This document shows positions 1-50,808 of a DNA stretch of 50,808 nucleotides, one piece after another. The translations under genes and the position numbers were made by a program. Every line of letters begins with the position of its first letter. Within the stretch, counting starts at the first letter, position 1. The notes beneath the pieces are model-generated. The model saw nothing but the letters and a program-made list of their open reading frames with translations. It had not been told where the DNA came from and ran no database searches. Where the stretch lies: the IMG/VR virus record IMGVR_UViG_3300034137_000033, positions 1 through 50,808 of that record, one strand, 5' to 3'. The DNA is from a virus (Duplodnaviria; Caudoviricetes).

Positions 1-39
1 GCGGAGCAAGATTCTGTTTGAGATAAGGGGTTTGCAAGC

Positions 40-68
40 TTGCTTCGAGGAAGCTGGATGTATATCCT
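40..68 (+). promoter_or_regulatory. Putative sigma70 promoter of the host tRNA-Leu gene
   Basis: TTGCTT (40-45), 17 bp spacer, TATCCT (63-68), 20 bp upstream of the tRNA 5' end. Confidence 0.5.
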
Positions 69-88
69 CCCTGCTCTTCTGCAACACC

Positions 89-127
89 GCCCCGATGGCG
101 AAATTGGTAGACGCAAGGGACTTAAAA
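89..127 (+). pseudogene. 5' half of host tRNA-Leu(UAA), interrupted by the prophage
   Basis: GCCCCGA-TG-GCG AAATTGGTAGA CGC-A-AGGGA-CTTAAAA. The sequence after 127 has no complementary anticodon strand, T-arm or CCA. It joins with 50691-50736 into a perfect 85-nt cloverleaf. Confidence 0.95.
119..127 (+). repeat. attL core GACTTAAAA (includes the 7-nt anticodon loop CTTAAAA)
   Basis: Identical to 50682-50690, and tRNA homology ends exactly here. Confidence 0.9.
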
Positions 128-256
128 GCATTTGAGTGTCAACACCCCTCGCATCACGCCCTCATCTTCCGTATCACCTCCACCACCCCGTAAACGCTAG
201 GCCTCGGCGCACCTTGTTGCCGAAAACATCAGCCTCCCCAAACCGACATTTTTTGT

Positions 257-278
257 CCTTGGTAGCTATTTGGGAGCT
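257..278 (+). repeat. Putative integrase arm-type sites (attL arm)
   Basis: TTGGTAGCT (259-267) and TTGGGAGCT (270-278). The same tandem motif recurs near attR at 50477-50508. Confidence 0.7.
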
Positions 279-418
279 GGAGCTCAAAATCAGGCCATCT
301 CTCGCCATCTTTCGACTGCTTATCTAAGCTCTCGACAAATTATTTTTCATCTTTCTCAAAAATATTTTCTTACAGATTCCGGCTCCCAAGCCATCGCCCC
401 GAGCTTTCTGCAGGCGAT

Positions 419-447
419 AAAAAACCCGGTCGCTGGGCCAGGTTTTT
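419..447. terminator. Likely bidirectional intrinsic terminator downstream of the excisionase-like gene
   Basis: A6, GC-rich imperfect stem-loop, T5. Confidence 0.65.
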
Positions 448-518
448 GGGGAGTGCCAGGGCGTCGTGCCAGAGCCTCGATGAGCATCGTGCTCGCAGGT
501 GTTTCAGGTAATGATGTC

Positions 519-707
519 TTAGGCTGGGCAGTACATCGTCTGCGAAAAGCGCACTACGTCTTCACGCTTGTAAAAGACTCGGCGAGTGATGTGCTTATGA
601 GCTGGGAGATCATCCTTGAACTTTCCGATGTAGCGCCAGAATCGCAGCGTCTCGGCAGACACACCAAGAATTTCCGCAGCTTCGCGGGGGTTCAGATATT
701 CCGACAT
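519..707 (-). CDS. Excisionase/recombination directionality factor (HTH_17/AlpA-like)
   Basis: 62 aa, YLNPREAAEILGVSAETLRFWR...VFYKREDV wHTH pattern, AAGGAAAG RBS, next to attL. Confidence 0.85.
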   Translation of the reverse strand: MSEYLNPREAAEILGVSAETLRFWRYIGKFKDDLPAHKHITRRVFYKREDVVRFSQTMYCPA

Positions 708-886
708 TCATCTTTCCTTTTATACGCGTTGAGATTGCAAACCAGGGTCTCTACCCCCGACTTGTCAATTCACGGTAATTGTTTGGAAAGTGGCCGTCAA
801 GGCGCAGCAGCAGACTTTTCATAGTATGCTAACACCATACCTTTAATAATTATGGGTCTATTAAAAGCATACTGTTTACCGGACAT

Positions 887-925
887 AAAAAAGCCCCGAC
901 AGGTATGAGAGAGACTGTCAGGGCT
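887..925 (-). terminator. Intrinsic terminator downstream of the primase gene
   Basis: AGCCCTGACAG...CTGTCGGGGCT stem followed by a U-run on the minus strand. Confidence 0.6.
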
Positions 926-1023
926 ACATGATTGAAGGAAAAAAGGAGGTAAACCCTCAATCACAACTAATTATAACATGGCAGATTATATAGTGTGTGA
1001 TTTTTACTCCTTTTGTTATCAAA

Positions 1024-2322
1024 TTAAAGCGTATTTATGTGCAGGTCTCCGATTTCGTTTTGAGCCTTGAATCCGTTAGTGCCAGGTTTGTATTTGATGC
1101 GAGCCATTACTATGGCACCCTCTGCTTTCATAACATCCTGAAGCTGTTCCATCGGAGTCTTTGTGGCTTTCGCGATCTTCTGGATTGTTGAGTTGCTGAT
1201 TTTTATAGCCATATCGCTGTTTCCCCTGCCATACACTCTATGCCAAAAGTGACGACCTGCGTGCTCGCCTGACATCACTTGCAACTCCATCAGGATTGTT
1301 TCGCCGCCGCTTTTGGTTGGCTTGCTGTTGAATGACTTGAATTTGATCATCGCATCATGAGTTGGCATTGCCTCAGTTGACTGCGACTTTTTGACGACAA
1401 TAGCTGTATCGACCTGCTTCTTAAATTTTCTACGGATTGAGTTGATGTGAGACTTCGCGAAGATCTGACAGGAGCGCCATGCAGCTGCATCTTGTGACTC
1501 GCCAGGTCGCGGCCTGTTTCGTGGGTATTGCATGTCGCGGAAGTACGGATCGTCTGAGTGCTCAGTGTTATCGAACTCGAACAACCTTCTTGCGATTTCC
1601 TCTTCTGTAGCTGAAGTGATCATTCCGCCGACAATTCGATTGAGTTCGTAAGAACGTCCACGGGCTCCGGTGTTGCCGGTTGCCTTGCGTGACTCTCCTG
1701 GCTTGTAAGTCATGCTTAGTCCGTAGCTGGACTGCTGAAGCTTCAGCTCAAGCACTTCGACAGGGTCGCCTGGGTTGTAAAAGCTGATTGCATGAGCAAG
1801 GCGATCAGGATGCGCGGTGTAGACGTAGTAGCACTGCGACGGGACTCTCCAGCACGGGTCAATTGCACGCAAGAGCCTGCCATCGAGAAAGCTGTCCAGG
1901 TTCTCCATCATCGCGGCACAGATCTGGTTGTGCTCTTCATGGAAGTACGGTCGGTCAGGAGTGATTACCACACGGAACCTTGGCGCGCTTAGGGTGTGGC
2001 TGTGGCTCGTATAGAGGAAGTGCTCAAGACCCAGGTCAAGGAGCGCGTCCTCGATCTCTTCAAGCGCGATCATGTCGTCGTCATACCCCTCACCAAGTTT
2101 CTGGTCGATGTCGAAGATGATCAAAGAAGACGAGACCACATTGAGGTCGCTGCGCGCCGGGATGTTAAAACTGGCCGGTACGAACGTCATGGCATTCGTT
2201 TTCTCGACCAAAACCTTTGGCTGTTCAAAGTGCTTTTCGAACAGCGTTTTTAATGAGTCAGCTGACTTGTTCGAAACGTAGTTCGTTGAGGCAGTCGTCT
2301 GTGTTGCATATCTAATGGTCAT
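1024..2322 (-). CDS. AEP/PrimPol-type primase with C-terminal DUF669-like (OB/SSB-like) domain
   Basis: IIFDID (DxD), LYTSHSH and PRFRVVI AEP motifs. C-terminal KPTKSGGE..LQVMSGEHAGRHFW..KAQNEI resembles DUF669. Confidence 0.7.
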   Translation of the reverse strand: MTIRYATQTTASTNYVSNKSADSLKTLFEKHFEQPKVLVEKTNAMTFVPASFNIPARSDLNVVSSSLIIFDIDQKLGEGYDDDMIALEEIEDALLDLGLEHFLYTSHSHTLSAPRFRVVITPDRPYFHEEHNQICAAMMENLDSFLDGRLLRAIDPCWRVPSQCYYVYTAHPDRLAHAISFYNPGDPVEVLELKLQQSSYGLSMTYKPGESRKATGNTGARGRSYELNRIVGGMITSATEEEIARRLFEFDNTEHSDDPYFRDMQYPRNRPRPGESQDAAAWRSCQIFAKSHINSIRRKFKKQVDTAIVVKKSQSTEAMPTHDAMIKFKSFNSKPTKSGGETILMELQVMSGEHAGRHFWHRVYGRGNSDMAIKISNSTIQKIAKATKTPMEQLQDVMKAEGAIVMARIKYKPGTNGFKAQNEIGDLHINTL

Positions 2323-2344
2323 TTGCTCTTTCCTTTTCTTTTGA

Positions 2345-2387
2345 GGCTCTCTCTTGCCTCGATGTATTCAGTATTCAAAATGAGCAA
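2345..2387 (-). promoter_or_regulatory. Leftward promoter/operator, a mirror copy of 2711-2754
   Basis: Reverse complement reads TTGCTCATTTTGAATACT-N3-TACATC-N7-GAGAGAGCC. Confidence 0.6.
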
Positions 2388-2532
2388 AGATGGGCGCAAC
2401 TACTTTTTTATTTATTTGGGCTGCCGAGAGCTTAGGGCAGCTGTTGAGTGTGTGTCTTCCGTATTTCTGCGCTGAGCTCAGCTTCAAGGGGGTTCACAAA
2501 AAGTTTTTCTTAGTCATGCTGGGGTAAGCAGC

Positions 2533-2632
2533 CACCCCATCTACCTGTCTTCACTTTCTTATTTCTTATAAATAGAGAGGTAGTAGATGGGGTGATGGGA
2601 CAATAAAACCGTTGGTTCAGAGAAACGCTTTT
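2533..2632. repeat. Palindrome-AT-rich-palindrome element, copy 1 (candidate origin)
   Basis: 12-bp inverted repeat CACCCCATCTAC (2533-2544) / GTAGATGGGGTG (2583-2594) around an AT-rich spacer, followed by AGAGAAACGCTTTT (2619-2632). Confidence 0.6.
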
Positions 2633-2710
2633 GATCTGCCCTGTCTGGATATAGGTATACCCAAGTTAATTATTTTTGCCTAACTTGCAATAAGCATCTT
2701 GTTTCACTGC

Positions 2711-2754
2711 TTGCTCATTTTGAATACTAGCTACATCAGGGGAATGAGAGAGCC
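2711..2754 (+). promoter_or_regulatory. Rightward promoter/operator, a mirror copy of 2345-2387
   Basis: TTGCTCATTTTGAATACT-N3-TACATC-N8-GAGAGAGCC. Confidence 0.6.
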
Positions 2755-2776
2755 CCTAAAATTGAGGAAATACATA

Positions 2777-5056
2777 ATGAACAATGCAACTTCATCACAA
2801 ACTGTCATCATCGAGAACAACAAGGACGCACTTGCTGTTGCTCTTGAGCTCAGAGAGTACAAAAACACTACTCGACTGATGACTATCGACGGAAACGTCC
2901 TGAACGCTGTCTCAGTAGCCTATAAAACAGCTTCTGGACTACACAGCGCTAACGACGGTCAGATCACCCGGTCGATTTACAACATGTCAAAGATCGCAAT
3001 CGCCTTGATGATCGTTAAAGCTGACAGCAGCGACAAAGCCTTTGACACAGCAGCGTTCGAAATCGCCCGTGACGTATTTGTATCCGGGAAAACCCAGGAG
3101 AAAGCTCAGGCACTCGCTGAAGCAACTGGACGCACTCAAGACGCATGCACTTCGGAGATCAACAGCAAGCTCGAATTCCTGACGGGCAGGATGAACTCTA
3201 AGACCAACCCCCTGACCGACGCCGGGGTGAATATCGAAAGCATGGAAGCCATTCGTGATGAGTTTCTTGTGTCAGGCGGCAAGTTTTTGGTGTGTGCCGG
3301 AACTGGCGAAGGCAAGTCGTCAAAGATCAACCAGCCCGTCATCCAACGCTACATCGACACCGGCAGAAAAGTTCTGGTGATCTCCCACAGGCGCTCGATC
3401 AACAAAACCCTGGCCAACATCGAGGGCATCGTCAGCTACGACGAGTGCAACGATCCCAGCGACCTGCAAAACGCAAAAGGCCTGAAGATTGTCGTCAACT
3501 CGCTCACTGCACTGAAATTCAAACGCTTCATCCAGTCAGTCGACTTGGTTGTCATCGACGAAGCTTCCCAAGTGATCTCGCACGTCCTGGGCGGCGAAGT
3601 AAAAAACCGCCAGGCTGTCTGGGAAACCCTGAATTTTGTCGTCAAAAACACGCCAAACGTCATCATGGCGGACGCTGACATCGACGCACGTTGCGCAGAG
3701 ATGATCGGGCCTGGCTACAAGCTTTTCAAGAAGCCAACTGCTCACGCTGGTATTACTGTGCAGATCGGCGACATCAACCACGTGCGTGCCCTTGCCGTAG
3801 AGGCTGCTACTGGCAGAAAAGCTGATCCTGCGAACGATATTACTGAGCTAGCGGCTACGACCGTGCTGATTGCTTGTGACGCCGTAAAAGAGGCAATGGC
3901 CCTTGCCAAAGCCATCGAGAAGCAAGGTGGCCCTGCGGCGCTGGTAGTCACCGCTGACAACGCTCAGTGGCCAGAGCAAGCTGCCTTCATCGCGAACCCA
4001 AATGTATCGAGTCACAGGGTCGTCATCTACAGTCCTGTGATCACTTCAGCCCTGTCGATCACTTCCGGCCACTTCAAAGCTCACTTCGGGGTGTTCCAAG
4101 GCCAGGTGGTGCCAAGCGATGCGATCCAGATGCTTCGCCGCGACCGCACTGCCACGTCCTTTGTGGTAGGCATCAAACAACCCCAGTACAGCAAGTCTGA
4201 AGCTGTTGAGGCGGCGTACAAGTGCAAGCCCGTGTGCCTCGACGACCTGCTCGCGACCCTGAGCTTCAAGGAAGGCGAACGAGCTAAAGCCGAAGCTCTC
4301 GTGCGATCAGAACTCAGTGCTCTGCAGTTCCAGTTCCTGGAGTACACGCATCGCAAAAACGAAGCCTGGTTGCGCGACAACATTCAAAGCACGTTGCCTG
4401 CCAGCCTCTTGGCACGTGGATTCGCTGTCGAGGTTCTGGAGCATGACGATGACCTATCTCTGGCCGGATTCAAAGCAGACAGTCAGTCCCGCAAGGCTGT
4501 TAAGCGTGACGTAGCCAAAGGCCTCAATCACGCCGTCAAGGCTGACCCAGTGACTGCTCAGCGTGTACAAGAGTTCGGCTCGGTAAATGAACAGGAATAC
4601 TTGGAGGCGTCTCGTGCAAGTGCAATTGAGGTGATGAAGGTATCGGACTTTGATCTGGGTGACGCGATGATCTGGGGGCATGGCGAAGGTGAATCCAAAA
4701 TCATCAAATTCCGTGAACTGATGAGCACCACCGAAGCCCTTGGCGCAACAGATGAGCGCAGCTCCAAACGAGTGATGGCCATGCTGAAGCCAGCTTTCGA
4801 GGTCATGACCACCGGCAACACATGGACGGGCACTGAAAGCGTTGCGCTGTTCGACACCTTGAACGCGATTCGCACTGACGTCCTCAAAGCCGGAATTAGG
4901 ATGAGCTCGGCAAAAAGCGATCAAGCCAAGAAAGCCGACATTACTAAGATCTTCAACCAGCTTGGACTTGTCGTCAAAAAGCACGAGACAACGAACAAGC
5001 AGTTCTTCTACACAATTAGCCCGAAATCACTGGCTCAAATGACCCGCTACATCTGA
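2777..5056 (+). CDS. Replication protein, SF2 helicase of the origin-binding (UL9/N15-RepA-like) type
   Basis: Walker A AGTGEGKS, SHRRS, Walker B VIDEASQ, MADAD, YSPVITSALSI, QMLRRDR. Start moved to ATG 2777 (GAGG RBS). Confidence 0.75.
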   Translation: MNNATSSQTVIIENNKDALAVALELREYKNTTRLMTIDGNVLNAVSVAYKTASGLHSANDGQITRSIYNMSKIAIALMIVKADSSDKAFDTAAFEIARDVFVSGKTQEKAQALAEATGRTQDACTSEINSKLEFLTGRMNSKTNPLTDAGVNIESMEAIRDEFLVSGGKFLVCAGTGEGKSSKINQPVIQRYIDTGRKVLVISHRRSINKTLANIEGIVSYDECNDPSDLQNAKGLKIVVNSLTALKFKRFIQSVDLVVIDEASQVISHVLGGEVKNRQAVWETLNFVVKNTPNVIMADADIDARCAEMIGPGYKLFKKPTAHAGITVQIGDINHVRALAVEAATGRKADPANDITELAATTVLIACDAVKEAMALAKAIEKQGGPAALVVTADNAQWPEQAAFIANPNVSSHRVVIYSPVITSALSITSGHFKAHFGVFQGQVVPSDAIQMLRRDRTATSFVVGIKQPQYSKSEAVEAAYKCKPVCLDDLLATLSFKEGERAKAEALVRSELSALQFQFLEYTHRKNEAWLRDNIQSTLPASLLARGFAVEVLEHDDDLSLAGFKADSQSRKAVKRDVAKGLNHAVKADPVTAQRVQEFGSVNEQEYLEASRASAIEVMKVSDFDLGDAMIWGHGEGESKIIKFRELMSTTEALGATDERSSKRVMAMLKPAFEVMTTGNTWTGTESVALFDTLNAIRTDVLKAGIRMSSAKSDQAKKADITKIFNQLGLVVKKHETTNKQFFYTISPKSLAQMTRYI

Positions 5057-5126
5057 TTCATCAAGCGCCATGGAGGGCGCATTAATATACCCAATATAAA
5101 TATTTCGACAAACTTGCTCTGCGCTA

Positions 5127-5155
5127 TTGAATGGCCAAATGCTCATATTTATTAT
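5127..5155 (+). promoter_or_regulatory. sigma70-like promoter
   Basis: TTGAAT-17 bp-TATTAT, same layout as 44574-44602. Confidence 0.6.
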
Positions 5156-5191
5156 GGAAGGTATAGCAAGAATAAAAAAAGGAAAAGCTAT

Positions 5192-5863
5192 ATGACTGCG
5201 TTTATTGACCTGAGCAACACCTCATATACTGATGAAATCGACATGACTGAAGTCGATGAAGTTAGGACATGCTTGCTCAAGCCCTGGGGATTCAAAGAGC
5301 TCAACAGAGACCTACTTCGAAACATTGCAGAGACTTGTCTTATCGCATTGCACAAGGTCGCATGGAACGAACATAACGCACAGCGATTCAACAACAAGGT
5401 CGTCACGCAAGATGATGTTATCTTTCAGCCATCTCTGCCACCTGTACCAAGGCCATACCGTAGCTGGCCTGAAGCGTATATCATGATCTTCGGTGGTCTT
5501 CAGGATTGCGAGTACGAACCCAAAAGCTCAAAATTTAAGTATGTGACTGAGCACACGTACCAGCCCGACTCTGTCGACCCAACCAATCCTAAGATCGTTT
5601 TCGAAATTAAGGGGGTCATTCCCACCCTGGTTGACGCCAAGAAGTACAGATCAGTCGCCGAGCAAAACGGCATCTACATCATATTCATCCTCCAAGAGAA
5701 GGACATCATCTGCCCATGGTCTAGACCCCGTAAGGATGGCACTCGGATGACTCTGGAAGAGTGGATGGGTAAGGAGAAGTTCGAATACTGCTACCAGGGC
5801 GAGGAAGACGCTTTTCGTAAGACGGATAAGTATAGGAAGCTAGTCGCCACATTCGGCAAGTAA
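5192..5863 (+). CDS. PD-(D/E)xK endonuclease, T7 endonuclease I-like
   Basis: EHTYQPD...VFEIKG...KKYRSV...IIFIL motif. Start ATG 5192. Confidence 0.7.
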   Translation: MTAFIDLSNTSYTDEIDMTEVDEVRTCLLKPWGFKELNRDLLRNIAETCLIALHKVAWNEHNAQRFNNKVVTQDDVIFQPSLPPVPRPYRSWPEAYIMIFGGLQDCEYEPKSSKFKYVTEHTYQPDSVDPTNPKIVFEIKGVIPTLVDAKKYRSVAEQNGIYIIFILQEKDIICPWSRPRKDGTRMTLEEWMGKEKFEYCYQGEEDAFRKTDKYRKLVATFGK

Positions 5864-5895
5864 TACTGCAACACCAAACATGACTTACAGAACAC

Positions 5896-5920
5896 AAGGG
5901 CCATGATGGCTCTTTTTTTT
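5896..5920 (+). terminator. Intrinsic terminator
   Basis: AGGGCCAT-G-ATGGCTCT stem followed by a T-run. Confidence 0.65.
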
Positions 5921-5997
5921 GCTTAAATTTTGCGCACAAATAAAGCCTTTATATTAGTGTTACAATATCTGCATAAGAATAATAATAAGAGCGCGAC

Positions 5998-6519
5998 ATG
6001 CGAAGAATTCTTGGGGTCGATCCTGGCAAGGATGGCGGTTTATCTATCATCGATGAGCAATTCAATCTGATTGCGTCTATGCCTATGCCTGTAATCCTCG
6101 GGATCAAGAACAAAAGGAAAAGCAACAAGGTTACTAAGTTGCGTGTTGATCCTCTTCAGGTCTATGAATTCATTAGTCGCTACAAGCCCGAGATGGCAGT
6201 GGTTGAACTGGTAGGGTCGATGACTGGTGATGGTGGCGCCTCAATGTTTAGCTTCGGCGATTCATATGGAGTTGTGCGCTCACTTGCCGAGGCTTTGTGT
6301 CCTCAGGTTATCTATGCCAGGCCACAAGACTGGAAGCGCTTTCAAGGTCTATCAGGGCTCTCCAAGGAACAGGTTGCCGAGGTCGCCTACGAGGTCTTTG
6401 GCGAAGAGCAGATTTACGGCAAGCCATATAAGCGTAATGGACAAGTTAAACGTAGGGCCTTCGACGGTATATCGGACTCCTTGATGATCGCCAAATACGG
6501 CGTGAGATTCCTGGAGTAA
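5998..6519 (+). CDS. RuvC-like Holliday junction resolvase (phage type)
   Basis: ILGVDPGKDGG, AVVE, MFSFGDSYG, RPQDWK, DSLMIA. Confidence 0.8.
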   Translation: MRRILGVDPGKDGGLSIIDEQFNLIASMPMPVILGIKNKRKSNKVTKLRVDPLQVYEFISRYKPEMAVVELVGSMTGDGGASMFSFGDSYGVVRSLAEALCPQVIYARPQDWKRFQGLSGLSKEQVAEVAYEVFGEEQIYGKPYKRNGQVKRRAFDGISDSLMIAKYGVRFLE

Positions 6520-6522
6520 GCC

Positions 6523-7032
6523 ATGAGTCGCACGCGCATGCTTGATAAGAAGCTTCTCCGTGAAATCGTGAAAGGTGTCGAAAGAACCTCCACGGTCGAG
6601 CTCGCCTGCGCGATTGCCAAGATTTCTGAAGCGGCATTTTACAAGTGGCAGGCTATGGGCCGAGAGCTGTTAGAGACCATTGAGCAAGGCAATGATATCG
6701 ATGCTGCCGACGAGATTTACGTCGAGTTTGTGGAGTCGATTGAGCGTGCTCGATACATTTCGTGCCTCCCTGCTGTGGATACCATCCAGAAAGCAATCAA
6801 GATGGGTGACGTGAAGGCAGCGGAAAAATTCCTGTCACGCCGTATGCCTGGTCAGTTCGGTGACTACGAGCGCAAAGAGGTCACGATTAAAAGTGATTCC
6901 AACCTTGATGACGGCACTGGCATCGCTCTGGTTACTACGCTAGCTGCCGGCCAAGACCTGGATCAGCTACTCCAACAACAGCAATCCGACGCGCTTTTGC
7001 TCGCAAAAACAAAAACAAGTGAACTCTCATAA
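6523..7032 (+). CDS. Terminase small subunit (putative)
   Basis: N-terminal HTH (ACAIAKISEAAFYKW), FVESIERAR, AAEKFLSRR..FG. Lies upstream of the large subunit. Confidence 0.65.
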   Translation: MSRTRMLDKKLLREIVKGVERTSTVELACAIAKISEAAFYKWQAMGRELLETIEQGNDIDAADEIYVEFVESIERARYISCLPAVDTIQKAIKMGDVKAAEKFLSRRMPGQFGDYERKEVTIKSDSNLDDGTGIALVTTLAAGQDLDQLLQQQQSDALLLAKTKTSELS

Positions 7033-7051
7033 TAATAAGAAAGGCATTCAA

Positions 7052-7678
7052 ATGATTAAGCAAAGAAGTTGGGGCGATTGCGGGGTTGCTGCCCTGGCAA
7101 ACTCGATCAGGTTTTCTCCGTCGTACGAAGCAGCTTTGGAGATGCTTGGTGGTCGTGATTGCGGTATTACAATGCAAGAAATTTGCTCGGCTATTTACGA
7201 CAAAGGAAATGCCTTACCTCTTTACCTACCGCTTGACGGATTTGGGGCTGAGGCAAATATCTCTAACGCCAGAACATCCGATTTCAAAGAAACACTGGGG
7301 AAGTTTAAAGCTCACAATGGGAATAAGCGTGCAATCCTTCAAGTGAAGACAAAGTCCGGGATGCTTCATTTCATTTATTTTGATGGAGAAAATATCCATG
7401 ACCCATCTCCGTCAGCTCCACCTAGCCCGGACTTTAGTAATTACGAATCTGTGATTGATGGGGTCTTCCTGCTCGACATTTACCATTCAGGCGGCATGAT
7501 CTCCAGCAAGTCTGGTGAAAAGACCGCTGCCCAGAAGATCGCGGAGTACGAGGCTGCTCGAACAATCACGATTACTAACACAGTACAGGAGTCCCTTGAG
7601 CCCCAGGCGGGCTGTTTTATCAGTTACGGACGCGGGCCAGCCCCCACCCGCAGGTGGATTACGGACAAAGGTTTGTGA
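7052..7678 (+). CDS. C39-like cysteine peptidase domain protein
   Basis: KQRSWGDCGVAALA (Q..C), HFIYFDG (H), IHDP (D). Start ATG 7052 after an AATAATAAG leader. Confidence 0.65.
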   Translation: MIKQRSWGDCGVAALANSIRFSPSYEAALEMLGGRDCGITMQEICSAIYDKGNALPLYLPLDGFGAEANISNARTSDFKETLGKFKAHNGNKRAILQVKTKSGMLHFIYFDGENIHDPSPSAPPSPDFSNYESVIDGVFLLDIYHSGGMISSKSGEKTAAQKIAEYEAARTITITNTVQESLEPQAGCFISYGRGPAPTRRWITDKGL

Positions 7679-7783
7679 TCAAACAGTGCCAGGCGCTTGT
7701 GCGCAAACAGGCTGTTTCGTGTGCGGTACGGGAAGGTGCTTTGTGATCCGTATACGGGACACTAAGGCCGGAAAGGTGCGCTT

Positions 7784-9310
7784 ATGAGCTCTTTCGGGAA
7801 CCTTACGCAGATCGCTAAGGCGACTAGGCGCGTCCTATGGGAACCCATCCCCGGCGCAGGTGGTGGGCTCAGCTCTCAAGGCATGCTGCTCATCACCGGC
7901 CAACCTCGGAACCTGGTCAAAGAGGTTCTGTTTCATGGGTCTCGGGGTAACGGGAAGTCGGAATGTCTGTTGATGGCTTTCGGTCAACATGTTGGCCAAG
8001 GTTGGGGCAGCTACTGGCGCGGAGTGATCCTGCGTCGGCAGTTCTCGTCCCTGAAGGACTTGATCGTCAAGAGTCACAGGCTTTTCCCAAAGCTGTTCCC
8101 AGGAGCTACGTACAACAAGTCAATGCGCGAGTGGACGTTCCCGACCGGTGAAGTTCTGATCTTCGATTACATCGAGAAAAAGGAGCAGTACGAGGCGAAG
8201 TTCCACGGCCAGGAATACAGCTTTATCGGCTGGGATGAGCTCACGACTTGGGCTACGGACGAGATCTACGAGTCCATGATGTCGACGCTCCGGACGTCCT
8301 ACCAGCCCACCAAAGCCCAGCCACTCATGCCACCCCTGCAGGTCAGGTCGACCACGAACCCCTGGGGTGTCGGTAAGCGCTGGGTTAAAGCCAGGTTTAT
8401 TGACGGCAAAATCAGCGGTCAGATTGAGTACAAAAATGGGCAGCGCGACAAGTGCGCGATTTTTGGCACGGTGTTCGAAAACCCGCATTTGAATGACGAG
8501 TACAAGCATTGGCTCCGGACGATCAGTGACCCTGCGAAGCGTGCGTCGTGGCTGCTAGGGGATTGGGAAGCTGTCGATGACACTGCGATGTTCGCGGCGC
8601 TCTGGAAGAAGGATGTGTTGCTCATGCAGCCATTCACGATCCCAGCGCACTGGAAAGTCGAGCGCTCCTTCGACTACGGGCAGTCCACACCTTTCTGTTG
8701 CCTTTGGACGGCTGAGACTAATGGCGAGTCTGTCTTAATCAACGGCAAGCCCTTCTGCCCACCCAAGGGCTCGATCATCGTCGTTGGTGAGGATTACGGC
8801 ACCCCCCTCAATCCAGACGGTACTCAGCAGAAGCGTGACCTCGGTCTGTTCATGAGTGCCGGCAATATTGGCAAACGTCTCAAGCAACGTGAGCTGAAGC
8901 TTCAGGAAACCATTCTGCAGAACCATCCGAAGGTCACTCCAGGCCCAGCTGACAATCAAATTTATAACGGCAGCAAGGTTGATCAGGGTAGCGCTCCTAC
9001 AGTTGCGAAAGATCTAGCTGCAGAAGGCATGACCTTTGTGAACTCGGACAAATCGCCGGGCTCAAGGGTGACAAGTGCCCAGCTGATGTTTGGTCGTTTG
9101 CAAGCAACTATTGAGCAAGATCCTGGTAAGCCACATATCTACTTCTTCACTAACTGTCGCTTCCTGAACTCGTCACTTCCTGAACTCCAGCGTGATGAAG
9201 ACCAGTTGGATAGCGTATCTAAGTGCGGGGATGACCATGCCTGGGATGCTCTCGCATATCGATTAACCTGGAAGCGCCCAGTAACTTCAATTCAACAAGG
9301 CATTCGCTAG
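7784..9310 (+). CDS. terL: Terminase large subunit
   Basis: GSRGNGKS Walker A, IGWDE Walker B, TTNP coupling motif, FDYG and DDHAWDALAY nuclease motifs. Confidence 0.95.
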   Translation: MSSFGNLTQIAKATRRVLWEPIPGAGGGLSSQGMLLITGQPRNLVKEVLFHGSRGNGKSECLLMAFGQHVGQGWGSYWRGVILRRQFSSLKDLIVKSHRLFPKLFPGATYNKSMREWTFPTGEVLIFDYIEKKEQYEAKFHGQEYSFIGWDELTTWATDEIYESMMSTLRTSYQPTKAQPLMPPLQVRSTTNPWGVGKRWVKARFIDGKISGQIEYKNGQRDKCAIFGTVFENPHLNDEYKHWLRTISDPAKRASWLLGDWEAVDDTAMFAALWKKDVLLMQPFTIPAHWKVERSFDYGQSTPFCCLWTAETNGESVLINGKPFCPPKGSIIVVGEDYGTPLNPDGTQQKRDLGLFMSAGNIGKRLKQRELKLQETILQNHPKVTPGPADNQIYNGSKVDQGSAPTVAKDLAAEGMTFVNSDKSPGSRVTSAQLMFGRLQATIEQDPGKPHIYFFTNCRFLNSSLPELQRDEDQLDSVSKCGDDHAWDALAYRLTWKRPVTSIQQGIR

Positions 9311-9379
9311 TCTCAGAAGTTTGTCGTCAAACAAAGTACAATAGTTGTAGCCAAATAATAATAAGAATAGGCGCTATAT

Positions 9380-10690
9380 ATGTCCGTTAGTCAGCGCTCC
9401 ATGCGCAGTCAGAAAGATTACGAAATCAGGAAAGTAATTCGCACACTTCAAGGTGGAACTGTGGCGATCCGGGCTGCCGGGATTGAGTATCTGCCCAAAG
9501 AGCCAGGCGAAACACCGGAAGCTTATCGACGACGCTTAAACAGGTCTTTCTTAACCAACTACTTCCAGCGCACTGTTGCCAACCTGGCATCGAAACCGTT
9601 CAGTATGCCGGTAGGTATCAAAAGTGAACGTTACCCAGAGCTTGCTGCTGAGTATCTGGCCGATGTGGATGGCCGAGGCACCAGTGCTACAACTTTGGCC
9701 CATGCCTGCACCGCTGATGCCGTAGCTATGGGGTCGACGTTTCTGGCCGGCGATTGTGCCGTCAACGGTGGTAGGCCTTACCTCTACCTTCTACCTGGCG
9801 AAAATATCCTTGCTGCGCGTAAGAACGAGGATGACAAGCTCATTCACATTCGCATCCTGGAAACAGCAGTCGTCCAGGACGGCCAATGGGGTGAAACGGA
9901 AGTGAAGCGCGTAAGGGTGTTCGACCGCGAGGGTGACGTTGTTACGTGGTCGCTTTACGACGGTGAGACTGATGCCCCAATCGTTCTGGATCAGCCGTTT
10001 GCTCTCAAAGAGATCCCAGTAACGCCCATCCATGCTGCCGAGGCCATTGCGTCTGATCAACTGCAGGCTCCGCCGCCTCTGTTGGATCTGGCGTACATGA
10101 ACGTTCAGCATTATCAAGAAAGCTCAGATCAGTCGAACATCCTCCGCATCGCTCGCGTGCCGGTGCTCTTCGCTTCTGGGGTTGCTGATGATGCTGCGAT
10201 CACAATCGGCTCGGAATACGCCATCAAAGGAGACGTGGGAGCTGATCTAAAGTATGTCGAGCACTCGGGTGCAGCGATTGGCGCAGGTCGTGACTCACTC
10301 AAAGACCTGGAAACCAAAATGGAGTCTTATGGGCTGGGTCTGCTCGAAAACAGCGGTGTTGCGCAAACTGCCACAGGCCACGCGCTGAGGGCCGGAGAAA
10401 CAAATAATAGGATCGCGATGCTTGCACTCAGCGTCGCTAACGCCCTGGAAGTCGGTCTGGGCTGGGTCGCCTATTTCAACAAGATTGCTGAGCCAGATTT
10501 TCAGGTTCATGTCGACACTGAGTACGGAATCAGCACTACCTCGGAAGACCTGACGGCACTGGCGAACGCTCGCACCATGGGTGATTTGTCGAGGGAAGAC
10601 TACCTGCAGGAGATGAAGCGCCGTGGCATTCTGCGTAACGAGTTCAGCCTGGCTGACAATGAGGACAGGCTCTCAGTTGAGCTAGCCTGA
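9380..10690 (+). CDS. Portal protein (DUF4055-like)
   Basis: YLPKEPGE..AYRRRL, PPLLDLAYMNVQHYQ, position after terL, 436 aa. Confidence 0.85.
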   Translation: MSVSQRSMRSQKDYEIRKVIRTLQGGTVAIRAAGIEYLPKEPGETPEAYRRRLNRSFLTNYFQRTVANLASKPFSMPVGIKSERYPELAAEYLADVDGRGTSATTLAHACTADAVAMGSTFLAGDCAVNGGRPYLYLLPGENILAARKNEDDKLIHIRILETAVVQDGQWGETEVKRVRVFDREGDVVTWSLYDGETDAPIVLDQPFALKEIPVTPIHAAEAIASDQLQAPPPLLDLAYMNVQHYQESSDQSNILRIARVPVLFASGVADDAAITIGSEYAIKGDVGADLKYVEHSGAAIGAGRDSLKDLETKMESYGLGLLENSGVAQTATGHALRAGETNNRIAMLALSVANALEVGLGWVAYFNKIAEPDFQVHVDTEYGISTTSEDLTALANARTMGDLSREDYLQEMKRRGILRNEFSLADNEDRLSVELA

Positions 10691-10738
10691 CGATCTGTGG
10701 CCTACTGCCAGCTGGTAGGCCACAGGACACGGACAGCT

Positions 10739-11455
10739 ATGATTCCCGACGCATTCACTCATGATGATCAGCCGGTCTACGCAGGCGACTACACCACTGC
10801 ACAATGGGACGCCCTGAAGGCCCAGAGCCTTGAAAACCCATTTGCATTCAAAATGGGGTGTTGCTCGTCCCGTGCGGTTCTCAAGACCAGCATCAACGGC
10901 CTGCAGTTCTTCGCTCACTACTCAGACGAATGCGCTACTGCACCGGAGACCAAATGGCACATCGCCGGTAAAGACATGGTTCTCGGCGCGCTCAACCTCT
11001 ACGGGGTGAATCCACGTGTGGAAGTGCCAGGTGGTACAGGAAAGGATCGGTGGAAGGCTGACGTGTACTTCGAGGTCGGTGACCGCAAGATTGCCATCGA
11101 ACTCCAACGTTCGTACCAACACCTTCGAGATTTCGTTCGTCGTCAGGAGCGGTACGAACGTTATGGCGTCGAGTGTTACTGGCTGGTCAGGGATGAGGTG
11201 GCCAAGCCTTTAAGTAAGTCGATTATGCGTAAACGCTGGATTGAAGAATTCAACAGGATGATGCCTCCGGACGGTTTCTTTGTGACTCTACCGACGTTCT
11301 TCTTCGGCATTCTGAACCCCGAAGCTGATGTTCGTGTGAATGTCCATTCGCCCAGGCTGTCCACGAGTCACTTCGAATTGCTTGCCGCAATCTTCCACAG
11401 AGATCTCCGCTGGAACGGTAAGCACTGGTCTATCACTCCGGATGCAGCTATGTAA
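10739..11455 (+). CDS. CoiA-like PD-(D/E)xK nuclease
   Basis: N-terminal Cys/His cluster (CC..FFAH..C), ETKWH, ADVYF..IAIELQRS, R..RY...GVECYW. Start ATG 10739. Confidence 0.75.
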   Translation: MIPDAFTHDDQPVYAGDYTTAQWDALKAQSLENPFAFKMGCCSSRAVLKTSINGLQFFAHYSDECATAPETKWHIAGKDMVLGALNLYGVNPRVEVPGGTGKDRWKADVYFEVGDRKIAIELQRSYQHLRDFVRRQERYERYGVECYWLVRDEVAKPLSKSIMRKRWIEEFNRMMPPDGFFVTLPTFFFGILNPEADVRVNVHSPRLSTSHFELLAAIFHRDLRWNGKHWSITPDAAM

Positions 11456-11513
11456 CCTGTATTCCACCTGGCCTTTTCCCTATACTCGCTACACTAAATA
11501 TCTGAGGTGTTAT

Positions 11514-11885
11514 ATGTCCCGTCTTGCTGAATTCCGTCAACTCGAAAAACACCTGGCTGAGCAACTTGCCGCTCTTGAAGCCATGAAAGGCGACGAAGGC
11601 CTGAAAAAAGAGGTGGAGTTCGAAACCAAGCTGCGCGCTTTGCTCGCTGAATACAGCTACAGCCTTCGCAACGTGGTCGCTATCCTTGACCCACAGGCCT
11701 CGACCCGCCGCGCTCCAGCAGCTGCTGAATCGAAGGTAGGCACTCGCAAGCCGCGTCAGGTCAAAATCTACAAAAACCCGCACTCGGGTGAAGTCGTCGA
11801 AACCAAGGGTGGAAATCACAAAGTTCTGAAAGACTGGAAGGCTGAATTCGGCGCCCAAGAAGTGGAATCTTGGTTGGCTCAGTAA
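11514..11885 (+). CDS. MvaT/MvaU-family (H-NS-like) nucleoid-associated silencer
   Basis: MSRLAEFRQLE..LKKEVEFETKLRALL, C-terminal YKNPHSGEVVETKGGNHKVLKDWK, GAGG RBS. Confidence 0.95.
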   Translation: MSRLAEFRQLEKHLAEQLAALEAMKGDEGLKKEVEFETKLRALLAEYSYSLRNVVAILDPQASTRRAPAAAESKVGTRKPRQVKIYKNPHSGEVVETKGGNHKVLKDWKAEFGAQEVESWLAQ

Positions 11886-11907
11886 GACTGTTTGAGTACA
11901 AACAATC

Positions 11908-11929
11908 AGGGCCCCGCAGGGCCCTTTTT
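11908..11929 (+). terminator. Intrinsic terminator
   Basis: AGGGCCC-CGCA-GGGCCCT-TTTT. Confidence 0.8.
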
Positions 11930-11934
11930 GCTAA

Positions 11935-12639
11935 CTACGGTTTAGGGCAAAGTGCTTCCGCGATGCTTTCCAGGCTGCTTATATAAAAAGATAGTCGACT
12001 GATTGCGTTCAGCTTGTGGCTGGAGCATAGAAAGTACCCGACCTTCTCGATATTGTTTGTCTTTCTCTTGAACTCAACTGGCAGGTCGGGATTCGCCAGA
12101 GCGGTTTGCATGGTTTTTTGGGCTGCAGTGCTGCGATGTGCCAGGAAGTTACGCACGCTCTTTGTGGTATCGATAAGCGCGTAATTGGGTTTCGGCATCG
12201 AGTTGAAAAAACCCTTGTGCTTGACACTCAGCCACAGCCCGGCGCGCTTCTTCATCTCAGATTCATGCGGGAAAGTGACGTTATATTCATTTGGGTCAAG
12301 AATGGTTCTGATCTTTTCCAGACTCAGATGGGACTTGATTTCCTTCGACGTGAACGTTATCGCACGCTTGCCAAAATCATCCTCACTGGAAAGCTGCATC
12401 GAGCTCGTCATTGCCTGGACAAACACGTCCGGATCTTTGTTGATGTACGCAACAAAAAGATCGCTGATAAAGCCCTCTAGGAGGATGGACGCGCCAAGGA
12501 ATGTGTATTCGGCCACCAAGTGTTTCTGCGAGGTCGTGACCCCAACCCCAGGAACATTGACCGCGTTGAAAACCTCCTGGATCTCTTGAAGACCTGAGAG
12601 GAAATCCTTTTTGATGTTTTGTGGATCTGCTGTACGCAT
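11935..12639 (-). CDS. HEPN-domain protein (putative RNase, defence-associated)
   Basis: N-terminal E-x-F helix (LEGFISDLF) and Rx4H motif RNFLAH. Confidence 0.65.
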   Translation of the reverse strand: MRTADPQNIKKDFLSGLQEIQEVFNAVNVPGVGVTTSQKHLVAEYTFLGASILLEGFISDLFVAYINKDPDVFVQAMTSSMQLSSEDDFGKRAITFTSKEIKSHLSLEKIRTILDPNEYNVTFPHESEMKKRAGLWLSVKHKGFFNSMPKPNYALIDTTKSVRNFLAHRSTAAQKTMQTALANPDLPVEFKRKTNNIEKVGYFLCSSHKLNAISRLSFYISSLESIAEALCPKP

Positions 12640-12716
12640 AGCTTCCGTGCATTCCCGAGCTGAGTGATGGCTTTAAGCCAGATCCGCCAATCCTAACCTC
12701 AAAATCTGGAAATTGC

Positions 12717-13997
12717 TCATGTAGCCTGAAACCGCATCAGCTGATTGATGGACGTCGTGTAGCTCTGGCTCATCATCTCCCGCTTCATTGCCCACCCTGC
12801 ACTCAACGGCATCCTCCCTGAGTGCAGCGTGTTCTTCCCGAACTTTCCATTGATCCTGTCGAGCACTGTCATCAGTTCGTCAGTCTTGGCTGGCTGACTC
12901 TCCGTGAACAGGTCACCCGTGAATTCCCCACGCTTGCGCAGATCCATCAGCAGGATCTCAGCCTTGCTATACCGAAATCCATCCCTCCAGATAACCGCCA
13001 GACCCTCCATGGCCGCGTTTGTTAGCAAAAGCACGTCGTCAGTTGGATACGGTGGATGGCACGTCACTGAGTTCGCGTATTTCGGGCCGTCGCCGAATGG
13101 TGAGGTTCTGATTGCAAGGCGAAACACTGCGGTGAGTGATGACTGCTTGCGGAGCTTCTGGGTTGCCCGGTGCATGTACGTCGCCACGGCCTCCCGCATG
13201 GCCTCGATGGTGGTGACGCGCTCACCGAACATCCGGGATGTACAGATGGCCTGGCGGTCGGGTTCGGCCTCTTGGAGCTCTATGCAAGGTTCGCCAGTGA
13301 GTTCACGGACAGTGCGTTCCAGGACTACACCGTATCGCTGCCGGATGGTCTTTGCGTTCGTGTTTGCGAGCTGCCAAGCGTTCGTGATGCCCTCGGCCTC
13401 AAGCTTCGCAGAAATGCGGCGACCAACTCCCCAGACTTCCTGCGTGGGCATGCGCTTTAGTAGCCATTCGACGGCGTGATCGGCACGCAGATCAACAACC
13501 CCACCGGTTCGATCCTTGTATAGCTTGCTCGCGTGCTGGGCAGCCTTGGCCAATGTCTTCGTGTGACCGATGCCAATGCCCACCGGCATTCCCGTCCATT
13601 GCCTTACTCGTGCCTGGATCGACCGGGCGAAGTCGCCAACTGGTTCAGGTAGGCCGGTGAGATCAGCAAAGGATTCGTCGATTGAGTACACCTCGACCCT
13701 CGGCACCATGCTTTCAATGGTCTGCTGGACTCTGGTCGAGATGTCGCCGTAGAGCTCGTAATTGCTCGAAAACGCGACTATCCCATTCGCCTGCAGGCTG
13801 TCGCGGATCTTGAAGTACGGGTCACCCATTTTGATTCCAAATGCCTTGGCTTCTGGCGTCCGGGCAATCACGCAGCCATCGTTGTTCGAGAGGACGACCA
13901 CCGGCACTGTCCTGAGCTCCGGGCGGAACAGGCGCTCACAGCTGCAGTAGAAGCTGTTGCAGTCGATGAGTGCGTAGGTCGGCCTATCAAGGGACAT
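12717..13997 (-). CDS. umuC: Y-family DNA polymerase V catalytic subunit (UmuC/RulB)
   Basis: [33 protein letters not shown]-terminal [14 protein letters not shown]. Confidence 0.97.
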
Positions 13998-14418
13998 GAT
14001 GGGTCAGGCTCCACGTAACGACGCCAAACACTTCGATCTCTTCAAGGCCCTGGATGGGCTGGTATTTTGGATTGTCAGAGCTGAGCATCCACCGGCCATC
14101 TTGCTGCCTATCCAACCGCTTCACGACAGGCTGGTTGTCGATGTACGCGACGATGACATTGCCAACCTGGGGTGTTCGAGCGCGGTCAATGATTAGCCTG
14201 GTGCAATTCAGAATGCCGGCAGGCGCCATGCTGTCGCCTTCAGTTTCTCCGAGCCAAACATGCGGAGCCCTTAGCTCGACGAGTTCGTCCAGTGAGATCG
14301 GGGGTTCGTAGTGATCAGCGGCAGGACTGGGAAAGCCCCCTGATGCTCTTCCGGAGAGAACATTAAGGAGACCTGGGAGCTCTGATTCGGTGATTTGACG
14401 TAGGCTGGTAAGGTTCAT
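13987..14418 (-). CDS. umuD: UmuD/RulA S24 autopeptidase
   Basis: [15 protein letters not shown] (Ser), VVKRL (Lys), FGVV. Overlaps the umuC start. Confidence 0.95.
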
Positions 14419-14437
14419 GACGGGGTGCTTGCGAATA

Positions 14438-14453
14438 CTGGATAGGCATACAG
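14438..14453. promoter_or_regulatory. LexA (SOS) box
   Basis: CTG-N10-CAG: (TA)CTGTATGCCTATCCAG(TA) on the minus strand, 20 bp upstream of umuD. Confidence 0.9.
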
Positions 14454-14481
14454 TACCCGCAAGCGATGAAGCTGGCTAGCC

Positions 14482-14775
14482 TCAGAGGTGCGAACGGCGC
14501 GGACTAACCCTGGCTGCGTAGCTAATGTAGGCAATCACACCAAGGGCGTAAATTGCGCTTGAAACTTTGTAGCACAGAAGCAGTGATTGTAAGCTAGCAA
14601 CAGCAGTCACCACCGGCGCAATCCAGAATGTAGCAAGTGAAAGACCAGTTAGTAAGACCGCCCCCTTAAATGTATGAAATCGCTCGAAAGTAGCCACGAC
14701 AATAAAGCCTGTGACCATAGAGCTCAAATACCCAATAGCGATAATAATTGCAGCGGTAAAAAACACTTCTTGCAT
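14482..14775 (-). CDS. Small membrane protein (about 3 TM)
   Basis: Hydrophobic 97-aa ORF with A-rich leader and AAGGA RBS. Confidence 0.6.
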   Translation of the reverse strand: MQEVFFTAAIIIAIGYLSSMVTGFIVVATFERFHTFKGAVLLTGLSLATFWIAPVVTAVASLQSLLLCYKVSSAIYALGVIAYISYAARVSPRRSHL

Positions 14776-14928
14776 GATGAAATCCTTTTATTATTATTGT
14801 TATAGATTAATTATCCCAAGGAGCTACTTGGCAAGCAAACTAATCTTGAAATATAGGAATAGACATTTTGTTGTAAAACCCCTCAATGCCCATCCAGCCG
14901 CTCTAAGCCTTTGTGTCGCTCCCAACTC

Positions 14929-15147
14929 TCAGCGACCGAATGGCTTCGGAATTGGGTTTCTACTTTGATTCAGCCTATCGGCCCGCTTACGATCTAACTC
15001 TCTATCAATGGATTCGAAAATTTGCGCATTGATTGATTCTCCCAAGCGAGCCACGCCCTTTTCAAATTCTTCTTTCCACTCGTCTGGTATCTCGAAGTTA
15101 ATATCATCGCTGTTTATGCGGCACTCAAAATATTTATGTTCGGCCAT
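14929..15147 (-). CDS. Hypothetical protein
   Basis: 72 aa, AAGGA RBS. Confidence 0.6.
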   Translation of the reverse strand: MAEHKYFECRINSDDINFEIPDEWKEEFEKGVARLGESINAQIFESIDRELDRKRADRLNQSRNPIPKPFGR

Positions 15148-15180
15148 TTTCAGTTTTCCTTAGTATTTGTTGTTGTCAAA

Positions 15181-15372
15181 CTAATCATCCCGGCGCACCA
15201 GGTCTTTGTATCGCTCTCTGCTCTCAATGATCTGGTCGCGAAGCTCCTCAGGGTCGATGCTCATACAACCTCCAAGGGGCACCTGGAGGGTTTTAAGTGA
15301 GTTAGCGGCTAGGATGAACTGCTCTTCCTGGCGATCCCAGACGGTCTTAGGTCGACGCGAGAAGAGCTTCAT
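15181..15372 (-). CDS. Hypothetical protein
   Basis: 63 aa, GGAG RBS, overlaps the upstream ORF. Confidence 0.55.
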   Translation of the reverse strand: MKLFSRRPKTVWDRQEEQFILAANSLKTLQVPLGGCMSIDPEELRDQIIESRERYKDLVRRDD

Positions 15373-15622
15373 TGTCTTTTCTCCAATCTGGAATCCATGA
15401 CAAATCAGCGTCCGGGCTCAGCGCCTTGAGATTGTCCCGAACCAAATCTTGCACGGAATACCGCTCAAAGTTGAACTTCAAGACCTCATGAAGTCGGCTT
15501 GCAATTTCCTTACGATCTTCGACGTTGAATTGTTCCAAAGCCTTAAAAATACAGGCGGCACTGCCTCCTGCTAACTCAAAAAGATTGGCGTGAACTCTGC
15601 TGTAGCTTTCAATGATATCCAT
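15347..15622 (-). CDS. Hypothetical protein
   Basis: 91 aa, AGGA RBS, part of a co-oriented cluster. Confidence 0.55.
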   Translation of the reverse strand: MDIIESYSRVHANLFELAGGSAACIFKALEQFNVEDRKEIASRLHEVLKFNFERYSVQDLVRDNLKALSPDADLSWIPDWRKDNEALLAST

Positions 15623-15630
15623 GTTTTTTC

Positions 15631-15993
15631 CTATAGACCTAGCTGAATGGCAGCTTCTTTGTATTCCGCATCATCAACAATACTTAACTCAAGCTTCACC
15701 ATGGGATCGTTTTTGCCGCTCCAGTCGCAAAGATTGATGTTGCCGTACGAGCCCGTATGAATTTCACGGCAGTCAACTCTGCTGATGAAACCATTGGTGA
15801 TCAAATAAAGCATCAGGCCGTCTGGGCCGTTTCCTGTTTCATAACCGTTTGCCACTTGCTCAGCAACCACTGACAGATCAAAGTTACTGCGGCAGATGAA
15901 TGGGCCTGAGTACCCGTAGTCTGAATACTCCTCACTAGACAAAATTACGAGTTGGTTTTTTGAGAGCTTGAAATTGTTGTTCGCCGTTTGCAT
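15631..15993 (-). CDS. Hypothetical protein
   Basis: 120 aa, AAGGA/AAGG RBS. Confidence 0.6.
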   Translation of the reverse strand: MQTANNNFKLSKNQLVILSSEEYSDYGYSGPFICRSNFDLSVVAEQVANGYETGNGPDGLMLYLITNGFISRVDCREIHTGSYGNINLCDWSGKNDPMVKLELSIVDDAEYKEAAIQLGL

Positions 15994-16257
15994 TAACCTT
16001 GTCCTTTTACGATTGCATGTCTTTAGTATGCAAAAGGAGGTGGTGCGACGTATATATGATTATTCAACCAGTAATGAGATTTTCCTGTATATAGAGCTGA
16101 AACCCCTGAAAGCACAGATGCGTATCCCAGCAGAATACTCTTAAAATAACTACCGCAGTTGCTTTGCTAACAAACCCTTGGACTGGATTCCTGCCAATTG
16201 ATAGAATAGATGGCCTATCGCTGGTAGCTGCGAAAGATCCGGGCGAGGAATTAATAG

Positions 16258-16632
16258 ATGCGTACACCGTTAGTAATGAGGTTGGGCGATGATGCACACA
16301 AGTGGGGTAAGCCAGAGCCACTGACGAGAGATGATGCATGCTCTGTCAGGGATCTCTGCGAACAGGCGGGAATACCTTGTCGCGCCTTCGGTCATCGCGC
16401 AGAACTTAAAATGATAGTCCTGATCGATAGCGAAAATGATTTTCTAATTATCGAAGATGACGGCCCGTTCTACAGCGTTGGAAAAAAGACAATACCGGAG
16501 ACTGACACTGCTGATGTTGCCCTGAGGATTCTGGAAGTGCTGGCTTATACATTCCGGGAATACTCTGCAAGAGAGTGTTTGAATAGGCAGGGCTATTTCG
16601 TCGCTCCGCCAGATTCGTGGCGACCTAGTTAG
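16258..16632 (+). CDS. Hypothetical protein
   Basis: 124 aa, GAGGA RBS. Confidence 0.55.
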   Translation: MRTPLVMRLGDDAHKWGKPEPLTRDDACSVRDLCEQAGIPCRAFGHRAELKMIVLIDSENDFLIIEDDGPFYSVGKKTIPETDTADVALRILEVLAYTFREYSARECLNRQGYFVAPPDSWRPS

Positions 16633-16654
16633 ATGCAACTCGCAGAGTCGTCGA

Positions 16655-17122
16655 TTAAAACAGCTTCGACTGATCAACAGCTGCTCTAAGCGCATGAACA
16701 TCCTGTAGCGCTCGATGCCCCTTACGCACAGGAAGTCTCCGCAATATCTCAGACGCAGCTTCACGACCCACAAACGCTTCGATGGGTTTGACTTCAAACG
16801 TTGGATCGATGCCTGCGGCTTCGTACAGAACGTCCAGCCAAAAGCAGTCGGCTGGGTTGTCTGAGCAGAGGATTTTGCCGTCAAACAGTCGGTTCATGGC
16901 CCTGACGACTTCGAGGGGTGGCGTGCCCCCGGCTATCAGTTGCTCACGGGTGATCTGATGCATGTCTTGAGCATCGTAGCTCCAATGATCCCAATAGTGG
17001 ACTGGCTGGATCAGGGCCTGGTACTCGCCACCTGGGTAGACTACAGCCACTTCAATCGGGTAGCTGTCCGGAGCAATGCCTGATGCTTCAAAGTCGATGA
17101 AGTGGCTCGGCAGCTCAGTCAT
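16655..17122 (-). CDS. DEDDh (DnaQ-like) 3'-5' exonuclease
   Basis: FIDFEASG, SDNPAD..WL, HRALQD. Start ATG 17122 overlaps the stop of the upstream ORF. Confidence 0.75.
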   Translation of the reverse strand: MTELPSHFIDFEASGIAPDSYPIEVAVVYPGGEYQALIQPVHYWDHWSYDAQDMHQITREQLIAGGTPPLEVVRAMNRLFDGKILCSDNPADCFWLDVLYEAAGIDPTFEVKPIEAFVGREAASEILRRLPVRKGHRALQDVHALRAAVDQSKLF

Positions 17123-17411
17123 GTCCTGGTGGGTTCCGAGGTCTGGACTGCACCTGCTGCGTGCCGTCTTGGCAAACGAAATACACACGACTTGGCGACC
17201 AAACTTGGCGTGTGTAGATCCAGGAGTCGTCTTTCGAGCGGAAAGCAGTGACGTCGCTAGCGTTGACCGTCTCGTCGAGTTCGCCTTCGATGAAGTCATG
17301 CACGCAATCATCAATGGTCAGGCCAGGCTCTTGCTTCGCAATGGCACTCGAAAAGTAGTCTCTGATCGACATGTCGGCGCCGTCGTAGATCCAGTCGAAA
17401 CTCATATCCAC
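17115..17411 (-). CDS. Hypothetical protein
   Basis: 98 aa, overlapping/coupled with the exonuclease gene. Confidence 0.45.
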   Translation of the reverse strand: MDMSFDWIYDGADMSIRDYFSSAIAKQEPGLTIDDCVHDFIEGELDETVNASDVTAFRSKDDSWIYTRQVWSPSRVYFVCQDGTQQVQSRPRNPPGHD

Positions 17412-17521
17412 CCCCAGATAAGCCCAGCTTCAGTGATCCTTCATCACAGAGTGAGGAACCGTGGGCGAGAGATCAAGGCTTTCTGCTAGCATGCCGAATC
17501 AGAGATCGCAGGGAGCAACAC

Positions 17522-18424
17522 ATGGCAGTCACAGACCTATTCTCCAAACGTCAGCAAAGACTGCGCGGCGGCGGCCCAGACGTCTATGTGTACGACAGGC
17601 TACCGATGCCTCTACGCATTCAGCTGCTATATATGCTCAATGAGCTTTTGGGCGATGAGCAGGAATTTTACAAGACGTTTAGCACCTGCAACCAAATCGT
17701 TCATTATGTTGTTAAGACTCTGCGCCTTGAATATGGGAAGCATCGCATTGCATCGGATAATGAAAATGACGACTACCATGAGCTGATTCTATTCCTTAAA
17801 AAGGAAGATGACATTGAAAGGGTCATGGATGCTATTGAACTGATCATCAATCAGACCCGTGAATACCCAGGTTACGATGAGCAGTGCCGTGACTTCATCA
17901 GCGATCTAAATATTAGGTTTCGAGAGCATGGTGTCGGGTATGAGCTTATCAATGGTGAGATAATCCGCATCGACTCAAGATTTCATCATGCTGTTGTAGT
18001 TAAGCCTGCAATCCAGTTCTTGAACCAAACGGGATTCGAGGGTGCTCAGCAAGAGTTCATCCTTGCTTATGAGCATTACAGACATGGGCGGCATAAAGAG
18101 GCGCTAAACGAGGCGCTCAAAACCTTTGAAAGTACCATGAGGGCAATTTGTACCGCCCGTGGCTGGGATTGCGCATCAACCAGCGGTTCCAGAAAGCTAA
18201 TAGTCATATTGCAAAGCCGAGAATTATTTCCTGCTTATTATGAAAGTCATTTGTCGGCTCTCGTGAATTTGATGGAGGGTGTGGCAACCTTGCGCAACAA
18301 GGAAAGCGCCCATGGTCAAGGCGCAGAAATAAGGCCTGTAAAAGATGATGTTGTTGCGTATGCGTTGCACATGACTGCGTCAGCTGTAGTTATGCTCGCA
18401 GGCCTTCATGCGGATAAAGCCTGA
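17522..18424 (+). CDS. Abortive infection protein, AbiJ-like N-terminus plus Abi_C/HEPN C-terminus
   Basis: LFSKRQ..DVYVYD..LRIQ, LNIRFREHGVGY, ALKTFESTMRAI, HEPN-like LRNKESAHGQG, GGGAG RBS. Confidence 0.8.
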   Translation: MAVTDLFSKRQQRLRGGGPDVYVYDRLPMPLRIQLLYMLNELLGDEQEFYKTFSTCNQIVHYVVKTLRLEYGKHRIASDNENDDYHELILFLKKEDDIERVMDAIELIINQTREYPGYDEQCRDFISDLNIRFREHGVGYELINGEIIRIDSRFHHAVVVKPAIQFLNQTGFEGAQQEFILAYEHYRHGRHKEALNEALKTFESTMRAICTARGWDCASTSGSRKLIVILQSRELFPAYYESHLSALVNLMEGVATLRNKESAHGQGAEIRPVKDDVVAYALHMTASAVVMLAGLHADKA

Positions 18425-18578
18425 CAAATTAACTGAGCTTCCTCTAAGTGCCATCCGCCTTGCCAAATGGATGGCATACATACTCAAATAACTTGAATCA
18501 GAAAACTATTGCTACACCTCTTTCTCATTCGATACAATGAATACATAATAAGAAGAAGGCATAAGCCTCGGGTTCAAC

Positions 18579-18917
18579 ATGCAGACAATCACTGTCCGAA
18601 AACTCACGCCTGAAACTGAAGAGATCTGCGCAATTCGCCTTGTCGGCGGTTTCGACTCGGAGAAAAAACACTATCCTGCTCTCGACCTGCTGAGGTTTGA
18701 GAACAAGCGGAAGCTTGAGTCGATTGCGAAACATGCTGCCGCTGGCTGCTACATTTCGTTTAGAGGCATCAAGAATCTCGTTATTGGCGAGTTACTTCAA
18801 GCAGATGATCTCGTGTTTGACGGTGTCAGGTATGTGTTTAACGTGCAGAGTTTTTCTGAGCCAAGCAGTCTGGATTACCTAGTCTGGGAAGTCTTGGCGC
18901 AGATCATCGAAGAATAA
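18579..18917 (+). CDS. Hypothetical protein
   Basis: 112 aa, preceded by TACAAT and an ATAATAAG leader. Confidence 0.6.
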   Translation: MQTITVRKLTPETEEICAIRLVGGFDSEKKHYPALDLLRFENKRKLESIAKHAAAGCYISFRGIKNLVIGELLQADDLVFDGVRYVFNVQSFSEPSSLDYLVWEVLAQIIEE

Positions 18918-18933
18918 TAATAAGAGGAGAACG

Positions 18934-19269
18934 ATGATGACCAAATTTGTAGAACAGTTCGACATGTTCATGAGAGCGCACGAAGCATTTAAGGCCGGGC
19001 GGAATGCCGAAGGCCTTAGCGCTACGCTCTTCCTTCTTGCAAATGGGATCGTTAAGCCGAATGCCAGGGAGTTGTACGAGTTGTGGGAGTCGTCAGTTTA
19101 CGGTGGCTGTGGCTCAGAAGAGCTTTTCCTAACGATGCTCGACTTGGGGATGATTCCGCAGATACTGAGAGAAGCTAAGAATGGCAGCTTCGATGTGCTC
19201 AAAGAGTTCGTTGATGCGGTTGGTCGTCTCGATCAAGACACTCAATACACAGCCCTGAAAGCTGTTTAA
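18934..19269 (+). CDS. Hypothetical protein
   Basis: 111 aa, AATAATAAG-AGGAG leader. Confidence 0.65.
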   Translation: MMTKFVEQFDMFMRAHEAFKAGRNAEGLSATLFLLANGIVKPNARELYELWESSVYGGCGSEELFLTMLDLGMIPQILREAKNGSFDVLKEFVDAVGRLDQDTQYTALKAV

Positions 19270-19371
19270 GACAGTCAAGGATTATTTCGCACTAAATCCC
19301 CCAAGTCATTTTTTATGATATTATGACTGCACAACATATAAAAATAACAAACGATCCTCGGGGGATTAAGA

Positions 19372-20172
19372 ATGTTGAAGCAGCACAATAGTTTCGTTGT
19401 TTTCAAGGCGTATGGCGAAGAAGATGGCGGAACACAAGAGCCGGGGGCTCAACCAGTACCAATCACTTCCACTCCAGAATTCCAAGAAGCTCTCAAAGCC
19501 GAACTAACCAAAGCACTCGCTGCCGAAACTGGTGGTTTGAAGTCAAAGAACTCTGAGATTCTCGCTGAGAAGAAGAAAGTTCAGGATCAGCTCAATGCAA
19601 TTCTCGCGCAAGCTGAGGATGAGCAAGATCAAGCAGCACTGAAGTCAGGCAAGATGGACTTCCAGGCCCTGTTAGACAAGCGTGTTAATGCTGCCAATGC
19701 AACTTGGCAAGAGCGTCTCCAGGCTGAGCAGGCTGAGAAAGAAGAGCTTCGCAAAGTAGCTGATGCCGAGAGGGGTAAGCTGAAGCAATTTCAGATTAAA
19801 CAGTTGATCGGTAACGAGGCTCTGAAGAATGAGTTCTTCCAGCCAAGTGCTATCGACGACCTGATTAACCTCGCTGGAGGCTCGTGGGAGCTTACTGACA
19901 ATGGTGAACTGGTTAGCCGTGATCAACACGGTAATGTTGCGATGGGCAAGTCTGGCCGTGCGCTGACGCCGAAAGAGTGGATCGAAAGCCTCACTCACAC
20001 GAGGCAGCACTACTTCAAACCAATGCTTGGTTCAGGTGGCAAGCAAGGCACTGGTGGAAACGCTCAATCGATGACCCGTGAGGAATGGCAACAGAAGTTG
20101 ATGCTTGGCTCCCCCCAAGAACAAACGGATCTATTTACAAAAAGAGCTAAGGGCGAAATCGTAATTAGCTGA
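19372..20172 (+). CDS. Capsid scaffolding protein
   Basis: Coiled-coil GLKSKNSEILAEKKK, C-terminal HYFKP..GSGG, immediately upstream of the coat gene. Confidence 0.8.
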   Translation: MLKQHNSFVVFKAYGEEDGGTQEPGAQPVPITSTPEFQEALKAELTKALAAETGGLKSKNSEILAEKKKVQDQLNAILAQAEDEQDQAALKSGKMDFQALLDKRVNAANATWQERLQAEQAEKEELRKVADAERGKLKQFQIKQLIGNEALKNEFFQPSAIDDLINLAGGSWELTDNGELVSRDQHGNVAMGKSGRALTPKEWIESLTHTRQHYFKPMLGSGGKQGTGGNAQSMTREEWQQKLMLGSPQEQTDLFTKRAKGEIVIS

Positions 20173-20298
20173 TTAAAGAGTTGCACCCTGGGGCTCTCCC
20201 TGAGCTCCAGTTCCCAAGCTGGTCGGGCCAGCGACTGTTTTGCTCTGTGAGCAACAGATACCTCAAAAACACCAATACAACAATAATAATAAATAGGT

Positions 20299-21468
20299 AT
20301 GCAAATGACGCAAAGTAATGCACTCGTTGTTCTTCCGGCGTACGGGAACAATTTCGAAGCACTGATTAACGAAACGATTCTGCCAGTGGCAATGTCACGC
20401 CTCCGTGGCCAATTGACAATGCCAAAGCTGATCACGGTCAACAAGGCTGACGAGTCGAAGAAAGTCGGTGAGATGATCCGTGTAAATAAGCCAGTTGAAT
20501 TCGACAAGGCTGACGAGCATGGCACTGATGGCTCGGTAGCCACTGACCTCAACGTCGACAAGGTAGAGCTGCGCCTTGATCGCCATGTCTACAAAGAATT
20601 CAAGATGTCAGATCGCGAGTTTACTGGAATGCAGCCAGGTGTAATTCCTGATGCCCTAGCAGCCGCAGTTGACGTCCTGGCTCGCACGGTCAATGAGGCA
20701 ATTTTTGATATGTTCAAAGAAGTCCCGTACTTCTCTGGCAACCTGACCTCAGAAAATGCCCGCGACAAGAAAGACCTGATCGCTGCGCGTAAGTCGCTGA
20801 ACAACCGCAAGGTGCTTGGCGACAAAAATCTGGTGCTCACCTCGGATACCGAAGCTGATTTGCTTGGTGTGTTCACCTCGTACAGCGAACAGCCTGCTGA
20901 AAAAGAAGGCATCATCGGTCGCAGATTCGGGTTCGACATCTACAGCGACGTGCAAGCCCCAACGCACTTTGCTGGTACTGCTTCTGAGAGCAAGGCGATC
21001 AAGCTGGCTGTCGCTGGCAGCGTCGGCTCGTCCATTTTGGTGCTCAGCGGCGCCGGTGCTAACGCTACATTCAAGAAAGGCGACATCATCACTGTTGCAG
21101 GCTCTGAGCAGGTATTCGCCGTTGCCAACGATATTGCTGCTGATGCTGACGGCGCTGTTGCGGTCACCGTTACCGCCCCAATCACCGAAGCCATTGCCGT
21201 CAACACATCCCTGGCAGTGATCGGCGATCACCAGATCGACTTGGCGTTCAGCAAGTCCGCGTTCCTGATCGCGTTCCGTCAGCTTGAAACCCCAGCTAAC
21301 GCTCCTGGCGTAACCATCGCTTCGATGACCGATCCGGAGACTGGTATCACCCTGCGTTTGCTGTCCTGGTACAACGCAAGCACTGAAAGCACTCACTACA
21401 AGATCGAGATCTTCTTCGGCTGCAAAGCTGTTGCTCCTGAGCGCGCCACCCGTCTCGGCGGGCATTGA
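20299..21468 (+). CDS. Major capsid protein (P22-coat-like HK97 fold with insertion domain)
   Basis: KKVGEMIRVNKP, GIIGRRFGFDIYSD, TFKKGDIITVAG insertion, FFGCKAVAPE. Confidence 0.85.
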   Translation: MQMTQSNALVVLPAYGNNFEALINETILPVAMSRLRGQLTMPKLITVNKADESKKVGEMIRVNKPVEFDKADEHGTDGSVATDLNVDKVELRLDRHVYKEFKMSDREFTGMQPGVIPDALAAAVDVLARTVNEAIFDMFKEVPYFSGNLTSENARDKKDLIAARKSLNNRKVLGDKNLVLTSDTEADLLGVFTSYSEQPAEKEGIIGRRFGFDIYSDVQAPTHFAGTASESKAIKLAVAGSVGSSILVLSGAGANATFKKGDIITVAGSEQVFAVANDIAADADGAVAVTVTAPITEAIAVNTSLAVIGDHQIDLAFSKSAFLIAFRQLETPANAPGVTIASMTDPETGITLRLLSWYNASTESTHYKIEIFFGCKAVAPERATRLGGH

Positions 21469-21560
21469 TACACCGGGCTCTCCGGAGCCCATTGGCAACA
21501 CCAAAAGCCCTCGTTTGCTGCGCACCAGCTGCGGGGGCTTTCCACTTTCAGGAGCTCAGA

Positions 21561-21872
21561 ATGAGTGAAGTTACAGCAACAATCGAACGAAATGGCACAG
21601 TCCTGCCCATCGTCACCCCTGGCATTTCTAGAGGGCAATCAGGCCTTACCCAAGGCGCTAAATTCACTACCCAAGTGATCCAAGGCCAAGCCATCTACGT
21701 CTTCTGCAAATCCCTAATTCATGTCGCCGAAGGCACCTCCGTCACTGAATCCGATGCACCCATCGATGCCCGTGGCGGCGTGTATTTGAATGCAAACCGT
21801 GGCAAGCAGATAAGCGTCAGGTTGCTTGCGGGTGAGGATGCGGCGACCGTCTGGATTCACGAGGTTCGCTGA
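21561..21872 (+). CDS. Small virion protein (putative head decoration/fibre anchor)
   Basis: AGGAG RBS, beta-rich 103 aa, coupled to the next gene. Confidence 0.5.
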   Translation: MSEVTATIERNGTVLPIVTPGISRGQSGLTQGAKFTTQVIQGQAIYVFCKSLIHVAEGTSVTESDAPIDARGGVYLNANRGKQISVRLLAGEDAATVWIHEVR

Positions 21873-23656
21873 TGAATATTCTGGGTCGGAATCTGCTATC
21901 CCTCACGGTTTATCACCTACGCCGGGGCGTGCGCCTGGTGATCGGCTCGCCGGTTATCGATGACATCGTCGTGAATCCGGATGGCACCGTCGCGGTCGGT
22001 GGTAGTGGTGGCACGCCTGGGCAAACCATCGTAATCACGTTTCCTGATGGCACAGTGGGCACTGGTGTCGTAGGTAATGGCGGTGGCTGGACGGTGACCT
22101 CGCCTGGTGCTGTCACGCCCGTGCCGGGTGCGCCTGATCTCATCGTCGATCAAGTTCCTACGCCCGACAAACCTTCGGTTCCTGAGCCTGGTGAAATCAA
22201 GCCTGGTGACGGCGGTGGGACTGTGGTTGGAGGTGGTGGTGCTAATCCTGGTGATGGCGTTGAAGTCACGCTGCCAGGTGGTGAGACAGGTTCTGGTGAG
22301 GCTGGGCCTGGCGGTGAGTGGGAGGTTGAGTTTCCGGACGTGCCGCATGATCCAGATCTCGATCCAGGCGACGTCGGTGTCATCACGAATCCCAAGCCGG
22401 GTGAGCCGGTCGTGAATGACATAACGCCAAATCCGGACGGCTCAGTGACTGTCGGTGGCGGCGGCGCGAATCCTGGTGATCAGATCACGGTCACGTTTCC
22501 TGATGGTTCGACTGGCACCGGCACTGCAGATGACAACGGCGACTGGTCTGTAGTGTCACCAGGTGCGCAAGATCCTGCAACCAAGCCAGGTGATGTGACT
22601 GTGGACGCCAAGCCAGATCCCATGGCTGGATCGGTATCTGCGCCGGACGCAATCTATGCCGACATCGCTGGCCTGGAGTTCGTTGAGGTCGCAGACGATG
22701 GTAGCTATATCGCCTGGGAGCAGTTCATTGAGCAGCTAAAACGGATTACCGGCATCAACACGACAGCGAGCCGCTCGATCACTTTTGGTGGTGCCAACGG
22801 GCTTCCAAAGCGCATCTTGAAATTCGGCAGCACATTCATCGCTGCATTCGACGCGCAGTACGTGATCTTTAGCAGTGAGAATGAGCTTACTCAGGGCACT
22901 GCCAGGATTGTCGAGAAGAATTACATCACTGACAGAGCCTGCGACGTCTTCAAGACTGAGCATGCAGCGTACTACCTGCGCAGCGACAACGGGATCGACA
23001 GGCTCACTCGACTTGACGGGGCTGACACCTCGATTGCTCTCGACATCGCTGGTTCCTTCGGCGACCTGAAGTTGCCAGCCATGGCGAGCCTGGGCAGCGA
23101 AGATTGGTTCGTGAACGCTGACTTCAGTATCTCGTACCTGATCAACCCGACCACCTTGGCGGTTAGGCCTGGCCCAGTGTTCAGCGACGTAAGCCTGCAG
23201 ATCGAAGGCGCTGGCGGTGAACTGGCATCGTCGAATGGGCGTGTGTTCGCGAGTGCCAAGAGAACGAGCAATCAAAGCTCTGCAGTCTTCGAGCTCAGCG
23301 AAAACGGCCACAACGTGATCAGTGAAAACGGCGGCAAGGTCATCGCTGGTGACACCCTCTTGCACATCATGAGTGGTTCAGACCTGAGAGTGATCGACCT
23401 GGCTACCAACATCGTGCAGACCGCGACTCTCGATAGCGCTCTAGCAACCGGATACTCACGCGGGGACTTCGCGGTCTTCGTCAATGGCGATGTATCTCTG
23501 ACAGTAACCTATGACGCCGGAAAGACATTCTCAAAAGTATTCCCAGTCGACGGCGACTCAAGCCTAAAATGGATTGATGTAGAAAACTCATCCCTGTTGG
23601 TTACGAGAAACTTTAGAGACTTCGACATGCTTGAATATCAACTCATCGAAGAGTGA
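21872..23656 (+). CDS. Virion fibre-like protein with three bacterial-adhesin-type Ig-like repeats
   Basis: Three copies of P.G..(I/V).(I/V)T(F/L)P.G..G.G.....G.W.V within the first ~250 aa, then a beta-propeller-like region. Confidence 0.6.
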   Translation: MNILGRNLLSLTVYHLRRGVRLVIGSPVIDDIVVNPDGTVAVGGSGGTPGQTIVITFPDGTVGTGVVGNGGGWTVTSPGAVTPVPGAPDLIVDQVPTPDKPSVPEPGEIKPGDGGGTVVGGGGANPGDGVEVTLPGGETGSGEAGPGGEWEVEFPDVPHDPDLDPGDVGVITNPKPGEPVVNDITPNPDGSVTVGGGGANPGDQITVTFPDGSTGTGTADDNGDWSVVSPGAQDPATKPGDVTVDAKPDPMAGSVSAPDAIYADIAGLEFVEVADDGSYIAWEQFIEQLKRITGINTTASRSITFGGANGLPKRILKFGSTFIAAFDAQYVIFSSENELTQGTARIVEKNYITDRACDVFKTEHAAYYLRSDNGIDRLTRLDGADTSIALDIAGSFGDLKLPAMASLGSEDWFVNADFSISYLINPTTLAVRPGPVFSDVSLQIEGAGGELASSNGRVFASAKRTSNQSSAVFELSENGHNVISENGGKVIAGDTLLHIMSGSDLRVIDLATNIVQTATLDSALATGYSRGDFAVFVNGDVSLTVTYDAGKTFSKVFPVDGDSSLKWIDVENSSLLVTRNFRDFDMLEYQLIEE

Positions 23657-23705
23657 TACAATATCCAAATAATAAGATTTGCATTCAAAGCAAACAGGAT
23701 TTCGA

Positions 23706-25046
23706 ATGACAACTAATAAAAAGCGTCCTAGTGACCTTGCAACTGTTTGGGATAAGAATCTCGATGCAGTGTTTCATGTTCATAGGCCTGGCAACTCACA
23801 GAAAGCCACTGTCCGCCAAGTTGTTGATGCAGTGGTTGCAGCAATTCCCACACCTGAACCAGGTGAAGAAACTCCTGTATCTGGCATCGAGACAGGTACA
23901 ATTGTGATGCTGCCGGAGGGTGCATACACTGATTACTTTGAGTGCGATGGAAGTATCAAAGAGAGATCCCTGGCTTCAGAACTGGCTGAAATAATCAATG
24001 GTGGTACTCCGAAATATCAGAGCATCCTTTCGAGCAGTGTTGCCCGTAAATCGCTGACAACTGGTGAAGTCTTGGATGCAGTCTACTTCAAGGGGCTTCT
24101 GTTTACTCTTAATAGCGTTACTCCATTCATTACAGCTTATGATTCGAGTTTCAATCTGGTTTACTCCAATGCATCAGCTTTAGGGCATAAGCGCCTGGTG
24201 GTTACGGATAACGCTCTGTACTTCCTTAATAGCAGCTATAATATTTATTGCGTTCAAGTAAACGGGTCAACGGTCACGGCTACATATGCTGGTGATTCAT
24301 CACAATCTACAAACGGTGGATTCAGCGCTGTCAGTGTTTCCGCTGATGAAGACCTGTTTTGCTGGATCTCCCTGCGTCGCCTATACAACCCCAAAACAAA
24401 CACGAAGCGAAACCTTTCTGGCGTGTTCTCGATTGGCGGGCTCGACCAAGGAAGCACCATAGTGAAGACAGAAAGTGGTCGCATTTTCTTCGTCGGTACG
24501 TATGGAGCTTCAGCGCCTGGCCTGTATGAGATGTTCCTGGATACTGCGGTTCCGACCGTCACATCTGCCAGGCTTGTTCAGTCTATTTACCCTGGGCCTG
24601 ACACGATCAAATGTGCCGGTGATTTCGTGTATTTCGGCGTTGCCGGCATACAGTACAAGCTGAACGCAAGGACGGATCGAGTCACCTCGGTCACATCGCC
24701 ATATTTCGTCAACGCTACCGCTGTTACACACAGCATCGCTTGCCATAACAACTTCCTTTTTGTGAATGGTCTTCGTGCTACGGCCAACAATTTCGGATAC
24801 GTGTCGTTCGACTATGGGAATACGTTCACGAAGCTAGCGGCCTTCAACACAAAGCTTGCTGGAATGCTGATTGATCCAGTCGCTCACAAAGCCGTGTACT
24901 TCGGCGACTCCGGGACGGTGGGATCTGCTGACGGCAGCTCAGGAAACGTGGAGATTCATCAGCTGACTCTGCTCGATAACAACTATTTCAAATTGCCTCT
25001 CGTGACCGGGGCATGTGAGGGGTATCGGTTCTATGTCAAAAAATAA
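23706..25046 (+). CDS. Tail fibre/receptor-binding protein (tail-collar-like motif with beta-rich insert)
   Basis: GTIVML..YFECDGS...LAEII collar motif, C-terminal FKLP, followed by a fibre chaperone. Confidence 0.6.
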   Translation: MTTNKKRPSDLATVWDKNLDAVFHVHRPGNSQKATVRQVVDAVVAAIPTPEPGEETPVSGIETGTIVMLPEGAYTDYFECDGSIKERSLASELAEIINGGTPKYQSILSSSVARKSLTTGEVLDAVYFKGLLFTLNSVTPFITAYDSSFNLVYSNASALGHKRLVVTDNALYFLNSSYNIYCVQVNGSTVTATYAGDSSQSTNGGFSAVSVSADEDLFCWISLRRLYNPKTNTKRNLSGVFSIGGLDQGSTIVKTESGRIFFVGTYGASAPGLYEMFLDTAVPTVTSARLVQSIYPGPDTIKCAGDFVYFGVAGIQYKLNARTDRVTSVTSPYFVNATAVTHSIACHNNFLFVNGLRATANNFGYVSFDYGNTFTKLAAFNTKLAGMLIDPVAHKAVYFGDSGTVGSADGSSGNVEIHQLTLLDNNYFKLPLVTGACEGYRFYVKK

Positions 25047-25419
25047 ACTGCATTTCGACGATGCCGGGTATGTGTACGGGTATGGCGACCTACCGGGCAC
25101 ACAGTTCGTTGAGGTCGAGAATTTTGAAGAAGCACTACAGGCCTTCTCAAGCCGGAAGTCCCTGAGAATCGTCGACGGCGAGCTCGTGATTGAGGTCTCT
25201 CGCGAAGGAAAACAGAAGGAAGTCCTGAGGGCTCGTGATGAGCTGCTTGCTGAGTCTGATCTGCTTCGTGTGAGACTGCTCGATAGTGAGGACATCACCG
25301 GCACTATCGACACTGAGGGGAGGCAGCGACTGGCCGTTTACAGGCAGGCTTTGCGCGACGTAACGCTACAAGACCCATTTGCCGTGGCTTGGCCAACTTT
25401 GGAGACAAACGATGAGTAA
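25033..25419 (+). CDS. Tail fibre assembly chaperone
   Basis: RARDELLAESD...YRQALRDVT..F.VAWP. Confidence 0.8.
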   Translation: MSKNKLHFDDAGYVYGYGDLPGTQFVEVENFEEALQAFSSRKSLRIVDGELVIEVSREGKQKEVLRARDELLAESDLLRVRLLDSEDITGTIDTEGRQRLAVYRQALRDVTLQDPFAVAWPTLETNDE

Positions 25420-25609
25420 AAATAGTGTATGGCTGGAGCTTGATGGGGATCGAGTGCTGGTGGATGCTGGTAGTGCTGCTGAGGGATATTGGCGAGGGCT
25501 GTGGTATTGCGAGCCTGGATCTATTGCGCCTGATCAACCTGAGGCTCCTGTTGAGAAGCCTGCCAGGAAAGTGCGGGTCAAAAAGGTTGTCGAGGGCTCA
25601 GATTCCTAA
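25412..25609 (+). CDS. Hypothetical protein
   Basis: GGAG RBS, overlaps the chaperone stop. Confidence 0.5.
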   Translation: MSKNSVWLELDGDRVLVDAGSAAEGYWRGLWYCEPGSIAPDQPEAPVEKPARKVRVKKVVEGSDS

Positions 25610-25855
25610 GTCTTCTTCAAGTTTCATACCGCGCATGAGGCGCTCGTCTGCGAATATCTCCAGGGCTTTTTTCTTAACTGCATCAGCGAACTCAGTAATT
25701 GGTTGTCCGTTATCAATCGCCTCACGCTGATATTCAGTAGCGCGTTCAATCACTCGAACGTAGTTGTACTCACCGTGCTTCTTTAACGCGACGTGGAATG
25801 GGTTCGCAGGGTCGAAGTTTTCAAGTGCTTGTGCAACTGCGGACTTTACGCTCAT
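25598..25855 (-). CDS. Hypothetical protein (antisense moron)
   Basis: 85 aa, GGA RBS, divergent from the holin. Confidence 0.55.
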   Translation of the reverse strand: MSVKSAVAQALENFDPANPFHVALKKHGEYNYVRVIERATEYQREAIDNGQPITEFADAVKKKALEIFADERLMRGMKLEEDLGI

Positions 25856-25921
25856 AAACACTTATCCGTTTAAAGTGATACAATAAATAATAGACTCACA
25901 TAATAAATAGAAGAAAGTCTA

Positions 25922-26134
25922 ATGTCAATTTCCCAATATGTCACGGTTGAGGCTACCAAGCTTTCGCCGCCAGTCGCAGTAATTACAGCTTCAATAAGCG
26001 GAATGTCAGTCGACGACTGGATTAAAGCCCTGACGGTTTTATATCTTGTTTGCCAAATTACATTCTCTGTACTGAAGAATAGGCGCGAAGCTAAAGAGAG
26101 CGAGGCAAAGAAGGTAGTCGGCGATGCCGAATAA
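25922..26134 (+). CDS. Holin (class II, T7 gp17.5-like)
   Basis: SPPVAV...GMSVDDWIKALTVLYLVCQI with a charged C-terminal tail, upstream of the endolysin. Confidence 0.75.
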   Translation: MSISQYVTVEATKLSPPVAVITASISGMSVDDWIKALTVLYLVCQITFSVLKNRREAKESEAKKVVGDAE

Positions 26135-26588
26135 GCGTATTGCTGGATATACCCTTGCGGCGACTATTAGTATTGCCACTGCTGTTGTTGCCAGCTTTGA
26201 AGGACTTCGAACTACAGCCTATCTAGATCCAATCGGAATTCCCACTATCTGTTACGGACACACAGCTACGGCAAAGATAGGCGACAGCAAAACACCAGCC
26301 GAATGTAAAGAACAGCTTAGTAAAGATCTGCTAATCGCAATCCAGGATGTTGAGAACCGGGTGAAAGTTGACATGACTGTTGAACGTCGTGCCGCGCTTG
26401 TTTCTTTTGTATACAACGTGGGTGGTACGAAGTTTGGGAGCTCAACTCTGCTGAAGAAGCTGAATGGTGGCGACGTCCGTGGTGCCTGCGCTGAGCTGTC
26501 GAAGTGGGTGTACGCCGGGGGTGTGAAGCTCAAAGGGCTTGTTACTAGGCGCGCTGAAGAACGTGCGCTGTGTGAGATCGGGCTATGA
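26124..26588 (+). CDS. SAR endolysin (GH24 lysozyme)
   Basis: N-terminal SAR helix, catalytic E-8-D-5-T (FEGLRTTAYLDPIGIPTICYGHT), GLVTRRAEERALC. Confidence 0.95.
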   Translation: MPNKRIAGYTLAATISIATAVVASFEGLRTTAYLDPIGIPTICYGHTATAKIGDSKTPAECKEQLSKDLLIAIQDVENRVKVDMTVERRAALVSFVYNVGGTKFGSSTLLKKLNGGDVRGACAELSKWVYAGGVKLKGLVTRRAEERALCEIGL

Positions 26589-27043
26589 ACAAGTACCTGC
26601 TGATCGCTCTGTTCGCCATGGCGGCGCTTGTAAGTTGCCTCGTTCTGAAGCATGAGCGTGATGGGCTTATTGGCAGCCTAGAGGCGTCGAACGCTCGCGT
26701 GGCGCAGCTGGAATCCGATGCTACGTCTGCCGCCCTGGCACTTCAAGCTCGTGATGCCTTGGACAAAAAACAATACGAAGAGATGACCAATGCAAAAAAC
26801 GAAAATGAAGGCCTTCGCGCTCAGCTCTCTGCTGGCACTAAGCGGCTGCTCGTCCGCGCCAATTGTCCAAAGCAGCTGCCAACCGTTGCCGGAACCACCA
26901 GCGTGGATGATGGAGCAGAACCAGCGCTTACAGCCGTTGCTGGACAGGATTATCTACGTCTCAGAGAGCAAATAATCGTTACTGAGGCGCAGCTCGCGGG
27001 GCTTAGGGAATACATCCGTCAGGTCGTCCAGGTGGTGAAATGA
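26585..27043 (+). CDS. i-spanin (Rz)
   Basis: N-terminal TM, coiled coil, LSAGTKRLLVRANC, LAGLREYI. Confidence 0.9.
   Translation: MNKYLLIALFAMAALVSCLVLKHERDGLIGSLEASNARVAQLESDATSAALALQARDALDKKQYEEMTNAKNENEGLRAQLSAGTKRLLVRANCPKQLPTVAGTTSVDDGAEPALTAVAGQDYLRLREQIIVTEAQLAGLREYIRQVVQVVK
26805..26975 (+). CDS. o-spanin (Rz1) embedded in Rz
   Basis: Lipobox LALSG-C, Pro-rich PLPEPPAWMM, +1 frame within Rz. Confidence 0.9.
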   Translation: MKAFALSSLLALSGCSSAPIVQSSCQPLPEPPAWMMEQNQRLQPLLDRIIYVSESK

Positions 27044-27996
27044 TGGCAAGCCTGGCAGACAAGACAATCAAGCATCAGATCGCTCTCAGGGGGCAGTTCA
27101 CTCGCGTTGCGAAACAAGCTGCGCTGCATCTCCAGGCACTCAAAGTGGCCATCAAGGCCGAGCTCGACGAAGCCATGACAGCCCGCAACTGGAGCGCTGT
27201 AGCACGTCTCAGGAAGACTTTCGTCACTATCGACAAGCTCATTGCTGACGAGTACGCGCTGATGTCTGAGACGCTCAAGGCGGAGCTTGGCGACCTGTTC
27301 GTGTACGAGTCCGAATTCACAACCAAGCTTCTTGGCTTCGACTTCAGCAACAGTCTGGTCACCGAAAAGCTGGTTGAGAGCATCGTAAGCAGCGACCCGT
27401 TTGACGGCAAAATTCTCGGGGAGTGGCTCGACGAGCAGAAGCTTGCGACACAGATCAAAGTGAAGCAGACGATCCGGCTTGGGGTGCTCAACGGGTTGTC
27501 TACGTCGAAGATCGTGGATGCGTTGTATGCAGAGCCCGGCAATCCTTTCCTGGGTGCGAAGAGGAACGCCGAGGTGATGGTTCGTACAGCATCAGCTCAT
27601 GTCACCTCGCAGGCCTCCCTGAAGACTTTTGAGCGTGTTGGTTTTGGTTCGTATCAGCTGAGTGCTGTGCTCGACTCACGTACCACGCCTGTGTGCCGTG
27701 CCCTAGACGGCAAGATCTACAAGACCTCGGATAAGGCCAGGAAAGTGCCGCCATTTCACCCAGGCTGTCGCACAGTGATGATCGCTGTCGGTGAAGATGA
27801 TCCAGCATTTACTGATGGGTACGAAGACTGGTTGGGCAAGCAGAGTGCCGGCGAGCAAGAGGCGATCCTTGGGCCTGCGAGGTACAGGCTATGGAAGTCA
27901 GGCCAGCCACTGGAAAGCTTCGTGGATCTCGATACCCATCACGTGATCCCGCTTGACCAGCTGAGATCAAAAGAAGTTTTTCTGAATCAAGGATGA
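27040..27996 (+). CDS. Head morphogenesis/minor capsid protein (Mu gpF / SPP1 gp7 family)
   Basis: VRTA, AVLDSRTTPVCRALDG, PPFHPGCR. Confidence 0.9.
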   Translation: MMASLADKTIKHQIALRGQFTRVAKQAALHLQALKVAIKAELDEAMTARNWSAVARLRKTFVTIDKLIADEYALMSETLKAELGDLFVYESEFTTKLLGFDFSNSLVTEKLVESIVSSDPFDGKILGEWLDEQKLATQIKVKQTIRLGVLNGLSTSKIVDALYAEPGNPFLGAKRNAEVMVRTASAHVTSQASLKTFERVGFGSYQLSAVLDSRTTPVCRALDGKIYKTSDKARKVPPFHPGCRTVMIAVGEDDPAFTDGYEDWLGKQSAGEQEAILGPARYRLWKSGQPLESFVDLDTHHVIPLDQLRSKEVFLNQG

Positions 27997-28019
27997 CTTG
28001 TTTTGCCTCTCCTCAGCCG

Positions 28020-28139
28020 CCCCCACTACTGCCTCTTTATTTAAGAGAAAGAAAGGAGAGATCGATAGTAGTGGGGGTAGATCAACACCCGCCGAAGGGC
28101 GAGAACAACCATAAACCCTTGGCTAAGAGAAACGCTTTT
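28020..28139. repeat. Palindrome-AT-rich-palindrome element, copy 2
   Basis: 11-bp inverted repeat CCCCCACTACT (28020-28030) / AGTAGTGGGGG (28067-28077), then AGAGAAACGCTTTT (28126-28139), identical to 2619-2632. Confidence 0.6.
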
Positions 28140-28505
28140 ATGACTTACGCAAGCTACGAAGATTTTAGGAATGAATTCGGAGACGACGATCTGCCTGACG
28201 ACGCCGAAATCAGGGTAGCCAGAGCAATCGACCGAGCATCGCGCTTGGCTGATACGTACATCCGCTCAAATGGCATTACCGTACCCCTGGTCGACCCGGT
28301 AGCTATCGCGGACGTCCGGGGCTCAGTGCTCGATATCGCTCGATACAACTCATGGCCGGACACGGACAGCGAAAATCTCCGCAAGCGCTACGAAGACGCC
28401 CTGGCTTTCCTTGAAGGTGTCGCCACGGGCAAGATCCATCTTGTCTCGCAGGGCCAAACCACCACTGGCTCGAAGCTCACTAATATCCGTCTTTTCCGAG
28501 CCTGA
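28140..28505 (+). CDS. Head-tail adaptor (Mu gp36/DUF1320-like)
   Basis: MTYAS.ED, A..RAS.LAD.Y, DIARY, RYEDALAFLEGVATGKI. Confidence 0.85.
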   Translation: MTYASYEDFRNEFGDDDLPDDAEIRVARAIDRASRLADTYIRSNGITVPLVDPVAIADVRGSVLDIARYNSWPDTDSENLRKRYEDALAFLEGVATGKIHLVSQGQTTTGSKLTNIRLFRA

Positions 28506-28507
28506 TC

Positions 28508-28981
28508 ATGATCCCGGTCATCGCCAGAGCTCTGGCGGCATCGTCAACTGGCGACAGATCAATCGAGCTCGTAGCTAATACAAAGCAGCTTCAAGCCTTG
28601 GCCGCGAAGGTGAAGAAGCTAGGCCCGAACAATCCGCACATCCGCGCAGGCTTGCAGGAAGTCGCGGCACTTTGGGAAAACCGGATCAAAGCTAACTTCC
28701 GCCGTTCGGTAAACCCTTATGGCGAAAAATGGGCTGACATCAAAAATCGCAAAGGCCAGCCGCTGCTCGATACAGGCATGCTCCGCAACAGCATCAGTGG
28801 TGAGGTTCGTGGACTCAGCATAGTCCTCGGATCACCCCTTGAATACGCAGACACCCACCAAAACGGGATCAAAGTTAAACAGCGAATGTTCCTGCCGAGC
28901 AAAGAACGTGGACTGCCGGATAAGTGGAAAAATGAGTACGTGAAAATACTAATAAGAAATGTCGAAAAGGCACTCGCATGA
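28508..28981 (+). CDS. Virion morphogenesis/tail completion protein (Mu gpG-like)
   Basis: NPYGEKW, LLDTGMLRNSI, GSPLEYA.HQ.G, RMFL. Confidence 0.85.
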   Translation: MIPVIARALAASSTGDRSIELVANTKQLQALAAKVKKLGPNNPHIRAGLQEVAALWENRIKANFRRSVNPYGEKWADIKNRKGQPLLDTGMLRNSISGEVRGLSIVLGSPLEYADTHQNGIKVKQRMFLPSKERGLPDKWKNEYVKILIRNVEKALA

Positions 28982-29424
28982 ATATCTCCGATCACCTAGA
29001 ACTAATTAAAATCCAACTGGAAGCTTTGCCGTCAAAACCAACCATCAAATTCTTCTCCGGCGAGCTCGAAGTAGACGACCTGAAGAATCTCAAGCTTGAT
29101 GGCAAACGCCCGTACATCCTTCTCTCCTGCGGGGGAGGCAACGTCCCGGACAAGAACTCCAGGGTGAAACTAGAGCTCGACGCAATGTTCGGAGCCTGGG
29201 TTATCGGCAAGATAGATCCAACCACCCACGGAATGTCATCTATCGCTGCTGACACCGCAGTAGAGATTGCAAAGATTATTGAGGGCTTCCGTGGCGACCC
29301 CAAAACAAATACGAAGATCCCCGTGTTACAATTAATCAAAGAAGCATTTAATGGCGTCACTGACGGCAAGTCAGACTTTAGCGCTTGGTCAGTTATCTGG
29401 TCGCAACGAATCGTGCTCGTTTGA
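28978..29424 (+). CDS. Tail terminator (Mu gp37-like, putative)
   Basis: Position between the completion and tube genes, C-terminal AWSVIWSQ. Confidence 0.55.
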   Translation: MNISDHLELIKIQLEALPSKPTIKFFSGELEVDDLKNLKLDGKRPYILLSCGGGNVPDKNSRVKLELDAMFGAWVIGKIDPTTHGMSSIAADTAVEIAKIIEGFRGDPKTNTKIPVLQLIKEAFNGVTDGKSDFSAWSVIWSQRIVLV

Positions 29425-29465
29425 GCTCAAAACAAATACCAACAATAATAAGAATAGGTAAATAT

Positions 29466-30242
29466 ATGTCTTACGGATTTAACTCACCGGACAATACCAT
29501 CGGCTGGATCGGTAACAGCGGTGCAATGATCGAGCGGCTCGACTCAAACGACCAGCCAGTCAGTGGTGCCATGTATGTTGGCCAAGCGTCTTCAGCATCA
29601 CTTGCTCTTAGCTCTGACAAGGTTGAGATGATGGATATGACCTACGGTACGCTTGGTGTTGCACAGTCCAAGGTGATCAAGAACACCGCTGAGCTGACCA
29701 TGAACCTCAAGTCGTTCAATCCAGACGTGCTAGCGCTCGTTATGTACGGCGACGTCTACAAGGACGTTGCGGTGCCAGGTGCCACCGCTTCAATTAAGGC
29801 GTTTAAGGAGTCCAATGCTATTGTCCCTGGGATCATCTCCTTACTGACCAGCGTAACCATCAAGGGAGAGGCTGAGCCACTGACTGAAGGTCAAGACTAC
29901 GTTATCTCTAACGGCTCTCTCTATTTCCCAAAAACCTCGGCAATCCAAGATGGTGATATTGTTGATGTCGTTTACGAAAAAGCCGCTGTGCGCAGGATCG
30001 AGGGCTTCACCAACACCGGTGTGAACGTGCGTATTACCTTCGACGGTATCAACCTGGCAAATGATGATGCCCCGGTGAAAGTGGTTTACCACAAAGTCTC
30101 GCTGTCTCCTGCAGCCCAGCGTCAGCTGTTGTCTTCGGATTACGCGGATCAGGAAATCAAAGGCACCTTGCTTGTATCCAAAGCAGTTACAGGCGCTGGA
30201 CGCTCCAAGCTGTTCGTTGAAGAGCATGTAACTGCAGCCTGA
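29466..30242 (+). CDS. Major tail tube protein
   Basis: 258 aa, LALVMYG, FDGIN, VYHKVSLSP, position before the chaperone and tape measure. Confidence 0.75.
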   Translation: MSYGFNSPDNTIGWIGNSGAMIERLDSNDQPVSGAMYVGQASSASLALSSDKVEMMDMTYGTLGVAQSKVIKNTAELTMNLKSFNPDVLALVMYGDVYKDVAVPGATASIKAFKESNAIVPGIISLLTSVTIKGEAEPLTEGQDYVISNGSLYFPKTSAIQDGDIVDVVYEKAAVRRIEGFTNTGVNVRITFDGINLANDDAPVKVVYHKVSLSPAAQRQLLSSDYADQEIKGTLLVSKAVTGAGRSKLFVEEHVTAA

Positions 30243-30259
30243 TCGCATGCGTTTACATA

Positions 30260-30281
30260 GGGGCCTAGCGGCCCCATTTTT
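30260..30281 (+). terminator. Intrinsic terminator after the tail tube gene
   Basis: GGGGCC-TAGC-GGCCCC-ATTTTT. Confidence 0.65.
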
Positions 30282-31365
30282 ATTGAGATAATTTAAATTC
30301 GAGATTGGGTTGTAGCGCAAATTGCCATAGAGGTAACTGATCTCCGGTATAGCCGTCAGGTATCTTCACGGAAAACACTTCAGGATCGACCCTAGCATCC
30401 AGCGCGACTATCCTGCTCTCGTACACAGTATGTTCATTATAGGCGCTAGTCACCATTGAACTAAGCTCGCCCAACATCGCGAATCCCTGTTCTTCCTCCC
30501 ATGGTACATCTGGATAAAATTCATATCTAACTGATAAAACTCTATCCCCATCCATTCGAGCAGCAGGAGTATCTGTTGTCCAGGTTCCAAAGCGAATTAG
30601 GTAGAACGCTATATTTTTGTCCGCGCCAACCACAATTTCGTTTCCAGCACAGTAAATTTTGACATCACCAATCGTAATGCTCGCCTGACCATCATCTGTA
30701 ACAATGGCCTCATTGTCGACACTGGAGACTAATTCAACTGCAAGATTTGGCGTAGTTCCGATCATCCTGTCACCCAGAACTATCATCTCATTTTTTGCGT
30801 ATGCTTCGATAAAGGTAGTTGTGTACTTATTTCGATGCTCGGTCATAGAGCCTTTCGAAATCAACACCCATTTTCGTATTCTTGAAAAATAGATCGCAAA
30901 CTTTACAGTCGTACCCTGTAGTGCTGCATATGTTTCTAGACGCTCAACGTAATCCTTTCTAAACTCATACCCAGCTTTAGGATCGCCATGATGGCAATTC
31001 TTGACTTCTACCAAGAATCTATTGCCGTCCTGAAGGGTTATTGAATAGTCAGGGGCCTGGATAGGTTTGCCAGATGCAAATATGTTACCGCTGTCCTCCT
31101 GCTTAATCATCGCGCATTGCCCGAGGGCTCCCGCGACGTGAGCAAAAAGAGCCTCTACACGTTTGCCATGAAGTATATTTTGGTTCTTTAGAGAAGCCTT
31201 CAGCGATAAACCAACCTTTTCTAAGAAGTCGTTAATATCATCTTCGGCTTCAATTTTATAATTGTTATCGCGGCTTACTGCGGAGAAAAGCTCTATGGGA
31301 TCAAACTTTAACGGATTTCTAGGTAGTCGCTTCAACTGATTACTGCTCCCTTTATGTTGACCCAT
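30280..31365 (-). CDS. PD-(D/E)xK restriction-endonuclease-like protein (true start possibly TTG 31335)
   Basis: G..VE..F, APDYSI...FLVEVKN. AT-rich. Overlaps the phosphatase stop. Confidence 0.7.
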   Translation of the reverse strand: MGQHKGSSNQLKRLPRNPLKFDPIELFSAVSRDNNYKIEAEDDINDFLEKVGLSLKASLKNQNILHGKRVEALFAHVAGALGQCAMIKQEDSGNIFASGKPIQAPDYSITLQDGNRFLVEVKNCHHGDPKAGYEFRKDYVERLETYAALQGTTVKFAIYFSRIRKWVLISKGSMTEHRNKYTTTFIEAYAKNEMIVLGDRMIGTTPNLAVELVSSVDNEAIVTDDGQASITIGDVKIYCAGNEIVVGADKNIAFYLIRFGTWTTDTPAARMDGDRVLSVRYEFYPDVPWEEEQGFAMLGELSSMVTSAYNEHTVYESRIVALDARVDPEVFSVKIPDGYTGDQLPLWQFALQPNLEFKLSQ

Positions 31366-31955
31366 CGTTGTCCGTCATAGACGATGGACACCATCTCACC
31401 GTTTGTTATTGGGTTTGCAACGTCAAAAGACCGGAATGAACGCATCGCAGCCGAGTCGATTCTCTCCTGAGGCTCGACTATAAGCCACCTCACGGCTTGC
31501 ATGAATTGCCCGTGACCAAAAATCAAGACAGTGCCAGTCACATCGTGCAGACGGCTCAGCACAGATCTAGCCCTCCTGATCAGGTGACTGAACGACTCTG
31601 TACCAGGCCAATCCTCGAAGTCCGGGTCAGCCGAACCCCAGTAGGCGTCTACCCAAGGCTTCCGCTCAGCAGCAGTCGTGTTGGCACAACGCGTTGGGGA
31701 AAGGTAAGTAAATTCTTCCACCGCCCAGATCTCAACCGGACAATCTGAGAATTTCTGGATGGTCGGCAGCGCAGTATCCTGAGCACGCTCAAACGGCGAT
31801 ATCACGATCAGATCGGGCGCTACATCGAACGAATCCGCTACAGCCCGCGCCTGCGCCCAGCCTTTTTCAGTCAGCGGAATCAGCGCCGGGTCTGATGTTG
31901 CATTACCAGCGTTCGCTGCGCTCTCACCATGACGCACGAAATGAACTGTCAGCAT
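31332..31955 (-). CDS. Histidine phosphatase (phosphoglycerate mutase family)
   Basis: FVRHGES..N, SPFERAQDT, GTES, FGHG. Confidence 0.92.
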   Translation of the reverse strand: MLTVHFVRHGESAANAGNATSDPALIPLTEKGWAQARAVADSFDVAPDLIVISPFERAQDTALPTIQKFSDCPVEIWAVEEFTYLSPTRCANTTAAERKPWVDAYWGSADPDFEDWPGTESFSHLIRRARSVLSRLHDVTGTVLIFGHGQFMQAVRWLIVEPQERIDSAAMRSFRSFDVANPITNGEMVSIVYDGQRWVNIKGAVIS

Positions 31956-32296
31956 ACGACCGGCTCCAGATCGCCCTTGGCGGCACTCTCGGCAATCTTG
32001 AACAGTTGGTCGGTCAGCCGATGCACATGCTCAGCACCAACCTGCATCAGCATGTTCTCCATGGCTTCCTTCACCTCTGTATCATCACGCCTGTGCTCCA
32101 GGATGAACGAGATGCAGTTGAATACGCAGTCCAACACATCAAACCGATAACCATCCTGCGCTTCGGAATCCAGCAAGTAATCTAGTGCAACATCAAGCGG
32201 CATGTCATACCCACTAACTTGCAGTATGGCAATGCTTTGACGGCAAACATAATCATCACGCTCAGCAAGCGTTAATTCCGAAATCTTCTGCATCAT
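31949..32296 (-). CDS. Hypothetical acidic helical protein
   Basis: 115 aa, GAGG RBS, overlaps the phosphatase start. Confidence 0.6.
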   Translation of the reverse strand: MMQKISELTLAERDDYVCRQSIAILQVSGYDMPLDVALDYLLDSEAQDGYRFDVLDCVFNCISFILEHRRDDTEVKEAMENMLMQVGAEHVHRLTDQLFKIAESAAKGDLEPVVC

Positions 32297-32401
32297 GGCC
32301 TCTTGCCGTTTGAGCTCAAAGCATTCTTGATCGTCGGCCCATCTGTGTCAATTGAAATGATATGATAGATATATAAAAATAATAATAAGAAAGGCCTTCG
32401 C

Positions 32402-32809
32402 ATGTCTCTGCTCGATTTAGTCGTGCCCTATAAGAAAATTGTCATCACCCAGGCAGTTAAAGATAAACCGGAGGTGTCTTTTGATGTCTACGGATTGACC
32501 ACCGAAGACTTCATTCGATTGGTTGGAAGTCACGGCGACGTCATTGGAGCTATCTTCTTACAGAACGCCAAAGAAGACCTCAAGAATACTGATAATTCCA
32601 AAGTTATCATGCTCAAATTTCCCGAGTTTGGTGCTGCATGTATTGCCGCTGGGTGTAAAGAACCAGAGGCCGCCAGCCATGTGCAGAATCTCCCGCTAAT
32701 GACTCAGATAGAGCTGCTGGCTGCAGTTTTCTCACTCACCTTTCCTGACGGTCTAAAAAAAAGCCTGGAAAGACTAGAGCCGATACTCGCACCGCTGCGG
32801 AAAAAGTAG
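32402..32809 (+). CDS. Tail assembly chaperone (G)
   Basis: VYGLT..D, IAAGC.EP, LP...QIELL..VF.LTF. Lies before the tape measure. Confidence 0.8.
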   Translation: MSLLDLVVPYKKIVITQAVKDKPEVSFDVYGLTTEDFIRLVGSHGDVIGAIFLQNAKEDLKNTDNSKVIMLKFPEFGAACIAAGCKEPEAASHVQNLPLMTQIELLAAVFSLTFPDGLKKSLERLEPILAPLRKK

Positions 32810-33114
32810 AAGATTACGAAGCAGAGCAAAGGCGCATCGCGGATGCCGAAGAAGGTGACGAGCTAGATAGTTTCGTCAATGCCCTGGTTTCAAATTGCGA
32901 ATTCTTAATATCCAGAGGTCACAACACTTCAACCCTCAACCCATACAAATACTCAATCAGAAAGCTCTTCAAAATTGCTGTGGTTCAAAAAGAAATTGGC
33001 CGTGAGCAGCTATTCGGAGAGATGTATGGCAATCACTTGAGCCGAATATCGTGCGTTTCAGGGGATTCAAAACCGTTTAACGATCTGATGAAGAAAATTG
33101 CCGGAGAGCAATAA
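32755..33114 (+). other. Programmed -1 frameshift extension (GT chaperone)
   Basis: A8 run (CTA AAA AAA AGC) at 32755-32762. The -1 frame is open to TAA 33112-33114, 2 nt before the tape-measure ATG, and encodes LISRGH..NPYKYSIRKL. Confidence 0.8.
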
Positions 33115-33116
33115 GT

Positions 33117-35891
33117 ATGTCTAGTAATGCAGTAATTAACTTAATCCTCAAGGCTAAGGACGAAGCATCTAGCGTATTAAAAAGCACAGCAGCCAAGGTG
33201 ACAGCCCTGGTGACTGCGTTTGCCGGTGCTGTCGCGATTAAGGAAACCGTCCAGAGTCTGACCGAGCTTGATTTCGCAGCAAGGCGGCTTGGCGTCTCGA
33301 TGGAAGACCTGACGGCAGCTCAATACGCTGCATTCAGCGGAGCGAACGTTAATCCCGATCAGTTTCTGGACGCCCTAGATGAAGTTCGTATAAAGGTTGA
33401 AGAATTCAGCTCCATAGGTTCTGGTGGTGCCGTCGACTTTTTTGAAGTCCTGAATATATCTGCCGAGAAGTTCAACAAGCTAAATCCATTGCAGCAGTTG
33501 GACAAAATATCTGAAACGATCAAAGGGATGTCTGATAACTCAGCTTTCACTTTCCTCGATCAAATCGGATCTGACTCCCTGCGCAACCTGCTTCCAATTC
33601 TGCGTAATGGTGGAGCTGAGTTCAAAAGGCTTCGCGCCGAGGCTGAGCGTCTAAACCTGACCCTATCTGATGTCGACACGATTTCAGTCGCCCAACTTGG
33701 TAAATCCTTTTCGCAGCTCGAAAAAGTGGGTAGTACGGCTTTCAGCAAAATCGTCGCAGATATCGCTCCTGAGCTGACAGCTCTGACAGAGATGGTGACT
33801 GAAGCCATTGTTGGCATATCGAAAGACACGAAGGCTCCAGTTAAAGATATAGGGCAGACATTCCTTGATGTTTTTTCTGGTGTTGTCGCAAGCCTGAATT
33901 TTACTGTCCAGGTTAAAAATGCGTTCGTTGTCGCCTACAGCGCTATGAAAGAAGTTGTCTTGTCTTTCGCTACGTTCAACCTCAAGCAATTCCAGTTCCT
34001 CGACTCGATCTATACAAAAAGTGCCAACGGTCTCGTCAATATCTTTAGGGCGGCATTCGCAAAGAATCTGGAGTTCCTCAACTCCACATTCATTGAGCCG
34101 ATGAAGCAGTTCGCCAACACGTTCAACCTCGATGCAGCTGCCGGTCAGATCTCGAAATTCCAGGGTGTTCTTTCCGGGCTCCAGGAATCGTCAAGCAAAC
34201 CCATCCAAGTTGCGACAGAAAACAAAAGCATTGGCGAGACTATCAAGCAGCTTCAGGTTCTTAAAGACGAAGCGCATAAGTCTGGGCTAGAGAATTTCAA
34301 GATTTGGAATGATGGTGACTACCAGAAGCAAACCGAAGAAACGATGGCGAAAATCAAGACGAAGGTTCTTGAGAATGAAGACAAAACAAATGCTGAGTTA
34401 GCGAGACGAAAGGACAAGTCCGACCAGGATAAAATCGTAAAACTTCAAACCAAAAACGCCGCCGCATCAGCTCAAATCGCCGCAACACAAGCTCAGCTTC
34501 AAGCCGATCTCGCCAAGAAAGAGATCGACATCACCATCGCGAAGATCGACACGAAAAAACAGGTGGAACTGTCCGGCCTGCAGGAGCGTGTGCGTCTCGA
34601 AAACCTCTCGGCAGTCCAGATCGCTGATGAAAAATTTCGAATCGAAATGGAGGCTGCGAAGAAGCTCAGCGAGCAAAAAAAGAGATCCCTGGAAGTCGAT
34701 ATTATGGCCCTGCAGGGCAGCCTCGCGGGTCAACAAAAGCTTCTTGGCGCGACACAGAACCTGAACGACCGCCCAGGCATTCTCGCAACAATCAATCAAC
34801 TCGAAGCCGACATCACATCGAAGCGCGCAGACCAGGCAACCATCGGCGCAGAGCTCGTCAACCAATCCGCTTTGCTCAAAGCCGACCGTGCCGCAGAGGT
34901 TGGCCTGATCAGACAACAATTGGCTCAGATCAAGGCTGACGCGCAGATCGAGCTACTGGCCATCGGCGGCGACCAGTTCAGCGCTGACATCAAAAAGATC
35001 GAGGCTGACTTCAAGGACAGCATTAAAAACATGGAAAGCCTCGGGGAAGACTCGACGGCGATCCAGAAGCTCATCAGCGCGAAAAAAGCTCAAGCAGAGA
35101 TGCAGGAGATCGAGCGCCAGTACGCCAGTTTGAAGTCAAAGCTGGAGAAGCATCAGATCTCGCCACTCGACTACCTCGATCAAGCCAACAAGTTGGAAGA
35201 GCGCGGTACGAAGGCTGCTGAAGTCACTGGCAACCCCGCAGACCTGGACAAGGTGAAGAAGTCCGCCCAGGACGCTCGCGCCGAAGTTTTCGACCTGCAG
35301 ACGCTGACTGACAACGTGTCGAGCAGCCTGCAAGGTGGTCTGGAGGGTCTCTTCACGGACTTCATCTCAGGTACGAAATCGGCGAAAGAGGCGTTCGCTG
35401 ACTTTGCGCAGGGCGTGCTGAGTGAAGTCGCGAAGATCATTGCAAAGCTTCTCATCCAGCTTGCTATTCAGTCGATGCTTTCAGCCTATACGGGTGGTGC
35501 CAGTGGCGGTGCTGGTAGCCTAATGGGCATGGTCGGAGCTGGTGTAAAGCATGGAGGCGGCATGATTGGAGATTCTGGCCGCTCGCGGAATGTTCCATGG
35601 GGCGTCTTCGCGGATGCCCCGGAGTTCCACACTGGCGGAATCATCGGGCTCAAGCCTAACGACATCCCAATTATTGCCGAGCGTGGAGAAGAAATGTTAA
35701 CCGCTACCGATCCACGTCATCGCAATAATATAGGCAAGGGAAACAAAGGTCAGTCTGATCAAGCACCACGAGTTACTGTTAATAACATGATCGACTCAAT
35801 GTCTATCGCTAATGTTATGGAAGGTAGTCACGGCTCAGCGGCAATTATGAATGTGATTCGTGCGAACAGAAGTGAGATTAAAAACATGTGA
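33117..35891 (+). CDS. Tape measure protein
   Basis: 924 aa, Ala/Gln-rich helical, N-terminal LILKAKDEAS, C-terminal FHTGG..ERGEEML. Confidence 0.9.
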   Translation: MSSNAVINLILKAKDEASSVLKSTAAKVTALVTAFAGAVAIKETVQSLTELDFAARRLGVSMEDLTAAQYAAFSGANVNPDQFLDALDEVRIKVEEFSSIGSGGAVDFFEVLNISAEKFNKLNPLQQLDKISETIKGMSDNSAFTFLDQIGSDSLRNLLPILRNGGAEFKRLRAEAERLNLTLSDVDTISVAQLGKSFSQLEKVGSTAFSKIVADIAPELTALTEMVTEAIVGISKDTKAPVKDIGQTFLDVFSGVVASLNFTVQVKNAFVVAYSAMKEVVLSFATFNLKQFQFLDSIYTKSANGLVNIFRAAFAKNLEFLNSTFIEPMKQFANTFNLDAAAGQISKFQGVLSGLQESSSKPIQVATENKSIGETIKQLQVLKDEAHKSGLENFKIWNDGDYQKQTEETMAKIKTKVLENEDKTNAELARRKDKSDQDKIVKLQTKNAAASAQIAATQAQLQADLAKKEIDITIAKIDTKKQVELSGLQERVRLENLSAVQIADEKFRIEMEAAKKLSEQKKRSLEVDIMALQGSLAGQQKLLGATQNLNDRPGILATINQLEADITSKRADQATIGAELVNQSALLKADRAAEVGLIRQQLAQIKADAQIELLAIGGDQFSADIKKIEADFKDSIKNMESLGEDSTAIQKLISAKKAQAEMQEIERQYASLKSKLEKHQISPLDYLDQANKLEERGTKAAEVTGNPADLDKVKKSAQDARAEVFDLQTLTDNVSSSLQGGLEGLFTDFISGTKSAKEAFADFAQGVLSEVAKIIAKLLIQLAIQSMLSAYTGGASGGAGSLMGMVGAGVKHGGGMIGDSGRSRNVPWGVFADAPEFHTGGIIGLKPNDIPIIAERGEEMLTATDPRHRNNIGKGNKGQSDQAPRVTVNNMIDSMSIANVMEGSHGSAAIMNVIRANRSEIKNM

Positions 35892-35926
35892 TAATATATA
35901 GCTACTGACTAATAAGAATAAAAACA

Positions 35927-36799
35927 ATGACAGTAGCTATAAATACATATGCCAGTGGTGCTGCCTGGCTCTCATCTTTATGTGCTGATATTTTGCCGTC
36001 AAATGGTTGGTCGGTAGTCCGTGATACTTCTACAGAGAAAGTGTTGGGGTTGCCGGGTGATCAGGGGTTTGTGGCGTTTGTGATTGGCGCTGGTGTTGTT
36101 GAGATTCAGGCATTCCCTATTTTCGATCTTGATCAACCTGTCGCTTCGCAGGCTGGTGGATTTAGCTATGCGTACTCTCCGTTCCTACCGCGCTTTGTGC
36201 TGCCTGGTGGGTCGGTAAAGGCGTGGACGCTGGTGAATTCTCGCCGGTTGTGCGCAGTCATCAAGACTGGATCGGTTTTTTACTCCTTCTATGCAGGGCT
36301 GATCCTGCCTTTCGGCTCTAACAAGGTGTATCCATTTCCGTGTTTCATCGGTGGATCTGGTGAGCTCGGTGGGTCTAAGCAGTCTGCATATCCTTTCATG
36401 TCGGGTGGAAATCAGTATTGCCCTAAGGTCTGCTTGCCGACCGGCGCGTGGCAGATCGTGGGTGGTAATTCTGGCGGCAACAGTTCTTTTACGAACGAAT
36501 ATCCTTACTCGTATTCCTACGGCTACGTGCATCCTTTTGATGGGAAATTTCACAAGCTGCGCTCGAAGATCGACGGCAGTGCTGTCGTGTATCCGTCTCT
36601 GGTTGTTAGCTCAGGTCGTTCTTCTGATACCGACATGCTGAATGCCGATGATGGACAGTGGCTCGGTTACCTAGATGGTGTGTATGCGATACCACAGGGC
36701 CGCGTTGCTGAGTCTGTCATTGCCGTTGACGGTGTTGATTACCTTGTCGTTCCGAATGTGGCCAAGGCTTCAGAAACGTATGGGCTGAGGTTGGCATGA
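35927..36799 (+). CDS. Virion structural (tail) protein
   Basis: FYAGLILP, YPFPCFIGGS, GYLDGVY. Located in the tail operon. Confidence 0.6.
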   Translation: MTVAINTYASGAAWLSSLCADILPSNGWSVVRDTSTEKVLGLPGDQGFVAFVIGAGVVEIQAFPIFDLDQPVASQAGGFSYAYSPFLPRFVLPGGSVKAWTLVNSRRLCAVIKTGSVFYSFYAGLILPFGSNKVYPFPCFIGGSGELGGSKQSAYPFMSGGNQYCPKVCLPTGAWQIVGGNSGGNSSFTNEYPYSYSYGYVHPFDGKFHKLRSKIDGSAVVYPSLVVSSGRSSDTDMLNADDGQWLGYLDGVYAIPQGRVAESVIAVDGVDYLVVPNVAKASETYGLRLA

Positions 36800-37737
36800 A
36801 GCACTACTCATCTCGCTACACATCAGCCGATGATCTGGTTGCTGTCATCAAACAACGTCTTGAAATCGAGGGCTGGACTGTGAACCGGTACGGCGGGTTT
36901 GATGATCCGCGAATCGGCATCCAGTTGATGATCTCTCGCGGGGATGCGTTCTTTTGCCTTCGCAGCTTCGGAGAGTCGAGCCCGTACGTTGATTACTACT
37001 CCGCAAGCTCCATTGGACAGCATGGGGTGATCGTCTCTGCTGCAAGCGGCTACAGCAACAGTGCGGGCTTCATCAACCAGCCAGGCTTCCAGTCTTCGCC
37101 TAAGTGCTGCGTTGAGTCTGGGGAAGCCGCTGGGGTGTGCCATTTCTTTATCTCGGACGACCTGGTGATGTTCGTGACTGAGCGTGCCGGAGGTCTGTAT
37201 TCGTGCCTGTCGTTCGGCATGTTGCCGGTGTTATCCCCTGGCTCGGGCGGTCAGTTTGTGACGTCCACAGAGAGCTACCTTAGCAGCCAAAAACAACCAA
37301 TCTTCGCAAACGCATACGCGACGTTCGGCGTTCGTCTTGCTCACTCGGAATGGGCAGGCTGGGACGTTGGGGGGCGGACGTGGGGGCCGCTGAGGCCGAT
37401 TAGCCAGGGTGCTCTGATTGGCGTTCCGCATTTTCATCAGAACGGGACTGAGTACGGGAATGTCGGTGCTGTCGCTCGCGCTAAAGGCCTTGCGGGTGGT
37501 CTTGATGGCCTTGTCCCCATCACGCTGTTTACCGAGTTCGGTGGTGGATTTGCTCCATATGCCGAGCTACCTGAAATTTTCCTGGTGCCACTGGATTCGT
37601 TTGAGCCGGGTGCAGTGTACGAGCTCGGCCCGCATAAATTCATGGTCTTCCCGCAATACGTTAAATCGTTCCCTGTAGACAGGGATTACCCGCACTTCAA
37701 CCTGGGCATTGCAGTGCTGTTGGAGCCCGACGTATGA
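36796..37737 (+). CDS. Virion structural (tail) protein
   Basis: ATGA overlap, GWTV, LVPI.LF, FMVFP. Confidence 0.6.
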   Translation: MKHYSSRYTSADDLVAVIKQRLEIEGWTVNRYGGFDDPRIGIQLMISRGDAFFCLRSFGESSPYVDYYSASSIGQHGVIVSAASGYSNSAGFINQPGFQSSPKCCVESGEAAGVCHFFISDDLVMFVTERAGGLYSCLSFGMLPVLSPGSGGQFVTSTESYLSSQKQPIFANAYATFGVRLAHSEWAGWDVGGRTWGPLRPISQGALIGVPHFHQNGTEYGNVGAVARAKGLAGGLDGLVPITLFTEFGGGFAPYAELPEIFLVPLDSFEPGAVYELGPHKFMVFPQYVKSFPVDRDYPHFNLGIAVLLEPDV

Positions 37738-39248
37738 ACCAGATTGCAAAAAGCTTCGGCACGTTCTTCTTCAACAACGGTTTCCTGACCCCCGAGAGAA
37801 TCGATGCGGGAGTGGTTGTGCCTGGTGCAGAATTTTCGTTCGAGCTCTGGCATTCTTTCGTCGATCAGAAGGTATTAGCTGGTGTTACTCAAACCGGGGC
37901 ATTCGGGGTTGAGCTCAATGGTGCTACCTCGGGGGCTTTGTACGCATTTACCTCCTGTGCCTACGGCGTTTCTCTGAGCCAAGCAAATGGGCTTATCGAC
38001 TACACGGCAGCTTTCGACTTCAGAACCGGGTCTGCATACAGCTTCAACCTGACCGGTTCAATGGCACTCGTAATGCCCGAACGCATCGACTGGTCGACTC
38101 AGCCAGAGATGAGCATTCAGTACCTGACCGAGGTCATCGAGTCCTTTGATGGCACTGAGCAACGCATTGCTCTGCGTGACACACCACGATGCTCGCTTAG
38201 CTACCTGTACAGCATGACTGATGAGCAGCAGTACCGGTTTGATAACAAGATAGCTACGTCGACAGGTAGCATGATTGTGCCGCTGTGGCCGCTGCAGTGT
38301 CAGCTGTCACGTGCAGTGCAGCCTGGGGACACATCCGTTGTTTTGGAGGCGATCAACGCGCACGTGAGAACTTCCGACACGCTCCTGATTTCCGAGGGTG
38401 ATGAGTGTGAAGTGGTAAGCATCGAGTCCGTGGCCGGGGCAGTGGTGACCTTAAAACACCTGGCTAAGAAAACCTTCTCCACCAACGCGGTAGTTCTCCC
38501 AGCCCGAATCGCGTACCCAGCCGATGAGTCGAACTCCACATCGCTCCTGCGCGGCTTCGATCAGCATTCGATCACCTACGATTTGGACGAAACGCAGATC
38601 CGCAAGCCAATCCCGGTAGACGACTTCGAGTACCTCCATGGAAGGCCAATCCTCCCGTTTCGCCCAGACCGCTCGAAGGATGTTACGACGCAATACAATC
38701 GCCTGCGCGAAACGCTCGACCCTTTGATCGGAGCACGCAGCATCTACGACCGAGCCAGGGGGACGGTGAAAGTCCTTGGGCAAACCTTCACATTTTTCAG
38801 TGAAGCCGAACGCCAAAGATTCGAGGACTTCGCAGAACTCATGACCGGCGCACAGGGTGAGTTTTACATTGAGGGCCCCGGTCAAGCTTTCGAGCTCAGC
38901 GAAGACATTGTCGTAACAACATACAAAATCAGAATAAAAAATAGTGGATACACTAACTTCGCTAACAGCAACTCGCTCGCCCCAATAGCGGCAATAAAGC
39001 TGTATGATGGAACTACTATTTACAGAACAATCCTGAGCGTCACTGGCAACCCAGACGGCACAGAAACAATCACCACAAAAGAAATAACAGTCAGCCTCAA
39101 GACAACTGACATTGAAGCAATCGTACCGCTTTATCTTGCAAGATTTGACTCAGATGAATTTCGCTACATCTTCGACACCAGCGAAGTGTCGACTATAACT
39201 AAAAATATAAGACAACTACTCTATGCTGACTCTGCAATCGATACATAA
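37734..39248 (+). CDS. Tail protein (distal tail-like)
   Basis: IDWS, YLTEVIES.DGTEQRIALR.TPR, ARFDSD. Confidence 0.65.
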   Translation: MNQIAKSFGTFFFNNGFLTPERIDAGVVVPGAEFSFELWHSFVDQKVLAGVTQTGAFGVELNGATSGALYAFTSCAYGVSLSQANGLIDYTAAFDFRTGSAYSFNLTGSMALVMPERIDWSTQPEMSIQYLTEVIESFDGTEQRIALRDTPRCSLSYLYSMTDEQQYRFDNKIATSTGSMIVPLWPLQCQLSRAVQPGDTSVVLEAINAHVRTSDTLLISEGDECEVVSIESVAGAVVTLKHLAKKTFSTNAVVLPARIAYPADESNSTSLLRGFDQHSITYDLDETQIRKPIPVDDFEYLHGRPILPFRPDRSKDVTTQYNRLRETLDPLIGARSIYDRARGTVKVLGQTFTFFSEAERQRFEDFAELMTGAQGEFYIEGPGQAFELSEDIVVTTYKIRIKNSGYTNFANSNSLAPIAAIKLYDGTTIYRTILSVTGNPDGTETITTKEITVSLKTTDIEAIVPLYLARFDSDEFRYIFDTSEVSTITKNIRQLLYADSAIDT

Positions 39249-40023
39249 AGCGCTATCTTTGTCCCGTCCAATTGAGCTATTTCTTTTTGAGCACGGAACG
39301 GAGAAGTATGCTTACACCAGTGGTAGCAGGCAGCACTTGCACACGGATGGCCTGATCTACAAGCCACTGAGCCTCAAGCGCGGCAAAGTCCAACGAACAG
39401 CCGAAGACTACAAGAACCAGCTGACCTTGGACATGCCGGGCGACTCACCAGTACCACTGCTGTTCCGATCACATTTGCCGTCAAACCACGTGACCATCAA
39501 GGTTTTCCAAACGCAGCGAGACCTACCCGGTGAGTCGATCAACGTCTTCGCCGGAGAAGTCACGAGTGTAACCTGGAACAACTCCATCGCGTCCTTGGCC
39601 TGCAATCCTGTCTCCAGATCCCTCACACGCCAAGTGCTTCGCTGCGGCTACCAAAGTCAGTGTAATCACCACCTCTACGACAGCAGGTGCGGCCTTCAAA
39701 TCCAGGATTGGCAAGAAGACACCAAGGTAACGGCCATCAAAGACAACGGATTCACCGTGGAAGTAGCCAGCAAGCAAAACGAAGACGACTACTACATCAC
39801 AGGCTTGTTATCAAAGAATGGAAGTGACTTCCGCATGATCACATCCTGTTCCGGTAATGTATTTAAGCTTATGTCTCCGATTGATGGGCTCAAGGTAGGC
39901 GATGCTATTCAAGTCGCTAAAGGGTGCGATCACTCTGCGGCTGCGTGTCACGCATTTGATAACTTCGATAACTTTTTGGGATTCTTAACGATCCCTACTG
40001 ATAACCCGTTTCAAGTTTACTAA
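39223..40023 (+). CDS. Tail-tip hub protein (BR0599/DUF2163-like)
   Basis: C..HLYD..C, GCDHS...C..FDN..NFLGF..IP..NPF Cys motif. Confidence 0.85.
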   Translation: MLTLQSIHKALSLSRPIELFLFEHGTEKYAYTSGSRQHLHTDGLIYKPLSLKRGKVQRTAEDYKNQLTLDMPGDSPVPLLFRSHLPSNHVTIKVFQTQRDLPGESINVFAGEVTSVTWNNSIASLACNPVSRSLTRQVLRCGYQSQCNHHLYDSRCGLQIQDWQEDTKVTAIKDNGFTVEVASKQNEDDYYITGLLSKNGSDFRMITSCSGNVFKLMSPIDGLKVGDAIQVAKGCDHSAAACHAFDNFDNFLGFLTIPTDNPFQVY

Positions 40024-40054
40024 CCACTTAATAATAAGAATAAAAGGGTTTCCG

Positions 40055-42421
40055 ATGGTTTACTTCATGATTGCCTTGACGGTTCTGTCTATGTACTTGT
40101 CAATCAAGATGCAGAAGAAGCCTGAAAAGCCGACTGCGGCGGGGCTTGAGGACTTCAGCTTTCCAACTGCAGCAGAGCGACCAATTCCTGTCTTCGTGGG
40201 GACTAGGCGTATATCTGGGCCCAATGTGCTGTGGTACGGCGATCTTCTCACCAGAGCAATCAAGACAGTCACGAAGAGTATGTTTAGCTCCAAAAAAACG
40301 GTCACGGGATACCGCTACTACATGGGTGTCCAGCTCGGAATATGCCACGGCCCGGATGTCCAGCTCCGTGAGATCAAGTTCGGTGACGACGTGGCGTGGT
40401 CTGGACTAAGCACTGGTGGCCCGATCCAGATCGACAAGCCTGCTCTCTTCGGTGGTGACACGAACGGTTCTGGTGGAATCTCCGGAACGATGAGGTTTTA
40501 TCCAGGTGCTCTGACCCAAGCCCCAAACGAGTATTTGGTCAGCAAGGTTGGTTCAGATCTCGTGTCTGCGATACGTGGTGTCAGCTACTGCGTCATGGAA
40601 GGCATGTACATCGGGAACTCATCGAGCCCGCAAGCCACAAGCTTCGTCGTCAGCAGGTTCCCCAAATCACCAGACGACCGCTTCAGCGATTACGAGCAGA
40701 TCGGCCTTGACGCAAACCCCGCATTTTTCATATACGAGATGATCACTCACGGCCTTTACGGTGCTGATCTCGGCTATTCGTCTATTGACCTGGATTCGTT
40801 CACTTCCGCCGCTAAAACCCTTTTTGATGAAGGGCTAGGCATATCAGCAGTCATTGACTCATCAACGACCGCTGGTGACGTGATCAATGACGTCAAACGC
40901 GTGATCCAGGGCTCATTGCAAACAGATCCTGCAACCGGCGCACTGAAGCTCAGGCTGATCAGAAACGACTACATCGTCGACGAGCTGCCATTGCTCGATC
41001 AGTCGAACATCAAGAATCTCTCCGGGTTCACACGCGGCTCTCTCGACACAGCAATCACCGAGGTGAAGCTCAAGTACACAAGCATCGACGACGACTTCAC
41101 AGAGCGTACAGTGATCGCACAGAACAACGCCTTGCGAATGCACAAAGGGGATAGCGACGGACAGGTCGTCCAGATGCCCATGATCAGCACCCGCGAAACG
41201 GCAGCGAAGATCGTGATGAGGGAAATGGCCAGCGCATCGGTTCCTTTGGCAACCTGTACCGCCGAGTGCAATCGCGGCCCCGCACACACCGAAGTCGGTG
41301 ACGTCGTTCGCCTGAGCTGGCCAGCCGAAGGCGTCGACAAATTAGTCATGCGCGTGACCGGCATCGACCTTGGCGCTCCTCAGGATGGTTCTGTGCGCCT
41401 GACCCTCGTCCAAGATGTCTTCGGTGTCTTCATGAGCGTCTACGCCGATGGCTCCGAGCGTCAGTGGACGAAACCCACCTTCAAGGCTACTGACATCACT
41501 CGCTTCGACATCATTGATGCACCGACCATTTTGACGACAAGCCAAACAACCGGGAGCGTGCTTGTCGTTGCGGAAAATCCTGGCGTTGCGTTGGACTACC
41601 AGCTTCAGGTGAAGGGTGGTGTCGATAGCGGCTACATTGATGCTGGAGCGATGCCTTTCACGCCGTTTTTCTCGACTACGAAAGCCATGGGTACTGGCTG
41701 GACTGATGTGAGCGTCGTGCTTTCAGGGGCATCTGCAGAGTTGTCGTCGATCACGGCTGATGAGGTTCGTCAGGGGCTTGGCTTGATGCTGATCGTCAGT
41801 GCCCTTGGGAAAGAATGGATCTCGTATCAGAACGCTGTGGCTGGCAATTCAACGACTGTAAATCTTGGTCTGGTCAACCGTGGGCTATTCAACACGAAGC
41901 CTTTGGCGCACCCAGCAGGAGCTCGCGCATGGGCTGTTTCCGAGGGTTTCGGGGTTACTGACTGGCAGTATGCGAAGAGTGAGTCTGTGTCGCTCAGGAT
42001 GCTTCCGAGGACTCAGACCGGGGTGCTCGATGTCGATGATGCTGTCGTTCATTCGTATAGCGTTGCAGGGGCGAACCTGGCTCCTTGGGCACCAGGGCGT
42101 GTGCGTGTGAATGGCGTCGAAGGTGGTCAGATCTCGGGTGTTGCAACTGTGACCTGGAGGAAGCGTGATGGATCATTGCCTACTGTGATGTTCTACGGTG
42201 ACGACGAAAGCCGGGTGAGTGATGCGGCGTACCAGGTGGTTGTGAAATCAGGGAGTACGGTCGTCAAAACTGTCAGTGGGATTACTGGCGAATCGTGGTC
42301 GTTTACTGATGAGATGGCGCTGAATGGCGGGGCTTACTACAGCAGCCTGGCTTTCGAGATCAGTGCTCAAAAGCCAGGGTTTACGGATTCAGTCGCCGCT
42401 AGGGTAAGCGTGACCCGGTGA
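40055..42421 (+). CDS. Tail tip/central fibre protein (Phage-tail_3/GTA-like)
   Basis: FPTA..RPIPVFVGT, GPNVLWYGD, GICHGP, ANPA..IYE, LIRNDY, RG..NT.P..H.AG. Confidence 0.85.
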   Translation: MVYFMIALTVLSMYLSIKMQKKPEKPTAAGLEDFSFPTAAERPIPVFVGTRRISGPNVLWYGDLLTRAIKTVTKSMFSSKKTVTGYRYYMGVQLGICHGPDVQLREIKFGDDVAWSGLSTGGPIQIDKPALFGGDTNGSGGISGTMRFYPGALTQAPNEYLVSKVGSDLVSAIRGVSYCVMEGMYIGNSSSPQATSFVVSRFPKSPDDRFSDYEQIGLDANPAFFIYEMITHGLYGADLGYSSIDLDSFTSAAKTLFDEGLGISAVIDSSTTAGDVINDVKRVIQGSLQTDPATGALKLRLIRNDYIVDELPLLDQSNIKNLSGFTRGSLDTAITEVKLKYTSIDDDFTERTVIAQNNALRMHKGDSDGQVVQMPMISTRETAAKIVMREMASASVPLATCTAECNRGPAHTEVGDVVRLSWPAEGVDKLVMRVTGIDLGAPQDGSVRLTLVQDVFGVFMSVYADGSERQWTKPTFKATDITRFDIIDAPTILTTSQTTGSVLVVAENPGVALDYQLQVKGGVDSGYIDAGAMPFTPFFSTTKAMGTGWTDVSVVLSGASAELSSITADEVRQGLGLMLIVSALGKEWISYQNAVAGNSTTVNLGLVNRGLFNTKPLAHPAGARAWAVSEGFGVTDWQYAKSESVSLRMLPRTQTGVLDVDDAVVHSYSVAGANLAPWAPGRVRVNGVEGGQISGVATVTWRKRDGSLPTVMFYGDDESRVSDAAYQVVVKSGSTVVKTVSGITGESWSFTDEMALNGGAYYSSLAFEISAQKPGFTDSVAARVSVTR

Positions 42422-42423
42422 GA

Positions 42424-43083
42424 TTAGTTCTTGACCAGAAACCTAGCTTTCTCACCATCAGAATCAGAGCGAAGCTTCATCACCATTCGCTGGATAAATG
42501 GGATATGACTGTCGCGATCTAGATCCGCAAAGACCATTCCCTGTCCGTTCAGGTTGTCCATTACGATCTGAATACTTTTCGAGTTTAAAATGCCCAAGTG
42601 TATCGTCTTGCAGTCAACATCGTCTTTTTGGACTTTGTAGAAAGTCATGTGATGTGCAGACTTATAATTTGTCTCCCAGGCCACATGCTCAGTTTTCATG
42701 CCCGCAAGGAAAAGTGGTTGCTGAACCCCAGAGTCGGATTTTCTGATTTCGCAGAGACCACCTTGAGAATCCTCCATCATCATGCCGGGATCAATTCCGT
42801 ACTGCTTCAAGACGGTTGTATCGCCGGTAAACTTTATTCGAAGTCCTGACTTTGAGATATCGTTGACTCTGTCGTAGATGAAACCCTTGTCGATTATATC
42901 TACCTTGATTTTTGCATGGAGTGGGGTTAGCAGCTTTGCTCCATTATTTTGAGTGTAGAGATACACGTTGCCAGTGAATGTGTCGGCCATTAGCGTCCTG
43001 TTATAGCCAAGAAAAATCTCTCCGATAACCCAGAACACACACATAAAAGCAAAGAACTTAGCGAATGTTTTACGCCGCAGCAT
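42424..43083 (-). CDS. Membrane-anchored hypothetical protein
   Basis: N-terminal TM helix, GAGGAG RBS, overlaps the upstream gene, AT-rich. Confidence 0.6.
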   Translation of the reverse strand: MLRRKTFAKFFAFMCVFWVIGEIFLGYNRTLMADTFTGNVYLYTQNNGAKLLTPLHAKIKVDIIDKGFIYDRVNDISKSGLRIKFTGDTTVLKQYGIDPGMMMEDSQGGLCEIRKSDSGVQQPLFLAGMKTEHVAWETNYKSAHHMTFYKVQKDDVDCKTIHLGILNSKSIQIVMDNLNGQGMVFADLDRDSHIPFIQRMVMKLRSDSDGEKARFLVKN

Positions 43084-43411
43084 GTTCTAACTCCTCAGCT
43101 TCACGCTTATAAAATGGGGGCTCAACATTAAGCAGTGCAGCGCCAAGGAGGAATACACCAACATTTTCCCAGATCATCTCACCCATGAAGGGTAGTAATG
43201 TGCTAGAGCCAGGTAGGATCGTTGCCATTATCGCAATTGGATATCCGAGCAAGTCCATAACTAGAGATGGGGCATGATAGCCGTGCAGCAAATTGCGTGC
43301 AGAAATTACTGTCTCGCTGAATGTTTGAAGCTCAGTCGAAGACGCGAGTAGAAAACCTGGCGCGACGACGCTAAACATAAATACTGCCCACACCACTCGA
43401 TAGATACGCAT
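43070..43411 (-). CDS. Small integral membrane protein
   Basis: 2-3 hydrophobic segments, GGGAG RBS. Confidence 0.6.
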   Translation of the reverse strand: MRIYRVVWAVFMFSVVAPGFLLASSTELQTFSETVISARNLLHGYHAPSLVMDLLGYPIAIMATILPGSSTLLPFMGEMIWENVGVFLLGAALLNVEPPFYKREAEELEHAAA

Positions 43412-43479
43412 ACAACTCCCTTGCACTGTAAGTTTGCATCAATGCTACGTGTAGGCAACTAGCGTGAAAAGCGTTTTTA

Positions 43480-44460
43480 CTACGCAGTTACATACCCAAT
43501 TGTGGTTTTTCTAATAACTCCCAAACTCTCTGCGTTCCTGAAAATCTGACCAGCTCGGAGGTTCCCGATCCGTGAGTTTTTCGCGAATTCCTTGAGCTTC
43601 ACCGGCGTGCCGGGTGCCAAGGTTTTTGCGTGAAAAACCAGGGTTTTCAGGATTTCTGCGTTGGAATCCGGCAGCGTTTCTCCAGTTTTCGGCGTTTCTG
43701 GCGTTTCCGTCACCTCCTGTGGCATGCCAGTCACCTTAACTTCCGATGATGGCGTTTCGCTAGCTTCTGAGGCTACAACACCCGCGCTAGAGCGTCCAGA
43801 GCTTCTGACGCCAGCTAGGATGAGTGCCGGAACTATCTCCAGGGCCATGGCGAAGCCGAGGCACAGAAACTGCGCAAGCAGCGGAGGCAGGCTCGACGCT
43901 TTAGCAACACCAGATTTGATGTGCGCGATCTCCAGGGAGCCTTCATTAAGGCGTGCTAGTGCCTGAGCGCGCTGAGCTGCCGCACGAGAGCTTACTGACT
44001 CTTCAAGCTCCAAGGCCTTGGAAACCATTCCACGCGCCCGCAGATCATTAGCCTGTAACCCCGCATCGGCGATCTCTTTATCAAGGTGTGAGATCAGTGC
44101 TGAGTCTTTCTGAGCCATTGCAATCAATGCATTAACACGGTCAGTAGTCATTACTTCGTGAGTTGCTTTGCTGACGCTAATCGAAGTCATGAGTCGATCA
44201 TAAGTGGCCCAACCGCTAACACCCGAAAGCATCAGGGCGCATGCAATTGTCAGCACTGCACTTGTGCCACGCAAAACACGAATGGCAACAGGCCACGCCA
44301 GATACTTGAAAATATCCAGGAGCACGGCTGCAGACGCAAACAGAAGCGCCAGGTTCTTGTCTTCAATCAATGCGTACATTGCAAAGGCAACGGAAATTGC
44401 AGTTACGCTAGACAAAAGGAATGCGATTGCGACAAGTAATGCCGACAGCTTTTTGCTCAT
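43480..44460 (-). CDS. Membrane protein with coiled coil and C-terminal FtsK-gamma-like winged helix
   Basis: 3 N-terminal TMs, coiled coil, a 4th TM, ETP-rich linker, then RIGNLRAGQIFRNAESLGVI. Confidence 0.6.
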   Translation of the reverse strand: MSKKLSALLVAIAFLLSSVTAISVAFAMYALIEDKNLALLFASAAVLLDIFKYLAWPVAIRVLRGTSAVLTIACALMLSGVSGWATYDRLMTSISVSKATHEVMTTDRVNALIAMAQKDSALISHLDKEIADAGLQANDLRARGMVSKALELEESVSSRAAAQRAQALARLNEGSLEIAHIKSGVAKASSLPPLLAQFLCLGFAMALEIVPALILAGVRSSGRSSAGVVASEASETPSSEVKVTGMPQEVTETPETPKTGETLPDSNAEILKTLVFHAKTLAPGTPVKLKEFAKNSRIGNLRAGQIFRNAESLGVIRKTTIGYVTA

Positions 44461-44573
44461 CTTGAGCTCCGAAATCTCTGTATAAGTCCATTATATAAGG
44501 GGTTCCAGGCAGTGCAATAGCATAGCTGGGCTATTTGACATCAAACTACCTTCATATAGATTGCATTTATTTA

Positions 44574-44602
44574 TTGAGTGGACGAGTCCAATTCAATATT
44601 AT
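44574..44602 (+). promoter_or_regulatory. sigma70-like promoter
   Basis: TTGAGT-17 bp-TATTAT. Confidence 0.55.
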
Positions 44603-44635
44603 GTTTATAAATCCCGAACAAAAAGGAAAACAATA

Positions 44636-45088
44636 ATGGGCATCAAGGTATCGATTAATCACCAAGCAATTGCTGAAGCGCTTATTAAAAGCGGCGATCT
44701 TCATCGCGATGGTTGCGGATGCGGACTTTCATATGAGCACGATGAGGCTCAGGAACTTCAGGAGTTAATTGATATTAGTCTGGATGTAATCGAAGTGTTC
44801 GGCGAAGCCGGCTTACGCGCACTCGTGAATCAAGCGGAGAAACGTGCAGACGAATTGGATCTGAAAGTTCGTGCAGCGGAAGCGCAGGCTAAGGCGGAAG
44901 CCGAAAAAACCTTGGGTGAGGCTCAGCTGTCGGAGTACGACCAATTGGCCCTCATGAGCGCTGTTGGCAGTATCGGTGGGGATATCGACGCATACGACCT
45001 CGCGAAGACGCTGGTGCGCCGCAAGGTCTATTCAGTCGCCGAAATTATGCGTCTCTCAAGCGTGCAGCTGAGGCATCTACTCTCGTAA
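44636..45088 (+). CDS. Hypothetical protein
   Basis: 150 aa, AAGGA RBS, own promoter. Confidence 0.6.
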   Translation: MGIKVSINHQAIAEALIKSGDLHRDGCGCGLSYEHDEAQELQELIDISLDVIEVFGEAGLRALVNQAEKRADELDLKVRAAEAQAKAEAEKTLGEAQLSEYDQLALMSAVGSIGGDIDAYDLAKTLVRRKVYSVAEIMRLSSVQLRHLLS

Positions 45089-45502
45089 AAACGACTCAGC
45101 CAGCAAGGTGGCCAGGGGCGCAGGTTTCTGGCCTTTTTCGAATGACGCCACTAGAAATGTTTTGCCGGTACGGTCGCGAAGCACCATGCCTTCTTTGACC
45201 AGGCGTGCTTCGACGTGCATCTCTGCGAAAAGCCCGAAAGCAGTCGTGTCGCCGTCCACTTGGCCATAGATCCAGCCAGCTTCGTCGGCTACGACTTCAC
45301 TCAGAACATGGTCAGACGGTCGGAAAGCTCTCTTGATCATCCTGCCGACCCTCCTGGCACCCTTGGCCATCATCACGAATAACCATATCGCCGGGATAAG
45401 TGGAATCGAAATCAGGATTCCACCCCACACGTTGATCTGATGCACAACCCAGCGCAGCAGGCTCCACAATGTCCGTAATGGAACCATCCAGTTGACCCTC
45501 AC
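45077..45502 (-). CDS. Hypothetical membrane protein
   Basis: One TM, GTGA overlap with the upstream ORF. Confidence 0.55.
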   Translation of the reverse strand: MRVNWMVPLRTLWSLLRWVVHQINVWGGILISIPLIPAIWLFVMMAKGARRVGRMIKRAFRPSDHVLSEVVADEAGWIYGQVDGDTTAFGLFAEMHVEARLVKEGMVLRDRTGKTFLVASFEKGQKPAPLATLLAESFLRE

Positions 45503-45810
45503 GATTGATCTCCCTCAGTTGTGGCGCTTGCTGGCTTGTCGTGCAGAAAGCTCAGGGCAAGCAGAGCGTGTATAGATTCAAACAGCGAACCAGCCTTATC
45601 ATCGAGGCTCAGTATCATGTACTCGTGCCCCTGGACGTCTTTGACGCCAATACCCATGTCATCAATCCAAGCACTGTGTATGTGGAAGGTCTGATGTAGC
45701 TCACCGTCAAATTCCTTCCCATCAACAACTCCATATGTAAGCCCGGCAACATCAATGGCATTGCCCTTATGCAAAACATATGCTTCATAAATCAATGCGC
45801 AACGAGCCAT
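45499..45810 (-). CDS. Hypothetical protein
   Basis: 103 aa, GGAGG RBS. Confidence 0.65.
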   Translation of the reverse strand: MARCALIYEAYVLHKGNAIDVAGLTYGVVDGKEFDGELHQTFHIHSAWIDDMGIGVKDVQGHEYMILSLDDKAGSLFESIHALLALSFLHDKPASATTEGDQS

Positions 45811-45903
45811 TTAACCTCCATTACATATATGCTGATTGTACCGCTTGCAAGGTTTGCCAGCAAACACTAGCATTGGAATTGTGGAATTAAGGAGCTGCAT
45901 GCT

Positions 45904-46563
45904 ATGAAACGTTTCAGAAGTATTTTGAATGCGCAGCCCGTAGCTAAGTTGTATCTAGAAAATAAGTCAGTTGACGATAGATTTAAGAAATCTGGTGCTA
46001 CAGATGAATTGACAAGATTTGCATACACACTGGCACTTCGTGGCGTGCATCCGAATAGCCTTGATTCTATTGTTGACTTCAGACTTGAAGACGTTGTTGG
46101 CCTCCTGCTGGCTGATAGAGAAACTACCCAAGGTCTCAAGCATGAGTTCGATGAGTTTCGGGTTGTTTGGCGCAGGCTTTACGACCGTGAGCGAAACCGT
46201 CGGGATGCGATTTGGCGACTAGAGTTGATCGAGCCGGGATCTAAGTCGGCTGAGCCATTCCTGGAATTACTGTCGGCAATCAGGGATGCAGACGAGACAG
46301 ATCCCATTGGGGAGGCGTTTGCGCTGGGTATTCATGAGGTCGTGGCGATGGTGCCCGTCACCTCAGTACCTGGGTGGATTGACTACGTCGCTCACGATGA
46401 TATTCCAGAACCCTGGTGCGAACGTTTCCAGCAAGCTAGCGCGGGCTCGACAGCTACGATCCGTGGGAATTATGCGTACGATTGGGAGAAGTTTGTACGG
46501 CTTTGGGAGGTAGAAATGGACATGATAGCTAAACACGAGCTGGCACGTGGGGAGCCGCTATGA
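45904..46563 (+). CDS. Hypothetical protein
   Basis: 219 aa, AAGGAG RBS, ATGA-coupled to the exonuclease gene. Confidence 0.65.
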   Translation: MKRFRSILNAQPVAKLYLENKSVDDRFKKSGATDELTRFAYTLALRGVHPNSLDSIVDFRLEDVVGLLLADRETTQGLKHEFDEFRVVWRRLYDRERNRRDAIWRLELIEPGSKSAEPFLELLSAIRDADETDPIGEAFALGIHEVVAMVPVTSVPGWIDYVAHDDIPEPWCERFQQASAGSTATIRGNYAYDWEKFVRLWEVEMDMIAKHELARGEPL

Positions 46564-47024
46564 AAATTGTTGTGGACTGCGAATTCACACAGCTCAATGC
46601 TACCGCCAGGCTCATCTCTATGGCGCTGGTTGCTGAAGACGGTCAAGAGCTCTACTTCGAGCTTAGCGATAATTGCGTCCTAGCTGACTGCAGTGATTTC
46701 GTTGTTGAGAGGGTGTTGCCACAGCTAACTGGAAGTAGCGCCTCAATTTCACTGGACGCTGCAAGGCAGGAATTGTTGGCGTTCCTGGGTCGCTTCGATA
46801 ATGCCGAAATCATGTCTGACGCGCCCGCATGGGACTGGGAGTTCTTCTGTGATATCGCTTACCACAACGGAAAATGGCCGATTAATGTATCCAATAGACC
46901 ACTCAATTTGATTGACATATTCAATGATAAAGACGTGCCGGGTGAAGATGCGCCCGAGCTTCCGCATCATGCGTTGCTCGACGCCAGATTACTAATGAAC
47001 TACTACAAGCGCCTTCTCAAATAG
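46560..47024 (+). CDS. DEDDh 3'-5' exoribonuclease (Rv2179c/DUF5051-like)
   Basis: VVDCEFT, LISMALV, SDAPAWDW, HHALLDAR. Confidence 0.85.
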   Translation: MKIVVDCEFTQLNATARLISMALVAEDGQELYFELSDNCVLADCSDFVVERVLPQLTGSSASISLDAARQELLAFLGRFDNAEIMSDAPAWDWEFFCDIAYHNGKWPINVSNRPLNLIDIFNDKDVPGEDAPELPHHALLDARLLMNYYKRLLK

Positions 47025-48171
47025 CTAGCTCTAGTTCGTCGGGAATATTTAATTGCTGTCCAGGTACATACTCAATGTACTTTCGCTTGAGCCTGCACTC
47101 CTGAGGCTTGAATAGCGCGTCAAATATAGCATCGATGAGCTCCAGAATTTCCTTGATCATCTTTTGAACTTCGTAATCCCTTGCTGTGAACTTGATATAG
47201 ATTGGCTTTCTTCTGCGCCCGCTGACTGCGATGAATTCATAGTAGTAGATTCTAGCTCTTTCTTGGTCTTCGCTATCTCTTCTTGCAATTTCATTCTGAA
47301 GTTCACGAATGGTTTCGGGGTCATAATGTATTCCTTCCTGTGTAGTTAGTTTGTGCCAAGTCAATCTTGAGCGCTTGAGCTGTCTACCACTTATATGTTT
47401 GCCGTCAAACTCGAAACTGATCCCCTTTGGCTGGCCTTCATCATTGAGCGTGAGGTTGATGTAGACCTTCTGCTTTCTCAGGGCTCTTACGAAGTCGAAC
47501 ATGTCGCCCTGGGTTGCGTTTGTGGCTTCGATAGCACCCGCGATCTTCGCAATCATTTTGTGCTTCAGGGGCAAGTCGTTGTCGCGGACTGAAGCTTGGA
47601 GTTCAGCATGGGTGATCGAGACGCCCCAGGTGTCTTTCGGCCTTGGTGCTTTGGTGAGTCCGAAGCGGTCTTCGATCTCAGACACTGAGTCCATGCTGAC
47701 GCTTCGCTCATTACTATCTTTGACCATTGAGAACGTGTCATCGAGACGGATGCGGTTTGCGACGATGTGAACGTGCTGATGATCTTTGTCTTGATGCATT
47801 ACGGCGACGTACTGAGTCGTTTCGTCGAAGCCTAGGTCTGTCATGTACTTTGTGACCGCCTGACGCCATTGCGGGGTTGTCAGGGACTCTCCGGGGCGCA
47901 GGGACAGCATTGCGTGGAAGACCGGTTTAATGGCCTTCTCAGAGTCGATGGCGAAGCGCCTGAGCGTCTCAACCTGGTCGAATTCGCGGATCATCTCCGA
48001 AAGGTCTGACTCGTTGCCCTGCAGGACGCCTGGCAGTGGGTCTTTGCTCATAGTGTTGAAGCTGATCGTCCGGATGCCAGAGATCTCATGGTCGTGCTTC
48101 GTGCAGCCGAAAATGTAGCGGATTCGGTTTTTGAAAGAGCCTGAGGACTTCGGGAAAATCTTGCCGATCAT
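47017..48171 (-). CDS. Conjugative relaxase (HUH, MOBP-like)
   Basis: N-terminal MIGKI..GSF..RIRYI (catalytic Tyr), PVFHAMLSLRPGE, HQDKDHQHVHIVANR. Confidence 0.93.
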   Translation of the reverse strand: MIGKIFPKSSGSFKNRIRYIFGCTKHDHEISGIRTISFNTMSKDPLPGVLQGNESDLSEMIREFDQVETLRRFAIDSEKAIKPVFHAMLSLRPGESLTTPQWRQAVTKYMTDLGFDETTQYVAVMHQDKDHQHVHIVANRIRLDDTFSMVKDSNERSVSMDSVSEIEDRFGLTKAPRPKDTWGVSITHAELQASVRDNDLPLKHKMIAKIAGAIEATNATQGDMFDFVRALRKQKVYINLTLNDEGQPKGISFEFDGKHISGRQLKRSRLTWHKLTTQEGIHYDPETIRELQNEIARRDSEDQERARIYYYEFIAVSGRRRKPIYIKFTARDYEVQKMIKEILELIDAIFDALFKPQECRLKRKYIEYVPGQQLNIPDELELAI

Positions 48172-48461
48172 TTGACACCCCCCAGGTTCACTTGGGCGAT
48201 GTACTTAACTTTTTCCAGGAGCTCACTGCCGGGCCGGTCGGCGTTTATCATAGATGCGAGATTCATGAGCTCCCTGGCAATCTGAACAACGTCTTGGCTG
48301 ACCTTGGGCTTCACCTGACCGTTAGCAACGAAGTCTCTGATAAACGCGCCTGCGGACTTGTAGCCTGCTTCGGCGATCTTGGCATTCAATGTGTCGAGCT
48401 CAGTCTTATTGAGCCTTAGGGTAATGCGGGATTCTTTGTTTTGCTTCTCAATAGTTTTCAT
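48168..48461 (-). CDS. mobC: MobC-type RHH relaxosome accessory protein
   Basis: ITLRLNKTELDTL..AG..SAGAFIRD, ELMNLASMIN. ATGA overlap with the relaxase. Confidence 0.85.
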   Translation of the reverse strand: MKTIEKQNKESRITLRLNKTELDTLNAKIAEAGYKSAGAFIRDFVANGQVKPKVSQDVVQIARELMNLASMINADRPGSELLEKVKYIAQVNLGGVK

Positions 48462-48499
48462 CTTGGGTCACCTTTTATTATTTTTATTCTGAGCCCTCA

Positions 48500-48565
48500 A
48501 CGCAACACCCGAAGGGATGTGAGTATCTAGCCTTACTTGTCTGACATAGACACAACTGGCTAAAA
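48500..48565. promoter_or_regulatory. Candidate oriT
   Basis: Directly upstream of mobC. Inverted repeat TGTCT-GACAT-AGACA (48538-48552) followed by CAACTGGCTA, resembling ColE1-type nic CTGG^CTTA. Confidence 0.5.
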
Positions 48566-48651
48566 AGAAGCTCTAGACTCATTATGCAAATGGAGCTTTA
48601 GGTGGTTCTAGTGCTTTTGCTAATTATTTTGATTTATTTGTTTGTATAACT

Positions 48652-48809
48652 AAACTTTCGCAAGGTGTGAATGCGAAATCGCAGCATGGGAGTGCGAAAT
48701 CACAAAGCACTAAAGCGAATTCGCACTCATGCACTGCGATAATCACAAGGCATGACTGTGGTTTCGCTATGACTGTGTGTGAATTCGCAAGTGCATGGTG
48801 TGAAATTGA
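48652..48809. repeat. Phased array of palindromic decamers GYGAAWTCRC (21-bp period), iteron-like
   Basis: Units start at 48673, 48694, 48715, 48736, 48758, 48779 and 48800, plus a half-site at 48652. AT-rich tract at 48621-48655. Confidence 0.75.
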
Positions 48810-48816
48810 GTAAGAG

Positions 48817-50196
48817 TTACAGACTAACTTCTTTGGTATCGAGCATCTTGGTGTCGAGGTCAGCCAGGGTGGAAAGAAGACCTCGGCACACAAAGTCTTT
48901 TTCGAGGCCAGCACTGTTCAGAATCTCAGTTTCAATCTTCGTAGCTGCATCACGGATCTCTGAGAGATACGCCATTTTGTAGCCATCGGTCACGTCAACA
49001 GTCTGTCCAGCCGAATCATGGTTGCAGAGCACCTTGATGTAAAACGCACCAACACCGGCCCGCTCAGCGACTGACATGAAGCTGGCCCGCATGATTTTGC
49101 GTGGAAGATGCTGATTGATCCTGTCAGAAATCCTGCCGAGGAAGTCCCGGACATTCGACTCACTGACCTTATCCTGCTGCACTCCTGGGAAAACATAGTC
49201 ACCGGAAGAGTGCTTCATCGAGTACATCAGCTGGCAGTAAGCAGCATCGCTCAGAACAAGATGGAACTCCTTGCCGTTTTTCAGGGTGTCTTCTTCATTT
49301 GTCTTGTTGCGTTCTGGGAAAACCACCGCACGAGTTTTATGGCAGATATAGCTTCGCCGGATCTTGTTGATCTCTCCAGGCCTAACTCCCGTGAAGAGCA
49401 TAAACAAAATCGCTGCCGAGACCGGCTTGAACGATGTAGGTACATCACGAAGCGGAGGGGTCTCGGAGATTTCTACACACCCCTTAATGAACTGACCCAG
49501 ATCCTTTGGGTTGATCCGAATCTTATCGCGCTTGGTGGTATGCCATTGCTTAGTGTGTTTCATAATATCGACAGGGTTGTACTTGTAAATCGGCTCACCG
49601 ATCTCGTTTTTATACCAGACAATCGAAAACGAAAAGATACCCCGAAGGAGGCACAAGGCTTTATTAGCAGATCGCTCCCTTGGTGGGGTAACTCGTCCAT
49701 TTGGTCTTACAGCAGGTACGGTTGTCTCGTCATGGAGGTTCACAACGTCATCACTGGTAAAGCTTGAGATAGCCCTTGGGCCGTACTTCGCCTTGATGTA
49801 GTTGTTATAAGTTCGGTTGTAGTCATCAACCGTAGTCTTGGTCAGCTTCTTGCTCTTACGTCGCATGAAGTTTTCGAATGCCATGTCCAAGGTAAGGCTG
49901 TCCCGGAGAGACTTCGTTTCCTCAGCCTGCAGGATCTCATCAAGGTTCGCGTAGATCTTCTCTGCTTGCGCTCTAATCAATGGCAGTTTGGTAGTTTTGG
50001 GATTAAAAGCCTCAAGCTTGCGGCGGTGATCTTTCCCCAATACCTTCCTGACAACATAGAAGGCCTTGCCTCCAGCCTTAGTTACACGTAATACCAAGCC
50101 TTTAGTTTCAGTGTCATAGGCGAGCATATCAGCCTTACCCTCAGGGCAAACGAGTGCCTCCAGGGAAGCTTTGGTGAAGTGAATTTTCAAAGCCAC
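48817..50196 (-). CDS. int: Tyrosine integrase with N-terminal arm-binding domain
   Basis: YDTETKGLVLRVTKAGGKAF arm domain, FTGVRPGE (R), LKNGK (K), KIMR (HxxR position), LCNH, VTDGY (Y). GTG start. Confidence 0.93.
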   Translation of the reverse strand: MALKIHFTKASLEALVCPEGKADMLAYDTETKGLVLRVTKAGGKAFYVVRKVLGKDHRRKLEAFNPKTTKLPLIRAQAEKIYANLDEILQAEETKSLRDSLTLDMAFENFMRRKSKKLTKTTVDDYNRTYNNYIKAKYGPRAISSFTSDDVVNLHDETTVPAVRPNGRVTPPRERSANKALCLLRGIFSFSIVWYKNEIGEPIYKYNPVDIMKHTKQWHTTKRDKIRINPKDLGQFIKGCVEISETPPLRDVPTSFKPVSAAILFMLFTGVRPGEINKIRRSYICHKTRAVVFPERNKTNEEDTLKNGKEFHLVLSDAAYCQLMYSMKHSSGDYVFPGVQQDKVSESNVRDFLGRISDRINQHLPRKIMRASFMSVAERAGVGAFYIKVLCNHDSAGQTVDVTDGYKMAYLSEIRDAATKIETEILNSAGLEKDFVCRGLLSTLADLDTKMLDTKEVSL

Positions 50197-50222
50197 GGGG
50201 AATCCTTACGAGTCTTAACGTG

Positions 50223-50251
50223 TTGATTTGATCTGTGTTTTCGTGTCTAAT
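50223..50251 (+). promoter_or_regulatory. Putative promoter of the phage tRNA
   Basis: TTGATT-17 bp-TCTAAT followed by a GC-rich discriminator CCACCGCC. Confidence 0.45.
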
Positions 50252-50269
50252 CCACCGCCTGCTTGCACC

Positions 50270-50354
50270 GCCTCGATGGTGAAATTGGTAGACACATCGC
50301 ACTTAAAATGCGCCGCCGAAAGGTGTACCGGTTCGACTCCGGTTCGAGGCACCA
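50270..50354 (+). tRNA. Prophage-encoded intact tRNA-Leu(UAA)
   Basis: Acceptor GCCTCGA/TCGAGGC, D-stem GTG/CAC, anticodon stem CGCA/TGCG with loop CTTAAAA, variable arm CGCC-GAAA-GGTG, T-arm ACCGG-TTCGACT-CCGGT, encoded ACCA end. Confidence 0.97.
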
Positions 50355-50476
50355 TCTCTCCTGCAACACCCATCCCACCTCGCTGCACCCACCAGAATGT
50401 CATTTGCGTCTAAAGATCTAGGGACAAAATCCGTCCATCATCTGTACGTTTTATGATCAATTCCTTGGTTGGTGAG

Positions 50477-50508
50477 CCTTGGTAGCTCTTGGGAGCCGCT
50501 TGGTAGCT
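50477..50508 (+). repeat. Putative integrase arm-type sites (attR arm)
   Basis: TTGGTAGCT (50479), TTGGGAGCC (50489), TTGGTAGCT (50500). They match 259-278. Confidence 0.7.
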
Positions 50509-50681
50509 GCCACTGAAAGCCGCTCACATCTGCCAGCATCTCTCCTCAGCGCTCACCATCTCTCGGCGACCTGGCAAAGATCACTCTAAACGCCTGATAT
50601 GCCTAGTTTTTAAGCCCAAAAGCACGGTTCTCAGCTGAGCTCAGCTCTCAGCAGCTGTTCTGGGGAGAGGTAGGGCAGAAT

Positions 50682-50690
50682 GACTTAAAA
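50682..50690 (+). repeat. attR core GACTTAAAA
   Basis: Direct repeat of 119-127. Confidence 0.9.
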
Positions 50691-50736
50691 TCCCTCGTTC
50701 TAGGACGTGCCGGTTCGACCCCGGCTCGGGGCACCA
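50682..50736 (+). pseudogene. 3' half of host tRNA-Leu(UAA)
   Basis: TCCCT pairs with AGGGA (116-120), T-arm GCCGG-TTCGACC-CCGGC, TCGGGGC-ACCA pairs with GCCCCGA (89-95). Confidence 0.95.
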
Positions 50737-50746
50737 TTTATACAGC

Positions 50747-50781
50747 AAGGGTCTACCGCGATTATCGGGTAGGCCCTTTTT
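50747..50781 (+). terminator. Host tRNA intrinsic terminator
   Basis: AGGGTCTACC...GGTAGGCCCT stem followed by a T-run. Confidence 0.8.
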
Positions 50782-50808
50782 GTTTATCCGATCCGTGCAA
50801 TCAGCTCC

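Follow-up and report, generated by a model that had tools for sequence, protein, structure and literature searches.

Lysogeny in which a phage breaks a host tRNA gene and replaces it with a tRNA of its own was defined as tRNA-dependent lysogeny in actinobacteriophages (Guerrero-Bustamante and Hatfull, mBio 2024; PMC10865867). In the portions of that paper drawn on here, this break-and-replace strategy is proven in mycobacterial viruses; the phage tRNA is required for stable lysogeny, mutants lacking it form clear plaques, and int-attP plasmids need the tRNA, those of Fionnbharth giving rare integrants at secondary sites when it is missing. The phages described there include Fionnbharth (K4) and LeBron (L1) at tRNA-Lys(UUU) and Gaia (X) at tRNA-Leu(CAA). 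The same portions leave open how frequent the strategy is outside actinobacteriophages, and cite prophage Lj965 of Lactobacillus johnsonii, in which the junction tRNA is reportedly not rebuilt and a cognate tRNA is encoded, as in the locus described below but in a Firmicute host.

The window, i.e. the whole 50,808-nt stretch of DNA that was analysed, carries a temperate phage that very probably practises tRNA-dependent lysogeny, splitting the host tRNA-Leu(UAA) gene and taking over UUA decoding with its own copy. Several of the defining features were found: a tyrosine integrase with attB in a tRNA gene, a short core, no rebuilt tRNA, and a complete tRNA of the same anticodon. As far as the quoted portions describe them, the actinobacteriophage systems likewise combine a tyrosine integrase and an attB inside a tRNA gene with a core of 8-17 bp (9 bp in the window), have no junction tRNA, carry a same-anticodon tRNA near int and putative arm-type sites flanking the core, and include related integrases with and without a tRNA. 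Unlike them, the window has a gammaproteobacterial host and a tRNA-Leu(UAA), and is known from sequence alone; its tRNA, upstream region included, is identical to a gene on the chromosome of a different Pseudomonas lineage, and its cassette also occurs on non-phage islands and carries a relaxase/NikA pair. A Sinorhizobium case, in the text quoted from it, resembles the window in being proteobacterial and in silico, with a site central in a tRNA-Leu gene, the gene inactivated, and a same-anticodon prophage tRNA closer to other bacteria's genes than to the host's own. It differs in belonging to the Alphaproteobacteria, in its anticodon and in comprising two strains only, and the quoted text gives no integrase-family comparison or whole-genome tRNA count, unlike the present analysis.

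A full-text literature search found no Pseudomonas case of tRNA-dependent lysogeny. The strategy itself is already on record from Actinobacteria, with cases also noted in Lactobacillus and Sinorhizobium, and the window provides a well-supported case in Pseudomonas. Conventional anticodon-loop integrases, said to form one of the sublocation classes drawn up by Williams in 2002 and cited in PMC2647930, reportedly have an attP that carries the tRNA 3' part. They share with the window a crossover in the loop flanked by a symmetric stem and an int adjoining attP, but they restore the gene, whereas the attP of the window lacks the tRNA 3' part and leaves the gene unrestored.

Layout of the element and its relatives

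The features of the window were as follows:

89..127, + strand: 5' half of host tRNA-Leu(UAA), covering the acceptor through the anticodon loop, with the attL core at its end
119..127, + strand: attL copy of the core GACTTAAAA, the 9 bp in which the junctions agree, made up of the anticodon loop and two bases of the stem
128..50681: prophage body, siphovirus-like, ~50.6 kb, G+C 50.8%, with PHROG matches
259-266 and 270-277, inverted copy 382-389: left-arm (P') repeats TTGGKAGC, putative arm-type integrase sites, motif conserved in relatives
7784-9310: large terminase (PHROG)
9380-10690: portal (PHROG)
19372-20172: scaffold (PHROG)
20299-21468: major head (PHROG)
27040-27996: head morphogenesis (PHROG)
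29385-30242: major tail (PHROG)
33117-35891: tape measure (PHROG)
37734-42421: tail proteins (PHROG)
47017-48171, - strand: MobA/VirD2-type relaxase, just downstream of the integrase (PF03432, E 6.8e-24)
48168-48461, - strand: NikA-like protein, just downstream of the integrase (PF21983, E 6.3e-09)
48817..50196, - strand: tyrosine integrase of 459 aa, its transcription directed away from the tRNA (PF00589; PHROG integrase, E 3.8e-31)
50210..50269, + strand: presumed promoter (TTGATT, 17 nt, TCTAAT) in front of the element tRNA; homologous to the sequence upstream of chromosomal tRNA-Leu(UAA) genes in other Pseudomonas
50270..50354, + strand: complete element tRNA-Leu(UAA) of 85 nt with a long variable arm and an encoded CCA end
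50479, 50489 and 50500 (span 50479..50507), + strand: right-arm (P) repeats TTGGKAGC, putative arm-type sites, motif conserved in relatives
50682..50690, + strand: attR copy of GACTTAAAA, same 9-bp identity
50691..50736, + strand: 3' half of host tRNA-Leu(UAA), from anticodon stem to CCA

The terminase, portal, major head, major tail, tape measure and integrase genes all lay in one att-bounded unit and, judged from its genes, the element is a temperate siphovirus-like prophage with a complete structural gene set. Megablast of both window halves against 50,697 phage records returned no match, and a protein search of the phage records with the integrase returned only Acinetobacter and Moraxella phage integrases (21-25% identity), so the prophage has no cultured relative in that collection.

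Integrase relatives with 56-75% identity were found in three of 401 sampled Pseudomonas genomes (G110, G294 and G263), and all three showed the same layout: the host gene was interrupted in the same loop, the core measured 9-16 bp, and the integrase had a complete tRNA-Leu(UAA) as its neighbour. On the left, the host 5' half and core ran into element DNA; on the right, the order was integrase, tRNA-Leu(UAA), a stretch of 322-335 nt, the core and the 3' half of the host gene. The sole addition from a search across the order (401 genomes) was a match in G754 that was weak and contained stops. Eight of 14 metagenome loci also had a tRNA-Leu(UAA) beside the integrase, all eight integrases being at least 55% identical to that of the window; seven of these loci showed the core and host 3' half, and the contig of the remaining one (L188) ends before that point. 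One IMG/VR viral contig had the same right end as the window. More distant integrase relatives (39-54% identity) had no internal tRNA, with the core and a Leu(UAA) 3' half beside int, and may restore the host gene; the one viral record considered on this point, G404, lacks the left junction.

Homologues of the relaxase and NikA-like protein adjoined the related integrases (78-86% identity in G110, 32-39% in G263). In G110, G294 and G263, the integrase-tRNA-attP cassette lay on non-phage, defence-type islands, and the major head protein of the window was not found in these three genomes or in G390. Overall, the host 3' half adjoining the cassette came in at least six versions, which fits a core confined to the invariant loop.

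Element-borne tRNA and UUA decoding

The intact, same-anticodon 85-nt tRNA expected inside the element was supported by Rfam (54.6 bits, E 4.4e-09), and its anticodon is UAA, as given by the anticodon loop CUUAAAA. ARAGORN labelled it 'Phe(aaa)', a label that it also gave to the identical chromosomal gene in locus L122, and gave 'Leu(taa)' to the copy in L123, one base different; these labels and the anticodon loop mark 'Phe(aaa)' as a miscall. In an alignment of 20 sequences, 23 of 23 consensus pairs of the cloverleaf were kept, 14 of them with a compensatory change, and the U27-C43 mismatch of the element tRNA recurred in chromosomal genes of eight other Pseudomonas genomes. The tRNA matched the split host gene at 65 of 85 positions and the chromosomal gene of G103 at 85 of 85. 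It was separated by 73 nt from the start of the integrase and by 327 nt from the core, a position on the integrase side of the right-hand arm sites and just outside them.

Eight chromosomal loci matched by blastn from 50210-50239 through the element tRNA, and 50210-50269 presumably acts as its promoter; scanning 50100-50808 for consensus promoters and terminators gave no hit, including upstream of the tRNA. Together with this presumed promoter region, the element tRNA is a match to the chromosomal gene of another Pseudomonas lineage (G103). The chromosomal look-alikes (G103, G058 and others) were also considered as fossils of decayed elements, a possibility that was rejected because neither host 3'-half remnants nor arm repeats lay nearby, upstream synteny was conserved in five other species, the neighbours were housekeeping genes, and G058 had only the tRNA and upstream region common to the other loci. 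The RNA runs X15-X20 contained less than one fifth of the sampled words.

Using RF00005, with 150 of the 162-174 first-look candidates scored per genome, 11 long-arm tRNAs were found in each of four genomes, three of them drafts. A single Leu-TAA gene, the element copy, was among them in G263 (one 6.03-Mb contig), G110 and G294, and the empty-site relative G001 likewise had one. Five of five close relatives gave one match each to the Leu-UAA arm pattern, and by extension from relatives the Leu-UAA gene would be single-copy in the host of the window. In G001, TTA accounted for 3.48 per 1000 codons and was present in 17 of 36 long ORFs, and this codon use suggests that UUA decoding is essential in Pseudomonas. 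In Streptomyces, the Leu-UAA tRNA (bldA) is dispensable.

These counts bear on the possibility that the element tRNA is an accessory, either supplying codons for a low-G+C phage or acting as an anticodon-nuclease decoy, in a host that keeps another UUA decoder and does not depend on the phage. The G+C content of the phage (50.8%) and its TTA use (4.15 per 1000 codons) are compatible with such a role, two intact Leu-TAA genes were present in each of two other sampled Pseudomonas genomes (G136 and G334), and anti-defence roles for phage tRNAs are raised in the quoted portions of PMC10865867. However, TTA use by the phage is close to that of G001, leaving little need for extra supply, no other Leu-TAA gene was found in any of the three cassette genomes within the 150 candidates scored in each, and in every case the tRNA corresponds to the isoacceptor whose host gene is broken by the cassette and has its place beside int and attP. 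An accessory tRNA without dependence is thus improbable. Accessory and replacement roles of the element tRNA are not mutually exclusive.

Split host gene, empty attB and junctions

The original prediction placed the cut of the host gene at the anticodon loop and held that its halves rebuild an 85-nt tRNA, and both points stood. The 39 nt of 89-127 and the 46 nt of 50691-50736, once joined, give an 85-nt tRNA-Leu(UAA) that is letter for letter an intact Pseudomonas gene. Searching genome contigs, the exact 39-nt half was found at 41 Pseudomonas loci, at all of which it led directly into a tRNA 3' half and not into phage DNA. The next 46 nt were exactly those of 50691-50736 at four of the 41 (L009, L023, L026 and L036), and a fifth (L021) matched at 45 of 46 positions; the intact gene in L077 was called tRNA-Leu(taa) by ARAGORN. 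At L026, in genome G001, the 88 nt upstream of the intact gene were ~92% identical to window positions 1-88 and the downstream flank was near-identical to 50737-50808 with a 1-nt offset. As the gene lies uninterrupted between both window flanks, L026 is an empty attB, the kind of intact site that had been proposed for a search in prophage-free relatives.

Over the whole window, GACTTAAAA occurred only at 119-127 and 50682-50690, and identity between the two junctions ended after 9 bp, in agreement with the short core first described. Neither ARAGORN nor Rfam called a tRNA at the junctions (1-400 and 50600-50808), as expected if neither regenerates the gene, and each program called a single tRNA in the whole 50.8 kb. 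On direct reading, the sequence after the left core and that before the right core allow no pairing with the host halves. Both junctions are thus dead tRNA halves because attP shares 9 bp with attB without carrying the tRNA 3' part. The observation as a whole (split gene, 9-bp core, tRNA-less junctions and internal tRNA) was confirmed, and together with the comparison to relatives it supports the reading that the element destroys the host tRNA-Leu(UAA) without rebuilding it and supplies a same-anticodon copy, as in tRNA-dependent lysogeny.

The left-arm TTGGKAGC repeats had offsets from the core common to G110, G294 and G263 (+126 to +142; inverted copy +253 to +272), and the right-arm motif lay 189-224 nt before the core in related elements and was likewise present in seven metagenome loci. 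Within the prophage body (128..50681), neither an internal core nor an arm-repeat cluster was found. An ORF at 270-824, considered as a possible gene under the control of the promoter of the host tRNA, was rejected since its translation was not protein-like and its similarity to relatives was at the level of att-arm DNA.

An ordinary integrant, with the tRNA rebuilt at one junction and the internal tRNA as cargo, would be the usual expectation, as the majority of tRNA-targeting integrases restore their gene (table 2 of PMC10865867) and the distant relatives without an internal tRNA are perhaps restorers. For the window, this conventional reading is refuted by the junction scans and the 9-bp identity: the left junction continues into non-tRNA sequence, and the sequences inside both cores cannot pair with the host halves, which makes a rebuilt tRNA extremely unlikely.

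A chimeric assembly as the source of the split, or a dead, locked remnant whose layout has no function, is suggested by the metagenomic origin of the window and by word depths (28.3 in the outer right flank compared to 10.5 in the junction contig, so that the flank may belong to a commoner non-lysogen strain), but can be given hardly any weight: the 9-bp repeat is shorter than assembler words and too short to mislead a 31-mer assembler, the right junction is spanned in run X1 by a 17-kb contig that includes the first 21 nt of the 3' half after the core, and the layout recurs in independent assemblies (the one-contig genome G263, two drafts, seven metagenome loci and contigs of three other runs), all of which shows that the split is not an assembly artefact, while the intact core and arm repeats on both sides and the complete structural gene set speak against a remnant. 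In run X1, the empty site was ~3x deeper than the junction (33.6 vs 10.5), and most cells of that allele in the sample were thus non-lysogens. Runs X2, X3 and X5 also contained relatives of the phage. Joints in runs X2 and X5, considered as excision products, were rejected, as they represent other tRNA-Leu(UAA)-like genes of mixed samples.

Proposed course of lysogeny and reach of the cassette

In the proposed course of tRNA-dependent lysogeny, the tyrosine integrase would integrate the phage by a crossover within the anticodon loop (7 nt) of the host's tRNA-Leu(UAA), leaving two dead halves, as attP brings no tRNA 3' part. The phage carries a complete tRNA-Leu(UAA) preceded by an upstream region of its own, we infer that this tRNA is expressed and charged, and in the lysogen the element copy would take over UUA decoding. 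Precise excision would restore the host gene, which makes the term 'addiction' used in the original prediction only partly apt: Int-mediated excision across the 9-bp core would restore the gene exactly, so the term is overstated, and a penalty would fall only on lysogens that lose the right end imprecisely. Since the cassette needs only the invariant loop, docking may be possible in any tRNA-Leu(UAA) allele, a likely advantage.

As the phage looks complete, an empty attB can be identified and several species harbour relatives, the case could serve as a test system in a genetically tractable Gram-negative genus. It would explain a phage-borne tRNA as a replacement part and not as a codon-usage aid, and it cautions annotators that a 'disrupted tRNA' next to a prophage is not necessarily an error. 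The combination of a short, loop-only core and a self-supplied tRNA also suggests a route to integration vectors for many Pseudomonas species.

More speculatively, and at present doubtful, the relaxase-NikA-int-tRNA-attP block might be a portable docking cassette for unrelated cargo (siphovirus or defence-type islands) at any tRNA-Leu(UAA) allele across Pseudomonas, with a cassette tRNA that could become the resident gene. This is hinted at by the match of the cassette tRNA and its upstream region to the G103 gene, by an integrase fragment in G116 and by an element in G390; if true, an essential tRNA would in effect have been replaced horizontally. In G116, the N-terminal integrase fragment lies 72 nt upstream of the only tRNA-Leu(UAA), and in G390 a second, unrelated element acts likewise at the same tRNA-Leu(UAA).

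Split host gene, element tRNA and attachment site

The original prediction that the prophage splits a host tRNA-Leu(UAA) gene was confirmed. The host 5' half (89-127, 39 nt) had exact matches in 41 Pseudomonas loci, all of which (41/41) continued directly into a tRNA 3' half; the latter was identical letter for letter to 50691-50736 in four loci, and at 45 of 46 positions in one further locus. The intact version of the split gene was called as Leu(taa). The two junctions shared 9 identical bp (GACTTAAAA; 119-127 and 50682-50690) with no further occurrence in the window, in agreement with the predicted size of the att core. An intact attB was also present in the empty-site relative G001 (locus L026), where the uninterrupted gene lay between both window flanks (upstream ~92% identical; downstream near-identical with a 1-nt offset).

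The same-anticodon tRNA predicted inside the element was recovered at 50270-50354 by both ARAGORN and Rfam, each of which found a single tRNA in the window. The Infernal alignment gave CUUAAAA as its anticodon loop and thus a UAA anticodon; the anticodon stem has a single U-C mismatch, located at its top. In an alignment of 20 sequences from elements and chromosomes, none of the 23 cloverleaf pairs was lost, and 14 of them showed compensatory changes. ARAGORN labelled both this tRNA and an identical chromosomal gene (L122 6828-6912) as 'Phe(aaa)', and a copy with one base changed as 'Leu(taa)'; the former label is a quirk, and the isoacceptor match in such prophages may go hidden under automated annotation.

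Putative arm-type integrase sites (TTGGKAGC) were clustered exclusively at the two element ends, with one stray copy elsewhere in the window:

259, left end
270, left end
382, left end, inverted
50479, right end
50489, right end
50500, right end

The element tRNA lay outside these repeats, with 327 nt between its end and the core, and 73 nt separated its start from the integrase start codon. From this layout of core, arm repeats and tRNA, the crossover therefore falls within the loop, attP lacks the 3' portion of the tRNA, and the replacement gene is carried between the integrase gene and attP. Element-derived sequences on either side of the loop formed an imperfect inverted repeat (AATGA / GCATT) that mimics the symmetry of the anticodon stem.

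Both site states coexisted in run X1, a biocrust metagenome containing 97% of the sampled right-end words and possibly the source of the window, with word depths of 33.6 for the empty site and 10.5 for the junction (window 50682-50808). Two alternative flanks followed position 50738 in this run, the window version at a depth of 28.3 and the other at 12.3. Because the former depth resembles that of the empty-site strain, the window flank past 50738 (last ~70 nt) may stem from the commoner, non-lysogen strain. A consensus promoter scan around the element tRNA (50100-50808) returned no match.

Related cassettes and probable origin of the element tRNA

Of 401 Pseudomonas genomes, three encoded relatives of the integrase, with 75% (G110), 70% (G294) and 56% (G263) identity. 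In all three, element DNA with the same arm repeats directly followed the host 5' half and core, while the opposite side carried the integrase and a complete tRNA-Leu(UAA), separated by 322-335 nt from the core with its adjoining host 3' half. Core lengths in this set were 9, 11 and 16 bp. In G263 (one contig, 6.03 Mb; region G263:C1:2681303-2801691), the junctions of the cassette-bearing element were ~104 kb apart and the host 3' half occurred once more 15.6 kb past the right junction, which suggests several tandem elements at one tRNA.

Among metagenome loci, 8 of 14 had a tRNA-Leu(UAA) beside the integrase, all eight integrases being at least 55% identical, and the core and host 3' half were visible in the seven with enough flank. 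The upstream flank was too short to judge in L184 (46 nt) and L193 (4 nt). Five loci (L189, 54% identity; L192, L194, L195, 46%; L181, 39%) had no tRNA beside the integrase and carried the same core and a Leu(UAA) 3' half 226-320 nt from it. One IMG/VR contig (L145) had the same right end as the window, and sequencing runs X2, X3 and X5 yielded contigs of a phage ~97% identical over integrase, tRNA and arm, joined to another, fluorescens-type 3' half. Overall, the cassette was joined to six or more distinct host 3' halves over genomes, metagenome loci, viral contigs and runs, some of these records possibly sharing source samples and thus not all being independent.

The element tRNA and the host gene that it replaces were equal at 65 of 85 positions. 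It was identical (85/85) to the sole Leu-UAA pattern match of genome G103 and differed at one position (84/85) from that of G058. The 30-60 nt upstream of it had homologues in front of eight chromosomal genes of this kind, and these genes showed conserved synteny and ordinary gene neighbours; att remnants were sought near these look-alikes and none was found. On these comparisons, the simplest reading is that the cassette took a whole chromosomal gene, with its presumed promoter, from another Pseudomonas lineage. In genome G116, a broken N-terminal integrase fragment (L120 9628-10098; residues 1-105, 33-47% identity) began 72 nt upstream of the sole tRNA-Leu(UAA) pattern match, an arrangement that matches the cassette. 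This locus had native-locus synteny downstream and no att remnants; the fragment may be a cassette fossil or a trace of tRNA capture.

Gene copy number and proposed tRNA-dependent lysogeny

Evidence for a single Leu-UAA gene comes from Pseudomonas relatives rather than from the window's own host. G001 had 55 RF00005 matches (150 of 162 candidates scored), including 11 long-arm tRNAs (one each of Leu-TAA, CAA, TAG, GAG and Tyr, two CAG and four Ser). TTA represented 3.48 per 1000 codons in this genome and occurred in 17 of 36 mechanically called long ORFs in the vicinity of its tRNA genes. A search pattern for the Leu-UAA D-arm and anticodon arm matched exactly once in each of five close relatives and at least once in 328 of 401 sampled Pseudomonas genomes, mostly exactly once; the 401-genome tallies include three genomes flagged unpublished (G154, G373, G376). 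In G110, G294 and G263, 11 long-arm tRNAs were found per genome, and the single Leu-TAA in each was the element copy. Two intact Leu-TAA genes each in G136 and G334 count against a universal single copy. One of the two in G136 belonged to a dense array of eight tRNAs in 1.6 kb (L147, G136:C1:70128-73149; Glu, Asp, Glu, Asp, Glu, Leu-CAA, Leu-TAA, Asn).

The proposed destruction and replacement of tRNA-Leu(UAA) is supported by the element anatomy and by the related Pseudomonas elements. The window layout agrees with the definition of tRNA-dependent lysogeny by Guerrero-Bustamante & Hatfull 2024 (PMC10865867) in four structural respects: a tRNA attB used by a tyrosine integrase, a short core that rebuilds no tRNA, a cognate tRNA on the element, and arm-type repeats flanking the core. 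According to the same paper, several actinobacteriophage clusters use this strategy, its spread elsewhere is left open, and the Lactobacillus prophage Lj965 is cited. A proteobacterial precedent comes from PMC11476347 and PMC12429752, in which tRNA-Leu(UAG) is disrupted by two prophages of S. meliloti. Full-text literature searches found no Pseudomonas case, the sole Pseudomonas paper with the phrase having it in a reference-list citation of PMC10865867. Comparative support is good for what would be a known strategy in a new host group, Pseudomonas. The further claim of an addiction mechanism held only in part: precise excision cures the cell harmlessly, so selection would act only against an imprecise loss of the right end.

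Phage genes and other elements at the same tRNA

The window (50.8% G+C) encoded a complete-looking siphovirus-type gene set.

Gene content of the window according to PHROG and Pfam scans
left part of the window, replication genes
7784-9310, large terminase
9380-10690, portal
19372-20172, scaffold
20299-21468, major head protein
27040-27996, head morphogenesis protein
29385-30242, major tail protein
33117-35891, tape measure
37734-42421, tail proteins
48817-50196, minus strand, tyrosine integrase

Packaging and head genes (7784-21468) formed two separate blocks (terminase and portal, 7.8-10.7 kb; scaffold and major head protein, 19.4-21.5 kb). Between them lay a mostly minus-strand block that included a pair of genes, one UmuD-like (Peptidase_S24) and one UmuC-like (IMS family, Y-polymerase), at 12717-14418 on the minus strand; PHROGs labelled the larger of the two 'DNA polymerase'.

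A relaxase (MobA/VirD2) and a NikA-like gene adjoined the integrase in this tailed prophage (47017-48461), and in G110 and G263 such a pair likewise lay beside the related integrase (L198 18141-19555; L200 17903-19439). The window head protein was absent from G110, G294 and G263, and the 20 kb beside their integrases encoded reverse transcriptases, SMC-like ATPases, an ABC-3C component and a UvrD helicase, a cargo that looks like the defence-island type. The cassette is not bound to the window's phage.

A second, apparently unrelated element of ~45 kb split the same tRNA-Leu(UAA) in G390 (G390:C1:979568-1024906; L146, L151, L175). Its break was slightly more 3', its arm repeats differed (TTGGTAACA), and a search at E<=1e-20 detected no homologue of the window integrase. 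This element also encoded an intact tRNA-Leu(UAA) of its own, which was quite different and lay on the opposite strand at ~4.9 kb from one end. In L150 (G126:C2:3045111) and at G268:C113:10467, variant matches to the Leu-UAA D-arm and anticodon-arm pattern (GGCCGGGA) lay outside any ARAGORN tRNA, were followed by non-tRNA sequence, and could be a remnant half or the att site of another element.

What the first reader, a model, noticed from the sequence alone, without database searches (positions are those of the whole stretch)
47017..48565. Complete prophage with MobC, relaxase and oriT: a conjugatively mobilisable phage
Seen: an intact mobC-relaxase operon (Tyr and HxH motifs present) and a nic-like site upstream, inside the att boundaries next to int. 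There is no coupling protein or T4SS. The mobC leader has the same A-rich motif as the phage genes, suggesting it is native rather than a recent insertion. Known: this is the layout of integrative mobilisable elements that borrow a helper's mating pore. Inference: a phage/IME hybrid with two horizontal routes, virions and conjugation of the excised circle. Conjugation would bypass receptor-limited host range.
Basis: partly seen in the sequence, partly recalled or inferred. Interest (0 to 1): 0.85.

Follow-up and report, generated by a model that had tools for sequence, protein, structure and literature searches.

The report
Prophage lineage carrying its own relaxosome
A complete-looking 50.6 kb Pseudomonas prophage, like every relative that could be checked, carries the DNA-nicking cassette that mobilisable islands use to borrow a conjugation pore, so it may spread both as a virus and by mating, though no transfer has been tested.

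Summary
ORF 47017-48171(-) is an HUH relaxase (Pfam PF03432, E 7e-24). The catalytic Tyr19 and the H126-x-D128...H133-x-H135 motif are invariant in 15 of 15 homologues. It overlaps by 4 nt an upstream ribbon-helix-helix gene, which Pfam files as NikA-like rather than MobC.

Upstream lies a conserved non-coding block with a hairpin followed by TTGCG, and a 21-bp-spaced iteron array. This is a good oriT candidate, but the nick site is unknown.

The cassette sits inside one att-bounded element (core GACTTAAAA at 119-127 and 50682-50690). That element splits the host tRNA-Leu(UAA) and carries a full set of siphovirus genes, one integrase and one excisionase. No coupling protein or T4SS was found.

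The cassette is native. Every evaluable relative of the phage has a relaxase beside the tail genes: 13 of 13 IMG/VR loci and 3 of 3 Pseudomonas genomes, down to 36% tail and 42% relaxase identity. The same cassette, at up to 90% identity, also heads non-phage defence and cargo islands.

Helper-dependent conjugative mobilisation is the best reading (about 0.55) but is untested. A role in rolling-circle replication is the main rival. I rate it a new variant of a known kind.

The parts
89..127 (+). 5' half of the host tRNA-Leu(UAA), ending in the att core GACTTAAAA (119-127) = attL
   Evidence: The sequence was read. The core occurs only twice in the window. Joined to 50691-50736 in a script, ARAGORN calls an 85-nt tRNA-Leu(taa).
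258..267 (+). CTTGGTAGCT repeat, a candidate integrase arm-type site on the P' arm
   Evidence: There are three exact copies in the window, at 258, 50478 and 50499, all next to the att cores. The function is inferred.
519..707 (-). Excisionase / AlpA-like DNA-binding protein (62 aa)
   Evidence: phrog_66, excisionase, E 3e-8.
1024..5056 (.). Replication module: a primase-like protein (1024-2322, -) and an origin-binding SF2 helicase (2699-5056, +)
   Evidence: PHROG replication, primase and helicase hits. Pfam Herpes_ori_bp and DEAD.
5998..10690 (+). RuvC-like resolvase, small terminase, large terminase and portal
   Evidence: phrog_1770, phrog_4102, phrog_979/2 and phrog_145.
19372..21468 (+). 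Head scaffold and major head protein
   Evidence: phrog_206. phrog_283, E 8e-65.
26124..27043 (+). Endolysin and Rz-like spanin
   Evidence: phrog_7, E 9e-57, and phrog_13, E 5e-34.
27040..42421 (+). Head morphogenesis, adaptor, tail completion, major tail, chaperone, tape measure, distal tail and J-like tail protein. A minus-strand insert lies at 30280-32296.
   Evidence: PHROG hits.
42424..47024 (.). Accessory region between the tail and mob genes: eight ORFs, including a 326-aa membrane protein with a winged-HTH tail and an RNase AS-like exonuclease
   Evidence: There are no Pfam families except a weak Rv2179c-like/RNase_AS hit. The content varies among relatives.
47017..48171 (-). Relaxase, HUH type, MOBP/MOBQ superfamily
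48168..48461 (-). NikA-like ribbon-helix-helix relaxosome accessory protein
   Evidence: Pfam PF21983, E 6e-9. It overlaps the relaxase start by 4 nt.
48501..48561 (-). Conserved non-coding block, the candidate oriT core. It holds the inverted repeat TGTCT/AGACA (48538-48552), the hairpin ACAYCC-loop-GGGTGT (48505-48520) and the invariant TTGCG (48501-48504).
48656..48789 (.). Array of palindromic TGCGAWTTCGCA-like iterons spaced 21 bp apart, a candidate NikA binding array
   Evidence: The array keeps the same positions in relatives with unrelated integrases.
48817..50196 (-). Tyrosine integrase (459 aa)
   Evidence: Pfam Phage_integrase, 28.9 bits against a 27.1 cut-off. phrog_1, E 4e-31.
50270..50354 (+). 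The element's own complete tRNA. I read it as Leu(UAA) by alignment with the split host gene; ARAGORN labels it Phe(aaa).
   Evidence: Its 5' half is 86% identical to 85-127 (D6).
50478..50508 (+). Two CTTGGTAGCT repeats on the P arm
50682..50736 (+). att core GACTTAAAA (50682-50690) plus the 3' half of the host tRNA-Leu = attR
   Evidence: Homology with relative L001 runs to 50737 and then stops.

Best explanation
**What it is.** Window 128-50681 is one integrated temperate siphovirus-like prophage of a Pseudomonas host. It is inserted in the anticodon loop of tRNA-Leu(UAA). At its integrase-proximal end it carries a relaxosome cassette that is native to the lineage: an iteron array, an oriT-like hairpin block, a NikA-like RHH protein and a MOBP/Q-type HUH relaxase.

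**Proposed mechanism.**
1. Int and Xis excise the whole 50.6 kb as a circle. In that circle the order is tail - relaxase - nikA - oriT - int - tRNA - attP - xis - replication genes.
2. NikA binds the iterons and inverted repeat and recruits the relaxase.
3. Tyr19 cuts one strand next to the conserved hairpin and stays bound to the 5' end.
4. A coupling protein and type IV pore from a co-resident conjugative plasmid or ICE export the strand into a recipient.
5. The strand is recircularised and copied there, and the phage genome integrates or goes lytic.

The element would then have two routes: virions, and helper-dependent conjugation that needs no phage receptor.

**Shown here.** Gene content, catalytic motifs, the conserved cis block, a single set of att sites, and conservation of the cassette in all evaluable relatives and in non-phage islands.

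**Inferred.** Every biochemical step, the helper and the transfer itself.
For: **Family membership.**
- Pfam relaxase hit at 85 bits.
- Tyr19 and the H-x-D...H-x-H motif are invariant in 15 of 15 homologues.
- The AF2 model has mean pLDDT 83. Its best Foldseek match is the MobA R1162 relaxase domain, 2ns6, at prob 1.00 and E 2e-3.
- The nearest plasmid homologues, at 27-30% identity, include small plasmids whose relaxases sit beside annotated MobC genes. Across all 531 matching records PLSDB predicts 186 mobilizable, 150 conjugative and 195 non-mobilizable.
- A NikA-like RHH gene is translationally coupled upstream.

**Cis element.** A block of about 60 nt is nearly invariant across 23 distinct sequences. 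It has a hairpin with compensatory changes and a variable loop, followed by an invariant TTGCG. An iteron array travels with the cassette whichever integrase is present.

**One element.**
- The att core occurs only twice.
- There is one integrase and one excisionase, at opposite ends.
- In relative G235 the mob cassette and the integrase lie at opposite ends of a 45-kb prophage in dusA. A separate int-mob element is impossible there.

**Nativeness.**
- 10 of 20 relaxase-anchored loci keep the tail genes, and 4 are too short to tell.
- 13 of 13 evaluable tail-anchored IMG/VR loci keep the relaxase, and 7 of 20 end too early.
- In 401 Pseudomonas species genomes the J-like tail protein at E <= 1e-60 was found in 3. 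All 3 have a relaxase 0.7-1.9 kb away, within prophages that are syntenic along their whole length.

**Independent of phage functions.**
- The same cassette, at 78-90% identity, heads islands that carry defence and metabolic cargo. No virion or T4SS family was shown for them.
- Phage-borne and island-borne relaxases interleave on the tree.
- The phage has its own origin-binding helicase and primase-like genes.
Against: - No transfer, nicking or particle data exist.
- No helper could be sought, because the window is an isolated provirus record.
- The relaxase is far below NCBIfam's equivalog cut-offs: TraI_MobP scores 74.9 against 250. It has no sequence-level PDB match, and the Foldseek match is weak (TM 0.27 by query, 0.48 by target).
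- The candidate oriT has no blastn match in 72,556 plasmids. Its nick site is only guessed.
- The hairpin tolerates G-T pairs, and only one pair changes on both sides.
- Two relatives, L011 and L013, have a disrupted relaxase.
- Excision of a phage normally leads to lysis, which competes with mating.
- Relaxases of some ICEs also start rolling-circle replication (recalled, not checked here), so the module could serve replication.
Confidence: 0.55

Rival explanations
1. The relaxase-NikA-hairpin module is a rolling-circle replication starter for the excised circle. It might maintain copy number after excision, or make concatemers for packaging. It is not used for cell-to-cell transfer.
For: - HUH nickases with a hairpin origin and an RHH partner also describe rolling-circle initiators.
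- The 21-bp iteron array looks origin-like.
- Islands with the cassette show no other recognisable replication gene among the families displayed.
- The relaxase of ICEBs1 is recalled to drive such replication (not checked here).
Against: - All profile hits are to conjugative or mobilisation relaxases, not Rep families.
- The best fold match is MobA.
- The phage has its own origin-binding helicase and primase-like genes.
- The cassette sits in the lysogeny and accessory end beside int, not in the replication module.
- The two roles are not mutually exclusive.
Confidence: 0.2
2. The int-mob segment is a separate integrative mobilisable element that landed in tandem beside an unrelated prophage (accretion). 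The combination is accidental.
For: - The tRNA-int-oriT-nikA-relaxase block is shared at 75-85% identity with a non-phage island, L016.
- Integrase modules are swapped among relatives, with a breakpoint near 48703-48740.
- Phage-ICE tandems formed by accretion are described in streptococci (PMC13651849, passages read).
Against: - There is no third copy of the att core.
- PHROG and Pfam scans found only one integrase.
- The excisionase lies at the far end.
- A relaxase sits beside the tail genes in every evaluable relative, down to 36% tail identity.
- In G235 the mob cassette and int sit at opposite ends of the prophage.
Confidence: 0.03
3. The element no longer makes infectious particles. It is a phage-derived island whose only horizontal route is mobilisation, or whose relaxase is itself a relic.
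For: - No cultured relative exists. There was no megablast match in 50,697 phage records, and the best tail identity is about 33%.
- The gene order is interrupted by minus-strand cargo blocks.
- Two ORFs, of 594 and 455 aa, have no family hit.
- Islands with the same cassette and a few shared accessory genes could be decayed versions.
Against: - All hallmark genes are present as open frames: TerS, TerL, portal, scaffold, major head, adaptor, tail tube, tape measure, distal tail, endolysin and spanin.
- They stay syntenic at 25-70% identity in three distant genomes. That level of conservation needs purifying selection on virion function.
Confidence: 0.12
4. The relaxase acts on other elements. 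It might mobilise co-resident islands that share the oriT, or interfere with incoming plasmids, rather than moving the phage itself.
For: The oriT-like block is almost identical in phage-borne and island-borne copies, so cross-recognition in trans is plausible.
Against: The phage carries the cis site itself, next to the genes. That is the arrangement of self-mobilising elements. There is no evidence for interference.
Confidence: 0.1

Closest known systems
Integrative mobilisable elements with their own relaxase (iMOB, as defined in PMC11389934; passages read)
   Same: Both have an integrase, att sites in a tRNA gene, a relaxase with an RHH accessory protein and an adjacent oriT-like site, and no mating-pore genes. 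The identical cassette is found on non-phage Pseudomonas islands.
   Different: Here the 'cargo' is a full set of virion, lysis, packaging and replication genes. The combination is conserved across a deep phage lineage.
Streptococcal prophages transferred by conjugation: Phi1207.3 (PMC4260502, abstract seen); SMphages of Huang et al. 2023 (not held, known only from citations); phage-ICE tandems (PMC13651849, passages read)
   Same: These are prophages that move between cells through a conjugative route supplied by another element.
   Different: In the passages I read, the relaxase and T4SS belong to the ICE partner, and the tandem forms by accretion with two integrases. Here the phage itself encodes the relaxase and the cis site, and no ICE is attached.
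MobA-oriT of R1162/RSF1010 (MOBQ), structure 2ns6
   Same: It is the best structural match of the N-terminal domain. Both have a single catalytic Tyr near the N-terminus and a three-His motif. Both have a hairpin followed by a short conserved stretch; for R1162 that layout is recalled, not checked.
   Different: There is no detectable sequence match to PDB chains. There is no primase fusion. The C-terminal domain (about residues 190-384) is different but conserved. The accessory protein is NikA-like.
RP4 TraI / MOBP relaxases (NCBIfam NF041893)
   Same: It is the best NCBIfam hit over residues 1-181 (E 6e-21).
   Different: The score of 74.9 is far below the 250 equivalog cut-off. The protein is much shorter, at 384 aa against a 502-position profile.
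Phage-plasmids
   Same: Both are hybrids of phage and plasmid-type functions. A conjugative phage-plasmid fusion has been reported (bioRxiv 10.1101/2025.03.14.643293, passage read).
   Different: This element is integrated in the chromosome with att sites. It shows no partition or plasmid replication gene in the scans made. It carries only the relaxosome, not a pore.

Membership tests
HUH relaxase, MobA/VirD2-like (Pfam PF03432; MOBP/MOBQ superfamily) | Profile match above the curated cut-off | tested here: met
   85.1 bits against 24.6, residues 53-172.
HUH relaxase, MobA/VirD2-like (Pfam PF03432; MOBP/MOBQ superfamily) | N-terminal catalytic tyrosine | tested here: met
   Tyr19, in R-x-x-Y-x-F-G, is invariant in 15 of 15 sequences. 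That it is the catalytic residue is inferred from its position.
HUH relaxase, MobA/VirD2-like (Pfam PF03432; MOBP/MOBQ superfamily) | Three-histidine metal site H-x-D-x(4)-H-x-H | tested here: met
   H126, D128, H133 and H135 are invariant in 15 of 15 sequences.
HUH relaxase, MobA/VirD2-like (Pfam PF03432; MOBP/MOBQ superfamily) | Relaxase fold | tested here: inconclusive
   The model has pLDDT 83. The Foldseek top hit is MobA, 2ns6, at prob 1.00, but E is 2e-3 and TM is 0.27 by query and 0.48 by target. F and pCU1 TraI rank lower in the list. The VIA-align library was not available.
HUH relaxase, MobA/VirD2-like (Pfam PF03432; MOBP/MOBQ superfamily) | Site- and strand-specific nicking at an oriT | not testable with these tools
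   This needs a biochemical assay.
TraI/MobA(P) conjugative relaxase equivalog (NCBIfam NF041893) | Score at or above the equivalog cut-off | tested here: not met
   74.9 bits against 250. It is a relative, not an equivalog.
NikA-like RHH relaxosome accessory protein (PF21983) | Profile match above the cut-off, and a gene directly upstream of the relaxase | tested here: met
   36.3 bits against 27. The genes overlap by 4 nt.
   Only NikA-like and RHH_1 were returned by Pfam at E <= 0.01. NCBIfam gave MbpA at 19.7 bits against 90.
Integrative mobilisable element (iMOB) | Own integrase and att sites | tested here: met
Integrative mobilisable element (iMOB) | Relaxase plus oriT in cis | tested here: inconclusive
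   The relaxase criterion is met. The oriT is a conserved candidate only, with no plasmid match.
Integrative mobilisable element (iMOB) | No mating-pair formation genes or coupling protein | tested here: met
   No such family appeared among the window ORFs scanned. Two ORFs have no hit at all.
Integrative mobilisable element (iMOB) | Transfer that depends on a helper conjugative element | not testable with these tools
   This needs a mating assay.
Temperate tailed phage (prophage) | Terminase, portal, major head, tail tube, tape measure, lysis and integration genes as open frames | tested here: met
Temperate tailed phage (prophage) | Production of infectious particles | not testable with these tools
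   No cultured relative was found.
Phage-ICE tandem / accretion | Two elements, each with its own recombinase, and an internal att site | tested here: not met
   There is one integrase and no third core copy. See also the G235 arrangement.
Phage-plasmid | Extrachromosomal maintenance in lysogeny | tested here: not met
   The element is integrated between the two halves of a tRNA gene.

The most novel reading that the evidence does not exclude
A widespread lineage of temperate Pseudomonas siphoviruses has kept, through deep divergence, its own relaxosome. It uses the conjugation pores of co-resident plasmids or ICEs as a second, receptor-independent way to enter new hosts. The same relaxosome cassette is exchanged repeatedly between these phages and defence islands. 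Phages and mobilisable islands would then form one gene-sharing and possibly cross-mobilising network.
Probability: 0.4. Interest if true: 0.85.

Novelty: new variant of a known kind. Interest (0 to 1): 0.72.

Why it matters
Phage host range is usually taken to be set by receptors. Conjugation is usually treated as the business of plasmids and ICEs.

[quoted passage not shown] A phage lineage that encodes its own relaxase and cis site would be a hitcher on conjugative elements while remaining a virus. Three consequences would follow:
- It would give temperate phages a route past receptor loss and adsorption blocks.
- It would link phage and island evolution through a shared cassette.
- Tools that sort contigs into 'virus' or 'plasmid/IME' would misfile such elements.

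The case is directly testable in non-pathogenic Pseudomonas strains.

Tried and rejected
**Tandem IME.** Rejected; see the rival explanations.

**Close cultured phage.** None found. Megablast of 26000-50700 gave no match. The relaxase matched only 9 of 50,697 phage records, all below 40% identity and at most 53% coverage.

**Similarity of the oriT candidate to plasmid DNA.** No blastn match.

**Comparison with the RSF1010 oriT from real sequence.** The accession I tried is not in the plasmid collection. The resemblance to MOBQ nick regions therefore stays a recollection and is not used as evidence.

**Sigma-70 promoter upstream of nikA.** The simple scan found none in 48462-48816.

**The 326-aa membrane protein.** The Atlas look-up gave only unnamed or 'SecY'-labelled clusters and DUF7343. 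It was uninformative.

**Sequence search of PDB with the relaxase and NikA.** No meaningful hits.

**Sequencing runs.** 24 runs were listed, all as Logan contigs. One is the likely source, and no RNA holder was listed. I did not lay reads, because the two att ends are 50 kb apart and contigs cannot show a nick or a rare circle junction.

**Island contents.**
- displayed 25 of 40 matching PHROG families.
- displayed 25 of 39 Pfam families.
- Weaker hits were not shown, so 'no virion or T4SS family' holds for the displayed rows only.
- displayed all 25 families. One 'tail protein' family (phrog_7043, E 3e-15) matched an ORF of L005.

**Literature.** Six searches found no description of a prophage lineage with its own relaxase. 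A single-cell preprint mentions vOTUs whose members are annotated with relaxases and T4SS, and says binary classifiers can misfile hybrids such as conjugative phage-plasmids as viruses. Supplements are closed and may list such cases. Huang et al. 2023 is not held, so I cannot say whether those prophages carry relaxases.

- The pdb_via library was unavailable.
- MOBscan typing is not available.
Full report
**1. What is at the coordinates**

ORF 47017-48171 on the minus strand encodes a 384-aa protein.
- It matches Pfam Relaxase PF03432 at 85.1 bits against a cut-off of 24.6.
- Its best NCBIfam hit is the TraI/MobA(P) relaxase model over residues 1-181. The score of 74.9 is far below the 250 equivalog cut-off.

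The gene just upstream, 48168-48461(-), overlaps the relaxase start by four bases. It encodes a 97-aa protein that matches Pfam NikA-like PF21983 (36.3 bits against 27) and weakly RHH_1. No MobC profile was returned.

I aligned 15 homologues spanning 35-94% identity, some phage-borne and some island-borne.
- Tyr19, His86, His126, Asp128, His133, His135, Asn139 and Arg140 are invariant.
- A long C-terminal stretch around residues 246-284 is also conserved.

An AlphaFold2 model built on that alignment has mean pLDDT 83. Its best Foldseek match in the PDB is the minimal relaxase domain of MobA from R1162 (2ns6, prob 1.00, E 2e-3). The F and pCU1 TraI relaxases rank lower. The match is weak in TM terms, and phmmer found no PDB relative. 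I file the protein in the MOBP/MOBQ superfamily without a finer type.

**2. The cis region**

The 355-bp spacer between nikA and the integrase has two parts.

*Conserved block.* Nearest nikA, at 48501-48561, is a block that stays almost unchanged across 23 distinct sequences while the relaxases encoded beside them drift to 35-94% identity, 15 of them aligned.
- It contains an inverted repeat, TGTCT-N5-AGACA, whose spacer varies.
- It contains a hairpin, ACAYCC-loop-GGGTGT, at 48505-48520. The loop varies, 99.3% of cells are paired, A-U becomes U-G in three sequences and U-G becomes C-G in eight.
- An invariant TTGCG follows the hairpin, and similarity stops after it.
- The hairpin-plus-TTGCG motif is intact even in the G028 prophage, whose relaxase is only 35-42% identical.

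*Iteron array.* Farther upstream, at 48656-48789, is an array of palindromic TGCGAWTTCGCA-like iterons spaced 21 bp apart. It keeps the same positions relative to the relaxase in relatives that carry unrelated integrases. It therefore belongs to the mob cassette.

This is the layout expected of an oriT with accessory-protein binding sites. However, the nick site is not known. The block has no blastn match in 72,556 plasmids. The covariation is modest.

**3. The element and its ends**

The window is itself an IMG/VR provirus record.

*att sites.*
- Bases 89-127 are the 5' half of a tRNA, up to and including the anticodon loop.
- Bases 50682-50736 are the matching 3' half.
- The 9-bp GACTTAAAA is present at both junctions and nowhere else.
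- Joining the halves in a script gives an 85-nt tRNA-Leu(taa) by ARAGORN.

The element therefore splits the host tRNA-Leu(UAA) in its anticodon loop and does not rebuild it.

*Replacement tRNA.* The element carries its own complete tRNA 330 bp inside attR, at 50270-50354 (Rfam 54.6 bits). ARAGORN labels it Phe(aaa). I read it as Leu(UAA) because it shares the CTTAAAA loop and is 86% identical to the host 5' half.

*Recombination genes.* Three exact CTTGGTAGCT repeats lie beside the two cores. An excisionase gene sits at the left end (519-707). The only integrase found sits at the right end (48817-50196).

*Phage genes between the ends*:
- primase-like and origin-binding helicase genes
- RuvC
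- small and large terminase
- portal
- scaffold and major head protein
- endolysin and spanin
- head morphogenesis protein
- adaptor and tail completion
- major tail protein, chaperone and tape measure
- distal tail proteins, including a J-like protein

Cargo includes UmuDC-like, AbiJ-like and histidine-phosphatase genes. No coupling protein or pore gene was hit.

G+C is about 0.50. The host flanks of relatives are at 0.58-0.66.

**4. Is the cassette native to the phage?**

*Anchoring on the relaxase.* The relaxase is common in Pseudomonas. There were 424 hits, and the best 120 are all at least 81% identical. Fetching loci by the relaxase gave 20 loci at 65% identity or more. By tblastn with the window's proteins:
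- 10 have the J-like tail gene and its neighbours downstream.
- 6 do not: L005, L011, L013, L014, L016 and L018.
- 4 are too short to tell.

*Anchoring on a tail protein.* This gave 20 IMG/VR loci.
- 13 reach far enough, and all 13 have nikA and/or the relaxase just beyond the J-like gene.
- 7 end too early.
- Five of the 13 are the same contigs as before. Eight belong to a second clade with only 55-58% identity.

*A sample of 401 Pseudomonas species genomes.*
- The relaxase was found in 17.
- The J-like protein at E <= 1e-60 was found in 3.
- All 3 have a relaxase 0.7-1.9 kb from the tail gene.
- All 3 are syntenic with the window over their whole length, at 25-70% identity.

*G235.* This prophage sits in the 5' end of dusA. 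The mob cassette is at one end and a different tyrosine integrase is at the other. The same 14-residue DusA peptide is encoded at both ends. An independent int-mob element cannot exist there.

Together with the absence of a third att core, this rejects the tandem-IME reading.

**5. The same cassette on non-phage islands**

Ten of the 17 genomes have a relaxase of 55% identity or more.
- Only G235 and G223 have the tail gene adjacent.
- G258 has two 31%-identical tail hits far from the relaxase.
- The other 7 have none.
- Five records also lack the portal.

In these loci the cassette sits at the edge of a low-G+C island next to an integrase. I scanned ORFs from these islands three times.
- 53 ORFs with PHROGs: reductases, transposases, phosphatases, regulators and a helicase.
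- 60 ORFs with PHROGs: one weak tail-family hit in L005, and no terminase, portal or capsid.
- 105 ORFs with Pfam: PglZ, ABC-3C components, AbiEii, HEPN/RES, an MvaT-like silencer, and sugar and redox enzymes.

No pore or coupling protein appeared among the rows displayed. Weaker rows were cut off. These look like mobilisable defence and cargo islands.

On a relaxase tree of 23 rows, phage-borne and island-borne copies interleave. Well-supported branches force at least three changes of context, and there are two 100/100 phage-island sister pairs. Integrase modules are also swapped, with the homology breakpoint at about 48703-48740.

**6. Mechanism and rivals**

*Best reading.* The cassette does in the phage what it does in the islands. 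It prepares the excised circle for export through a helper's conjugation pore. The points in favour are:
- the family hits
- the conserved catalytic residues
- the conserved cis block
- the cassette's independence from virion genes
- the presence of a separate phage replication module

*Main rival.* The nickase may start rolling-circle replication of the excised circle. I cannot exclude this, and the two roles can coexist.

*Other possibilities.* A defective-phage reading is weakened by the deep conservation of every hallmark gene. Action in trans on sister islands is possible and would add to self-mobilisation rather than replace it.

*What speaks against the main reading.*
- No helper is known.
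- No oriT homologue is known.
- The fold score is weak.
- Two relatives have broken relaxases (L011, L013).
- A phage that excises usually kills the donor.

**7. What is known**

[quoted passage not shown] It adds that prophages may be mobilised by ICEs, citing Huang et al. 2023. That paper is not held here.

Other precedents:
- Phi1207.3 is called a conjugative prophage (PMC4260502, abstract).
- Phage-ICE tandems with ICE-borne MOBP1 relaxases are described in streptococci (PMC13651849, passages).
- A single-cell preprint notes vOTUs whose members are annotated with relaxases and other plasmid hallmarks, and separately warns that binary classifiers misfile hybrids such as conjugative phage-plasmids as viruses.
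- A conjugative phage-plasmid fusion has been reported.

Six library searches found no account of a chromosomal prophage lineage with its own relaxase and oriT. Supplements were closed.

I rate the finding a new variant of a known kind: an IME whose cargo is a whole phage, or equally a phage that is also an IME.

**8. Verdict**

- Observation: confirmed.
- Interpretation: partly supported. The architecture and nativeness are well supported, at about 0.9. The conjugative function is plausible, at about 0.55, and untested.
- Interest: 0.72.

Noticed in passing
window 89-127, 50270-50354, 50682-50736: The prophage splits the host tRNA-Leu(UAA) in the anticodon loop and does not rebuild it. Instead it carries a complete tRNA of its own just inside attR, with different acceptor and anticodon stems. 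ARAGORN labels that tRNA Phe(aaa); by alignment it reads as Leu(UAA). The lysogen would depend on the prophage for this tRNA unless another copy exists.
   Followed up: partly
window, e.g. 5975-5991, 9354-9370, 18910-18926, 20278-20292, 32375-32391, 40030-40046, 48472-48490: An A-rich AATAATAA(G/A)A motif sits 8-25 nt upstream of 15 of 68 called ORF starts, against 1.6% of random 40-nt windows. It mostly marks the first genes of gene blocks. It may be a translation enhancer with a weak Shine-Dalgarno, or part of a phage promoter. It is also present on the island-borne nikA leaders.
   Followed up: partly
window 21872-23656 and 23679-25046: Two large ORFs, of 594 and 455 aa, lie between the major head gene and the lysis cassette. 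Neither has a PHROG or Pfam hit. The first contains glycine-rich internal repeats (D16).
   Followed up: no
window 10697-11455, 12717-14418, 17522-18424, 31332-31955: Cargo inside the prophage: a CoiA-like nuclease domain protein, a UmuD/UmuC-like pair (phrog_1268 DNA polymerase, phrog_811), an AbiJ-like abortive-infection protein with a DUF7014/HEPN-like C-terminus, and a histidine phosphatase.
   Followed up: no
window 43480-44460 (-): A 326-aa protein with N-terminal membrane segments, a coiled-coil middle and a winged-helix-like tail. It is conserved at 44-94% in relatives of the phage, between the tail and mob genes. The Atlas gave only unnamed clusters and DUF7343.
   Followed up: partly
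L031 4274-4639 and L033 8567-10791 (genome handle G235): A distant relative of the prophage is inserted in the 5' end of dusA. It has a different tyrosine integrase next to the rebuilt dusA, and the displaced DusA N-terminal peptide is encoded at the far end, beside the mob cassette.
   Followed up: partly
L034-L036 (genome handle G028), tRNA at 732-806 and 44891-44965 of the joined 60 kb: Another distant relative is flanked by two complete tRNA-Arg(CCT) genes. This is perhaps the same 'bring your own tRNA' habit at a different target.
   Followed up: no
L023, L025, L026, L030, L014, L016, L018, L028: Islands that carry the same mob cassette hold defence-type genes (PglZ, ABC-3C components, AbiEii, HEPN/RES, Multiubiquitin) and an MvaT-like silencer. 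They look like mobilisable defence islands.
   Followed up: partly
L011 582-1741 and L013 10001-11155: Two relatives with identical oriT blocks have the relaxase split into two frames. L013's low-G+C island is only about 10 kb, which may be a decaying copy.
   Followed up: no
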